A DNA stretch of 64,000 nt from Eledone cirrhosa (lineage: Eukaryota). The DNA lies in assembly GCA_964016885.1 (NCBI GenBank), contig OZ024744.1:10912001-10976000 (forward strand), written 5' to 3'. Below, one piece after another: positions 1-64,000 of the stretch. Position 1 is the stretch's first letter. Every line of letters starts with the position of its first letter. The position numbers were made by a program, and so were the translations under genes. Below the pieces are notes generated by a model that was not told the origin of the DNA, did not search any database, and saw only the letters and a list, made by a program, of their open reading frames with translations.

Positions 1-1410
1 TTGACATGAGGACTCGAAAAATACTAAACAACACCGGAAACTTCACATCAACAGTGACATAGACCGCCTTTACTTGAAATGTAGCAGGGAGGCAGAGGCC
101 TAACATCAGTCCAGACAACATTTGAATGTCGCATCATGGATGCACATGGCTTAGTGGTTAGAGCATTGGCCTTGCAATCGAAAGGTTGTGAGTTCAATTC
201 TCAGACCGGGTGATGTGTTGTTTCCTTGAGCAAGACACTTTATTTCACATTGCTCCAGTTTACTCAGTTGTAGAAATGAGATGATAGGGACTGGGGTCCC
301 TATCATTCCACTGCAAAGTGGTCGTGGAGGTGCCACGGCAAAAAAGCACCCAGCACTCACTGTAAATGAGGTTGGTGTTAGGAAGGGTATCCAGCTGTAG
401 AAATCAAGCCAGAATCAGTTCCCGTCCCACCCTTGCAAGCAGGGAAAAGTGGATGTAAAATGAAATGAATGAAATGATGATCATATCCCTTCGACAACAT
501 CTACGATCCTGGAAGCGAAGGAGCCCTTCTCTCGAGCAATTCTCTCTTCATGAGACAGATAAGATCATGGGAGTTGGGAAGGAACTCCTTGAAAGATGCT
601 CCCTGCATGATAATCAAAAACTCACCCCTAGGGAAATTGCCCAGCAGTACTGCAGCAAACCCATGGGTGAAAAACTGCATGCTTATCAGCAAAATATCAT
701 GCATGGATATGTTGCCAGGAAGCTCCAGAGTGAGAGTAATATAGATAAGGAAAGTAGTCTATCTTGGACCAACAACCGCTATATTGGCTCCCACTTTGAA
801 GGATACGCTTTTGCAATCCAAGAACAGGAGATTAACACGAAATACCTGATTCACAAAAGAGATAGGGATGCAGGCAAAACACCTAGATGTGATAACAAGT
901 GCAGACTCTGCAGAACTAACATCGAGGATATCACCCATGTCATCAGCAGCTGTCCAAAGATGTCATCACGGTACTATCTACCTATGAGGCATGATATAGT
1001 GGCAAAAACACTGTACAATGCAGTTCGTAAAAAAGATAGCCCGATAATAAACACATTAAAAGCTACAGCAATGTGGAGGACATCCTTAGACATATTATGA
1101 AAGAGTACTGGTGGAATGTTCCAGTAAAAACCCCAATAAAATGAAGGCATAACAGACCAGATATTGTGATATGGGACAGGGAGAAGAAAACATGCACAGT
1201 AGTGGAAGTTAGCTGCCCAGCAGATTCCAATATAATATTAAAGATTAGCGAAAAGGAGAATATTTATGCAGAACTAATGAGAAATCTGCAGATACTCCAC
1301 CCTGATTACACCTTCAGATTTATGCCTGTGATTATTGGGTCACTGGGATATGTTAGTAACTGCCTCAATACAAATCTTGAGAAGCGAGGCTTCACAGGAA
1401 CAGAAACAGT
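1..1410 (+). mobile_element. R4/Dong-like non-LTR retrotransposon fragment (post-RT region, CCHC zinc knuckle, restriction-like endonuclease); degenerate and interrupted by a SINE
   Basis: Translation with frameshifts gives ...NSDIDRLYLKCS..GGRGL... (1-130), FAIQEQEINTKY, CRLCRTNIEDITHVISSC (CCHC), RHDIVAK and HNRPDIVIWDREKKTCTVVEVSCP (PD..E RLE motif). Stops and frameshifts are present. Confidence 0.85.
138..479 (+). mobile_element. tRNA-derived SINE, full length, with 5-bp target-site duplication ATCAT
   Basis: A box (TGGCTTAGTGGTTAGAGC), B-box-like GTGAGTTCAATTCTC, and an RTE-like tail ending in (TGAAA/TGA)n. ATCAT lies at 133-137 and 480-484; removing the insert restores the host frame FECRIISLRQH. 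A very similar inverted copy lies at 13275-13617. Confidence 0.9.
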
Positions 1411-2219
1411 AAAAAATGTAAAACATTTCAAAAATTCTGCATCTAATAACTGCATATACACGTGTACAGACACAAAGCATATACACATGCACACATACAA
1501 CTCAAAATATACACATCCACACATACAATAACATCCATATCTACACATGCATGCATATCTACCTAGTTGATGGAGTTCCTCAAATTTTTTAGCCTCTGAA
1601 TAAAACCGAACTTTTGGGGGTCAAATTGTTTATATACTTTGTATAAAACTTTGTTAAGATTGTAGCTCCATTGTATACAATGGTTGTAGTTGCAATTTGG
1701 TCGAAGGAGACTTACGTGTTTAGCCATGATGAGTTCGTCTATTCACTAATATTTGCATCTATTTTGAAAAATAGATGATGACATTTAAAAGTTGACAAAG
1801 GTTTGTCAGAGTTAAATTTAAAGTTATTCATAGCTTGGGTAATATGTCATTTCAGGTAGTTTTTAATTCTACAACTGTATTTTAAATGTCCATATCAGTG
1901 TAATGTAACAACGCAGTATTTATATGTTAAAATCTATGTAACGTTTATATGAATAGATGTGTTGCAATATATTTACAGTTCAAACACTTATGTAGAAATA
2001 TTGTATGTAATCTTACCGCAATATGTAGCTCAACTTTTCCAATATATGGCGTGTTGTCTTCATATAAGCCGTAATTACATATGTCCTATCATCAAACTGA
2101 CCACAGCAGTCGCCATTAGCGTTTATGTATGTGTGTTCTTTTGGTTTTATAATTTCATAAATTCTTACCATTAAAGAGAGAGTTGGTTTCTAACATAGAT
2201 ATAAGACTCTATCATTGGA

Positions 2220-3050
2220 AAAAAGTTGTGCATGGGTACCTGAGACGAAAAACACAGACCATAGAGGGGATAAACCACTCAAAAAGCCTGGTATAGAGTT
2301 CTGACAAGTTTATGACATCCCACCTTGAAGGATATCTCTATCCAGTACAGGAACAAGAAATCCCTACCAAATATCTGCTACACAAAAGAGGAAGGACATC
2401 AGTCAACAATAAATGTAGGCTTTGTAAAACAAAGATCGAAGATGTAAGCCACATTGTTGCCAACTGTGAAAGAATGTCATCTCGTTACTACCTCCCCATG
2501 AGACACGATGGGATAGCTAGAACCATCTGAAGCGCACTTAGGAAAACAAGATTAAAAACAAATGATAAGGAATATGTTGAGACAGATGGCACTAAGGAAT
2601 ACTGGTGGAACCTGAAAATAAAAACTGCCACCAAATTAAAGCACAACTGGCCTGATATTGTTGTTTGGGACCACACATTGAAAAGATGCTCTGTTGTAGA
2701 GATCAGCTGCCCACTTGATGTCAAAGTTGTCAGAAAAATACAGGAGAAGGAGGGCATCTACGGACCATTGATGAGGAGTTTGTAGACCCAGTATCCAAGA
2801 TACACCTTTAGCTTCATACCCATCATTATTGGAGCTATGGGTTATATCCCAACCCGCTTGGACCAAAGTAGAACTGAACTTGGATTTGTGAACAAAGAAC
2901 GCAGCTCCCTAAATCATAGTCTACAAATGGCTGCGATAGCTGGCACCTTCAAAATTTGTAAAACATTCTTGTGATTCAAGGGATGACAATTTCTTTTCTT
3001 TCACAACCTTGCCACCAGGATGGTGGCCGGTCAAAATGGTACTTAAAATT
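2220..3050 (+). mobile_element. Second R4/Dong-like non-LTR retrotransposon 3' fragment
   Basis: SHLEGYLYPVQEQEIPTKY, CRLCKTKIEDVSHIVANC, SSRYYLPMRHD, HNWPDIVVWD..VEISCP and C-terminal GTFKICKTFL*; paralogous to 465-1410. Confidence 0.85.
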
Positions 3051-3061
3051 AAGAGAAAGAG

Positions 3062-3230
3062 AAACACATACAAACACACACTCACACATATGCACATACA
3101 TACATACCCACACATACATATATATAGATACATACATTTAATCACATGCATATATACATACAGGCACACATACATACATACATTCATGCATACATACATG
3201 CATGCACACACGCACACACACACACACACA
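3062..3230. repeat. Degenerate (CA)n/(TACA)n microsatellite
   Basis: Directly visible low-complexity repeat. Confidence 0.9.
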
Positions 3231-3792
3231 ATGATATACCATTATTAATAATTATTAACTAATTCTATGGTCAATGCCTGTGAGTGAAGATATTATTTAA
3301 AGTGAGGAAAGACTGTGCACTGAGCCAATCCCACTCTCTGAGTGACAGTAGCTATAACCCGAAAAGAAGAAAAGATCAACATCATCGGTAACTACTGAGC
3401 AGCAGGTTTTATGTCAGAGTTATCCCAGTTTCCTGAGTTGCCTTCTCCTAGAAGAATGCCCTGACAAACCAAGTGGTTTAATCGCGTGATCAGGTGTCTG
3501 GCTCGACTATTTCTATGTCCCCGCACATATACATACACATGCACCCATGTATATACACATATACATACATATGTACATGTGTATATACATATTTACACAC
3601 TTTCGGATGGCCGTTGACTCTTATGAGTTCTTCCGCCCTTTGTCAGGTTTTGTTTTTTGTCATGCAGGGTGTCCAAAATCACCCTCCTCACCAAGTAAAC
3701 TTGATGGGGTTACCGGTTTAGTCGCCGACGACCCGACCATGCGGCAGGTTGTACTGGGTTACATGTTACCAGTAACACTCAAGAGTGACCCA

Positions 3793-5935
3793 ACATACAT
3801 ACATACATACATATGTGATAGCTGCAAACTCTGCCAAGAGTATTGCAATCGCTTGTCAGACTCAGATGTGTGACACTCAGATATGGCTTTTCAAGCCTGC
3901 TAGAGACTTGCACTCCTCCACACACTGACGACAACTATGGATCTCCCTGGCTTGAGGTCCTGCATCAGGCTGCCTGTAAACCTTCACAATACTGAGGAGA
4001 TCATAGTTCACTGGTTCTCTTTAAACATGGCTGCGACTGTGGCTCCTGAGACCAGATTTGCTCAAGCAAATTTTTCCACACTCAGAGCATTTAAATTCAA
4101 TGGAGACACCGATCGTTTCAAGAGATACACCAGAGTATTGCTTATGCACATCCCGTTTGATCTTCTCGTGCTCTATGCATCTGTCCTCAAAATTATGGAC
4201 CCCGTCATTCAACATTCCACGCCAAGTTTCTCTTTCAAGAGCCTCTATCTCCCAGTCAGCCATTATCAAACCAGTTTTTTTCAATCGGAGCTTTGGCTTG
4301 TGAGGTGGTCTCTTACATTTACAAAGCTCGCCATACAAAAGTTGTTTTGGGATTTGATCAACCGCCATTCTGCAGAGGTGTCCGGTACAGAGTACAGAGT
4401 ACCTTGATCAGAGAATTTTTATATGCAGATGATTGTGATCTCTTTGCACACTCCCAGAGTGACATGCAACACCTTATGGATTCTTTTTCCAATGTGTGCA
4501 GTGCTTTGGGACTGACAATCAGTCTGAAGAAGACTGTTGTCCTGTACCAGCCTGCTCTGGATAAAGTTTTCAATAAACCCTCCATATACGTATACGGTCA
4601 AAACTGAAGGCTGCTGACACATTTGTGTATTTGGGGATTACTCTGAGTGTGGCCTACTCTCTAGATGCAGAAGTTGGTCTATGTGTTAGTAAGGCAAGTG
4701 AGTCATTTGGAAGGCCCAACGACCGTCTTTGGTGCAGGCAAGGAATCACAATGAGGACCAAGATGAGAGCGTATGCTGCATGTGTACTGTCAGCTTTGCT
4801 GTATCCGTGTGCAACATGGGTTGCCTACAAATGGCTCATGGCAGTGAGATGCCTGAAGTTGAACAGCTTGCCGGAAGTATGACGTCTGAGATAGATACCA
4901 TGTTGACAATCCCTGAAGGCCATGAAGAATACCATTACAAAATACAAGGCAAACAAAGTTGGTGAAGGTATATCACCTTCTGCTCGACACCATTTTCAAC
5001 CAAGATTGGCTCAGACAATTTACCTCCGATGTTTACCCATACCTGCATGTCATCGTGGAAGAGCTTGAGTATGTTCGCAAACTTTTCAGGACAACACAAT
5101 ATCTCCAAAATAACCCACAAGCCTTCCGATTAACGGTGTCAAATGCCTTGGTCAGATCGCAAAAACTTGGTATAAGTCGATGCGCTTCTCAATGCATTTC
5201 TCTTGAAGTTATTTGGCCGAAAAGATCATGTCAACAGTGCCTCTGCCATTCCTAAAGCCACATTGGGACTCTGGAAGTACCTCAACAGCAATGTGCTGTA
5301 TCAATCTGTCCAACAAAATCCTGCACAAGATCTTCCCAGCCACAGATAGCAGTGAAATACCTCTGCAGTTGCCACAGTCATCTTTGGCTCCCTTTCCTTT
5401 GTAAAGTACCACCATCAATGCATCTTTCCAGTCCTGCGGTACAGCTTCTTCATTCCAAACATTCACAAAGAGATCAGAGAGGTGGTTTAAGAAGTTATCA
5501 CCAGCCCACTTGAAGATCTTGGAACTCAGTCCATCCATTCCAGGTGACTTGCCGCTGTTTAATTTGGCAAGGGCCTTCGCCACCTCATCAAATGAAGAAG
5601 GATCAGCCATTGCCAGTTTTGTAGGTCTGGATGGAATCAGCTGGATGAAATGATCATCGATTTCTGATGGTTTATTGATCAGGATGTCCTTTGGATCTCT
5701 AAGCAATTCCTTGCCATCCTTGGAGCGAAGTGGTGATATTTGTGGACCGGTTGGACCATAAACCTCCCTGAGCAGACTGTATAAGAGCTTTGAATCATGT
5801 CTATCTGAGGCTTTCTGGATTTCATCACACTTTTTTCTCCACCTGCATGACTCTCAATCGATGTTGCACACATGCCTTGATCTGCTTGGAGGACTGGTCA
5901 CTCTTGTCAGAACGTGTCTCACACAACAATATTGT
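3793..5935 (-). mobile_element. RTE-clade LINE, 5'-truncated, with C-terminal C2H2 zinc fingers and (TGTA)n tail; contains an inverted internal segment
   Basis: Minus strand gives GKSPGMDGL, VPQDWKDA, CGNCRGISLLSVAGKI, LPESQCGFRNGRGTVDMIF, DLTKAFDTV, then IPKQLLYGEL and CSECGKICLSKSGLRSHSRSH. Confidence 0.9.
4387..4832 (+). mobile_element. Inverted RT core segment (YADD region) of the surrounding minus-strand RTE
   Basis: Plus strand reads RVQSTLIREFLYADDCDLFAHS...GLTISLKKT...YLG...LLYPCATWVAYK. This continues the minus-strand frame that ends GKLFNFRHLTAMS at about 4833. Confidence 0.85.
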
Positions 5936-5954
5936 CAGCATATTTTGTTGATAC

Positions 5955-6027
5955 ATGCATACATACAAACATACATACATACATACATACATACATACAT
6001 ACATACATACATACATACATACATACA
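5955..6027. repeat. (TACA)n microsatellite forming the 3' tail of the adjacent minus-strand RTE
   Basis: Near-perfect TACA run abutting the RTE 3' UTR at 6028. Confidence 0.9.
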
Positions 6028-9000
6028 TGATGGCCGCAAACTTGTGTTAAAGCATTGCCATCGACTGATAAAATGCTCAAAAATATGAGGCACGAATGTG
6101 GTTCTTTAAACCAGCTAAAGACTTGCACCCTCTGGCACACACATGGCAACTGTAGGCTCCTCTGAGACTTTCCATTGCTTTGTTCTGACTGTGTGTTCTC
6201 ATGTGTCTTTTAATACCGCCCATGCTAGCACATTCCTTACACCTCTTCAGATCTTAATCTACATGAGGTCTACTGATATGACTTTGGTCATGTCTAGTCA
6301 AACCAGCTTTACTCAGGCAGACTCGACCACAGTACTGGCAAACCAGATTATGCTCAACAGCAGGCAGTTCAGAACAGTGCTTTTTCCTTACCTTCCTTTT
6401 CAGTGTTAAGTGTTCTCTTCGACAAGTTTCAAAGTGTTCACTACCTGACTTGATCAAACGTCTCCACTTCTTCTCCCATTCGTCAAATGAAATTCCAGTA
6501 CAAGCCAAAGTTCTCCTGACACAGTCCCGGTACCGCATTTTTGGTTTGTGTGGTGGTCGCCTTCCTTCCCACAATTCTCCGTAGGGAAGTTGCTTTGGAA
6601 TACGATGATCAGACATCAGGACCACGTGACCACACCACCTCAACTGGTGCTGAAAGGTCATTCTCTCTATACTCACACACCTGTTCCGTTTGAGAACTTC
6701 CAAATCACTGACAAACATTTTCCATCGCACCCCAAGTATCTTATGAAGAGATTGTTGGTGAAATCTCTCCAGATCCTTGAGGTGTTTTCTGTATGTGACC
6801 CACGTTTCACAAGCATAAAGCAAAGAGGAGATGACACAAGTCAGATACACTTTCACCTTGGTTTCAATAGTGATACCTCGTCTGGACAATAAACGTTCAT
6901 TGAGCTGTCCAAAAGCCTCATTGGCTTTCTTGATTCTTAAGATATTTAATCATCAAATGTGCATGAATTGTTCATCATACTATCAAGGTAAACAAGCTTG
7001 TCAGCAACTTTTAGCTTCTTTCCGTACACGTACACACTTGGTGTAGTGTACTCTTTTCCACGTCACAACAGTCTTTTCCAAGCTTATTGTGAGGCCCAAA
7101 GCACTGCAAACTTCAGAAAAAGAGTTCATAATATGCTGCATGTCACTTTGTGAGTGTGCAAAAAGATCAGTCATTTGCATATAAAAACTCTCGGATTGTA
7201 GATGTTAATAACTTTGTGCTTCACAAAAGTGCCTGATGTTGAACAACCTTCTTGAAGTGCAATATCTGATGAAAACTCCATGCAAACAATCTTTCCTGAA
7301 TGCCATGAGAAACACTATCATAAAATATAAGGAAAACAGAGTTGTAGCCGGAATGTCCCCCTTCAACTGATATTGGTTCAATGATGCTACCACCAATACT
7401 GACCCAAACTTTAATGTCATGATGAAAAAGACGCAGAATTTTTACAAACTTAGGAGGGCAGCCAAGCCTTTCCAACATTTTCCACACTGTCAAAGGCCTT
7501 TGTCAAGTCAACATAGACCTGGTAAAGGTCCATACATTGTTTGATACACTTTTCTTGCAGCTGCCGAACAGAAAAGATCATATCCACTGTTCCTCTTTCG
7601 TTTCTGAACCCACACTGCGACTCAGGCAACACATTCAGAGAAACCCCTGAGATCAATCTATCCATCAAAATTCGGCATATGACATTACCAACTACTGAAA
7701 GAAGTGATATGCCACAATAATTGCCACATTTGTCTTTCCCCATCCTTTTCTTTATGGAGAATCACCATCGTTCCAATCTCGTGGGACAATCTCCCCACAC
7801 CTTTTAATGGGGTCAGTCAGGCGCTGTGTGAGGTTTTCCCCACTGCACTTTAAAACCTCTGCACTCAGACCATCCATACCAGGAGACTTACCACAGTTCA
7901 GGCACCATCAAACCAGTTTTTTACAATGACTCCTTTACACAACCTTTGAATCGGAGCCTTGACTTGTGAGGTGGTCCCTTACATTTACAAAGCTCGCCAG
8001 CTCATGTACAGCAGAAGTCACCTCTACAAGAGAAGGTACATCAGCCATCTCATGCTTCACTGGTTCAATAGGAATGGAGCAAATGAAATCATCATCAACC
8101 TGGGATGGCTGGTTTAAGAGCTCATCAAAGTGATCTCTCCATCTGTCGAGTATGTCTTTTGGATTGTGCAGTAACTGCTTGCCATCTTTTGATCTCGACG
8201 GTGTCACTGGTGAGCTGAAAGGACCATACACCTCTCTAAGTAGAGAATGCAGCAGTTTCACATTGTTACCACCAGATGCTGCTTCAACTTCATCTGCTTT
8301 GTTGCTCCACCAGGTATTTTGTATGGCCCTGAGTTTCACCTGCACCTCCTTCTTTACCTGTCTGTAACACTTATAATTGTCACCAACAGAGTTACCACCT
8401 TTAAGAACTGCACGAGTGTCTTTTGTTTTCTGTCCAGTAGAGCCTTGACATCCCGGTCTTTCTCATCAAGCCAGTCCTTGTGTTTTCTTGTAACAAACCG
8501 AAGGACCTCAGCTGAAGCCTCATAGACCGAACTCCTGAAGTCATTCCAGTTGTTCACACAATCAATGTTTCCATGACTGCGACGCAGCTCTTCCTTGACA
8601 CCCTTATCCCTTATATTCAAGTGCCTTGGAATCTTGACACCATTTGTTCTTATTTGAGGTTTGATCACAAAGTTAGCCTTATCGCGCACCAGACGATGGT
8701 CTGTCCAACGCTCTGCTCCACACAGAACACGTACTTGCTTGATATCCTGCATGTCAAGTTCCTTCACAAGAACATAGTCGATCAGATGCCACACCTTCGA
8801 CACAGGGTACATCCATGTTGTCTGGAACTTATTCTTTTGCTGGAACATTATGCTTGTAATGAACAAATCTAACTCCACACACATCTGTAGCAAGAGGAGA
8901 CCATTGCTGTTACATTTCCCTATGCCATGTCTGCCGATCACATCCCAAGTCTCATAATCCCTTGCATTGCGTGCGTGGAAATCACCAAGTACGACAATTT

Positions 9001-9520
9001 TGGCTGCTGAGAAGGAAGCTTTTTGACAAGTTCCTTCAAAGACCTGTAAAAGGTGAGTTTCTCATCTTTGTTGGAATTCATCATCGGGGCACATACAGTG
9101 ACAATGGTAAGGTAGCAATTGTACATCAGAGGAATGCTCATTAACATAAGACGATCACTGATGCCACTTGGAAACTGGTCAAGTGTCGACACCAAAGACG
9201 TTTTCACAACAAAAGCCACACCTGCCTCCCTTTTCATCTTGCTGCTCTGCCACCCCAGTAAAACGTATAGCCACTTGACATCTCAGTGATATGACCCTCT
9301 TCAAGTAGCCTTGTCTCAGTTAAGGTAACAATATCCATATTGTATCGTCCCAGCTCTTTGGCAACAAGAGCTGATCTTCTTTCTGGTCGTCATTCTCAAG
9401 ACACCACATCTTATAAGGTCCGGATGTTCATAGGTTTCTTCTTCTTTGTAGGGCCCATGCTGCGGTGCCATGGGACACCTGTCGGGCCAGACCCTTTCAC
9501 CATCAGTTCCAGAGTCCCTA
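6028..9520 (-). mobile_element. Near full-length degenerate RTE-clade LINE (APE endonuclease, RT, C2H2 fingers)
   Basis: RPERRSALVAKELGRYNMDIVTLTETR (APE N-terminus), NSNGLLLL, WHLIDYVLV, WTDHRLV, PESQCGFRNERGTVDMIF, VDLTKAFDSV, REFLYAND, LLYACETW, RWCGHV, CQYCGRVCLSKAGLTRH. Many stops and frameshifts. Confidence 0.92.
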
Positions 9521-9794
9521 TTGCCATTAATTTGTACATTATCATGGTTCATACATATACATATCCTTGTGTCTGTGTTTGTGAATACCAGTGTAAATTG
9601 GTGTGTCTCTTTATAACAAAACTAAAAAAAAATGAAAGAAAAAGTAAAAAGCTAATCATTCAATAAAGAGAGATTGATGAAACAAGTGATAGACTGAAAT
9701 AAGTGCCAAGATCAATATGATTGACTAAAACAGCCATCGAAGGAATTGCTCCATCATGGTCATAGTTGAATACACGAAACCAGTAAAATGATAA

Positions 9795-12136
9795 CACTGG
9801 TCAACAAGTATTTTTCATCAAGCATATGTCAAGGTGTACTTAGTGTAGTTTTTAATGCTGATTTCAAATATACAATTAGTTTTTTGACATCACTTACAGT
9901 TTTCAAGATAAGAAAGTTTTTTTGTTTTAGCTCATGCATTATATAGAAATTCCAATTAATGACATGTATTTCATTTACATCATGGAAACATACCTTTAAA
10001 ATAAACTACATTATTCATTGCTGCATAGTTCAGATGCAATATTTCATCATCTTAAATTAACCAATCAAATTTTGTCTGATGAAATGGGTATTTCAACATT
10101 TCAAATTGTCCAGTCATAATTGGTCTGATGAAATATTTCATCTCAAATTATTCAATATAAGTAAAACTGTTTGTATCTATTTCCTTACTTGTTTTACAGT
10201 GTTAACAATGTCAAGACTGTAATTGTCTTGATGTGTTTTGTTGTCTGTGGACAATTTATTGTGAAAGCTCAAAAACGTACAATAACACCAGAGATCAAGA
10301 AGATTTATAAGCTCTACTTTGACTGTCCTCTTGGAGATCAGGACAAGTTATGGGCACCACATTTTATCTGCTCAGCTTGCTCAAATGGCTTACGTGACTG
10401 GTTCAATAAGAAGAGGAAGTCCATGCCTTTTGCCATTCCAATGATATGGAGGGAGCCGAAGACCATTTCAATGACTGTTATTTTTGCAAAGTAAATGTCA
10501 GGATTTTCTATGAAGAATAAACACAAAATTGTGTATCCCAATTTAGATTCTGCAATGAGACCTGTGCCTCACAATGGATGTCTGCCAATTCTAGTTCCAC
10601 CAAATGATGGTATTCAAACATCAGATGATGATGCTGACTGTCACGATAGTGCTGCTGAGGAAGATGACGTGGCTGATGACAATAGCTTTGAATATGATGA
10701 CAATAGCTGAACTGAATGACCTTGTCAGAGACCTACCCCTCTCAAAAGATAAAGTAGAACTGTTGGCATCAAGACTGAAGGAGAAGTATCTGCTAGAGCA
10801 CGGTGTTCGTATAACTTATTTTCGGCAGAGAAATGTGTTTTCCTGTTGAAGGCCCACTTTGCTTTTGCAGTAACATCGATGGACTTTTCGAATGTTTATC
10901 ACAAAATCCTGATCTTGCAGTGTGGCGTTTGTTTATTGACTCTTCAAAACGAAGTTTAAAAGCTGTACTTCTCCATAATGGTAATTTGAAGCCCTCCATT
11001 TCTATTGCACACTCCGTTCATATTCATGAATCATGAGAATATGGAACTTTTACTTCATGCCATTGCCTATTAAAGATACTCATGGAAAATATGTGGAGAT
11101 TTAAAAGTCATTGGAATGTTAATGGGAATGCAGTCAGGTTTCACAAAATACTGTTGTTTCTTGTGTCTATGGGATAGTCGGGCAACTGACAGACATTATT
11201 CGGAATCAAACTGGCAGACAAGAACATCATACCAGCCAGGACTGTCCAGCGTCAAGAATGCACCTCTTATAGATCCATGTAATGTCTTATTGCCTCCTTT
11301 GCACAAAGCTTGGGCTGATGAAACAGTTTGTAACGACACTAGGGAAGAGAAATGCCAGAGGGTTTGAATATATTGTAGAAAAGTTTCCCAAAATCACACA
11401 GGCAAAGTTGAAAGAGGGTATCTTTGTCGGACCCTAAATTAGAGAAGTACTCAAAGATGTCAACTTCAAGACAACACTGGATGAACTGGAACTGCCTGAA
11501 ATGCTTTCAATTTGATCTGTGAGAATTTCTTGGGCAACAAGAAGGCAATTGTCTACAAAGATGGCATCAAGAATCTTCTGAAATATTACTCAGCAATGGG
11601 TTGTCGCATGTCAATGAAAGTTCACTTCTTGGACTCCCATCTGGATTTCTTCCCAGATAACCTTGGAGCAGTGTCTGATGAACATGATGAAAGATTTCAC
11701 CAGAACATTAGTGCTATGTAGAAACGGTACCAAGGCTTCTAGAATGACAGTATGCTGGCTGACAACTGCTAGACACTTTACCGTGATCAACCAGATCAGG
11801 AACACCGCAGGAAATCCAAATCACAATGTTTCTAACTCTGTTGTTCTAACTTTGTCTGTTTTGTCTGACCCATTTTTTTGTGTATTCACTCTCAATAGAA
11901 TGATAGTGATGATTTTTAACTCAATAAACTCATTTACTTTCTAAAAATAATATGTTCTTATTTATTACGTTAATGACTTCATATATACAAATATGTAAAT
12001 ATTTGCATGTATCTACTGAAAAACTGATACATGCTGCATACAATTGGAGTGAAATTTTGAAATCAGCATGAAAAATTAGTCTAAAAAAGTTGGTTTGCAT
12101 TCATGAGTATAATACATTTAATTTTGTTGACCAGTG
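9795..12136 (+). mobile_element. Chapaev3-type (CMC superfamily) DNA transposon with both TIRs and TAA target-site duplication
   Basis: Termini CACTGGTCAACAA (9795-9807) and TTGTTGACCAGTG (12124-12136); subterminal inverted ATGCTGATTTCAAA (9855-9868 and 12056-12069); TAA on both flanks (9792-9794, 12137-12139). CAC..GTG ends with TWA TSD fit Chapaev3. Confidence 0.8.
10208..11834 (+). pseudogene. Disrupted Chapaev3-like transposase
   Basis: Fragments GDQDKLWAPHFICSAC, MPFAIPMIWREP, WRLFIDSSKRSLKAVLLHNGN, GFTKYCCFLCLWDSRA, LLPPLH, KVHFLDSHLDFFPDNLGAVSDEHDERFHQ across several frameshifts and stops. Confidence 0.85.
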
Positions 12137-12369
12137 TAATAGATAATAGCAAAAGAATAACTCTTAAGAAGGGAATGGGAAATCAGCTTTATTTTTAAAT
12201 ATTCTTTGAGACACAAGGAAAATTGTTTTATAACATTAAATATATCAGTCGCTTCAGTCTTAAGCCATTTGTTGTCAATCTTCCCTTACCTACAAGGGTG
12301 ACATTAATATTTTCGGGTTTTATTGTGATGGATAGAATTGGCAAAGTTTCAAACGTGAATTTGTTTAAT

Positions 12370-12450
12370 AGATAGATAGAGAGAGTGGGAGAGATAGATA
12401 GAGTGAGAGGCGGGAGAGAGATAAAGAGAGAGATAGAGAGAAATAGACAA
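12370..12450. repeat. (GA)n/(GATA)n microsatellite
   Basis: Directly visible. Confidence 0.85.
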
Positions 12451-12589
12451 ACACTTGTAGACATATATATAGATATATATATATTTGGACATTAAATGAT
12501 GTGTGTATGGAGAGAGAAACAAAAAATTGAAAACATGATCTAACTGTATATGAGTATGTGTGTGTGTTATCTGTGTATGTGAGTGTGAA

Positions 12590-13268
12590 TGTTACCTGTT
12601 AACCACTGAGCAGAACATCGAAATCTGTCAAGATCTCCATCAGTGTGTCGCTGATGACTCATCCTTCATTTCGCAGATCATTTACAGTGACGAGAGTTGG
12701 GTCTACGGTTATGACCCTGAGATGAATCAGCAGTCAACATGTTGGAAAAGCCATCCATCTGCATGACAAGACCACAGCTCATTGTTGTTTTCAACATCCA
12801 CAGTTTTATGTATCGATAATTCATTCCCCAGGGTCAGACCATCAATCAAGAGTTCTACTGCAACGTTTTGAGATGTTGGAGGGAGGACATTGAGTGAAAG
12901 CGACAGATCTGTGGATCACGATGACAATGCACACTCTGACTGAACTCACCAAAAACAACATTGTATCACTTCCACACCCACCGTATTCACAAGATTTAGC
13001 ACCTGTAGACTTCCATCTCTTCTCCAAGCTGATAATGCAGCTCAAAGGTCACCGTTTTAACACCTTTGACAAGATCCAGAGTGAATCACAGAAGGTCCTC
13101 AACTTGCTTATGGAAAACGACTTTGAGACCGGATTCCAAAAGTGGGACTGGTGTATTGCAGTGAAACGGGACTATTTCAAAAGAGATGATATTAAAACTT
13201 AAGTAAATATATTTTATATATTTTTAAACATAACTTGTCTCAGAACTTTTTGATATCACCTCACCTCA
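12590..13268 (+). mobile_element. mariner (DD34D-type) transposon 3' fragment
   Basis: IIYSDESWVYGYDPE and HPPYSQDLAPVDFHLFSKL (YSPDLAP motif); a TIR-like end CAGAACTTTTTGATATCACCTC is followed by TATATA. Confidence 0.85.
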
Positions 13269-13274
13269 TATATA

Positions 13275-13617
13275 TCATTTCATTCATCATTTCATTTTAC
13301 GTCCACTTTTCCCTGCTTGCAAGGGTGGGACGGGAACTGATTCTGGCTTGATTTCTACAGCTGGATGCCCTTCCTAACACCAACCTCATTTACAGTGAGT
13401 GCTGGGTGCTTTTTTGCCATGGCACCTCCACAAACACTTTGCAGTGGAATGATATGGACCCCAGCCCCTATCATCTCATTTCTACAGCTGAGTAAACTGG
13501 AGCAATGAGAAATAAAGTGTCTTGCTCAAGGAAACAACACATCACCCGGTCTGAGAATTGAACTCACAACCTTTCAATTGCAAGGCCAATGCTCTAACCA
13601 CTAAGCCATGTGCCTCC
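13275..13617 (-). mobile_element. tRNA-derived SINE, same family as 138-479
   Basis: The reverse complement aligns end to end with 138-479 with only scattered substitutions. Confidence 0.92.
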
Positions 13618-13621
13618 ATAA

Positions 13622-14815
13622 ATATTTAGCTTTTGTAGACCTGGAGAAAGCCTTTGACAGAGTCCCCCGCTCCATTATCTGAAAAGTAGGAGTAGATGAA
13701 TGGCTTGTGAGAGCTATACAAGCCATGTATAAAGAAACAGTCAGCAAGGTTATGAAGGTTATCAGCAATGAATATTGTGAAGAATTTAGTGTAAAAGTTG
13801 GTGTTCATCAAGGCTCTGTCCTTAGCCGCCTCATATTTATTATTGCCCTTCAGGCTATAACAGAGGAGTTCAAGACTGGCTGCCCATGGGAACTTCTATA
13901 CGCTGATGATCTAACGCTCATAGCTGAATCAATGGCTGAACTAGAGAAGAAATTCCAAACATGGAAGCATGGCCTAGAATCAAAAGGCCTTAAAGTTAAC
14001 TTGTCTAAGACTAAAGTTCTAGTTTGTAGAAAGGAAAATAGGGCACAGGTGCCCTCTGGGAAATGGCAATGCTCAGTGTGTAGGACAGTAGTAGGCAGAA
14101 ACTCCATTTTATGTCCCAAATGCAAAGTATGGATACATAAAAGATGTAGTGGGATCACAGGTAAGCTAACTAAGAATATAGGTTTTATATGTGGCCGATG
14201 CTCAGGTGCAATAAATAGCAAGTGCCCACAGAATACTAGCACCTTCTATTGCCCAGATGGTTCTATAGAAAAAGTGAACACCTTCCGTTACCTGGGTGAC
14301 AAAATCAGCAGTGGGGGAGGGTGCTCTGAAAGTACAGTAGCTAGAGTCAGAACTGGATGGAAAAAGTTCAGAGAGCTTATACTGCTGTTGACCACAAAAG
14401 GTTTCTTTCTAAAAATGAAAGGCAGGCTGTATGATGCCTGTATACGAACAGCAATGCTACATGGCAGTGAGACCTGGACAGTGTGTGCAGAGGACCTGCG
14501 CAGACTGGAAAGGAATGAAGCATGCATGCTCCATTGGATGTGTAATAGTAATATACGTGAACGGCAAAGCATAAATGAACTAAGTGAGAAATTAGGAATA
14601 AGGGGGATTAGATGCTGTTTACTCGAGAGAAGACTACGTTGGTATGGTCACGTGATGCGCATGAAAGACGACAGCTGTATAAAAAAAAGTGCAGGGCGAT
14701 CAAAATTGATGGAAGCCATGGAGTAGGCAGACCCAGAAGAGAGATTTTTGGCGCTACACAGTAATACAGAAGACCCGCCTTGCCTATGTACAAAGTGAAA
14801 CCTACAGTCAGTAGG
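13622..14815 (+). mobile_element. RTE-related LINE fragment; RT carries an inserted PHD-type zinc finger
   Basis: AFVDLEKAFDRVP, VGVHQGSVLS, LLYADDL, GLKVNLSKTK, C4HC3 finger, FRYLGD, MLHGSETW, RLRWYGHVMRM (ORF 13707-14726). Confidence 0.9.
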
Positions 14816-14994
14816 CACCTCTTAACCAAATATACACCCCAATCCACTACCCCTACCCTATCCTCCAACTCCCACCAACACCACCCTCTCTCTGTAAAGT
14901 TGGTACCACAACATCCAGTCCAAATAAATGAGATCGAGATCATGTAGGTATCCTAAAAAAACACAGTCCACGCTGTAATGTGGCCGTGTAGGTA

Positions 14995-15166
14995 ACACTG
15001 TAAATGTGGTTGGTGTTAGGAAGGGCATCCAGCCGTAGAAAACCTGCCAGATAGTCCTATATGAGCGAGACATGGTCACCCAACCAGCCTTGCCTCAAGT
15101 GGGACAACTCCTGTCTAACCCATGCTAGCGTGGAAGATGGACGTTAAACGATGATGATGATGATGA
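14995..15166 (+). mobile_element. RTE-type 3' end or truncated SINE with (GAT)n tail
   Basis: CACTGTAAATGTGGTTGGTGTTAGGAAGGGCATCCAGCCGTAGAAA is shared with the SINE body (359-403); ends CCATGCTAGCGTGGAAGATGGACGTTAAAC(GAT)n. Could be the 3' UTR of the upstream LINE or a separate insertion. Confidence 0.7.
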
Positions 15167-15251
15167 TATATATATATACACAGGGAATGTAACATGAAGT
15201 TACTGTCGGTTCACCCAGGTGAGCATTCTGTAGAGCTAGACAGAGTGTAAT

Positions 15252-15486
15252 ATAATAATACAAGGATGATTTGTTAATCCTTCATTACGTTTATTGATTG
15301 GTGATGCACGTTTCACTATTGATAAGCTCAAGGTTCGATCTGTATTGATCTGGCCCGACTCTGGAATAATAAGCTCGTTGGACCTCTGTTGTAGTAATGA
15401 CATATAAAGCATATAAATGTCCATTCTGTCATTACACCAATCAATAAACGTAATGAAGGATTAACAAATCATCCTTGTATTATTAT
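15252..15486. repeat. Perfect 52-bp inverted repeat enclosing 131 bp; probable Penelope-like pseudo-LTR remnant
   Basis: 15252-15303 is the exact reverse complement of 15435-15486. The arm contains AATAAA and the interior holds a decayed hammerhead motif. Confidence 0.75.
15300..15384 (-). ncRNA. Decayed minimal type I hammerhead ribozyme, interrupted and probably inactive
   Basis: Minus strand: GGT-CCAACGA-GCTTAT[insert]CAATAGT-GAAA-CGTGCA-TC-ACC. Reverting four CpG-type transitions and removing the insert gives GGT-CCGACGA-GCT TATCAAT AGC-GAAA-CGCGCG-TC-ACC. Confidence 0.55.
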
Positions 15487-15504
15487 TATATTTATAAGGG
15501 AAAA

Positions 15505-16798
15505 AAAGTGAATATCTCAGCCAAAAATAAATTTATTGGAAAAATAGAAAGTGGCATAAAGATTAAAACAATCCCTCACGGCCTCCATCTGGCACATGTG
15601 GTCTTCACGGTGTCCTGAGGGAGAGTCTCAGATGCTTCATTAATCTTGTCGATCAGCTGGGAGTTGGTGTTACACTAGCATAGTTAGTGTCTTTCTCAAC
15701 AGCACCCCACATATAATAATCCATAGGATTGTAATGAGGGGAGTTAGGGGGCCAAAGGTTGGGGCTAGTGAAGTCATAAAAATTCTCTGACAACCATTTC
15801 TGTCTCTACGTAGAAGTGTGGCAGGGAGCTGAAACTTGCTACCACACCTATAGTATTCCAGAAGCCACCCTCTCCAACCAAGGCTTAACCACAGTAATCA
15901 GCAACTCCACATAGCCAGCTGAAATGAACCTGAGACCTTGTTCAAAGATGTGAGGTAGCATGATGTCACCCTCATTGGAGACATCCAAAAATCATTAAAA
16001 TTTGAGGAAACTGGATCTTCATGACACAAGGAACGTTATATGGATTGTTGGCAAGCCATCTGTTGTTCTGCAACCTGTCCCAACAAAAATTCTTTTCATC
16101 AAAGAAGAACCAAACTGTCCCTGGTTCAACAGGATGTTTCATTTTGTTCAGAAGTTTCTTTACCTTCATCTGAGAGTTTTCTCGAACCTTTTCTGTCAGA
16201 AGTTGACCTTTACGGCTCTTGTATGAGCGATAGTTGAGGCCCTCATTCAAGGCTAGTTTCATGGTGGAAGCTAAAACATCCATTTCTTGTGCTAAAGCTT
16301 GCATTCTCTTGCTTGGGTGTTCCATCACTTTCTCCTACAGTTGTTGGATAAATTCTGATGTATGGAGTCAATCAGAACATCTGCTGTCTCCTTTTCTACA
16401 AGCCATGACCTCGTAGTCTCTAATGCAGCTCTACATTTGACATCTTATTGCTTTCACAGTGTTCAAAAAACATTGAGCAGCTGCCATGATTGTGGAATTT
16501 TGATGCCCAACACGAATCATGATCCAGGTTACCCTTTTCCAATATTCTGGTGGTTTCCACTTGTCCATCTCAGTTAACTTTGACATCTTTAAAAGTGTTG
16601 TAATTAAGTATCACAATTAAGTGGTGTAATTGAGTATCACAATTAAGTGGTGTAATTGAGTATCACAATTAAGTGGTGTAATTGAGTATCACAATTAAGT
16701 GGTGTAATTAAGTATCACAATGCCGATCAATTTTCAGACACAAGGGTATATTTAAAAAAAAAAAATTAAACTCTATCAAATCTATCCAGAATACCCTG
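15505..16798 (-). mobile_element. Tc1/mariner DD37D (maT) transposon, degenerate
   Basis: VWFFFDEKNF; Q(V<D)SAPCHTS...WPPNSPHYNPMDY with 37 residues counted between the second and third catalytic positions; 5' end TA|CAGGGTATTCTGG at 16798. The 3' TIR is not clearly seen. Confidence 0.85.
16593..16721. repeat. 26-bp minisatellite, about 5 copies (GTAATTGAGTATCACAATTAAGTGGT)
   Basis: Units start at 16600, 16626, 16652, 16678 and 16704. Confidence 0.95.
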
Positions 16799-16846
16799 TA
16801 TATATCATCATCACCATTTTCCGTCCATTTTTTCATGCTAGCATGG

Positions 16847-16857
16847 GTGTGTGTGTG

Positions 16858-16928
<71 letters not shown>
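16847..16928. repeat. (GT)n(GA)n microsatellite
   Basis: Directly visible. Confidence 0.95.
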
Positions 16929-16929
<1 letters not shown>

Positions 16930-17116
16930 AACATATCTGTGAGAAAAAAGAAAGAAAATAGAAATGAAGAGGAAACATGAATAATTTTGTTTGTTTTGTA
17001 AATAAATACACATTCAATAATAACTCATTGCAGTGATAAGATATATATCTATATATGTGTATATATACTGTGCATGTATGTATGTATAAATACATATGTA
17101 TAGTAAGCAGTACAGT

Positions 17117-18345
17117 GAACCAAATATCTATGTGTATGGTAAACGACTTGGTGTGGTTGATCAGTTTATCTACCTGGGAAGCACTGTCAATCGATACAGC
17201 AACCTTGATAGCGAAATCCCACTCAGGATTAGGAAAGCTAGAAAGGCGACTTTGGAGTCGGCGAGACATATGCAAGAAGACAAAGGTAAAGGTATACAAG
17301 GCATGTGTGCTCTTTTCTCTTCTTTATGCCTGGGAGACCTGGATCACATATCGACACCACCTTAAGCAATTGGAGTGTTTCCTTCAGATGTGTCTCAGAC
17401 AGATCCATGGCGTTCACTGGAGAGACCACATCAGTGATGTCGAGATTTTGGAAAGCTCTCTGTGTGAAAGTATAGAAGCTCTTGTGTTTAAGCAAAGACT
17501 CCGGTGGAGTGGTGACCTTGCCAGGATGAAGGATTCTAGAATACCAAAACAACTCTTTTATGGAGAGTTGGTTAAAGGAAAACGACCTCCACATAAACCA
17601 AAAAAGAGGTATAAGGATTCCTTGAAAGCCTCTCTGAAAGACGCTAACATCTCTGCTGATACAAGGGAAAATATTGCTGCTGATCGTAATAAATGGAGAA
17701 TATATGAGGGGTAAGTTGCCTTTGAGGCATCTCGAATTGCATACGAGAAAGTAAAGCGGGATGTGAGGAAAGGCATTGCTGTTGCACTTCCAGACGGCAA
17801 AGGCCCTCCTATGGTGCTGACATGCAGCGTCTGTGCGAGACTCTGCCTAAGAAAAACTGAACTCGAAAGTCATCTTCGCAGTCGTAAAGTAAGACCAGTG
17901 GTTGACTACCAGGCTTCTGTTGGAGATGCTACTCATCATGCCTGCCAAGCATGTGGTAGAGAATGTAAATCAGCAGGAGGGCTCAAACAACATGCAAAAG
18001 TACACGAACTCCAACCACAGCCGACTATTCCCAGTGAATGTTTTGGTTGCCGACTCTGTGCAAGACATTTTAGATCATTGGCTGGGCTAAAAAGTCACAT
18101 TCGATCGCAGCACTGTTAATTTCTATCGTGTGTGTGTGTGTGTGTATAGATATGTTTATGTGTGTATGTGTGTGTATATATATATATGTATATTATTATT
18201 GTTGTGGTTGTTGTCGTTATTATTATTGTTGTTATTATTATTGTTATTATTATGTTGTTTTTTTCTCGTCCAATGGCCATACTCGATAACGAGGGGGCAG
18301 CCATCATCATGTATGATGTATGTATATTATAGTATGTATGTATGT
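17117..18345 (+). mobile_element. RTE-clade LINE 3' fragment with three C-terminal C2H2-like zinc fingers; 3' UTR interrupted by a microsatellite
   Basis: FIYLGS, LLYAWETW, RLRWSGDLARM..SRIPKQLFYGEL, fingers CSVCARLC.., CQACGRECKSAGGLKQHAKVH and CRLCARHFRSLAGLKSHIRSQH; ends ...GCAGCCATCATCATGTATG. Confidence 0.88.
18128..18256. repeat. Compound (TG)n/(TA)n/(TTA,TTG)n microsatellite
   Basis: Directly visible. Confidence 0.9.
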
Positions 18346-19395
18346 TCATTATAGTCCTCCAAGCCATAACAGAGGAGTTTAAGACTGGCTGTCCATGGGA
18401 ACTTCTCTATGCTGATGATCTGGTTCTTATAGCAGAATCAGTAGAGGAGCTAGAGAATAAATTCTGGCTATGGAAACAGCAGTTGGAAGCAAGAGGACTG
18501 AGAGTGAATCTAGCTAAGACAAAAGTGTTGATGAGTAGAAAAGAGGACAAAAGTCTGATTCCGTCAGGGAAATGGCCATGTTCCATATGCAGAAAAGCAA
18601 CTGGCATAAATTCTATAAAATGCACACAATGCAGATCCTGGGTACACAAGAGATGTAGCAGGATAGCAGGCAAACTAACAGGTAGGGAGAAATATGTATG
18701 CAGTAGATGTACAGGGAAATTAGAAAGTAGAAGTCGCATTGATAGACACATTTTTCAGATGCAGGAGGGCGCTATAGAAGTGGTGGATAGCTTCCGGTAC
18801 CAAGGAGATCAGATTAGCATGGGAGGAGGGTGTTCTGAGGCCATAGTATCTAGAATAAGGACGGGTTGAAAAAGTTTAGGGAGCTGCTTCCTCTGTTGAC
18901 GAAGAAGGGTTTCTCGCTACTAAAGAAAAGCTGGTTATATGATGTCTGTGTGAGATGCGTGATGCTGCATGATAGTGAGACATGGGCAGCAACTGCAGAG
19001 GATATGCGACGGTTGGAGAGAAATGAGGCAAGCATGCTCCGTTGGATATGCAATGTCAATGTGCGTGAACGACCCAGCATGTGTTGAGAGAGAAACTGTA
19101 TTTAAGAGGGATAAGCTGTAGTGTGCAGGAGTGAAGACTGAGATGGTATGGACATGTGATGCGCATGGAGGATGACCGATGGGTGAAGAAGTGCCAGGAA
19201 ATGCCAGTTGAAGAAAGACGTAGTAGAGGAAGACCCCGAAAAACATGGGTGGAGGTGGTGAGAGCTGACCTCAGATCACTGAAGCTCACAGAAGAGATGA
19301 CAAAGGACCGTGACAAGCGGAGAGATGTTGTGCTGAATAGGACCCATCCGACCCTTGCAAGCAGGGAACAACCGACATAAAATGATGATGATGAT
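18342..19395 (+). mobile_element. Second PHD-containing RTE-related LINE, 5'-truncated, with intact 3' end and (GAT)n tail
   Basis: LQAITEEFKTGCPWELLYADDL, C4HC3 finger, LRWYGHVMRM, RGRPRKTW; ends CCGACCCTTGCAAGCAGGGAACAACCGACATAAAA(TGA)n. Confidence 0.9.
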
Positions 19396-19496
19396 TATAT
19401 ATATATATATATATATATAACGAAGGAAGTGTGGTAAGGAACCAGATGGACCATAACACACCAGAGTACTCAATACTTAGGGTAGTAGAGTGAGTA

Positions 19497-19602
19497 ATAG
19501 GAAAATGTTTAACCCCGACGGAAGATCTCAAGCTGTTTCTGAGTCCAGAAATAGCCGTCGAAACAGCTTGAGCTCTGCTGTCAGGGTTAAACATTTTCCT
19601 AT
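19497..19602. repeat. Hairpin: 43-bp imperfect inverted arms with a 20-nt loop
   Basis: ATAGGAAAATGTTTAACCCCGACGGAAGATCTCAAGCTGTTTC (19497-19539) pairs with GAAACAGCTTGAGCTCTGCTGTCAGGGTTAAACATTTTCCTAT (19560-19602). Confidence 0.9.
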
Positions 19603-19754
19603 ACATATATACAATATATTAATAAATGGAAACTATATTTATAAAACCATAATTATTTTATTATATATATTTCAAAAGCAACCAAGGCAGTCTTGGTGCG
19701 CTTTCATCAGATAAAATACAAAATTTGTTTTAGAAATAGTGACATAGCTGTGGA

Positions 19755-19792
19755 AAACTCTAGGTCATGCACCGTCACTGTGCATACATACA

Positions 19793-19836
<44 letters not shown>

Positions 19837-19876
19837 GGTGTATGTATGCACAGTGAAGGTGCACGACCTAGAGTTT
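19755..19876. repeat. About 122-bp near-perfect palindrome centred on (TA)n
   Basis: AAACTCTAGGTCATGCACCGTCACTGTGCATACATACACC-(TA)~20-GGTGTATGTATGCACAGTGAAGGTGCACGACCTAGAGTTT; 40-bp arms with 2 mismatches. Confidence 0.92.
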
Positions 19877-20165
19877 AGGGTGTTGTGCTCAAGATTGGAT
19901 TGCTGAATTTGGAGAGTGGGTAGCAAGTTGGTTTAGTTGGCGTCATGGCTACAGGTTGGTGTTTGGTTTGGGGTGTTTTCTTAGTGTTTTGTGGACTGAT
20001 TGAAGCAATAATGGTCTAATTTACGTATGTATAAAAAATGGGTCTTCACCCTATTTTATAACATCTCCATATATGAGCACATCATTCTTTATATTAACTT
20101 TATCTCCTCAGCACTTCATAGAAATTCAAGAGGTCATCTATGTATATATAATGTATATATATATA

Positions 20166-20232
20166 TCATCATCATCATCATCATTTCATTTTACGTCCGC
20201 TTTACCCTGCTTGCAAGGGTGGGACGGGAACT
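20166..20232 (-). mobile_element. 3' tail only of the same SINE family, cut off by the satellite
   Basis: (TCA)n TTTCATTTTACGTCCGCTTTACCCTGCTTGCAAGGGTGGGACGGGAACT matches 13275-13338; satellite monomers follow directly. Confidence 0.88.
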
Positions 20233-22897
20233 TGTGTTGTTGTACTCCAATATGTTGTGTTGTTATACTCCAATGTGGTGTGCTGTTGTAATCCAATATG
20301 TTGTGTTGTACTCCAATATGTTGTGTTGTTATACTCCAATATGTAGTGTTGTTATACTCCAATATGTTATGATGTTGTAGTGCAATATATTGTGTTGTTG
20401 TACTCCAATATGTCTTGTTATAGTCCAATATGTCGTGTTGTTGTACTCCAATATGTCATGTTGTTGTACTCCAATATTTCGTGTTGTTGTACCCCAATAT
20501 GTCGTGTTGATTATACTACAATTTTTGTTGCTGTTGTACTCCAATATGTTGTGTTGTTGTACTCTAATATGTTGTGTTGTTATTCTCCAATATGTTGTGC
20601 TGTTGTACTCCAATGTGTTATGTTGTTATACTCCAATATGTTGTGCTGTGATACTCCAATATGTTGTGTTGTTGTACTCCAATCTGTTGTGTTGTTATAC
20701 TCCAATATGTTGTGTTGTTATACTCCAATATGTTGTGTTGTTTTACTCCAATATGTTGTGTTGTTGTACTCCAATATGTTGTGTTGTAGTACTCCAATAT
20801 GTTGTGTTGTTGTAATCCAATATCTTGTGTTGTTATACTCCAATATGTTGTGTTGTTGTACTCCAATATGTTGTGTTGTTGTTCTCCAATATGTTGTGTT
20901 GTTATACTCCAATATGTTGTGTTATGATACTCCAATATGTTGTGCTGTTGTACTCCAATATGTTGTGTTGTCGTACTCCAATATGTGATGTTGTACTCCA
21001 ATATGTCCTGTTGTTATACTCCAATATGTTGTGTTGTTATACTCCAATATGTCATGGTGTTGTACTTCAATATGTCGTGTTGTTGTACTCCAATATGTTG
21101 TGTTGTTGTACTCCAATACGCGATGTTGTTGTACTCCAATATGTTGTGTTGTTTTACTCCAATATCTTGTGTTGTTATACTCCAATATGTTGTGTTGTTA
21201 TACTCCAATATGTTTTGTTTTTGTACTCCAACATGTTGTGCTGTTGTACTCCAATATGATGTGTTGTTGTACTCCAATATGATGTGCTGTTGTACTCCAA
21301 TGTGTTGTGTTGTTGTACTCCAATATGTTGTGCCGTTGTACTCCAATATTTTTTTTGTTTTTGTACTCCAATATGTTGTGTTTTTATACTCCAATATGTT
21401 GTGTTGGTGTACTCCAATATGGTGTGCTGTTGTACTCCAAATCTCGTGTTGTTATACTCCAATGTGTTGTGTTGTTATACTCCAATATGGTGTGTTTTTG
21501 TACTCCAATATGTTGTATTGTTTTTCTCCAATATGTCATGTTATACTCCAATATGTTGTGTTCGTGTACTCCAATATGTTGTGTTATTGTACTCCAATAT
21601 GTTGCGTTCTTGTACTCCAATATGTTGTGTTGTTATACTCCAATATGTTGTGTTGTTGTACTCCAATATGTTGTTTTGTTGTACTCCAATATGTCATGTT
21701 GTTGTACTCCAGTATGTCTTGTTATACTCCAATATGTCGTGTTGCTGTACTCCAATATGTCATGCTGTTGTACTCCAATATGTTTTGCTGTTGTACTCCA
21801 CTGTGTTGTGTTGTTGAACTCCAATATGTTGTGTTGTTGTTCTCCAATATTTTGTGATGTTGTACTCCAATGTGTTGTGTTGTTATACTCCAATATGTTG
21901 TGTTGTTATACTCCAATATGTTGTGTTGTTATACTCCAATATGTTGTGTTGTTGTACTCCAATATGTTGTGTTGTGATACTCCAATATGTTGTGCTTTTG
22001 TACTCCAATATGTTGAGTTGTTATACTCCAATATGTAGTGTTGTTATACTTCAATATGTTGTGTTGTTGTACTCCAATATGTTGTGTTGTTGTACTCCAA
22101 TATGTTGTGTTGTTGTACTCCAACATGTTGTGTTGTTGTACTCCAATATGTGATATTGTTGTACTCCAATATGTCGCGTTGTTGTACTCCAATATGTTGT
22201 GTTGTTATACTCCAATATTTCGTGTTGTTTTACTACAATATGTCATGTTGTTGTACTCCAGTATGTCTTGTTATACTCCAATATGTCGTGTTGCTGTACT
22301 CCAATATGTCATGCTGTTGTACTCCAATATGTTTTGCTGTTGTACTCCACTGTGTTGTGTTGTTGAACTCCAATATGTTGTGTTGTTGTTCTCCAATATT
22401 TTGTGTTGTTGTACTCCAATTTGTGTTGTTGTACTCCAATATGTTGTGTTGTTGTACTCCAATATGTTGTGTTGTTGTACTCCAATATGTTGTGTTGTTT
22501 TACTCCAATATGTTGTGCTGTTGTACTCCAATATTTCGTGTTGTTGTACTCCAATACGTCGTGTTGTTGTACTCCAATATGTTTTGATGTTGTACTCAAA
22601 TATGTTGTGCTGTTGTACTCCAATATGTTTTGATGTTGTACTCCAATATGTTGTGTTGTTGTACTCCAATCTGTTGTGTAGTCGTACTCCAATATGTTGT
22701 GTTGTTGTACTCCAATATGCTGTGATGTTGTACTCCAATATGATGTGATGTTGTACTCCAATGCGTTGTGTTGTTGTACTCCAATGTGATGTGTTGTTGT
22801 ACTCCAATATGTTGTGCCGTTGTACTCCAATATTTTTTATATTTGTACTCCAATATGTTGTGTTGTTATACTCCAATATGTTGTGTTGTTATACTCA

Positions 22898-25800
22898 AAT
22901 ATGTTGTGCTGTTGTACTCCAAATCTCGTGTTGTTATACTCCAATGTGTTGTGTTGTTATACTCCAATATGGTGTGTTGTTGTAGTCCAATATGTTGTAT
23001 TGTTTTTTTCCAATATGTCATGTTATACTCCAATATGTTGTGTTCGTGTACTCCAATATGTTGTGTTATTGTACTCCAATATGTTGCGTTGTTGTACTCC
23101 AATATGTCTTGTTATACTCCAATATGTCGTGTGGCTGTACTCCAATATGTCATGTTGTTGTACTCCAATATGTCTTGTTATAGTCCAATATGTCGTGTTG
23201 TTGTACTCCAATATGTCATGTAGTTGTATTCCAATATTTCGTGTTGTTGTACCCCAATATGTCGTGTTGTTTATACTCCAATATGTTTTGCTGTTGTACT
23301 CCAATATGTTGTGTTGCTGTATTCCAATATGTTGTGTTGTTATTCTCCAATATGTTGTGCTGTTGTACTCCAATGTGTTATGTTGTTATACTCCAATATG
23401 TTGTGCTGTGCTACTCCAATATATTGTGTTGTTGTACTCCAATGTGTTGTGTTGTTATACTCCAATATGTTGTGTTGATTTACTCCAATATGTTGTGTTG
23501 TTGTACTCCAATCTGTTGTGTTGTTATACTCCAATATGTTGTGTTGTTATACTCCAATATGTTGTGTTGTTTTACTCCAATATGTTGTGTTGTTGTACTC
23601 CAATATGTTGTGTTGTTGTACTCCAATATGTTGTGTTGTTGTAATCCAATATCTTGTGTTGTTATACTCCAATATGTTGTGTTGTACTCCAATATGTTGT
23701 GTTGTTATACTCCAATATGTTGTGTTGTGATACTCCAATATGTTGTGCTGTTGTACTCCAATATGTTGTGTTGTTATACTCCAATATGTTGTGTTGTTTT
23801 ACTCCAATATGTTGTGTTGTTGTACTCCAATATGTTGTATTGTTGTTCTCCAATATGTCATGTTATACTCCAGTAAGTTGTGTTCTTGTACTCCAATATG
23901 TTGTGTTGTTGTACTGCAATATATAATGTTGTCGTACTCCAATATGTCATGTTATACTCCAATATGTCGTTGTTATACTCCAATATGTCATGTTGTTGTA
24001 CTCCAATATGTCGTATTGTTGTACTCCAATATGTTTTGATGTTGTACTCCAATATGTTGTATTGTTGTACTCCAATATGTTGTGTAGTCGTACTCCAATA
24101 TGTTGTATTGTTATACTCCAATATGTTGTGCTGTTGTACTCCAATATGTTCTGTTGTTGTACTCCAATATATTGTGTTGTTGTACTCCAATACGTCGTGT
24201 TGTTGTACTCCAATAGGTCGTGTTGTTGTACTCCAATATGTTGTGTTGTTGTACTCCAATATGTTGTGTTGTTGTACTCCAATATGTTGTGTTGTTATAC
24301 TCCAATATGTTATGTTGTTGTACTCCAATATGTCATGTTGTTGTACTCCAATATGTTTGATGTTGTACTCCAATATGTTGTGTTGTTGTACTCCAATATG
24401 TTCTGGTGTTGTACTCCAATATGTTGTGTTGTTGTACTCCAATATGTTGTGTAGTCGTACTCCAATATGTTGTGTTGTTGTACTCCAATATGCTGTGATG
24501 TTGTACTCCAATATGATGTGCTGTTGTACTCCAATGCGTTGTGTTGTTGTACTCCAATATGCTGTGTTGTTATACTCCAATATGTTGTGTTGTTGTACTC
24601 CAATATGTTGTGTTGTTGTACTCCAATATGTTGTGTTGTTGTAATCCAATATCTTGTGTTGTTATACTCCAATATGTTGTGCTGTTGTACTCCAATATGT
24701 TGAGTTGTTATACTCCAATATGTAGTGTTGTTATACTCCAATATGTTGTGTTGTTGTACTCCAATCTGTTGCGTTATACTCCAATATGTTGTGTTGTTAT
24801 ACTCCAATATGTTGTGTTGTTATACTCCAATATGTTGTGTTGTTTTACTCCAATATGTTGTATTGTTGATCTCCAATATGTCATATTATACTCCAATAAG
24901 TTGTGTTCTTGTACTCCAATATGTGTTGTTGTTGTACTCCAATATGTTGCGTTGTTGTACTCCAATATATCATGTTGTCGTACTCCAATATGTCATGTTA
25001 TACTCCAATATGTTTTGATGCTGTACTCCAATATGTTGTGTTGTTGTACTACAATATGCTGTGTTGTTGTACTCCAATATGTTGTGTTGTTATACTCCAA
25101 TATGTTGTGCTGTTGTACTCCAATTTGTTGTGTTGTTATACTCCAATATGTAGTGTTGTTATACTCCAATATGTTGTGTTGTTGTACTCCAATCTGTTGT
25201 GTTGTTATACTCCAATATATTGTGTTGTTATACTCCAATATGTTGTGTTGTTTTACTCCAATATGTTGTGTTGTACTCCAATATGTTGTATTGTTGTTCT
25301 CCAATATGTCATGTTATACTCCAATAAGTTGTGTTCTTGTACTCCAATATGTTGTGTTGTTGTACTCCAATATGTTGTTTTGTTGTACTCCAATATATCA
25401 TGTTGTCGTACTCCAATATGTCACGTTATACTCCAATATGTCGTTGTTATACTCCAATATGTCATGATGTTGTACTCCAATGTGTCGTGTACTTGTACTC
25501 CAATATGTCGTGTTGTCGTACTCCAATATGTTGTGTTGTTGTACTCCAATATGTTGTGCTGTTGTACTCCAATATGTTGTGTTGTTGTACTCCAATATGT
25601 TGTGTTGTTATACTCCAATATGTTATGTTGTTGTACTCCAATATGTCTTGTTGTTGTACTCCAATATGTTTTGATGTTGTACTCCAATATGTTGTGTTGT
25701 TGCACTCCAATATGTTTTGATATTGTACTCCAATATGTTGTGTTGTTGTACTCCAATATGTTGTGTAGTCGTACTCCAATATGTTGTGTTGTTGTACTCT

Positions 25801-28800
25801 AATATGTTTTGTTGTTATTCTCCAATATGTTGTGATGTTGTACTCCAATGTGTTGTGTTGTTGTACTCCAATGTGATGTGTTGTTGTACTCCAAAATGTT
25901 ATGCTGTTGTACTCCAATATTTTTTTGTTTTTTGTACTCCAATATGTTGTGTTGTTATACTCCAATATGTTGTGTTGTTATACTCCAATATGTTGTGCTG
26001 TTGTACTCCAAATCTCGTGTTGTTATACTCCAATGTGTTGTGTTGTTATACTCCAATATGGTGTGTTGTTGTACTCCAATATGTTGTATTGTTTTCTCCA
26101 ATATGTCATGTTATACTCCAATATGGTGTGTTCGTGTACGCCAATATGTTGTGTTATTGTACTCCAATATGTTGCGTTGTTGTACTCCAATATGTTGTGT
26201 TGTTATACTCCAATATGTCGTGTGACTGTACTCCAATATGTCATGTTGTTGTACTCCAATATGTCTTGTTATAGTCCAATATGTCGTGTTGTTGTACTCC
26301 AATATATCATGTAGTTGTACTCCAATATTTCGTGTTGTTGTACCCCAATATGTAGTGTTGTTTATACTCCAATATGTTTTGCTGTTGTACTCCAATATGT
26401 TGTGTTGCTGTACTCCTATATGTTGTGTTGTTATTCTCCAATATGTTGTGCTGTTGTACTCCAATGTGTTGTGTTGTTATACTCCAATATGTTCTGTTGT
26501 TGTACTCCAATATGTTGTGTTGTTGTACTCCAATATGTTGTGTTGTTGTACTCCAATGTGCTGTGTTGTTGTACTCCAATATGTTGTGTTGTTGTACTCC
26601 AATATGTTGTGTTGTTGTACTCCAATATGTTGTGTTGTTATACTCCAATATTTCGTGTGGTTGTACTCCAATATGTCATGGTGTTGTACTTCAATATGTC
26701 GTGTTGTTGTACTCCAATATGTTGTCTTGCTGTACTCCAATCTGTTGTGTTGTTGTACTCCAATGTGTTGTGTTGTTGTACTCCAATATGTTGTGCCGTT
26801 GTACTCCAATATGTCATGTTATACTCCAATATGTTGTGTTCGTGTACTCCAATATGTTGTGTTATTGTACTCCAATATGTTGCGTTGTTGTACTCCAATA
26901 TGTTGTGTTGTTATACTCCAATATGTTGTGTTGTTGTACTCCAATATGTCATGTTGTTGTACTCCAGTATGTCTTGTTATACTCCAATATGTCGTGTTGC
27001 TGTACTCCAATATGTCATGCTGTTGTACTCCAATATTTCGTGTCGTTGTACTCCAATATGTCGTGCTTTTGTACTCCAATATGTTTTGCTGTTGTACTCC
27101 ACTGTGTTGTGTTGTTGAACTCCAATATGTTGTGTTGTTGTTCTCCAATATTTTGTGCTGTTGTACTCCAATTTGTGTTGTTGTACTCCAATATGTTGTG
27201 TTGTTGTACTCCAATATGTTGTGTTGTTGTACTCCAATATGTTGTGTTGTTATACTCCAATATGTTGTGCTGTTGTACTCCAATATTTCGTGTTGTTGTA
27301 CTCCAATACGTCGTGTTGTTGTACTCCAATATGTTTTGATGTTGTACTCAAATATGTTGTGTTGTTGTACTCCAATATGTTTTGATGTTGTACTCCAATA
27401 TGTTGTGTTGTTGTACTCCAATATGTTGTGTAGTCGTACTCCAATATGTTGTGTTGTTGTACTCCAATATGCTGTGATGTTGTACTCCAATATGATGTGA
27501 TGTTGTACTACAATGCGTTGTGTTGTTGTACTCCAATGTGATGTGTTGTTGTACTCCAATATGTTGTGCCGTTGTACTCCAATATTTTTTATTTTTGTAC
27601 TCCAATATGTTGTGTTGTTATACTCCAATATGTTGTGTTGTTATACTCCAATATGTTGTGCTGTTGTACTCCAAATCTCGTGTTGTTATACTCCAATGTG
27701 TTGTGTTGTTATACTCCAATATGGTGTGTTGTTGTAGTCCAATATGTTGTATTGTTTTTCTTCCAATATGTCATGTTATACTCCAATATGTTGTGTTCGT
27801 GTACTCCAATATGTTGTGTTATTGTACTCCAATATGTTGCGTTGTTGTACTCCAATATGTTGTGTTGTTATACTCCAATATGTTGTGTTGTTGTACTCCA
27901 ATATGTTGTGTTGTTATACTCCAATATGTTGTGCTGTTGTACTCCAATATGTTGTGTTGTTATACTCCAATATGTAGTGTTGTTATACTCCAATATGTTG
28001 TGTTGTTGTACTCCAATCTGTTGTGTTGTTATACTCCAATATATTGTGTTGTTATACTCCAATATGTTGTGTTGTTTTACTCCAATATGTTGTGTTGTTG
28101 TACTCCAATATGTTGTATTGTTGTTCTCCAATATGTCATGTTATACTCCAATAAGTTGTGTTCTTGTACACCAATATGTTGTGTTGTTGTACTCCAATAT
28201 GTTGTTTTGTTGTACTCCAATATATCATGTTGTCGTACTCCAATATGTCACGTTATACTCCAATATGTCGTTGTTATACTCCAATATGTCATGATGTTGT
28301 ACTCCAATATGTCGTGTTCTTGTACTCCAATATGTCGTGTTGTCATACTCCAATATGTTGTGTTGTTGTACTCCAATATGTTGTGTTGTTGTACTCCAAT
28401 ATGTTGTGTTGTTGTACTCCAATATGTTGTGTTGTTATACTCCAATATGTTGTGCTGTTGTACTCCAATATTTCGTGTTGTTGTACTCCAATACATCGTG
28501 TTGTACTCCAATATGTTGTGTTGTTATACTCCAATATGTTATGTTGTTGTACTCCAATATGTCTTGTTGTTGTACTCCAATATGTTTTGATGTTGTACTC
28601 CAATATGTTGTGTTGTTGCACTCCAATATGTTTTGATGTTGTACTCCAATATGTTGTGTTGTTGTACTCCAATATGTTGTGTAGTCGTACTCCAATATGT
28701 TGTATTGTTGTACTCTAATATGTTTTGTTGTTATTCTCCAATATGTTGTGATGTTGTACTCCAATGTGTTGTGTTGTTGTACTCCAATGTGATGTGTTGT

Positions 28801-31800
28801 TGTACTCCAAAATGTTGTGATGTTGTACTCCAATATTTTTTGTTTTTTGTACTCCAATATGTTGTGTTGTTATACTCCAATATGCTGTGTTGTTATACTC
28901 CAATATGTTGTGCTGTTGTACTCCAAATCTCGTGTTGTTATACTCCAATGTGTTGTGTTGTTATACTCCAATATGGTGTGTTGTTGTACTCCAATATGTT
29001 GTATTGTTTTCTCCAATATGTCATGTTATACTCCAATATGTTGTGTTCGTGTACGCCAATATGTTGTGTTATTGTACTCCAATATGTTGCGTTGTTGTAC
29101 TCCAATATGTTGTGTTGTTATACTCCAATATGTCGTGTGGCTGTACTCCAATATGTCATGTTGTTGTACTCCAATATGTCTTGTTATAGTCCAATATGTC
29201 GTGTTGTTGTACTCCAATATATCATGTAGTTGTACTCCAATATTTCGTGTTGTTGTACCCCAATATGTAGTGTTGTTTATACTCCAATATGTTTTGCTGT
29301 TGTACTCCAATATGTTGTGTTGCTGTACTCCTATATGTTGTGTTGTTATTCTCCAATATGTTGTGCTGTTGTACTCCAATGTGTTGTGTTGTTATACTCC
29401 AATATGTTCTGTTGTTGTACTCCAATATGTTGTGTTGTTGTACTCCAATATGTTGTGTTGTTGTACTCCAATGTGCTGTGTTGTTGTACTCCAATATGTT
29501 GTGTTGTTGTACTCCAATATGTTGTGTTGTTATACTCCAATATTTCGTGTGGTTGTACTCCAATATGTCATGGTGTTGTACTTCAATATGTCGTGTTGTT
29601 GTACTCCAATATGTTGTCTTGCTGTACTCCAATCTGTTGTGTTGTTGTACTCCAATGTGTTGTGTTGTTGTACTCCAATATGTTGTGCCGTTGTACTCCA
29701 ATATGTCATGTTATACTCCAATATGTTGTGTTCGTGTACTCCAATATGTTGTGTTATTGTACTCCAATATGTTGCGTTGTTGTACTCCAATATGTTGTGT
29801 TGTTATACTCCAATATGTTGTGTTGTTGTACTCCAATATGTCATGTTGTTGTACTCCAGTATGTCTTGTTATACTCCAATATGTCGTGTTGCTGTACTCC
29901 AATATGTCATGCTGTTGTACTCCAATATTTCGTGTCGTTGTACTCCAATATGTCGTGCTTTTGTACTCCAATATGTTTTGCTGTTGTACTCCACTGTGTT
30001 GTGTTGTTGAACTCCAATATGTTGTGTTGTTGTTCTCCAATATTTTGTGCTGTTGTACTCCAATTTGTGTTGTTGTACTCCAATATGTTGTGTTGTTGTA
30101 CTCCAATATGTTGTGTTGTTGTACTCCAATATGTTGTGTTGTTATACTCCAATATGTTGTGCTGTTGTACTCCAATATTTCGTGTTGTTGTACTCCAATA
30201 CGTCGTGTTGTTGTACTCCAATATGTTTTGATGTTGTACTCAAATATGTTGTGTTGTTGTACTCCAATATGTTTTGATGTTGTACTCCAATATGTTGTGT
30301 TGTTGTACTCCAATATGTTGTGTAGTCGTACTCCAATATGTTGTGTTGTTGTACTCCAATATGCTGTGATGTTGTACTCCAATATGATGTGATGTTGTAC
30401 TACAATGCGTTGTGTTGTTGTACTCCAATGTGATGTGTTGTTGTACTCCAATATGTTGTGCCGTTGTACTCCAATATTTTTTATTTTTGTACTCCAATAT
30501 GTTGTGTTGTTATACTCCAATATGTTGTGTTGTTATACTCCAATATGTTGTGCTGTTGTACTCCAAATCTCGTGTTGTTATACTCCAATGTGTTGTGTTG
30601 TTATACTCCAATATGGTGTGTTGTTGTAGTCCAATATGTTGTATTGTTTTTCTTCCAATATGTCATGTTATACTCCAATATGTTGTGTTCGTGTACTCCA
30701 ATATGTTGTGTTATTGTACTCCAATATGTTGCGTTGTTGTACTCCAATATGTTGTGTTGTTATACTCCAATATGTTGTGTTGTTGTACTCCAATATGTTG
30801 TGTTGTTATACTCCAATATGTTGTGCTGTTGTACTCCAATATGTTGTGTTGTTATACTCCAATATGTAGTGTTGTTATACTCCAATATGTTGTGTTGTTG
30901 TACTCCAATCTGTTGTGTTGTTATACTCCAATATATTGTGTTGTTATACTCCAATATGTTGTGTTGTTTTACTCCAATATGTTGTGTTGTTGTACTCCAA
31001 TATGTTGTATTGTTGTTCTCCAATATGTCATGTTATACTCCAATAAGTTGTGTTCTTGTACACCAATATGTTGTGTTGTTGTACTCCAATATGTTGTTTT
31101 GTTGTACTCCAATATATCATGTTGTCGTACTCCAATATGTCACGTTATACTCCAATATGTCGTTGTTATACTCCAATATGTCATGATGTTGTACTCCAAT
31201 ATGTCGTGTTCTTGTACTCCAATATGTCGTGTTGTCATACTCCAATATGTTGTGTTGTTGTACTCCAATATGTTGTGTTGTTGTACTCCAATATGTTGTG
31301 TTGTTGTACTCCAATATGTTGTGTTGTTATACTCCAATATGTTGTGCTGTTGTACTCCAATATTTCGTGTTGTTGTACTCCAATACATCGTGTTGTACTC
31401 CAATATGTTGTGTTGTTATACTCCAATATGTTATGTTGTTGTACTCCAATATGTCTTGTTGTTGTACTCCAATATGTTTTGATGTTGTACTCCAATATGT
31501 TGTGTTGTTGCACTCCAATATGTTTTGATGTTGTACTCCAATATGTTGTGTTGTTGTACTCCAATATGTTGTGTAGTCGTACTCCAATATGTTGTATTGT
31601 TGTACTCTAATATGTTTTGTTGTTATTCTCCAATATGTTGTGATGTTGTACTCCAATGTGTTGTGTTGTTGTACTCCAATGTGATGTGTTGTTGTACTCC
31701 AAAATGTTGTGATGTTGTACTCCAATATTTTTTTGTTTTTTGTACTCCAATATGTTGTGTTGTTATACTCCAATATGCTGTGTTGTTATACTCCAATATG

Positions 31801-34800
31801 TTGTGCTGTTGTACTCCAAATCTCGTGTTGTTATACTCCAATGTGTTGTGTTGTTATACTCCAATATGGTGTGTTGTTGTACTCCAATATGTTGTATTGT
31901 TTTCTCCAATATGTCATGTTATACTCCAATATGGTGTGTTCGTGTACGCCAATATGTTGTGTTATTGTACTCCAATATGTTGCGTTGTTGTACTCCAATA
32001 TGTTGTGTTGTTATACTCCAATATGTCGTGTGGCTGTACTCCAATATGTCATGTTGTTGTACTCCAATATGTCTTGTTATAGTCCAATATGTCGTGTTGT
32101 TGTACTCCAATATATCATGTAGTTGTACTCCAATATTTCGTGTTGTTGTACCCCAATATGTAGTGTTGTTTATACTCCAATATGTTTTGCTGTTGTACTC
32201 CAATATGTTGTGTTGCTGTACTCCTATATGTTGTGTTGTTATTCTCCAATATGTTGTGCTGTTGTACTCCAATGTGTTGTGTTGTTATACTCCAATATGT
32301 TCTGTTGTTGTACTCCAATATGTTGTGTTGTTGTACTCCAATATGTTGTGTTGTTGTACTCCAATGTGCTGTGTTGTTGTACTCCAATATGTTGTGTTGT
32401 TGTACTCCAATATGTTGTGTTGTTATACTCCAATATGTTGTGTTGTTATACTCCAATATTTCGTGTGGTTGTACTCCAATATGTCATGGTGTTGTACTTC
32501 AATATGTCGTGTTGTTGTACTCCAATATGTTGTCTTGCTGTACTCCAATCTGTTGTGTTGCTGTACTCCAATGTGTTGTGTTGTTGTACTCCAATATGTT
32601 GTGCCGTTGTACTCCAATATGTCATGTTATACTCCAATATGTTGTGTTCGTGTACTCCAATATGTTGTGTTATTGTACTCCAATATGTTGCGTTGTTGTA
32701 CTCCAATATGTTGTGTTGTTATACTCCAATATGTTGTGGTGTTGTACTCCAATATGTCATGTTGTTGTACTCCAGTATATCTTGTTATACTCCAATATGT
32801 CGTGTTGCTGTACTCCAATATGTCATGCTGTTGTACTCCAATATTTCGTGTCGTTGTACTCCAATATGTCGTGCTTTTGTACTCCAATATGTTTTGCTGT
32901 TGTACTCCACTGTGTTGTGTTGTTGAACTCCAATATGTTGTGTTGTTGTTCTCCAATATTTTGTGCTGTTGTACTCCAATGTGTTGTGTTGTTATACTCC
33001 AATATGTTGTGTTGTGATACTCCAATGTGTTGTGCTGTTGTAATACAATATGTTATGTTGTACTCCAATATGTTGTGTTGTTATACTCCAATATGTAGTG
33101 TTGTTATACTCCAATATGTTGCGTTGTTGTACCCCAATATGTCGTGTTGATTATACTACAATTTTTGTTGCTGTTGTACTCCAATATGTTGTGTTGTTGT
33201 ACTCTAATATGTTGTGTTGTTATTCTCCAATATGTTGTGCTGTTGTACTCCAATGTGTTATGTTGTTATACTCCAATATGTTGTGCTGTGATACTCCAAT
33301 ATGTTGTGTTGTTGTACTCCAATCTGTTGTGTTGTTATACTCCAATATATTGTGTTGTTATACTCCAATATGTTGCGTTGTTTTACTCCAATATGTTGTG
33401 TTGTTGTACTCCAATATGTTGTGTTGTAGTACTCCAATATGTTGTGTTGTTGTAATCCAATATCTTGTGTTGTTATACTCCAATATGTTGTGTTGTTGTA
33501 CTCCAATATGTTGTGTTGTTATACTCCAATATGTTGTGTTATGATACTCCAATATGTTGTGCTGTTGTACTCCAATATTTTGTGTTGTCGTACTCCAATA
33601 TGTGATGTTGTACTCCAATATGTCCTGTTGTTATACTCCAATATGTTGTGTTGTTATACTCCAATATGTCATGGTGTTGTACTTCAATATGTCGTGTTGT
33701 TGTACTCCAATATGTTGTGTTGTTGTACTCCAATACGCGATGTTGTTGTACTCCAATATGTTGTGTTGTTTTACTCCAATATCTTGTGTTGTTATACTCC
33801 AATATGTTGTGTTGTTATACTCCAATATGTTGTGTTTTTGTACTCCAACATGTTGTGCTGTTGTACTCCAATATGATGTGTTGTTGTACTCCAATATGAT
33901 GTGCTGTTGTACTCCAATGTGTTGTGTTGTTGTACTCCAATATGTTGTGCCGTTGTACTCCAATTTTTTTTGTTTTTGTACTCCAATATGTTGTGTTTTT
34001 ATACTCCAATATGTTGTGTTGGTGTACTCCAATATGGTGTGCTGTTGTACTCCAAATCTCGTGTTGTTATACTCCAATGTGTTGTGTTGTTATACTCCAA
34101 TATGGTGTGTTGTTGTACTCCAATATGTTGTATTGTTTTTCTCCAATATGTCATGTTATACTCCAATATGTTGTGTTCGTGTACTCCAATATGTTGTGTT
34201 ATTGTACTCCAATATGTTGCGTTCTTGTACTCCAATATGTTGTGTTGTTATACTCCAATATGTTGTGTTGTTGTACTCCAATATGTTGTTTTGTTGTACT
34301 CCAATATGTCATGTTGTTGTACTCCAGTATGTCTTGTTATACTCCAATATGTCGTGTTGCTGTATTCCAATATGTTGTGTTGTTATTCTCCAATATGTTG
34401 TGCTGTTGTACTCCAATGTGTTATGTTGTTATACTCCAATATGTTGTGCTGTGCTACTTCAATATATTGTGTTGTTGTACTCCAATGTGTTGTGTTGTTA
34501 TACTCCAATATGTTGTGTTGTTATACTCCAATATGTTGTGTTGTTATACTCCAATATGTTGTGTTGTTGTACTCCAATATGTTGTGTTGTGATACTCCAA
34601 TATGTTGTGCTTTTGTACTCCAATATGTTGAGTTGTTATACTCCAATATGTAGTGTTGTTATACTTCAATATGTTGTGTTGTTGTACTCCAATATGTTGT
34701 GTTGTTGTACTCCAATATGTTGTGTTGTTGTACTCCAACATGTTGTGTTGTTGTACTCCAATATGTGATATTGTTGTACTCCAATATGTCGCGTTGTTGT

Positions 34801-37800
34801 ACTCCAATATGTTGTGTTGTTATACTCCAATATTTCGTGTTGTTTTACTACAATATGTCATGTTGTTGTACTCCAGTATGTCTTGTTATACTCCAATATG
34901 TCGTGTTGCTGTACTCCAATATGTCATGCTGTTGTACTCCAATATGTTTTGCTGTTGTACTCCACTGTGTTGTGTTGTTGAACTCCAATATGTTGTGTTG
35001 TTGTTCTCCAATATTTTGTGCTGTTGTACTCCAATTTGTGTTGTTGTACTCCAATATGTTGTGTTGTTGTACTCCAATATGTTGTGTTGTTGTACTCCAA
35101 TATGTTGTGTTGTTTTACTCCAATATGTTGTGCTGTTGTACTCCAATATTTCGTGTTGTTGTACTCCAATATGTTTTGATGTTGTACTCAAATATGTTGT
35201 GCTGTTGTACTCCAATATGTTTTGATGTTGTACTCCAATATGTTGTGTTGTTGTACTCCAATATGTTGTGTAGTCGTACTCCAATATGTTGTGTTGTTGT
35301 ACTCCAATATGCTGTGATGTTGTACTCCAATATGATGTGATGTTGTACTACAATGCGTTGTGTTGTTGTACTCCAATGTGATGTGTTGTTGTACTCCAAT
35401 ATGTTGTGCCGTTGTACTCCAATATTTTTTATTTTTGTACTCCAATATGTTGTGTTGTTATACTCCAATATGTTGTGTTGTTATACTCCAATATGTTGTG
35501 CTGTTGTACTCCAAATCTCGTGTTGTTATACTCCAATGTGTTGTGTTGTTATACTCCAATATGGTGTGTTGTTGTAGTCCAATATGTTGTATTGTTTTTC
35601 TTCCAATATGTCATGTTATACTCCAATATGTTGTGTTCGTGTACTCCAATATGTTGTGTTATTGTACTCCAATATGTTGCGTTGTTGTACTCCAATATGT
35701 TGTGTTGTTATACTCCAATATGTTGTGTTGTTGTACTCCAATATGTTGTGTTGTTATACTCCAATATGTTGTGCTGTTGTACTCCAATATGTTGTGTTGT
35801 TATACTCCAATATGTAGTGTTGTTATACTCCAATATGTTGTGTTGTTGTACTCCAATCTGTTGTGTTGTTATACTCCAATATATTGTGTTGTTATACTCC
35901 AATATGTTGTGTTGTTTTACTCCAATATGTTGTGTTGTTGTACTCCAATATGTTGTATTGTTGTTCTCCAATATGTCATGTTATACTCCAATAAGTTGTG
36001 TTCTTGTACACCAATATGTTGTGTTGTTGTACTCCAATATGTTGTTTTGTTGTACTCCAATATATCATGTTGTCGTACTCCAATATGTCACGTTATACTC
36101 CAATATGTCGTTGTTATACTCCAATATGTCATGATATTGTACTCCAATATGTCGTGTTCTTGTACTCCAATATGTCGTGTTGTCATACTCCAATATGTTG
36201 TGTTGTTGTACTCCAATATGTTGTGTTGTTGTACTCCAATATGTTGTGTTGTTGTACTCCAATATGTTGTGTTGTTATACTCCAATATGTTGTGCTGTTG
36301 TACTCCAATATTTCGTGTTGTTGTACTCCAATACATCGTGTTGTACTCCAATATGTTGTGTTGTTATACTCCAATATGTTATGTTGTTGTACTCCAATAT
36401 GTCTTGTTGTTGTACTCCAATATGTTTTGATGTTGTACTCCAATATGTTGTGTTGTTGCACTCCAATATGTTTTGATGTTGTACTCCAATATGTTGTGTT
36501 GTTGTACTCCAATATGTTGTGTAGTCGTACTCCAATATGTTGTATTGTTGTACTCTAATATGTTTTGTTGTTATTCTCCAATATGTTGTGATGTTGTACT
36601 CCAATGTGTTGTGTTGTTGTACTCCAATGTGATGTGTTGTTGTACTCCAAAATGTTGTGATGTTGTACTCCAATATTTTTTGTTTTTTGTACTCCAATAT
36701 GTTGTGTTGTTATACTCCAATATGCTGTGTTGTTATACTCCAATATGTTGTGCTGTTGTACTCCAAATCTCGTGTTGTTATACTCCAATGTGTTGTGTTG
36801 TTATACTCCAATATGGTGTGTTGTTGTACTCCAATATGTTGTATTGTTTTCTCCAATATGTCATGTTATACTCCAATATGGTGTGTTCGTGTACGCCAAT
36901 ATGTTGTGTTATTGTACTCCAATATGTTGCGTTGTTGTACTCCAATATGTTGTGTTGTTATACTCCAATATGTCGTGTGGCTGTACTCCAATATGTCATG
37001 TTGTTGTACTCCAATATGTCTTGTTATAGTCCAATATGTCGTGTTGTTGTACTCCAATATATCATGTAGTTGTACTCCAATATTTCGTGTTGTTGTACCC
37101 CAATATGTAGTGTTGTTTATACTCCAATATGTTTTGCTGTTGTACTCCAATATGTTGTGTTGCTGTACTCCTATATGTTGTGTTGTTATTCTCCAATATG
37201 TTGTGCTGTTGTACTCCAATGTGTTGTGTTTTTATACTCCAATATGTTCTGTTGTTGTACTCCAATATGTTGTGTTGTTGTACTCCAATATGTTGTGTTG
37301 TTGTACTCCAATGTGCTGTGTTGTTGTACTCCAATATGTTGTGTTGTTGTACTCCAATATGTTGTGTTGTTGTACTCCAATATGTTGTGTTGTTATACTC
37401 CAATATTTCGTGTGGTTGTACTCCAATATGTCATGGTGTTGTACTTCAATATGTCGTGTTGTTGTACTCCAATATGTTGTCTTGCTGTACTCCAATCTGT
37501 TGTGTTGTTGTACTCCAATGTGTTGTGTTGTTGTACTCCAATATGTTGTGCCGTTGTACTCCAATATGTCATGTTATACTCCAATATGTTGTGTTCGTGT
37601 ACTCCAATATGTTGTGTTATTGTACTCCAATATGTTGCGTTGTTGTACTCCAATATGTTGTGTTGTTATACTCCAATATGTTGTGTTGTTGTACTCCAAT
37701 ATGTCATGTTGTTGTACTCCAGTATGTCTTGTTATACTCCAATATGTCGTGTTGCTGTACTCCAATATGTCATGCTGTTGTACTCCAATATTTCGTGTCG

Positions 37801-40800
37801 TTGTACTCCAATATGTCGTGCTTTTGTACTCCAATATGTTTTGCTGTTGTACTCCACTGTGTTGTGTTGTTGAACTCCAATATGTTGTGTTGTTGTTCTC
37901 CAATATTTTGTGCTGTTGTACTCCAATTTGTGTTGTTGTACTCCAATATGTTGTGTTGTTGTACTCCAATATGTTGTGTTGTTGTACTCCAATATGTTGT
38001 GTTGTTATACTCCAATATGTTGTGCTGTTGTACTCCAATATTTCGTGTTGTTGTACTCCAATACGTCGTGTTGTTGTACTCCAATATGTTTTGATGTTGT
38101 ACTCAAATATGTTGTGTTGTTGTACTCCAATATGTTTTGATGTTGTACTCCAATATGTTGTGTTGTTGTACTCCAATATGTTGTGTAGTCGTACTCCAAT
38201 ATGTTGTGTTGTTGTACTCCAATATGCTGTGATGTTGTACTCCAATATGATGTGATGTTGTACTACAATGCGTTGTGTTGTTGTACTCCAATGTGATGTG
38301 TTGTTGTACTCCAATATGTTGTGCCGTTGTACTCCAATATTTTTTATTTTTGTACTCCAATATGTTGTGTTGTTATACTCCAATATGTTGTGTTGTTATA
38401 CTCCAATATGTTGTGCTGTTGTACTCCAAATCTCGTGTTGTTATACTCCAATGTGTTGTGTTGTTATACTCCAATATGGTGTGTTGTTGTAGTCCAATAT
38501 GTTGTATTGTTTTTCTTCCAATATGTCATGTTATACTCCAATATGTTGTGTTCGTGTACTCCAATATGTTGTGTTATTGTACTCCAATATGTTGCGTTGT
38601 TGTACTCCAATATGTTGTGTTGTTATACTCCAATATGTTGTGTTGTTGTACTCCAATATGTTGTGTTGTTATACTCCAATATGTTGTGCTGTTGTACTCC
38701 AATATGTTGTGTTGTTATACTCCAATATGTAGTGTTGTTATACTCCAATATGTTGTGTTGTTGTACTCCAATCTGTTGTGTTGTTATACTCCAATATATT
38801 GTGTTGTTATACTCCAATATGTTGTGTTGTTTTACTCCAATATGTTGTGTTGTTGTACTCCAATATGTTGTATTGTTGTTCTCCAATATGTCATGTTATA
38901 CTCCAATAAGTTGTGTTCTTGTACACCAATATGTTGTGTTGTTGTACTCCAATATGTTGTTTTGTTGTACTCCAATATATCATGTTGTCGTACTCCAATA
39001 TGTCACGTTATACTCCAATATGTCGTTGTTATACTCCAATATGTCATGATGTTGTACTCCAATATGTCGTGTTCTTGTACTCCAATATGTCGTGTTGTCA
39101 TACTCCAATATGTTGTGTTGTTGTACTCCAATATGTTGTGTTGTTGTACTCCAATATGTTGTGTTGTTGTACTCCAATATGTTGTGTTGTTATACTCCAA
39201 TATGTTGTGCTGTTGTACTCCAATATTTCGTGTTGTTGTACTCCAATACATCGTGTTGTACTCCAATATGTTGTGTTGTTATACTCCAATATGTTATGTT
39301 GTTGTACTCCAATATGTCTTGTTGTTGTACTCCAATATGTTTTGATGTTGTACTCCAATATGTTGTGTTGTTGCACTCCAATATGTTTTGATGTTGTACT
39401 CCAATATGTTGTGTTGTTGTACTCCAATATGTTGTGTAGTCGTACTCCAATATGTTGTATTGTTGTACTCTAATATGTTTTGTTGTTATTCTCCAATATG
39501 TTGTGATGTTGTACTCCAATGTGTTGTGTTGTTGTACTCCAATGTGATGTGTTGTTGTACTCCAAAATGTTGTGATGTTGTACTCCAATATTTTTTGTTT
39601 TTTGTACTCCAATATGTTGTGTTGTTATACTCCAATATGCTGTGTTGTTATACTCCAATATGTTGTGCTGTTGTACTCCAAATCTCGTGTTGTTATACTC
39701 CAATGTGTTGTGTTGTTATACTCCAATATGGTGTGTTGTTGTACTCCAATATGTTGTATTGTTTTCTCCAATATGTCATGTTATACTCCAATATGGTGTG
39801 TTCGTGTACGCCAATATGTTGTGTTATTGTACTCCAATATGTTGCGTTGTTGTACTCCAATATGTTGTGTTGTTATACTCCAATATGTCGTGTGGCTGTA
39901 CTCCAATATGTCATGTTGTTGTACTCCAATATGTCTTGTTATAGTCCAATATGTCGTGTTGTTGTACTCCAATATATCATGTAGTTGTACTCCAATATTT
40001 CGTGTTGTTGTACCCCAATATGTAGTGTTGTTTATACTCCAATATGTTTTGCTGTTGTACTCCAATATGTTGTGTTGCTGTACTCCTATATGTTGTGTTG
40101 TTATTCTCCAATATGTTGTGCTGTTGTACTCCAATGTGTTGTGTTGTTATACTCCAATATGTTCTGTTGTTGTACTCCAATATGTTGTGTTGTTGTACTC
40201 CAATATGTTGTGTTGTTGTACTCCAATGTGCTGTGTTGTTGTACTCCAATATGTTGTGTTGTTGTACTCCAATATGTTGTGTTGTTATACTCCAATATGT
40301 TGTGTTGTTATACTCCAATATTTCGTGTGGTTGTACTCCAATATGTCATGGTGTTGTACTTCAATATGTCGTGTTGTTGTACTCCAATATGTTGTCTTGC
40401 TGTACTCCAATCTGTTGTGTTGCTGTACTCCAATGTGTTGTGTTGTTGTACTCCAATATGTTGTGCCGTTGTACTCCAATATGTCATGTTATACTCCAAT
40501 ATGTTGTGTTCGTGTACTCCAATATGTTGTGTTATTGTACTCCAATATGTTGCGTTGTTGTACTCCAATATGTTGTGTTGTTATACTCCAATATGTTGTG
40601 GTGTTGTACTCCAATATGTCATGTTGTTGTACTCCAGTATATCTTGTTATACTCCAATATGTCGTGTTGCTGTACTCCAATATGTCATGATGTTGTACTC
40701 CAATATTTCGTGTCGTTGTACTCCAATATGTCGTGCTTTTGTACTCCAATATGTTTTGCTGTTGTACTCCACTGTGTTGTGTTGTTGAACTCCAATATGT

Positions 40801-43420
40801 TGTGTTGTTGTTCTCCAATATTTTGTGCTGTTGTACTCCAATGTGTTGTGTTGTTATACTCCAATATGTTGTGTTGTGATACTCCAATGTGTTGTGCTGT
40901 TGTAATACAATATGTTATGTTGTACTCCAATATGTTGTGTTGTTATACTCCAATATGTAGTGTTGTTATACTCCAATATGTTGCGTTGTTGTACCCCAAT
41001 ATGTCGTGTTGATTATACTACAATTTTTGTTGCTGTTGTACTCCAATATGTTGTGTTGTTGTACTCTAATATGTTGTGTTGTTATTCTCCAATATGTTGT
41101 GCTGTTGTACTCCAATGTGTTATGTTGTTATACTCCAATATGTTGTGCTGTGATACTCCAATATGTTGTGTTGTTGTACTCCAATCTGTTGTGTTGTTAT
41201 ACTCCAATATATTGTGTTGTTATACTCCAATATGTTGCGTTGTTTTACTCCAATATGTTGTGTTGTTGTACTCCAATATGTTGTGTTGTAGTACTCCAAT
41301 ATGTTGTGTTGTTGTAATCCAATATCTTGTGTTGTTATACTCCAATATGTTGTGTTGTTGTACTCCAATATGTTGTGTTGTTATACTCCAATATGTTGTG
41401 TTATGATACTCCAATATGTTGTGCTGTTGTACTCCAAATCTCGTGTTGTTATACTCCAATGTGTTGTGTTGTTATACTCCAATATGGTGTGTTGTTGTAC
41501 TCCAATATTTTGTGTTGTCGTACTCCAATATGTGATGTTGTACTCCAATATGTCCTGTTGTTATACTCCAATATGTTGTGTTGTTATACTCCAATATGTC
41601 ATGGTGTTGTACTTCAATATGTCGTGTTGTTGTACTCCAATATGTTGTGTTGTTGTACTCCAATACGCGATGTTGTTGTACTCCAATATGTTGTGTTGTT
41701 TTACTCCAATATCTTGTGTTGTTATACTCCAATATGTTGTGTTGTTATACTCCAATATGTTGTGTTTTTGTACTCCAACATGTTGTGCTGTTGTACTCCA
41801 ATATGATGTGTTGTTGTACTCCAATATGATGTGCTGTTGTACTCCAATGTGTTGTGTTGTTGTACTCCAATATGTTGTGCCGTTGTACTCCAATATTTTT
41901 TTGTTTTTGTACTCCAATATGTTGTGTTTTTATACTCCAATATGTTGTGTTGGTGTACTCCAATATGGTGTGCTGTTGTACTCCAAATCTCGTGTTGTTA
42001 TACTCCAATGTGTTGTGTTGTTATACTCCAATATGGTGTGTTGTTGTACTCCAATATGTTGTATTGTTTTTCTCCAATATGTCATGTTATACTCCAATAT
42101 GTTGTGTTCGTGTACTCCAATATGTTGTGTTATTGTACTCCAATATGTTGCGTTCTTGTACTCCAATATGTTGTGTTGTTATACTCCAATATGTTGTGTT
42201 GTTGTACTCCAATATGTTGTTTTGTTGTACTCCAATATGTCATGTTGTTGTACTCCAGTATGTCTTGTTATACTCCAATATGTCGTGTTGCTGTATTCCA
42301 ATATGTTGTGTTGTTATTCTCCAATATGTTGTGCTGTTGTACTCCAATGTGTTATGTTGTTATACTCCAATATGTTGTGCTGTGCTACTTCAATATATTG
42401 TGTTGTTGTACTCCAATGTGTTGTGTTGTTATACTCCAATATGTTGTGTTGTTATACTCCAATATGTTGTGTTGTTATACTCCAATATGTTGTGTTGTTG
42501 TACTCCAATATGTTGTGTTGTGATACTCCAATATGTTGTGCTTTTGTACTCCAATATGTTGAGTTGTTATACTCCAATATGTAGTGTTGTTATACTTCAA
42601 TATGTTGTGTTGTTGTACTCCAATATGTTGTGTTGTTGTACTCCAATATGTTGTGTTGTTGTACTCCAACATGTTGTGTTGTTGTACTCCAATATGTGAT
42701 ATTGTTGTACTCCAATATGTCGCGTTGTTGTACTCCAATATGTTGTGTTGTTATACTCCAATATTTCGTGTTGTTTTACTACAATATGTCATGTTTTTGT
42801 ACTCCAGTATGTCTTGTTATACTCCAATATGTCGTGTTGCTGTACTCCAATATGTCATGCTGTTGTACTCCAATATGTTTTGCTGTTGTACTCCACTGTG
42901 TTGTGTTGTTGAACTCCAATATGTTGTGTTGTTGTTCTCCAATATTTTGTGCTGTTGTACTCCAATTTGTGTTGTTGTACTCCAATATGTTGTGTTGTTG
43001 TACTCCAATATGTTGTGTTGTTGTACTCCAATATGTTGTGTTGTTTTACTCCAATATGTTGTGCTGTTGTACTCCAATATTTCGTGTTGTTGTACTCCAA
43101 TATGTTTTGATGTTGTACTCAAATATGTTGTGCTGTTGTACTCCAATATGTTTTGATGTTGTACTCCAATATGTTGTGTTGTTGTACTCCAATATGTTGT
43201 GTAGTCGTACTCCAATATGTTGTGTTGTTGTACTCCAATATGCTGTGATGTTGTACTCCAATATGATGTGATGTTGTACTCCAATGCGTTGTGTTGTTGT
43301 ACTCCAATGTGATGTGTTGTTGTACTCCAATATGTTGTGCCGTTGTACTCCAATATTTTTTATATTTGTACTCCAATATGTTGTGTTGTTATACTCCAAT
43401 ATGTTGTGTTGTTATACTCC
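22898..43420. repeat. 20,523-bp higher-order repeat, copy 1 (phase arbitrary)
   Basis: ORF-track entries recur at +20,523 with identical translations, e.g. 23858/44381, 26238/46761, 36657/57180 and 41301/61824. Confidence 0.95.
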
Positions 43421-46400
43421 AATATGTTGTGCTGTTGTACTCCAAATCTCGTGTTGTTATACTCCAATGTGTTGTGTTGTTATACTCCAATATGGTGTGT
43501 TGTTGTAGTCCAATATGTTGTATTGTTTTTTTCCAATATGTCATGTTATACTCCAATATGTTGTGTTCGTGTACTCCAATATGTTGTGTTATTGTACTCC
43601 AATATGTTGCGTTGTTGTACTCCAATATGTCTTGTTATACTCCAATATGTCGTGTGGCTGTACTCCAATATGTCATGTTGTTGTACTCCAATATGTCTTG
43701 TTATAGTCCAATATGTCGTGTTGTTGTACTCCAATATGTCATGTAGTTGTATTCCAATATTTCGTGTTGTTGTACCCCAATATGTCGTGTTGTTTATACT
43801 CCAATATGTTTTGCTGTTGTACTCCAATATGTTGTGTTGCTGTATTCCAATATGTTGTGTTGTTATTCTCCAATATGTTGTGCTGTTGTACTCCAATGTG
43901 TTATGTTGTTATACTCCAATATGTTGTGCTGTGCTACTCCAATATATTGTGTTGTTGTACTCCAATGTGTTGTGTTGTTATACTCCAATATGTTGTGTTG
44001 ATTTACTCCAATATGTTGTGTTGTTGTACTCCAATCTGTTGTGTTGTTATACTCCAATATGTTGTGTTGTTATACTCCAATATGTTGTGTTGTTTTACTC
44101 CAATATGTTGTGTTGTTGTACTCCAATATGTTGTGTTGTTGTACTCCAATATGTTGTGTTGTTGTAATCCAATATCTTGTGTTGTTATACTCCAATATGT
44201 TGTGTTGTACTCCAATATGTTGTGTTGTTATACTCCAATATGTTGTGTTGTGATACTCCAATATGTTGTGCTGTTGTACTCCAATATGTTGTGTTGTTAT
44301 ACTCCAATATGTTGTGTTGTTTTACTCCAATATGTTGTGTTGTTGTACTCCAATATGTTGTATTGTTGTTCTCCAATATGTCATGTTATACTCCAGTAAG
44401 TTGTGTTCTTGTACTCCAATATGTTGTGTTGTTGTACTGCAATATATAATGTTGTCGTACTCCAATATGTCATGTTATACTCCAATATGTCGTTGTTATA
44501 CTCCAATATGTCATGTTGTTGTACTCCAATATGTCGTATTGTTGTACTCCAATATGTTTTGATGTTGTACTCCAATATGTTGTATTGTTGTACTCCAATA
44601 TGTTGTGTAGTCGTACTCCAATATGTTGTATTGTTATACTCCAATATGTTGTGCTGTTGTACTCCAATATGTTCTGTTGTTGTACTCCAATATATTGTGT
44701 TGTTGTACTCCAATACGTCGTGTTGTTGTACTCCAATAGGTCGTGTTGTTGTACTCCAATATGTTGTGTTGTTGTACTCCAATATGTTGTGTTGTTGTAC
44801 TCCAATATGTTGTGTTGTTATACTCCAATATGTTATGTTGTTGTACTCCAATATGTCATGTTGTTGTACTCCAATATGTTTGATGTTGTACTCCAATATG
44901 TTGTGTTGTTGTACTCCAATATGTTCTGGTGTTGTACTCCAATATGTTGTGTTGTTGTACTCCAATATGTTGTGTAGTCGTACTCCAATATGTTGTGTTG
45001 TTGTACTCCAATATGCTGTGATGTTGTACTCCAATATGATGTGCTGTTGTACTCCAATGCGTTGTGTTGTTGTACTCCAATATGCTGTGTTGTTATACTC
45101 CAATATGTTGTGTTGTTGTACTCCAATATGTTGTGTTGTTGTACTCCAATATGTTGTGTTGTTGTAATCCAATATCTTGTGTTGTTATACTCCAATATGT
45201 TGTGCTGTTGTACTCCAATATGTTGAGTTGTTATACTCCAATATGTAGTGTTGTTATACTCCAATATGTTGTGTTGTTGTACTCCAATCTGTTGCGTTAT
45301 ACTCCAATATGTTGTGTTGTTATACTCCAATATGTTGTGTTGTTATACTCCAATATGTTGTGTTGTTTTACTCCAATATGTTGTATTGTTGATCTCCAAT
45401 ATGTCATATTATACTCCAATAAGTTGTGTTCTTGTACTCCAATATGTGTTGTTGTTGTACTCCAATATGTTGCGTTGTTGTACTCCAATATATCATGTTG
45501 TCGTACTCCAATATGTCATGTTATACTCCAATATGTTTTGATGCTGTACTCCAATATGTTGTGTTGTTGTACTACAATATGCTGTGTTGTTGTACTCCAA
45601 TATGTTGTGTTGTTATACTCCAATATGTTGTGCTGTTGTACTCCAATTTGTTGTGTTGTTATACTCCAATATGTAGTGTTGTTATACTCCAATATGTTGT
45701 GTTGTTGTACTCCAATCTGTTGTGTTGTTATACTCCAATATATTGTGTTGTTATACTCCAATATGTTGTGTTGTTTTACTCCAATATGTTGTGTTGTACT
45801 CCAATATGTTGTATTGTTGTTCTCCAATATGTCATGTTATACTCCAATAAGTTGTGTTCTTGTACTCCAATATGTTGTGTTGTTGTACTCCAATATGTTG
45901 TTTTGTTGTACTCCAATATATCATGTTGTCGTACTCCAATATGTCACGTTATACTCCAATATGTCGTTGTTATACTCCAATATGTCATGATGTTGTACTC
46001 CAATGTGTCGTGTACTTGTACTCCAATATGTCGTGTTGTCGTACTCCAATATGTTGTGTTGTTGTACTCCAATATGTTGTGCTGTTGTACTCCAATATGT
46101 TGTGTTGTTGTACTCCAATATGTTGTGTTGTTATACTCCAATATGTTATGTTGTTGTACTCCAATATGTCTTGTTGTTGTACTCCAATATGTTTTGATGT
46201 TGTACTCCAATATGTTGTGTTGTTGCACTCCAATATGTTTTGATATTGTACTCCAATATGTTGTGTTGTTGTACTCCAATATGTTGTGTAGTCGTACTCC
46301 AATATGTTGTGTTGTTGTACTCTAATATGTTTTGTTGTTATTCTCCAATATGTTGTGATGTTGTACTCCAATGTGTTGTGTTGTTGTACTCCAATGTGAT

Positions 46401-49400
46401 GTGTTGTTGTACTCCAAAATGTTATGCTGTTGTACTCCAATATTTTTTTGTTTTTTGTACTCCAATATGTTGTGTTGTTATACTCCAATATGTTGTGTTG
46501 TTATACTCCAATATGTTGTGCTGTTGTACTCCAAATCTCGTGTTGTTATACTCCAATGTGTTGTGTTGTTATACTCCAATATGGTGTGTTGTTGTACTCC
46601 AATATGTTGTATTGTTTTCTCCAATATGTCATGTTATACTCCAATATGGTGTGTTCGTGTACGCCAATATGTTGTGTTATTGTACTCCAATATGTTGCGT
46701 TGTTGTACTCCAATATGTTGTGTTGTTATACTCCAATATGTCGTGTGACTGTACTCCAATATGTCATGTTGTTGTACTCCAATATGTCTTGTTATAGTCC
46801 AATATGTCGTGTTGTTGTACTCCAATATATCATGTAGTTGTACTCCAATATTTCGTGTTGTTGTACCCCAATATGTAGTGTTGTTTATACTCCAATATGT
46901 TTTGCTGTTGTACTCCAATATGTTGTGTTGCTGTACTCCTATATGTTGTGTTGTTATTCTCCAATATGTTGTGCTGTTGTACTCCAATGTGTTGTGTTGT
47001 TATACTCCAATATGTTCTGTTGTTGTACTCCAATATGTTGTGTTGTTGTACTCCAATATGTTGTGTTGTTGTACTCCAATGTGCTGTGTTGTTGTACTCC
47101 AATATGTTGTGTTGTTGTACTCCAATATGTTGTGTTGTTGTACTCCAATATGTTGTGTTGTTATACTCCAATATTTCGTGTGGTTGTACTCCAATATGTC
47201 ATGGTGTTGTACTTCAATATGTCGTGTTGTTGTACTCCAATATGTTGTCTTGCTGTACTCCAATCTGTTGTGTTGTTGTACTCCAATGTGTTGTGTTGTT
47301 GTACTCCAATATGTTGTGCCGTTGTACTCCAATATGTCATGTTATACTCCAATATGTTGTGTTCGTGTACTCCAATATGTTGTGTTATTGTACTCCAATA
47401 TGTTGCGTTGTTGTACTCCAATATGTTGTGTTGTTATACTCCAATATGTTGTGTTGTTGTACTCCAATATGTCATGTTGTTGTACTCCAGTATGTCTTGT
47501 TATACTCCAATATGTCGTGTTGCTGTACTCCAATATGTCATGCTGTTGTACTCCAATATTTCGTGTCGTTGTACTCCAATATGTCGTGCTTTTGTACTCC
47601 AATATGTTTTGCTGTTGTACTCCACTGTGTTGTGTTGTTGAACTCCAATATGTTGTGTTGTTGTTCTCCAATATTTTGTGCTGTTGTACTCCAATTTGTG
47701 TTGTTGTACTCCAATATGTTGTGTTGTTGTACTCCAATATGTTGTGTTGTTGTACTCCAATATGTTGTGTTGTTATACTCCAATATGTTGTGCTGTTGTA
47801 CTCCAATATTTCGTGTTGTTGTACTCCAATACGTCGTGTTGTTGTACTCCAATATGTTTTGATGTTGTACTCAAATATGTTGTGTTGTTGTACTCCAATA
47901 TGTTTTGATGTTGTACTCCAATATGTTGTGTTGTTGTACTCCAATATGTTGTGTAGTCGTACTCCAATATGTTGTGTTGTTGTACTCCAATATGCTGTGA
48001 TGTTGTACTCCAATATGATGTGATGTTGTACTACAATGCGTTGTGTTGTTGTACTCCAATGTGATGTGTTGTTGTACTCCAATATGTTGTGCCGTTGTAC
48101 TCCAATATTTTTTATTTTTGTACTCCAATATGTTGTGTTGTTATACTCCAATATGTTGTGTTGTTATACTCCAATATGTTGTGCTGTTGTACTCCAAATC
48201 TCGTGTTGTTATACTCCAATGTGTTGTGTTGTTATACTCCAATATGGTGTGTTGTTGTAGTCCAATATGTTGTATTGTTTTTCTTCCAATATGTCATGTT
48301 ATACTCCAATATGTTGTGTTCGTGTACTCCAATATGTTGTGTTATTGTACTCCAATATGTTGCGTTGTTGTACTCCAATATGTTGTGTTGTTATACTCCA
48401 ATATGTTGTGTTGTTGTACTCCAATATGTTGTGTTGTTATACTCCAATATGTTGTGCTGTTGTACTCCAATATGTTGTGTTGTTATACTCCAATATGTAG
48501 TGTTGTTATACTCCAATATGTTGTGTTGTTGTACTCCAATCTGTTGTGTTGTTATACTCCAATATATTGTGTTGTTATACTCCAATATGTTGTGTTGTTT
48601 TACTCCAATATGTTGTGTTGTTGTACTCCAATATGTTGTATTGTTGTTCTCCAATATGTCATGTTATACTCCAATAAGTTGTGTTCTTGTACACCAATAT
48701 GTTGTGTTGTTGTACTCCAATATGTTGTTTTGTTGTACTCCAATATATCATGTTGTCGTACTCCAATATGTCACGTTATACTCCAATATGTCGTTGTTAT
48801 ACTCCAATATGTCATGATGTTGTACTCCAATATGTCGTGTTCTTGTACTCCAATATGTCGTGTTGTCATACTCCAATATGTTGTGTTGTTGTACTCCAAT
48901 ATGTTGTGTTGTTGTACTCCAATATGTTGTGTTGTTGTACTCCAATATGTTGTGTTGTTATACTCCAATATGTTGTGCTGTTGTACTCCAATATTTCGTG
49001 TTGTTGTACTCCAATACATCGTGTTGTACTCCAATATGTTGTGTTGTTATACTCCAATATGTTATGTTGTTGTACTCCAATATGTCTTGTTGTTGTACTC
49101 CAATATGTTTTGATGTTGTACTCCAATATGTTGTGTTGTTGCACTCCAATATGTTTTGATGTTGTACTCCAATATGTTGTGTTGTTGTACTCCAATATGT
49201 TGTGTAGTCGTACTCCAATATGTTGTATTGTTGTACTCTAATATGTTTTGTTGTTATTCTCCAATATGTTGTGATGTTGTACTCCAATGTGTTGTGTTGT
49301 TGTACTCCAATGTGATGTGTTGTTGTACTCCAAAATGTTGTGATGTTGTACTCCAATATTTTTTGTTTTTTGTACTCCAATATGTTGTGTTGTTATACTC

Positions 49401-52400
49401 CAATATGCTGTGTTGTTATACTCCAATATGTTGTGCTGTTGTACTCCAAATCTCGTGTTGTTATACTCCAATGTGTTGTGTTGTTATACTCCAATATGGT
49501 GTGTTGTTGTACTCCAATATGTTGTATTGTTTTCTCCAATATGTCATGTTATACTCCAATATGTTGTGTTCGTGTACGCCAATATGTTGTGTTATTGTAC
49601 TCCAATATGTTGCGTTGTTGTACTCCAATATGTTGTGTTGTTATACTCCAATATGTCGTGTGGCTGTACTCCAATATGTCATGTTGTTGTACTCCAATAT
49701 GTCTTGTTATAGTCCAATATGTCGTGTTGTTGTACTCCAATATATCATGTAGTTGTACTCCAATATTTCGTGTTGTTGTACCCCAATATGTAGTGTTGTT
49801 TATACTCCAATATGTTTTGCTGTTGTACTCCAATATGTTGTGTTGCTGTACTCCTATATGTTGTGTTGTTATTCTCCAATATGTTGTGCTGTTGTACTCC
49901 AATGTGTTGTGTTGTTATACTCCAATATGTTCTGTTGTTGTACTCCAATATGTTGTGTTGTTGTACTCCAATATGTTGTGTTGTTGTACTCCAATGTGCT
50001 GTGTTGTTGTACTCCAATATGTTGTGTTGTTGTACTCCAATATGTTGTGTTGTTATACTCCAATATTTCGTGTGGTTGTACTCCAATATGTCATGGTGTT
50101 GTACTTCAATATGTCGTGTTGTTGTACTCCAATATGTTGTCTTGCTGTACTCCAATCTGTTGTGTTGTTGTACTCCAATGTGTTGTGTTGTTATACTCCA
50201 ATATGTTGTGCCGTTGTACTCCAATATGTCATGTTATACTCCAATATGTTGTGTTCGTGTACTCCAATATGTTGTGTTATTGTACTCCAATATGTTGCGT
50301 TGTTGTACTCCAATATGTTGTGTTGTTATACTCCAATATGTTGTGTTGTTGTACTCCAATATGTCATGTTGTTGTACTCCAGTATGTCTTGTTATACTCC
50401 AATATGTCGTGTTGCTGTACTCCAATATGTCATGCTGTTGTACTCCAATATTTCGTGTCGTTGTACTCCAATATGTCGTGCTTTTGTACTCCAATATGTT
50501 TTGCTGTTGTACTCCACTGTGTTGTGTTGTTGAACTCCAATATGTTGTGTTGTTGTTCTCCAATATTTTGTGCTGTTGTACTCCAATTTGTGTTGTTGTA
50601 CTCCAATATGTTGTGTTGTTGTACTCCAATATGTTGTGTTGTTGTACTCCAATATGTTGTGTTGTTATACTCCAATATGTTGTGCTGTTGTACTCCAATA
50701 TTTCGTGTTGTTGTACTCCAATACGTCGTGTTGTTGTACTCCAATATGTTTTGATGTTGTACTCAAATATGTTGTGTTGTTGTACTCCAATATGTTTTGA
50801 TGTTGTACTCCAATATGTTGTGTTGTTGTACTCCAATATGTTGTGTAGTCGTACTCCAATATGTTGTGTTGTTGTACTCCAATATGCTGTGATGTTGTAC
50901 TCCAATATGATGTGATGTTGTACTACAATGCGTTGTGTTGTTGTACTCCAATGTGATGTGTTGTTGTACTCCAATATGTTGTGCCGTTGTACTCCAATAT
51001 TTTTTATTTTTGTACTCCAATATGTTGTGTTGTTATACTCCAATATGTTGTGTTGTTATACTCCAATATGTTGTGCTGTTGTACTCCAAATCTCGTGTTG
51101 TTATACTCCAATGTGTTGTGTTGTTATACTCCAATATGGTGTGTTGTTGTAGTCCAATATGTTGTATTGTTTTTCTTCCAATATGTCATGTTATACTCCA
51201 ATATGTTGTGTTCGTGTACTCCAATATGTTGTGTTATTGTACTCCAATATGTTGCGTTGTTGTACTCCAATATGTTGTGTTGTTATACTCCAATATGTTG
51301 TGTTGTTGTACTCCAATATGTTGTGTTGTTATACTCCAATATGTTGTGCTGTTGTACTCCAATATGTTGTGTTGTTATACTCCAATATGTAGTGTTGTTA
51401 TACTCCAATATGTTGTGTTGTTGTACTCCAATCTGTTGTGTTGTTATACTCCAATATATTGTGTTGTTATACTCCAATATGTTGTGTTGTTTTACTCCAA
51501 TATGTTGTGTTGTTGTACTCCAATATGTTGTATTGTTGTTCTCCAATATGTCATGTTATACTCCAATAAGTTGTGTTCTTGTACACCAATATGTTGTGTT
51601 GTTGTACTCCAATATGTTGTTTTGTTGTACTCCAATATATCATGTTGTCGTACTCCAATATGTCACGTTATACTCCAATATGTCGTTGTTATACTCCAAT
51701 ATGTCATGATGTTGTACTCCAATATGTCGTGTTCTTGTACTCCAATATGTCGTGTTGTCATACTCCAATATGTTGTGTTGTTGTACTCCAATATGTTGTG
51801 TTGTTGTACTCCAATATGTTGTGTTGTTGTACTCCAATATGTTGTGTTGTTATACTCCAATATGTTGTGCTGTTGTACTCCAATATTTCGTGTTGTTGTA
51901 CTCCAATACATCGTGTTGTACTCCAATATGTTGTGTTGTTATACTCCAATATGTTATGTTGTTGTACTCCAATATGTCTTGTTGTTGTACTCCAATATGT
52001 TTTGATGTTGTACTCCAATATGTTGTGTTGTTGCACTCCAATATGTTTTGATGTTGTACTCCAATATGTTGTGTTGTTGTACTCCAATATGTTGTGTAGT
52101 CGTACTCCAATATGTTGTATTGTTGTACTCTAATATGTTTTGTTGTTATTCTCCAATATGTTGTGATGTTGTACTCCAATGTGTTGTGTTGTTGTACTCC
52201 AATGTGATGTGTTGTTGTACTCCAAAATGTTGTGATGTTGTACTCCAATATTTTTTTGTTTTTTGTACTCCAATATGTTGTGTTGTTATACTCCAATATG
52301 CTGTGTTGTTATACTCCAATATGTTGTGCTGTTGTACTCCAAATCTCGTGTTGTTATACTCCAATGTGTTGTGTTGTTATACTCCAATATGGTGTGTTGT

Positions 52401-55400
52401 TGTACTCCAATATGTTGTATTGTTTTCTCCAATATGTCATGTTATACTCCAATATGGTGTGTTCGTGTACGCCAATATGTTGTGTTATTGTACTCCAATA
52501 TGTTGCGTTGTTGTACTCCAATATGTTGTGTTGTTATACTCCAATATGTCGTGTGGCTGTACTCCAATATGTCATGTTGTTGTACTCCAATATGTCTTGT
52601 TATAGTCCAATATGTCGTGTTGTTGTACTCCAATATATCATGTAGTTGTACTCCAATATTTCGTGTTGTTGTACCCCAATATGTAGTGTTGTTTATACTC
52701 CAATATGTTTTGCTGTTGTACTCCAATATGTTGTGTTGCTGTACTCCTATATGTTGTGTTGTTATTCTCCAATATGTTGTGCTGTTGTACTCCAATGTGT
52801 TGTGTTGTTATACTCCAATATGTTCTGTTGTTGTACTCCAATATGTTGTGTTGTTGTACTCCAATATGTTGTGTTGTTGTACTCCAATGTGCTGTGTTGT
52901 TGTACTCCAATATGTTGTGTTGTTGTACTCCAATATGTTGTGTTGTTATACTCCAATATGTTGTGTTGTTATACTCCAATATTTCGTGTGGTTGTACTCC
53001 AATATGTCATGGTGTTGTACTTCAATATGTCGTGTTGTTGTACTCCAATATGTTGTCTTGCTGTACTCCAATCTGTTGTGTTGCTGTACTCCAATGTGTT
53101 GTGTTGTTGTACTCCAATATGTTGTGCCGTTGTACTCCAATATGTCATGTTATACTCCAATATGTTGTGTTCGTGTACTCCAATATGTTGTGTTATTGTA
53201 CTCCAATATGTTGCGTTGTTGTACTCCAATATGTTGTGTTGTTATACTCCAATATGTTGTGGTGTTGTACTCCAATATGTCATGTTGTTGTACTCCAGTA
53301 TATCTTGTTATACTCCAATATGTCGTGTTGCTGTACTCCAATATGTCATGCTGTTGTACTCCAATATTTCGTGTCGTTGTACTCCAATATGTCGTGCTTT
53401 TGTACTCCAATATGTTTTGCTGTTGTACTCCACTGTGTTGTGTTGTTGAACTCCAATATGTTGTGTTGTTGTTCTCCAATATTTTGTGCTGTTGTACTCC
53501 AATGTGTTGTGTTGTTATACTCCAATATGTTGTGTTGTGATACTCCAATGTGTTGTGCTGTTGTAATACAATATGTTATGTTGTACTCCAATATGTTGTG
53601 TTGTTATACTCCAATATGTAGTGTTGTTATACTCCAATATGTTGCGTTGTTGTACCCCAATATGTCGTGTTGATTATACTACAATTTTTGTTGCTGTTGT
53701 ACTCCAATATGTTGTGTTGTTGTACTCTAATATGTTGTGTTGTTATTCTCCAATATGTTGTGCTGTTGTACTCCAATGTGTTATGTTGTTATACTCCAAT
53801 ATGTTGTGCTGTGATACTCCAATATGTTGTGTTGTTGTACTCCAATCTGTTGTGTTGTTATACTCCAATATATTGTGTTGTTATACTCCAATATGTTGCG
53901 TTGTTTTACTCCAATATGTTGTGTTGTTGTACTCCAATATGTTGTGTTGTAGTACTCCAATATGTTGTGTTGTTGTAATCCAATATCTTGTGTTGTTATA
54001 CTCCAATATGTTGTGTTGTTGTACTCCAATATGTTGTGTTGTTATACTCCAATATGTTGTGTTATGATACTCCAATATGTTGTGCTGTTGTACTCCAATA
54101 TTTTGTGTTGTCGTACTCCAATATGTGATGTTGTACTCCAATATGTCCTGTTGTTATACTCCAATATGTTGTGTTGTTATACTCCAATATGTCATGGTGT
54201 TGTACTTCAATATGTCGTGTTGTTGTACTCCAATATGTTGTGTTGTTGTACTCCAATACGCGATGTTGTTGTACTCCAATATGTTGTGTTGTTTTACTCC
54301 AATATCTTGTGTTGTTATACTCCAATATGTTGTGTTGTTATACTCCAATATGTTGTGTTTTTGTACTCCAACATGTTGTGCTGTTGTACTCCAATATGAT
54401 GTGTTGTTGTACTCCAATATGATGTGCTGTTGTACTCCAATGTGTTGTGTTGTTGTACTCCAATATGTTGTGCCGTTGTACTCCAATTTTTTTTGTTTTT
54501 GTACTCCAATATGTTGTGTTTTTATACTCCAATATGTTGTGTTGGTGTACTCCAATATGGTGTGCTGTTGTACTCCAAATCTCGTGTTGTTATACTCCAA
54601 TGTGTTGTGTTGTTATACTCCAATATGGTGTGTTGTTGTACTCCAATATGTTGTATTGTTTTTCTCCAATATGTCATGTTATACTCCAATATGTTGTGTT
54701 CGTGTACTCCAATATGTTGTGTTATTGTACTCCAATATGTTGCGTTCTTGTACTCCAATATGTTGTGTTGTTATACTCCAATATGTTGTGTTGTTGTACT
54801 CCAATATGTTGTTTTGTTGTACTCCAATATGTCATGTTGTTGTACTCCAGTATGTCTTGTTATACTCCAATATGTCGTGTTGCTGTATTCCAATATGTTG
54901 TGTTGTTATTCTCCAATATGTTGTGCTGTTGTACTCCAATGTGTTATGTTGTTATACTCCAATATGTTGTGCTGTGCTACTTCAATATATTGTGTTGTTG
55001 TACTCCAATGTGTTGTGTTGTTATACTCCAATATGTTGTGTTGTTATACTCCAATATGTTGTGTTGTTATACTCCAATATGTTGTGTTGTTGTACTCCAA
55101 TATGTTGTGTTGTGATACTCCAATATGTTGTGCTTTTGTACTCCAATATGTTGAGTTGTTATACTCCAATATGTAGTGTTGTTATACTTCAATATGTTGT
55201 GTTGTTGTACTCCAATATGTTGTGTTGTTGTACTCCAATATGTTGTGTTGTTGTACTCCAACATGTTGTGTTGTTGTACTCCAATATGTGATATTGTTGT
55301 ACTCCAATATGTCGCGTTGTTGTACTCCAATATGTTGTGTTGTTATACTCCAATATTTCGTGTTGTTTTACTACAATATGTCATGTTGTTGTACTCCAGT

Positions 55401-58400
55401 ATGTCTTGTTATACTCCAATATGTCGTGTTGCTGTACTCCAATATGTCATGCTGTTGTACTCCAATATGTTTTGCTGTTGTACTCCACTGTGTTGTGTTG
55501 TTGAACTCCAATATGTTGTGTTGTTGTTCTCCAATATTTTGTGCTGTTGTACTCCAATTTGTGTTGTTGTACTCCAATATGTTGTGTTGTTGTACTCCAA
55601 TATGTTGTGTTGTTGTACTCCAATATGTTGTGTTGTTTTACTCCAATATGTTGTGCTGTTGTACTCCAATATTTCGTGTTGTTGTACTCCAATATGTTTT
55701 GATGTTGTACTCAAATATGTTGTGCTGTTGTACTCCAATATGTTTTGATGTTGTACTCCAATATGTTGTGTTGTTGTACTCCAATATGTTGTGTAGTCGT
55801 ACTCCAATATGTTGTGTTGTTGTACTCCAATATGCTGTGATGTTGTACTCCAATATGATGTGATGTTGTACTACAATGCGTTGTGTTGTTGTACTCCAAT
55901 GTGATGTGTTGTTGTACTCCAATATGTTGTGCCGTTGTACTCCAATATTTTTTATTTTTGTACTCCAATATGTTGTGTTGTTATACTCCAATATGTTGTG
56001 TTGTTATACTCCAATATGTTGTGCTGTTGTACTCCAAATCTCGTGTTGTTATACTCCAATGTGTTGTGTTGTTATACTCCAATATGGTGTGTTGTTGTAG
56101 TCCAATATGTTGTATTGTTTTTCTTCCAATATGTCATGTTATACTCCAATATGTTGTGTTCGTGTACTCCAATATGTTGTGTTATTGTACTCCAATATGT
56201 TGCGTTGTTGTACTCCAATATGTTGTGTTGTTATACTCCAATATGTTGTGTTGTTGTACTCCAATATGTTGTGTTGTTATACTCCAATATGTTGTGCTGT
56301 TGTACTCCAATATGTTGTGTTGTTATACTCCAATATGTAGTGTTGTTATACTCCAATATGTTGTGTTGTTGTACTCCAATCTGTTGTGTTGTTATACTCC
56401 AATATATTGTGTTGTTATACTCCAATATGTTGTGTTGTTTTACTCCAATATGTTGTGTTGTTGTACTCCAATATGTTGTATTGTTGTTCTCCAATATGTC
56501 ATGTTATACTCCAATAAGTTGTGTTCTTGTACACCAATATGTTGTGTTGTTGTACTCCAATATGTTGTTTTGTTGTACTCCAATATATCATGTTGTCGTA
56601 CTCCAATATGTCACGTTATACTCCAATATGTCGTTGTTATACTCCAATATGTCATGATATTGTACTCCAATATGTCGTGTTCTTGTACTCCAATATGTCG
56701 TGTTGTCATACTCCAATATGTTGTGTTGTTGTACTCCAATATGTTGTGTTGTTGTACTCCAATATGTTGTGTTGTTGTACTCCAATATGTTGTGTTGTTA
56801 TACTCCAATATGTTGTGCTGTTGTACTCCAATATTTCGTGTTGTTGTACTCCAATACATCGTGTTGTACTCCAATATGTTGTGTTGTTATACTCCAATAT
56901 GTTATGTTGTTGTACTCCAATATGTCTTGTTGTTGTACTCCAATATGTTTTGATGTTGTACTCCAATATGTTGTGTTGTTGCACTCCAATATGTTTTGAT
57001 GTTGTACTCCAATATGTTGTGTTGTTGTACTCCAATATGTTGTGTAGTCGTACTCCAATATGTTGTATTGTTGTACTCTAATATGTTTTGTTGTTATTCT
57101 CCAATATGTTGTGATGTTGTACTCCAATGTGTTGTGTTGTTGTACTCCAATGTGATGTGTTGTTGTACTCCAAAATGTTGTGATGTTGTACTCCAATATT
57201 TTTTGTTTTTTGTACTCCAATATGTTGTGTTGTTATACTCCAATATGCTGTGTTGTTATACTCCAATATGTTGTGCTGTTGTACTCCAAATCTCGTGTTG
57301 TTATACTCCAATGTGTTGTGTTGTTATACTCCAATATGGTGTGTTGTTGTACTCCAATATGTTGTATTGTTTTCTCCAATATGTCATGTTATACTCCAAT
57401 ATGGTGTGTTCGTGTACGCCAATATGTTGTGTTATTGTACTCCAATATGTTGCGTTGTTGTACTCCAATATGTTGTGTTGTTATACTCCAATATGTCGTG
57501 TGGCTGTACTCCAATATGTCATGTTGTTGTACTCCAATATGTCTTGTTATAGTCCAATATGTCGTGTTGTTGTACTCCAATATATCATGTAGTTGTACTC
57601 CAATATTTCGTGTTGTTGTACCCCAATATGTAGTGTTGTTTATACTCCAATATGTTTTGCTGTTGTACTCCAATATGTTGTGTTGCTGTACTCCTATATG
57701 TTGTGTTGTTATTCTCCAATATGTTGTGCTGTTGTACTCCAATGTGTTGTGTTTTTATACTCCAATATGTTCTGTTGTTGTACTCCAATATGTTGTGTTG
57801 TTGTACTCCAATATGTTGTGTTGTTGTACTCCAATGTGCTGTGTTGTTGTACTCCAATATGTTGTGTTGTTGTACTCCAATATGTTGTGTTGTTGTACTC
57901 CAATATGTTGTGTTGTTATACTCCAATATTTCGTGTGGTTGTACTCCAATATGTCATGGTGTTGTACTTCAATATGTCGTGTTGTTGTACTCCAATATGT
58001 TGTCTTGCTGTACTCCAATCTGTTGTGTTGTTGTACTCCAATGTGTTGTGTTGTTGTACTCCAATATGTTGTGCCGTTGTACTCCAATATGTCATGTTAT
58101 ACTCCAATATGTTGTGTTCGTGTACTCCAATATGTTGTGTTATTGTACTCCAATATGTTGCGTTGTTGTACTCCAATATGTTGTGTTGTTATACTCCAAT
58201 ATGTTGTGTTGTTGTACTCCAATATGTCATGTTGTTGTACTCCAGTATGTCTTGTTATACTCCAATATGTCGTGTTGCTGTACTCCAATATGTCATGCTG
58301 TTGTACTCCAATATTTCGTGTCGTTGTACTCCAATATGTCGTGCTTTTGTACTCCAATATGTTTTGCTGTTGTACTCCACTGTGTTGTGTTGTTGAACTC

Positions 58401-61400
58401 CAATATGTTGTGTTGTTGTTCTCCAATATTTTGTGCTGTTGTACTCCAATTTGTGTTGTTGTACTCCAATATGTTGTGTTGTTGTACTCCAATATGTTGT
58501 GTTGTTGTACTCCAATATGTTGTGTTGTTATACTCCAATATGTTGTGCTGTTGTACTCCAATATTTCGTGTTGTTGTACTCCAATACGTCGTGTTGTTGT
58601 ACTCCAATATGTTTTGATGTTGTACTCAAATATGTTGTGTTGTTGTACTCCAATATGTTTTGATGTTGTACTCCAATATGTTGTGTTGTTGTACTCCAAT
58701 ATGTTGTGTAGTCGTACTCCAATATGTTGTGTTGTTGTACTCCAATATGCTGTGATGTTGTACTCCAATATGATGTGATGTTGTACTACAATGCGTTGTG
58801 TTGTTGTACTCCAATGTGATGTGTTGTTGTACTCCAATATGTTGTGCCGTTGTACTCCAATATTTTTTATTTTTGTACTCCAATATGTTGTGTTGTTATA
58901 CTCCAATATGTTGTGTTGTTATACTCCAATATGTTGTGCTGTTGTACTCCAAATCTCGTGTTGTTATACTCCAATGTGTTGTGTTGTTATACTCCAATAT
59001 GGTGTGTTGTTGTAGTCCAATATGTTGTATTGTTTTTCTTCCAATATGTCATGTTATACTCCAATATGTTGTGTTCGTGTACTCCAATATGTTGTGTTAT
59101 TGTACTCCAATATGTTGCGTTGTTGTACTCCAATATGTTGTGTTGTTATACTCCAATATGTTGTGTTGTTGTACTCCAATATGTTGTGTTGTTATACTCC
59201 AATATGTTGTGCTGTTGTACTCCAATATGTTGTGTTGTTATACTCCAATATGTAGTGTTGTTATACTCCAATATGTTGTGTTGTTGTACTCCAATCTGTT
59301 GTGTTGTTATACTCCAATATATTGTGTTGTTATACTCCAATATGTTGTGTTGTTTTACTCCAATATGTTGTGTTGTTGTACTCCAATATGTTGTATTGTT
59401 GTTCTCCAATATGTCATGTTATACTCCAATAAGTTGTGTTCTTGTACACCAATATGTTGTGTTGTTGTACTCCAATATGTTGTTTTGTTGTACTCCAATA
59501 TATCATGTTGTCGTACTCCAATATGTCACGTTATACTCCAATATGTCGTTGTTATACTCCAATATGTCATGATGTTGTACTCCAATATGTCGTGTTCTTG
59601 TACTCCAATATGTCGTGTTGTCATACTCCAATATGTTGTGTTGTTGTACTCCAATATGTTGTGTTGTTGTACTCCAATATGTTGTGTTGTTGTACTCCAA
59701 TATGTTGTGTTGTTATACTCCAATATGTTGTGCTGTTGTACTCCAATATTTCGTGTTGTTGTACTCCAATACATCGTGTTGTACTCCAATATGTTGTGTT
59801 GTTATACTCCAATATGTTATGTTGTTGTACTCCAATATGTCTTGTTGTTGTACTCCAATATGTTTTGATGTTGTACTCCAATATGTTGTGTTGTTGCACT
59901 CCAATATGTTTTGATGTTGTACTCCAATATGTTGTGTTGTTGTACTCCAATATGTTGTGTAGTCGTACTCCAATATGTTGTATTGTTGTACTCTAATATG
60001 TTTTGTTGTTATTCTCCAATATGTTGTGATGTTGTACTCCAATGTGTTGTGTTGTTGTACTCCAATGTGATGTGTTGTTGTACTCCAAAATGTTGTGATG
60101 TTGTACTCCAATATTTTTTGTTTTTTGTACTCCAATATGTTGTGTTGTTATACTCCAATATGCTGTGTTGTTATACTCCAATATGTTGTGCTGTTGTACT
60201 CCAAATCTCGTGTTGTTATACTCCAATGTGTTGTGTTGTTATACTCCAATATGGTGTGTTGTTGTACTCCAATATGTTGTATTGTTTTCTCCAATATGTC
60301 ATGTTATACTCCAATATGGTGTGTTCGTGTACGCCAATATGTTGTGTTATTGTACTCCAATATGTTGCGTTGTTGTACTCCAATATGTTGTGTTGTTATA
60401 CTCCAATATGTCGTGTGGCTGTACTCCAATATGTCATGTTGTTGTACTCCAATATGTCTTGTTATAGTCCAATATGTCGTGTTGTTGTACTCCAATATAT
60501 CATGTAGTTGTACTCCAATATTTCGTGTTGTTGTACCCCAATATGTAGTGTTGTTTATACTCCAATATGTTTTGCTGTTGTACTCCAATATGTTGTGTTG
60601 CTGTACTCCTATATGTTGTGTTGTTATTCTCCAATATGTTGTGCTGTTGTACTCCAATGTGTTGTGTTGTTATACTCCAATATGTTCTGTTGTTGTACTC
60701 CAATATGTTGTGTTGTTGTACTCCAATATGTTGTGTTGTTGTACTCCAATGTGCTGTGTTGTTGTACTCCAATATGTTGTGTTGTTGTACTCCAATATGT
60801 TGTGTTGTTATACTCCAATATGTTGTGTTGTTATACTCCAATATTTCGTGTGGTTGTACTCCAATATGTCATGGTGTTGTACTTCAATATGTCGTGTTGT
60901 TGTACTCCAATATGTTGTCTTGCTGTACTCCAATCTGTTGTGTTGCTGTACTCCAATGTGTTGTGTTGTTGTACTCCAATATGTTGTGCCGTTGTACTCC
61001 AATATGTCATGTTATACTCCAATATGTTGTGTTCGTGTACTCCAATATGTTGTGTTATTGTACTCCAATATGTTGCGTTGTTGTACTCCAATATGTTGTG
61101 TTGTTATACTCCAATATGTTGTGGTGTTGTACTCCAATATGTCATGTTGTTGTACTCCAGTATATCTTGTTATACTCCAATATGTCGTGTTGCTGTACTC
61201 CAATATGTCATGATGTTGTACTCCAATATTTCGTGTCGTTGTACTCCAATATGTCGTGCTTTTGTACTCCAATATGTTTTGCTGTTGTACTCCACTGTGT
61301 TGTGTTGTTGAACTCCAATATGTTGTGTTGTTGTTCTCCAATATTTTGTGCTGTTGTACTCCAATGTGTTGTGTTGTTATACTCCAATATGTTGTGTTGT

Positions 61401-63943
61401 GATACTCCAATGTGTTGTGCTGTTGTAATACAATATGTTATGTTGTACTCCAATATGTTGTGTTGTTATACTCCAATATGTAGTGTTGTTATACTCCAAT
61501 ATGTTGCGTTGTTGTACCCCAATATGTCGTGTTGATTATACTACAATTTTTGTTGCTGTTGTACTCCAATATGTTGTGTTGTTGTACTCTAATATGTTGT
61601 GTTGTTATTCTCCAATATGTTGTGCTGTTGTACTCCAATGTGTTATGTTGTTATACTCCAATATGTTGTGCTGTGATACTCCAATATGTTGTGTTGTTGT
61701 ACTCCAATCTGTTGTGTTGTTATACTCCAATATATTGTGTTGTTATACTCCAATATGTTGCGTTGTTTTACTCCAATATGTTGTGTTGTTGTACTCCAAT
61801 ATGTTGTGTTGTAGTACTCCAATATGTTGTGTTGTTGTAATCCAATATCTTGTGTTGTTATACTCCAATATGTTGTGTTGTTGTACTCCAATATGTTGTG
61901 TTGTTATACTCCAATATGTTGTGTTATGATACTCCAATATGTTGTGCTGTTGTACTCCAAATCTCGTGTTGTTATACTCCAATGTGTTGTGTTGTTATAC
62001 TCCAATATGGTGTGTTGTTGTACTCCAATATTTTGTGTTGTCGTACTCCAATATGTGATGTTGTACTCCAATATGTCCTGTTGTTATACTCCAATATGTT
62101 GTGTTGTTATACTCCAATATGTCATGGTGTTGTACTTCAATATGTCGTGTTGTTGTACTCCAATATGTTGTGTTGTTGTACTCCAATACGCGATGTTGTT
62201 GTACTCCAATATGTTGTGTTGTTTTACTCCAATATCTTGTGTTGTTATACTCCAATATGTTGTGTTGTTATACTCCAATATGTTGTGTTTTTGTACTCCA
62301 ACATGTTGTGCTGTTGTACTCCAATATGATGTGTTGTTGTACTCCAATATGATGTGCTGTTGTACTCCAATGTGTTGTGTTGTTGTACTCCAATATGTTG
62401 TGCCGTTGTACTCCAATATTTTTTTGTTTTTGTACTCCAATATGTTGTGTTTTTATACTCCAATATGTTGTGTTGGTGTACTCCAATATGGTGTGCTGTT
62501 GTACTCCAAATCTCGTGTTGTTATACTCCAATGTGTTGTGTTGTTATACTCCAATATGGTGTGTTGTTGTACTCCAATATGTTGTATTGTTTTTCTCCAA
62601 TATGTCATGTTATACTCCAATATGTTGTGTTCGTGTACTCCAATATGTTGTGTTATTGTACTCCAATATGTTGCGTTCTTGTACTCCAATATGTTGTGTT
62701 GTTATACTCCAATATGTTGTGTTGTTGTACTCCAATATGTTGTTTTGTTGTACTCCAATATGTCATGTTGTTGTACTCCAGTATGTCTTGTTATACTCCA
62801 ATATGTCGTGTTGCTGTATTCCAATATGTTGTGTTGTTATTCTCCAATATGTTGTGCTGTTGTACTCCAATGTGTTATGTTGTTATACTCCAATATGTTG
62901 TGCTGTGCTACTTCAATATATTGTGTTGTTGTACTCCAATGTGTTGTGTTGTTATACTCCAATATGTTGTGTTGTTATACTCCAATATGTTGTGTTGTTA
63001 TACTCCAATATGTTGTGTTGTTGTACTCCAATATGTTGTGTTGTGATACTCCAATATGTTGTGCTTTTGTACTCCAATATGTTGAGTTGTTATACTCCAA
63101 TATGTAGTGTTGTTATACTTCAATATGTTGTGTTGTTGTACTCCAATATGTTGTGTTGTTGTACTCCAATATGTTGTGTTGTTGTACTCCAACATGTTGT
63201 GTTGTTGTACTCCAATATGTGATATTGTTGTACTCCAATATGTCGCGTTGTTGTACTCCAATATGTTGTGTTGTTATACTCCAATATTTCGTGTTGTTTT
63301 ACTACAATATGTCATGTTTTTGTACTCCAGTATGTCTTGTTATACTCCAATATGTCGTGTTGCTGTACTCCAATATGTCATGCTGTTGTACTCCAATATG
63401 TTTTGCTGTTGTACTCCACTGTGTTGTGTTGTTGAACTCCAATATGTTGTGTTGTTGTTCTCCAATATTTTGTGCTGTTGTACTCCAATTTGTGTTGTTG
63501 TACTCCAATATGTTGTGTTGTTGTACTCCAATATGTTGTGTTGTTGTACTCCAATATGTTGTGTTGTTTTACTCCAATATGTTGTGCTGTTGTACTCCAA
63601 TATTTCGTGTTGTTGTACTCCAATATGTTTTGATGTTGTACTCAAATATGTTGTGCTGTTGTACTCCAATATGTTTTGATGTTGTACTCCAATATGTTGT
63701 GTTGTTGTACTCCAATATGTTGTGTAGTCGTACTCCAATATGTTGTGTTGTTGTACTCCAATATGCTGTGATGTTGTACTCCAATATGATGTGATGTTGT
63801 ACTCCAATGCGTTGTGTTGTTGTACTCCAATGTGATGTGTTGTTGTACTCCAATATGTTGTGCCGTTGTACTCCAATATTTTTTATATTTGTACTCCAAT
63901 ATGTTGTGTTGTTATACTCCAATATGTTGTGTTGTTATACTCC
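43421..63943. repeat. 20,523-bp higher-order repeat, copy 2
   Basis: As for copy 1. The only internal difference I found is G29670 versus A50193. Confidence 0.95.
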
Positions 63944-64000
63944 AATATGTTGTGCTGTTGTACTCCAAATCTCGTGTTGTTATACTCCAATGTGTTGTGT

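What the first reader, a model, noticed from the sequence alone, without database searches (positions are those of the whole stretch)
20233..64000. Five-level nested higher-order repeat built from a tiny 23-bp monomer: candidate centromeric or pericentromeric satellite
Seen: rare monomer variants recur at fixed spacings. The 22-bp variant CCAAATCTCGTG occurs at about 26010, 27673, 28925, 30565, 31818, 35513, 36765, 38428 and 39680, with alternating ~1,252 and 1,640-1,663 bp steps inside each run, summing to 2,892 or 2,915 bp. The variant GATTATACTACA occurs at 20509, 33149, 41011, 53672 and 61534 (steps 12,640, 7,862, 12,661, 7,862), and 12,661+7,862 = 20,523. The hierarchy is therefore 23 bp, 1.25/1.65 kb, 2.9 kb (~127 monomers), 7.9/12.7 kb, 20.5 kb (~900 monomers). 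Established: HORs flanked by TE-rich DNA are typical of primate alpha-satellite and other centromeres, usually with monomers of 150-360 bp and far fewer monomers per HOR. Inference: this is an actively homogenising array, possibly a centromere. I do not recognise the monomer as a described family.
Basis: partly seen in the sequence, partly recalled or inferred. Interest (0 to 1): 0.8.

Follow-up and report, generated by a model that had tools for sequence, protein, structure and literature searches.

The report
Single-locus 23-bp megabase satellite, serially duplicated
This is part of a 1.67-million-base array of one 23-base repeat found at a single place in a large animal genome; its nested spacings are real but change along the array and likely record one-off duplications of several kilobases rather than a fixed higher-order unit, and a centromere role is possible but untested.

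Summary
The array and marker spacings are real. The window holds the start of a 917-kb block of a 1.67-Mb, 73,231-monomer satellite. All 58,461 genome-wide matches (up to 2 mismatches) lie at this one locus, on one strand. The clean nested levels are 23 bp, 2.9 kb, 7.9 kb (2 copies) and 20.5 kb (2 copies, 3 mismatches). The 1.25/1.65-kb pieces are unlike halves of one unit and 12.7 kb is a remainder. Each part of the array has its own periods (82 duplications, 62 size classes), and a neutral duplication-deletion simulation, tuned to the data, gives the same nesting. So this is a nested tandem repeat of the HSat3/DYZ1 kind, not a fixed HOR. Two extras: detected duplications are almost never shorter than about 1.4 kb despite homology every 23 bp, and the TE-rich 'flank' is a 99.9%-identical copy of the array's right flank, 938 kb away. 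It cannot be a pan-chromosomal centromere repeat in this assembly; a chromosome-specific centromere remains possible (~0.2). The scan reached a similar verdict for a satellite in another genome (e1-679753); nothing is noted for this genome or sequence.

The parts
20232..64000 (+). 23-bp satellite, consensus TTGTGTTGTTGTACTCCAATATG; first 43.8 kb of block B (917,137 bp, G000:C28:10,932,232-11,849,368)
   Evidence: TRF; monomer decomposition, 1,922 pieces, 179 types; extent
22559..43081 (+). First copy of the 20,523-bp (~900-monomer) tandem duplication; begins in a 919-bp stretch that is repeated at each breakpoint
43082..63604 (+). Second and last copy of the 20,523-bp duplication; homology runs on to about 64,523, just past the window
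   Evidence: 3 mismatches in 20,918 bp; match 21,442 bp at lag 20,523; spacing changes downstream
27667..43437 (+). Two tandem copies of a 7.84-7.93-kb unit (X Y X Y'S' Z) inside the 20.5-kb unit; repeated at 48,190-63,960
   Evidence: monomer strings; lags 7,840-7,931 with 0-4 mismatches per 1.6-2.2 kb
26004..31811 (+). Two tandem copies of the 2,892/2,915-bp unit (127-128 monomers) made of unlike halves Y (1,640-1,663 bp) and X (1,252 bp)
   Evidence: lag 2,892 with 0 mismatches in 2,241 bp, lag 2,915 with 8 in 2,777 bp
20150..20232 (.). Junction of the 938-kb duplication: a SINE-like dispersed repeat is cut and joined to the satellite with one shared base; the same element runs on intact in the right flank
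   Evidence: the element's normal continuation appears as loose ends in public contigs; the SINE label is recalled
1..20231 (.). Spacer of decayed LINE fragments and microsatellites (21,077 bp, starting 845 bp before the window) between blocks A and B; a copy of the DNA right of block B
   Evidence: 26 substitutions in 21,159 aligned columns, lag 938,213; RT and PHD domains at 13,683-14,723

Best explanation
This is a non-coding, single-locus 23-bp satellite of 1.67 Mb whose nested spacings were likely produced by serial, in-register tandem duplications of mostly 1.4-22 kb, each copying earlier duplications, probably through homology-directed repair or unequal exchange, with no fixed higher-order unit. 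Shown: single locus, single strand, no insertions inside either block, periods that differ from place to place, in-register junctions, near-absence of short duplications, and two classes of breakpoint homology. Inferred: the repair mechanism, neutrality, a heterochromatic state, and that the 938-kb duplication of array end plus flank is the largest step of the same history.
For: 5,178 of 5,178 exact 33-mers and 58,461 of 58,461 matches at up to 2 mismatches fall in C28:10.16-11.85 Mb, 0 on the reverse strand, 0 for the control. Each 40-kb bin has its own leading lags. 82 tandem duplications in 62 size classes, median 5.2 kb; larger repeats at lags of 25.5, 37.8, 60.2 and 103.8 kb. Nesting depth 3 occurs in 3 of 37 windows of this size, this one included. 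A neutral simulation with steps of 60-1,000 monomers gives depth 3 in 6 of 90 windows and a median collapsed length of 1,568 monomers against 1,567 real (one of 8 settings). New variants hit all 23 positions (10-44 of 626 each) and all 69 possible substitutions are present. Breakpoint homology is 11-50 bp in 9 and at least 124 bp in 8 of 17 distinct events (22 rows; 4 repeats of the same event and 1 row with 4.5% mismatches dropped); 0.3% of random in-register pairs reach 100 bp. Precedent: periodicity-preserving kilobase duplications, and simulated block formation from them, in Arabidopsis centromeres (sections read); locally varying nested tandem repeats in HSat2/3 (passages).
Against: The simulation was tuned: depth 3 or more ranged from 0 of 149 windows (two settings) to 47 of 75, so it shows sufficiency, not neutrality. 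Age does not rise cleanly from large to small levels (one 2,892-bp pair has 0 mismatches). A 9.7-kb block shared at ~99.9% between blocks A and B, 670 kb apart, is not a tandem duplication and needs long-range copying or survival of one orthologous piece. Some of the long breakpoint homologies may be partial third copies. No reads were shown to bridge any junction. A megabase, insertion-free, fast-turnover array is also what centromeres look like.
Confidence: 0.75

Rival explanations
1. The array is the chromosome-specific functional centromere of C28 (compatible with the same duplication mechanism).
For: 1.67 Mb with no transposon inside either block; block structure and fast turnover; a cluster of other satellites on its left; position at 7.4-8.7% of a 136.5-Mb contig, possible for a subtelocentric chromosome. 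Vicia faba has centromeric satellites of 44-50 bp, each specific to one chromosome (passages).
Against: Absent from all other contigs. Divergence from consensus is flat, 5.6-6.3% per 50 kb, with no young core or decayed edges. No folding excess, z -1.3 to +1.9 in 7 stretches. No conserved box among new variants. HOR-like patterns also occur in non-centromeric maize knobs and do not mark CENH3 domains (abstract). The lack of insertions may only reflect LINE preference for microsatellites, where both new flank insertions lie.
Confidence: 0.2
2. The top levels are assembly artefacts: blocks A and B are two haplotypes joined in tandem, or the 20.5-kb pair is a false duplication.
For: Spacer and flank differ by 0.12% and two insertions, within the range of heterozygosity. 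The 20.5-kb pair differs at 3 sites only. Public contigs did not show the junction bridged. Read depth of duplicated versus single-copy flank was not measured.
Against: No N in 1.864 Mb (assumes gaps are kept as N). The junction is non-homologous and cuts a dispersed repeat at one base. Block B resembles only the right half of A and lacks the 108-bp neighbour. Duplications span a range of divergence, 0-0.27%. Satellite centromeres assembled accurately in a replicated test (section read).
Confidence: 0.15
3. A canonical, maintained multi-level HOR as in alpha satellite, with 2.9, 7.9 and 20.5 kb as stable units.
For: The lags exist and units contain whole monomers.
Against: 20.5 kb has two copies and 7.9 kb two per unit; these lags lead only in the two 40-kb bins that cover the window, and 36 or so other bins have other periods.
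Confidence: 0.04

Closest known systems
Human HSat2/HSat3 nested tandem repeats, including DYZ1 on Yq12 (10.1101/2021.07.12.452052 and 10.1101/2022.12.01.518724; passages read)
   Same: Short ancestral unit with multi-kilobase longer periods; periodicity varies locally along the array; chromosome-specific subfamilies; iterative duplications up to megabases that span satellite blocks; not the kinetochore site in humans.
   Different: Unrelated sequence. Here the 23-bp monomer is still discrete (~6% from consensus) and no kilobase unit has spread through the array as the 3.6-kb DYZ1 unit has.
Arabidopsis CEN178 arrays (10.1101/2025.06.02.657473; abstract and sections 5, 7, 11 read)
   Same: In-register tandem and mosaic duplications of kilobase size, homogenised blocks, faster change than flanking DNA.
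   Different: 178-bp monomer on all chromosomes with CENH3; insertions of 1-31 units including single units. Here the steps are 60-960 monomers and short ones are nearly absent.
Maize CentC and knob arrays (PMC13011684; abstract only)
   Same: Local, low-copy HOR patterns in megabase similarity blocks; patterns not tied to centromere function.
   Different: Longer monomers, many loci; no drive system is known for this array.
Bovine 1.706 satellite (recalled: 23-bp motifs in a ~2.35-kb patchwork unit; one search did not return a paper confirming this)
   Same: Same monomer length and a ~100-monomer patchwork unit.
   Different: Recalled as GC-rich, multi-chromosomal and with a fixed unit; no sequence comparison was run.
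Primate alpha-satellite HORs (passages; other features recalled)
   Same: Megabase, transposon-poor, single-orientation array of whole monomers.
   Different: 171-bp monomers, a canonical HOR repeated hundreds of times, one array per chromosome, layered age gradient; none of these holds here.

Membership tests
Canonical HOR satellite (alpha-satellite type) | Higher unit made of a whole number of similar-length monomers | tested here: met
   127-128, ~345 and ~900 monomers
Canonical HOR satellite (alpha-satellite type) | Higher units far more alike than neighbouring monomers | tested here: met
   99.4-100% against 82% ungapped identity at lag 23
Canonical HOR satellite (alpha-satellite type) | One unit repeated many times through the array | tested here: not met
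   82 events in 62 size classes; leading lags differ by bin
Nested tandem repeat satellite (HSat2/3, DYZ1 type of architecture) | Short basic unit with kilobase periods that vary along the array | tested here: met
Nested tandem repeat satellite (HSat2/3, DYZ1 type of architecture) | Iterative large duplications spanning blocks | tested here: met
   20-104 kb repeats; 938-kb duplication in the assembly, not verified with reads
HSat2/3 sequence family | Descent from the CATTC pentamer | tested here: not met
   The consensus holds no such unit
Pan-chromosomal centromeric satellite | An array on most or all chromosomes | tested here: not met
   58,461 of 58,461 matches at one locus
Centromeric satellite (any) | Large, homogeneous, transposon-poor array | tested here: met
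   751 + 917 kb, monomer lengths 15-28 bp throughout, no inserts
Centromeric satellite (any) | Young core with older, decayed flanking layers | tested here: not met
   Flat 5.6-6.3% divergence, sharp edges
Centromeric satellite (any) | CENP-A occupancy, methylation dip, primary constriction | not testable with these tools
   Needs ChIP/CUT&Tag, long-read methylation, FISH

The most novel reading that the evidence does not exclude
The array is the private centromere of one chromosome, built on a 23-bp monomer with no fixed HOR, and it shows that satellite duplication steps have a floor of about 1.4 kb set by the repair or chromatin machinery and not by monomer length or available homology. The size floor alone (without the centromere role) is perhaps 0.45 likely to be a general property.
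Probability: 0.12. Interest if true: 0.72.

Novelty: new member of a known kind. Interest (0 to 1): 0.38.

Why it matters
As a family it is one more species-level satellite. Its value is as a fine ruler: with homology every 23 bp, the array can separate 'number of monomers' from 'kilobases' as the unit of satellite growth, which 170-180-bp centromere repeats do poorly. Detected steps cluster at 1.4-22 kb and neighbouring monomers are no more alike than shuffled ones, which argues against slippage or small-offset exchange as the homogenising force. The duplicated flank gives an internal clock: while the flanks diverged 0.12%, the two blocks lost alignment within about 650 bp of their shared edge. 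If CENP-A binds, it would be a chromosome-specific centromere in a group for which my searches listed no defined centromere sequence.

Tried and rejected
Fixed five-level HOR: rejected. Pan-chromosomal centromere repeat: rejected for this assembly. Neighbouring satellites as one-per-chromosome markers: rejected; the 108-bp and 48-bp repeats occur at several places on single contigs (lists are partial, 40 candidates scored in each DNA search). Origin of the 23-mer from the abutting 108-bp satellite: a 25-column local match in the same orientation, p = 0.04 (monomer) and 0.08 (trimer) against 1,000 shuffles; kept as a weak lead only. Conserved protein-binding box: the TACTCCAA core varies less overall (0.6-3.9%) but new variants fall across all positions, so founder effects suffice. 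Dyad or folding excess: none. Genes in the flanks: of 14 ORFs scanned, 9 matched retroelement domains and 5 matched nothing; short exons were not sought. Public runs: contigs of one organism contain the satellite and the unique spacer DNA, but no listed piece bridges the junction, which proves nothing either way; the depth comparison of duplicated and single-copy flank was not run. The ungapped BLAST of the shared A-B block printed nothing; that block rests. Whole-block collapse of B stalled after 7 events and was replaced by 150-kb chunks, which miss duplications above about 25 kb or across chunk ends. Literature: a 15-base piece of the monomer is in 0 papers of the held library (main texts only, supplements not searched and bioRxiv supplements closed); searches for cephalopod centromeric satellites listed no describing paper (listings only). 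Earlier scan notes: none for this genome, no relevant sequence match.
Full report
Observation. The window carries a 23-bp tandem array from 20,232 to its end (1,921 copies). Long shared k-mers peak at lags 20,523, 10,755, 7,840-7,863 and 2,892/2,915. These are far beyond chance: 20,918 bp match at lag 20,523 with 3 mismatches.

Grammar of the window. Writing the array as monomer types gives five kinds of piece: X (1,252 bp), Y (1,640-1,663), Y'S' (2,236-2,305), Z (1,459-1,482) and E (3,089). The 20,523-bp unit reads E Y (X Y X Y'S' Z) (X Y X Y'S' Z). So 2.9 kb is X+Y, 7.9 kb is the bracket and has two copies, and 20.5 kb has two copies. X and Y share 23% of monomers in short blocks (like pieces 97-100%, shuffles 0.6%), so they are patchwork relatives but not copies. 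The 12.7-kb spacing is what remains after removing one 7.9-kb copy. Strict collapse finds three nested levels above the monomer.

The whole locus. The window lies at G000:C28:10,912,001-10,976,000 in a 3.0-Gb assembly. I read 1.864 Mb around it. The satellite forms block A (10,159,655-10,911,155; 751,501 bp) and block B (10,932,232-11,849,368; 917,137 bp), 73,231 monomers, with no N and no insertion in either block. All 5,178 exact 33-mer matches and all 58,461 matches at up to 2 mismatches in the genome fall here, on the + strand. More diverged relatives elsewhere would have been missed. To the left lie a 56-kb 108-bp satellite, a 21-kb 48-bp satellite and 72-bp repeats alternating with LINE copies; the first two are scattered over several contigs and several places per contig. 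The dispersed repeats look like those of octopods; that is recalled and was not tested.

No fixed HOR. Each 40-kb bin has its own leading lags. A chunked collapse found 82 tandem duplications in 62 size classes, median 5.2 kb, and direct matching found larger repeats at 25.5, 37.8, 60.2 and 103.8 kb. This window is among the most nested: depth 3 in 3 of 37 equal windows, depth 2 in 11, depth 1 in 17, none in 6. Random in-register duplication, deletion and mutation reproduce this: with steps of 60-1,000 monomers and the highest mutation load tried, depth was 0/1/2/3 in 8/53/23/6 of 90 windows and the median collapsed length 1,568 against 1,567. Across the 15 settings tried, depth 3 or more ranged from 0% to 63%, so the match shows sufficiency only.

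A size floor. 79 of the 82 duplications are 60-960 monomers long (1.4-22 kb); with log-uniform step sizes the same detector puts 192 of 357 below 60 monomers. There is no exact informative tandem pair at lags of 5-60 monomers, and lags of 1-4 are about as frequent as in shuffles. Rare monomer types recur at or below the shuffled baseline in nearly all lag bins under 60 monomers (one exception, lag 2 in block B) and rise above it from about 90-200. Breakpoint homology is bimodal, 11-50 bp in 9 and at least 124 bp in 8 of 17 distinct events, while 0.3% of random pairs reach 100 bp. The 20.5-kb event belongs to the long class (919 bp). Events with short homology are also 1.5-22 kb long, so the floor is not explained by a need for long homology. 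Either short duplications rarely form or they are removed quickly; one assembly cannot tell which.

The top level. The window's first 20 kb is not an outer flank. It is a 21,077-bp copy of the DNA that follows block B, 938,213 bp away, with 26 substitutions in 21,159 columns; the right-hand copy has two extra LINE insertions of 5.6 and 2.9 kb in microsatellites. The copy ends inside a SINE-like element, joined to the satellite with one shared base. Block B is related to the right half of A only. The share of B's k-mers found in A falls from 0.45 at 92 bases to 0.19 at 184 and 0.05 at 368, about 0.9% change per base by my arithmetic, some seven times the flank figure; this includes rearrangement breakpoints and non-orthologous pairs. 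Ungapped alignment from the shared edge holds for about 650 bp. One 9.7-kb block is shared at ~99.9% across 670 kb. The gap-free, non-homologous junction favours a real duplication, but public contigs did not show it bridged and read depth was not compared, so a haplotype join keeps about 15%.

Mechanism. Shown: in-register junctions, local periods, the size distribution and two homology classes. Inferred: homology-directed repair (unequal sister exchange or break-induced replication) as in Arabidopsis mutation-accumulation lines, where all 56 large indels kept the register and simulations built blocks from them (10.1101/2025.06.02.657473, sections read), and in human cells where array change needs RAD52 and PIF1 (PMC11034957, abstract). 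No sign of constraint was found: new variants cover all positions.

Centromere. A repeat shared by all centromeres is excluded for this assembly. A chromosome-specific centromere is not: Vicia faba has such satellites with 44-50-bp monomers (PMC5895790, passages). Against it are the flat divergence profile, the lack of folding excess and the fact that HOR-like patterns occur in non-centromeric arrays (PMC13011684, abstract). I put it at 0.2.

Comparison and verdict. The architecture matches the nested tandem repeats described for human HSat2/3, whose periods vary locally (10.1101/2021.07.12.452052, passages), and Yq12, where a pentamer-derived 3.6-kb unit and iterative duplications up to 5 Mb occur (10.1101/2022.12.01.518724, passages). 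The sequence is unrelated to them, and a 15-base piece of it is in no main text of the held library (supplements not searched). It is a new member of a known kind. Interest 0.38: the nested pattern is an expected by-product, while the single-locus megabase size, the kilobase floor on duplication length and the flank-calibrated turnover are worth a follow-up.

Noticed in passing
G000:C28:10,103,282-10,159,655 (L173, L081-L085): 108-bp satellite, about 56 kb, abutting the 23-bp array in the same orientation and interrupted by a 4.8-kb LTR-type retroelement; also on C10, C18, C20, C22-C27. Weak similarity to the 23-mer.
   Followed up: partly
G000:C28:10,081,941-10,103,327 (L173-L176): 48-bp satellite, 21 kb, with open frames rich in Cys/Thr repeats in several phases; family present at many loci on C12, C25-C28 and C1132.
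   Followed up: partly
G000:C28:10,052,108-10,072,374 (L176-L178): Four short arrays of a 72-bp repeat alternating with three ~6.3-kb endonuclease-RT LINE copies 95-97% alike: either a target-specific LINE or a composite tandem unit.
   Followed up: no
G000:C28:10,603,582-10,615,917 versus 11,274,346 and 11,296,169: A 9.7-kb stretch shared at ~99.9% between blocks A and B, 670 and 692 kb apart, while the surrounding DNA does not match; the B copy was then duplicated by a 21,823-bp event with 0 mismatches.
   Followed up: partly
L169:192-5830 and L170:4981-7880: Two recent LINE insertions (5.6 kb with endonuclease, RT and C2H2 fingers; 2.9 kb with an 864-codon RT-PHD frame) present only in the right-hand copy of the duplicated flank, both in microsatellites.
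   Followed up: partly
G000:C20:6.10-6.51 Mb: A larger array or cluster of the 108-bp satellite on the reverse strand near the start of another contig.
   Followed up: no
window 16593-16721: 26-bp tandem repeat, 5 copies, one copy longer than in the right-flank duplicate.
   Followed up: no
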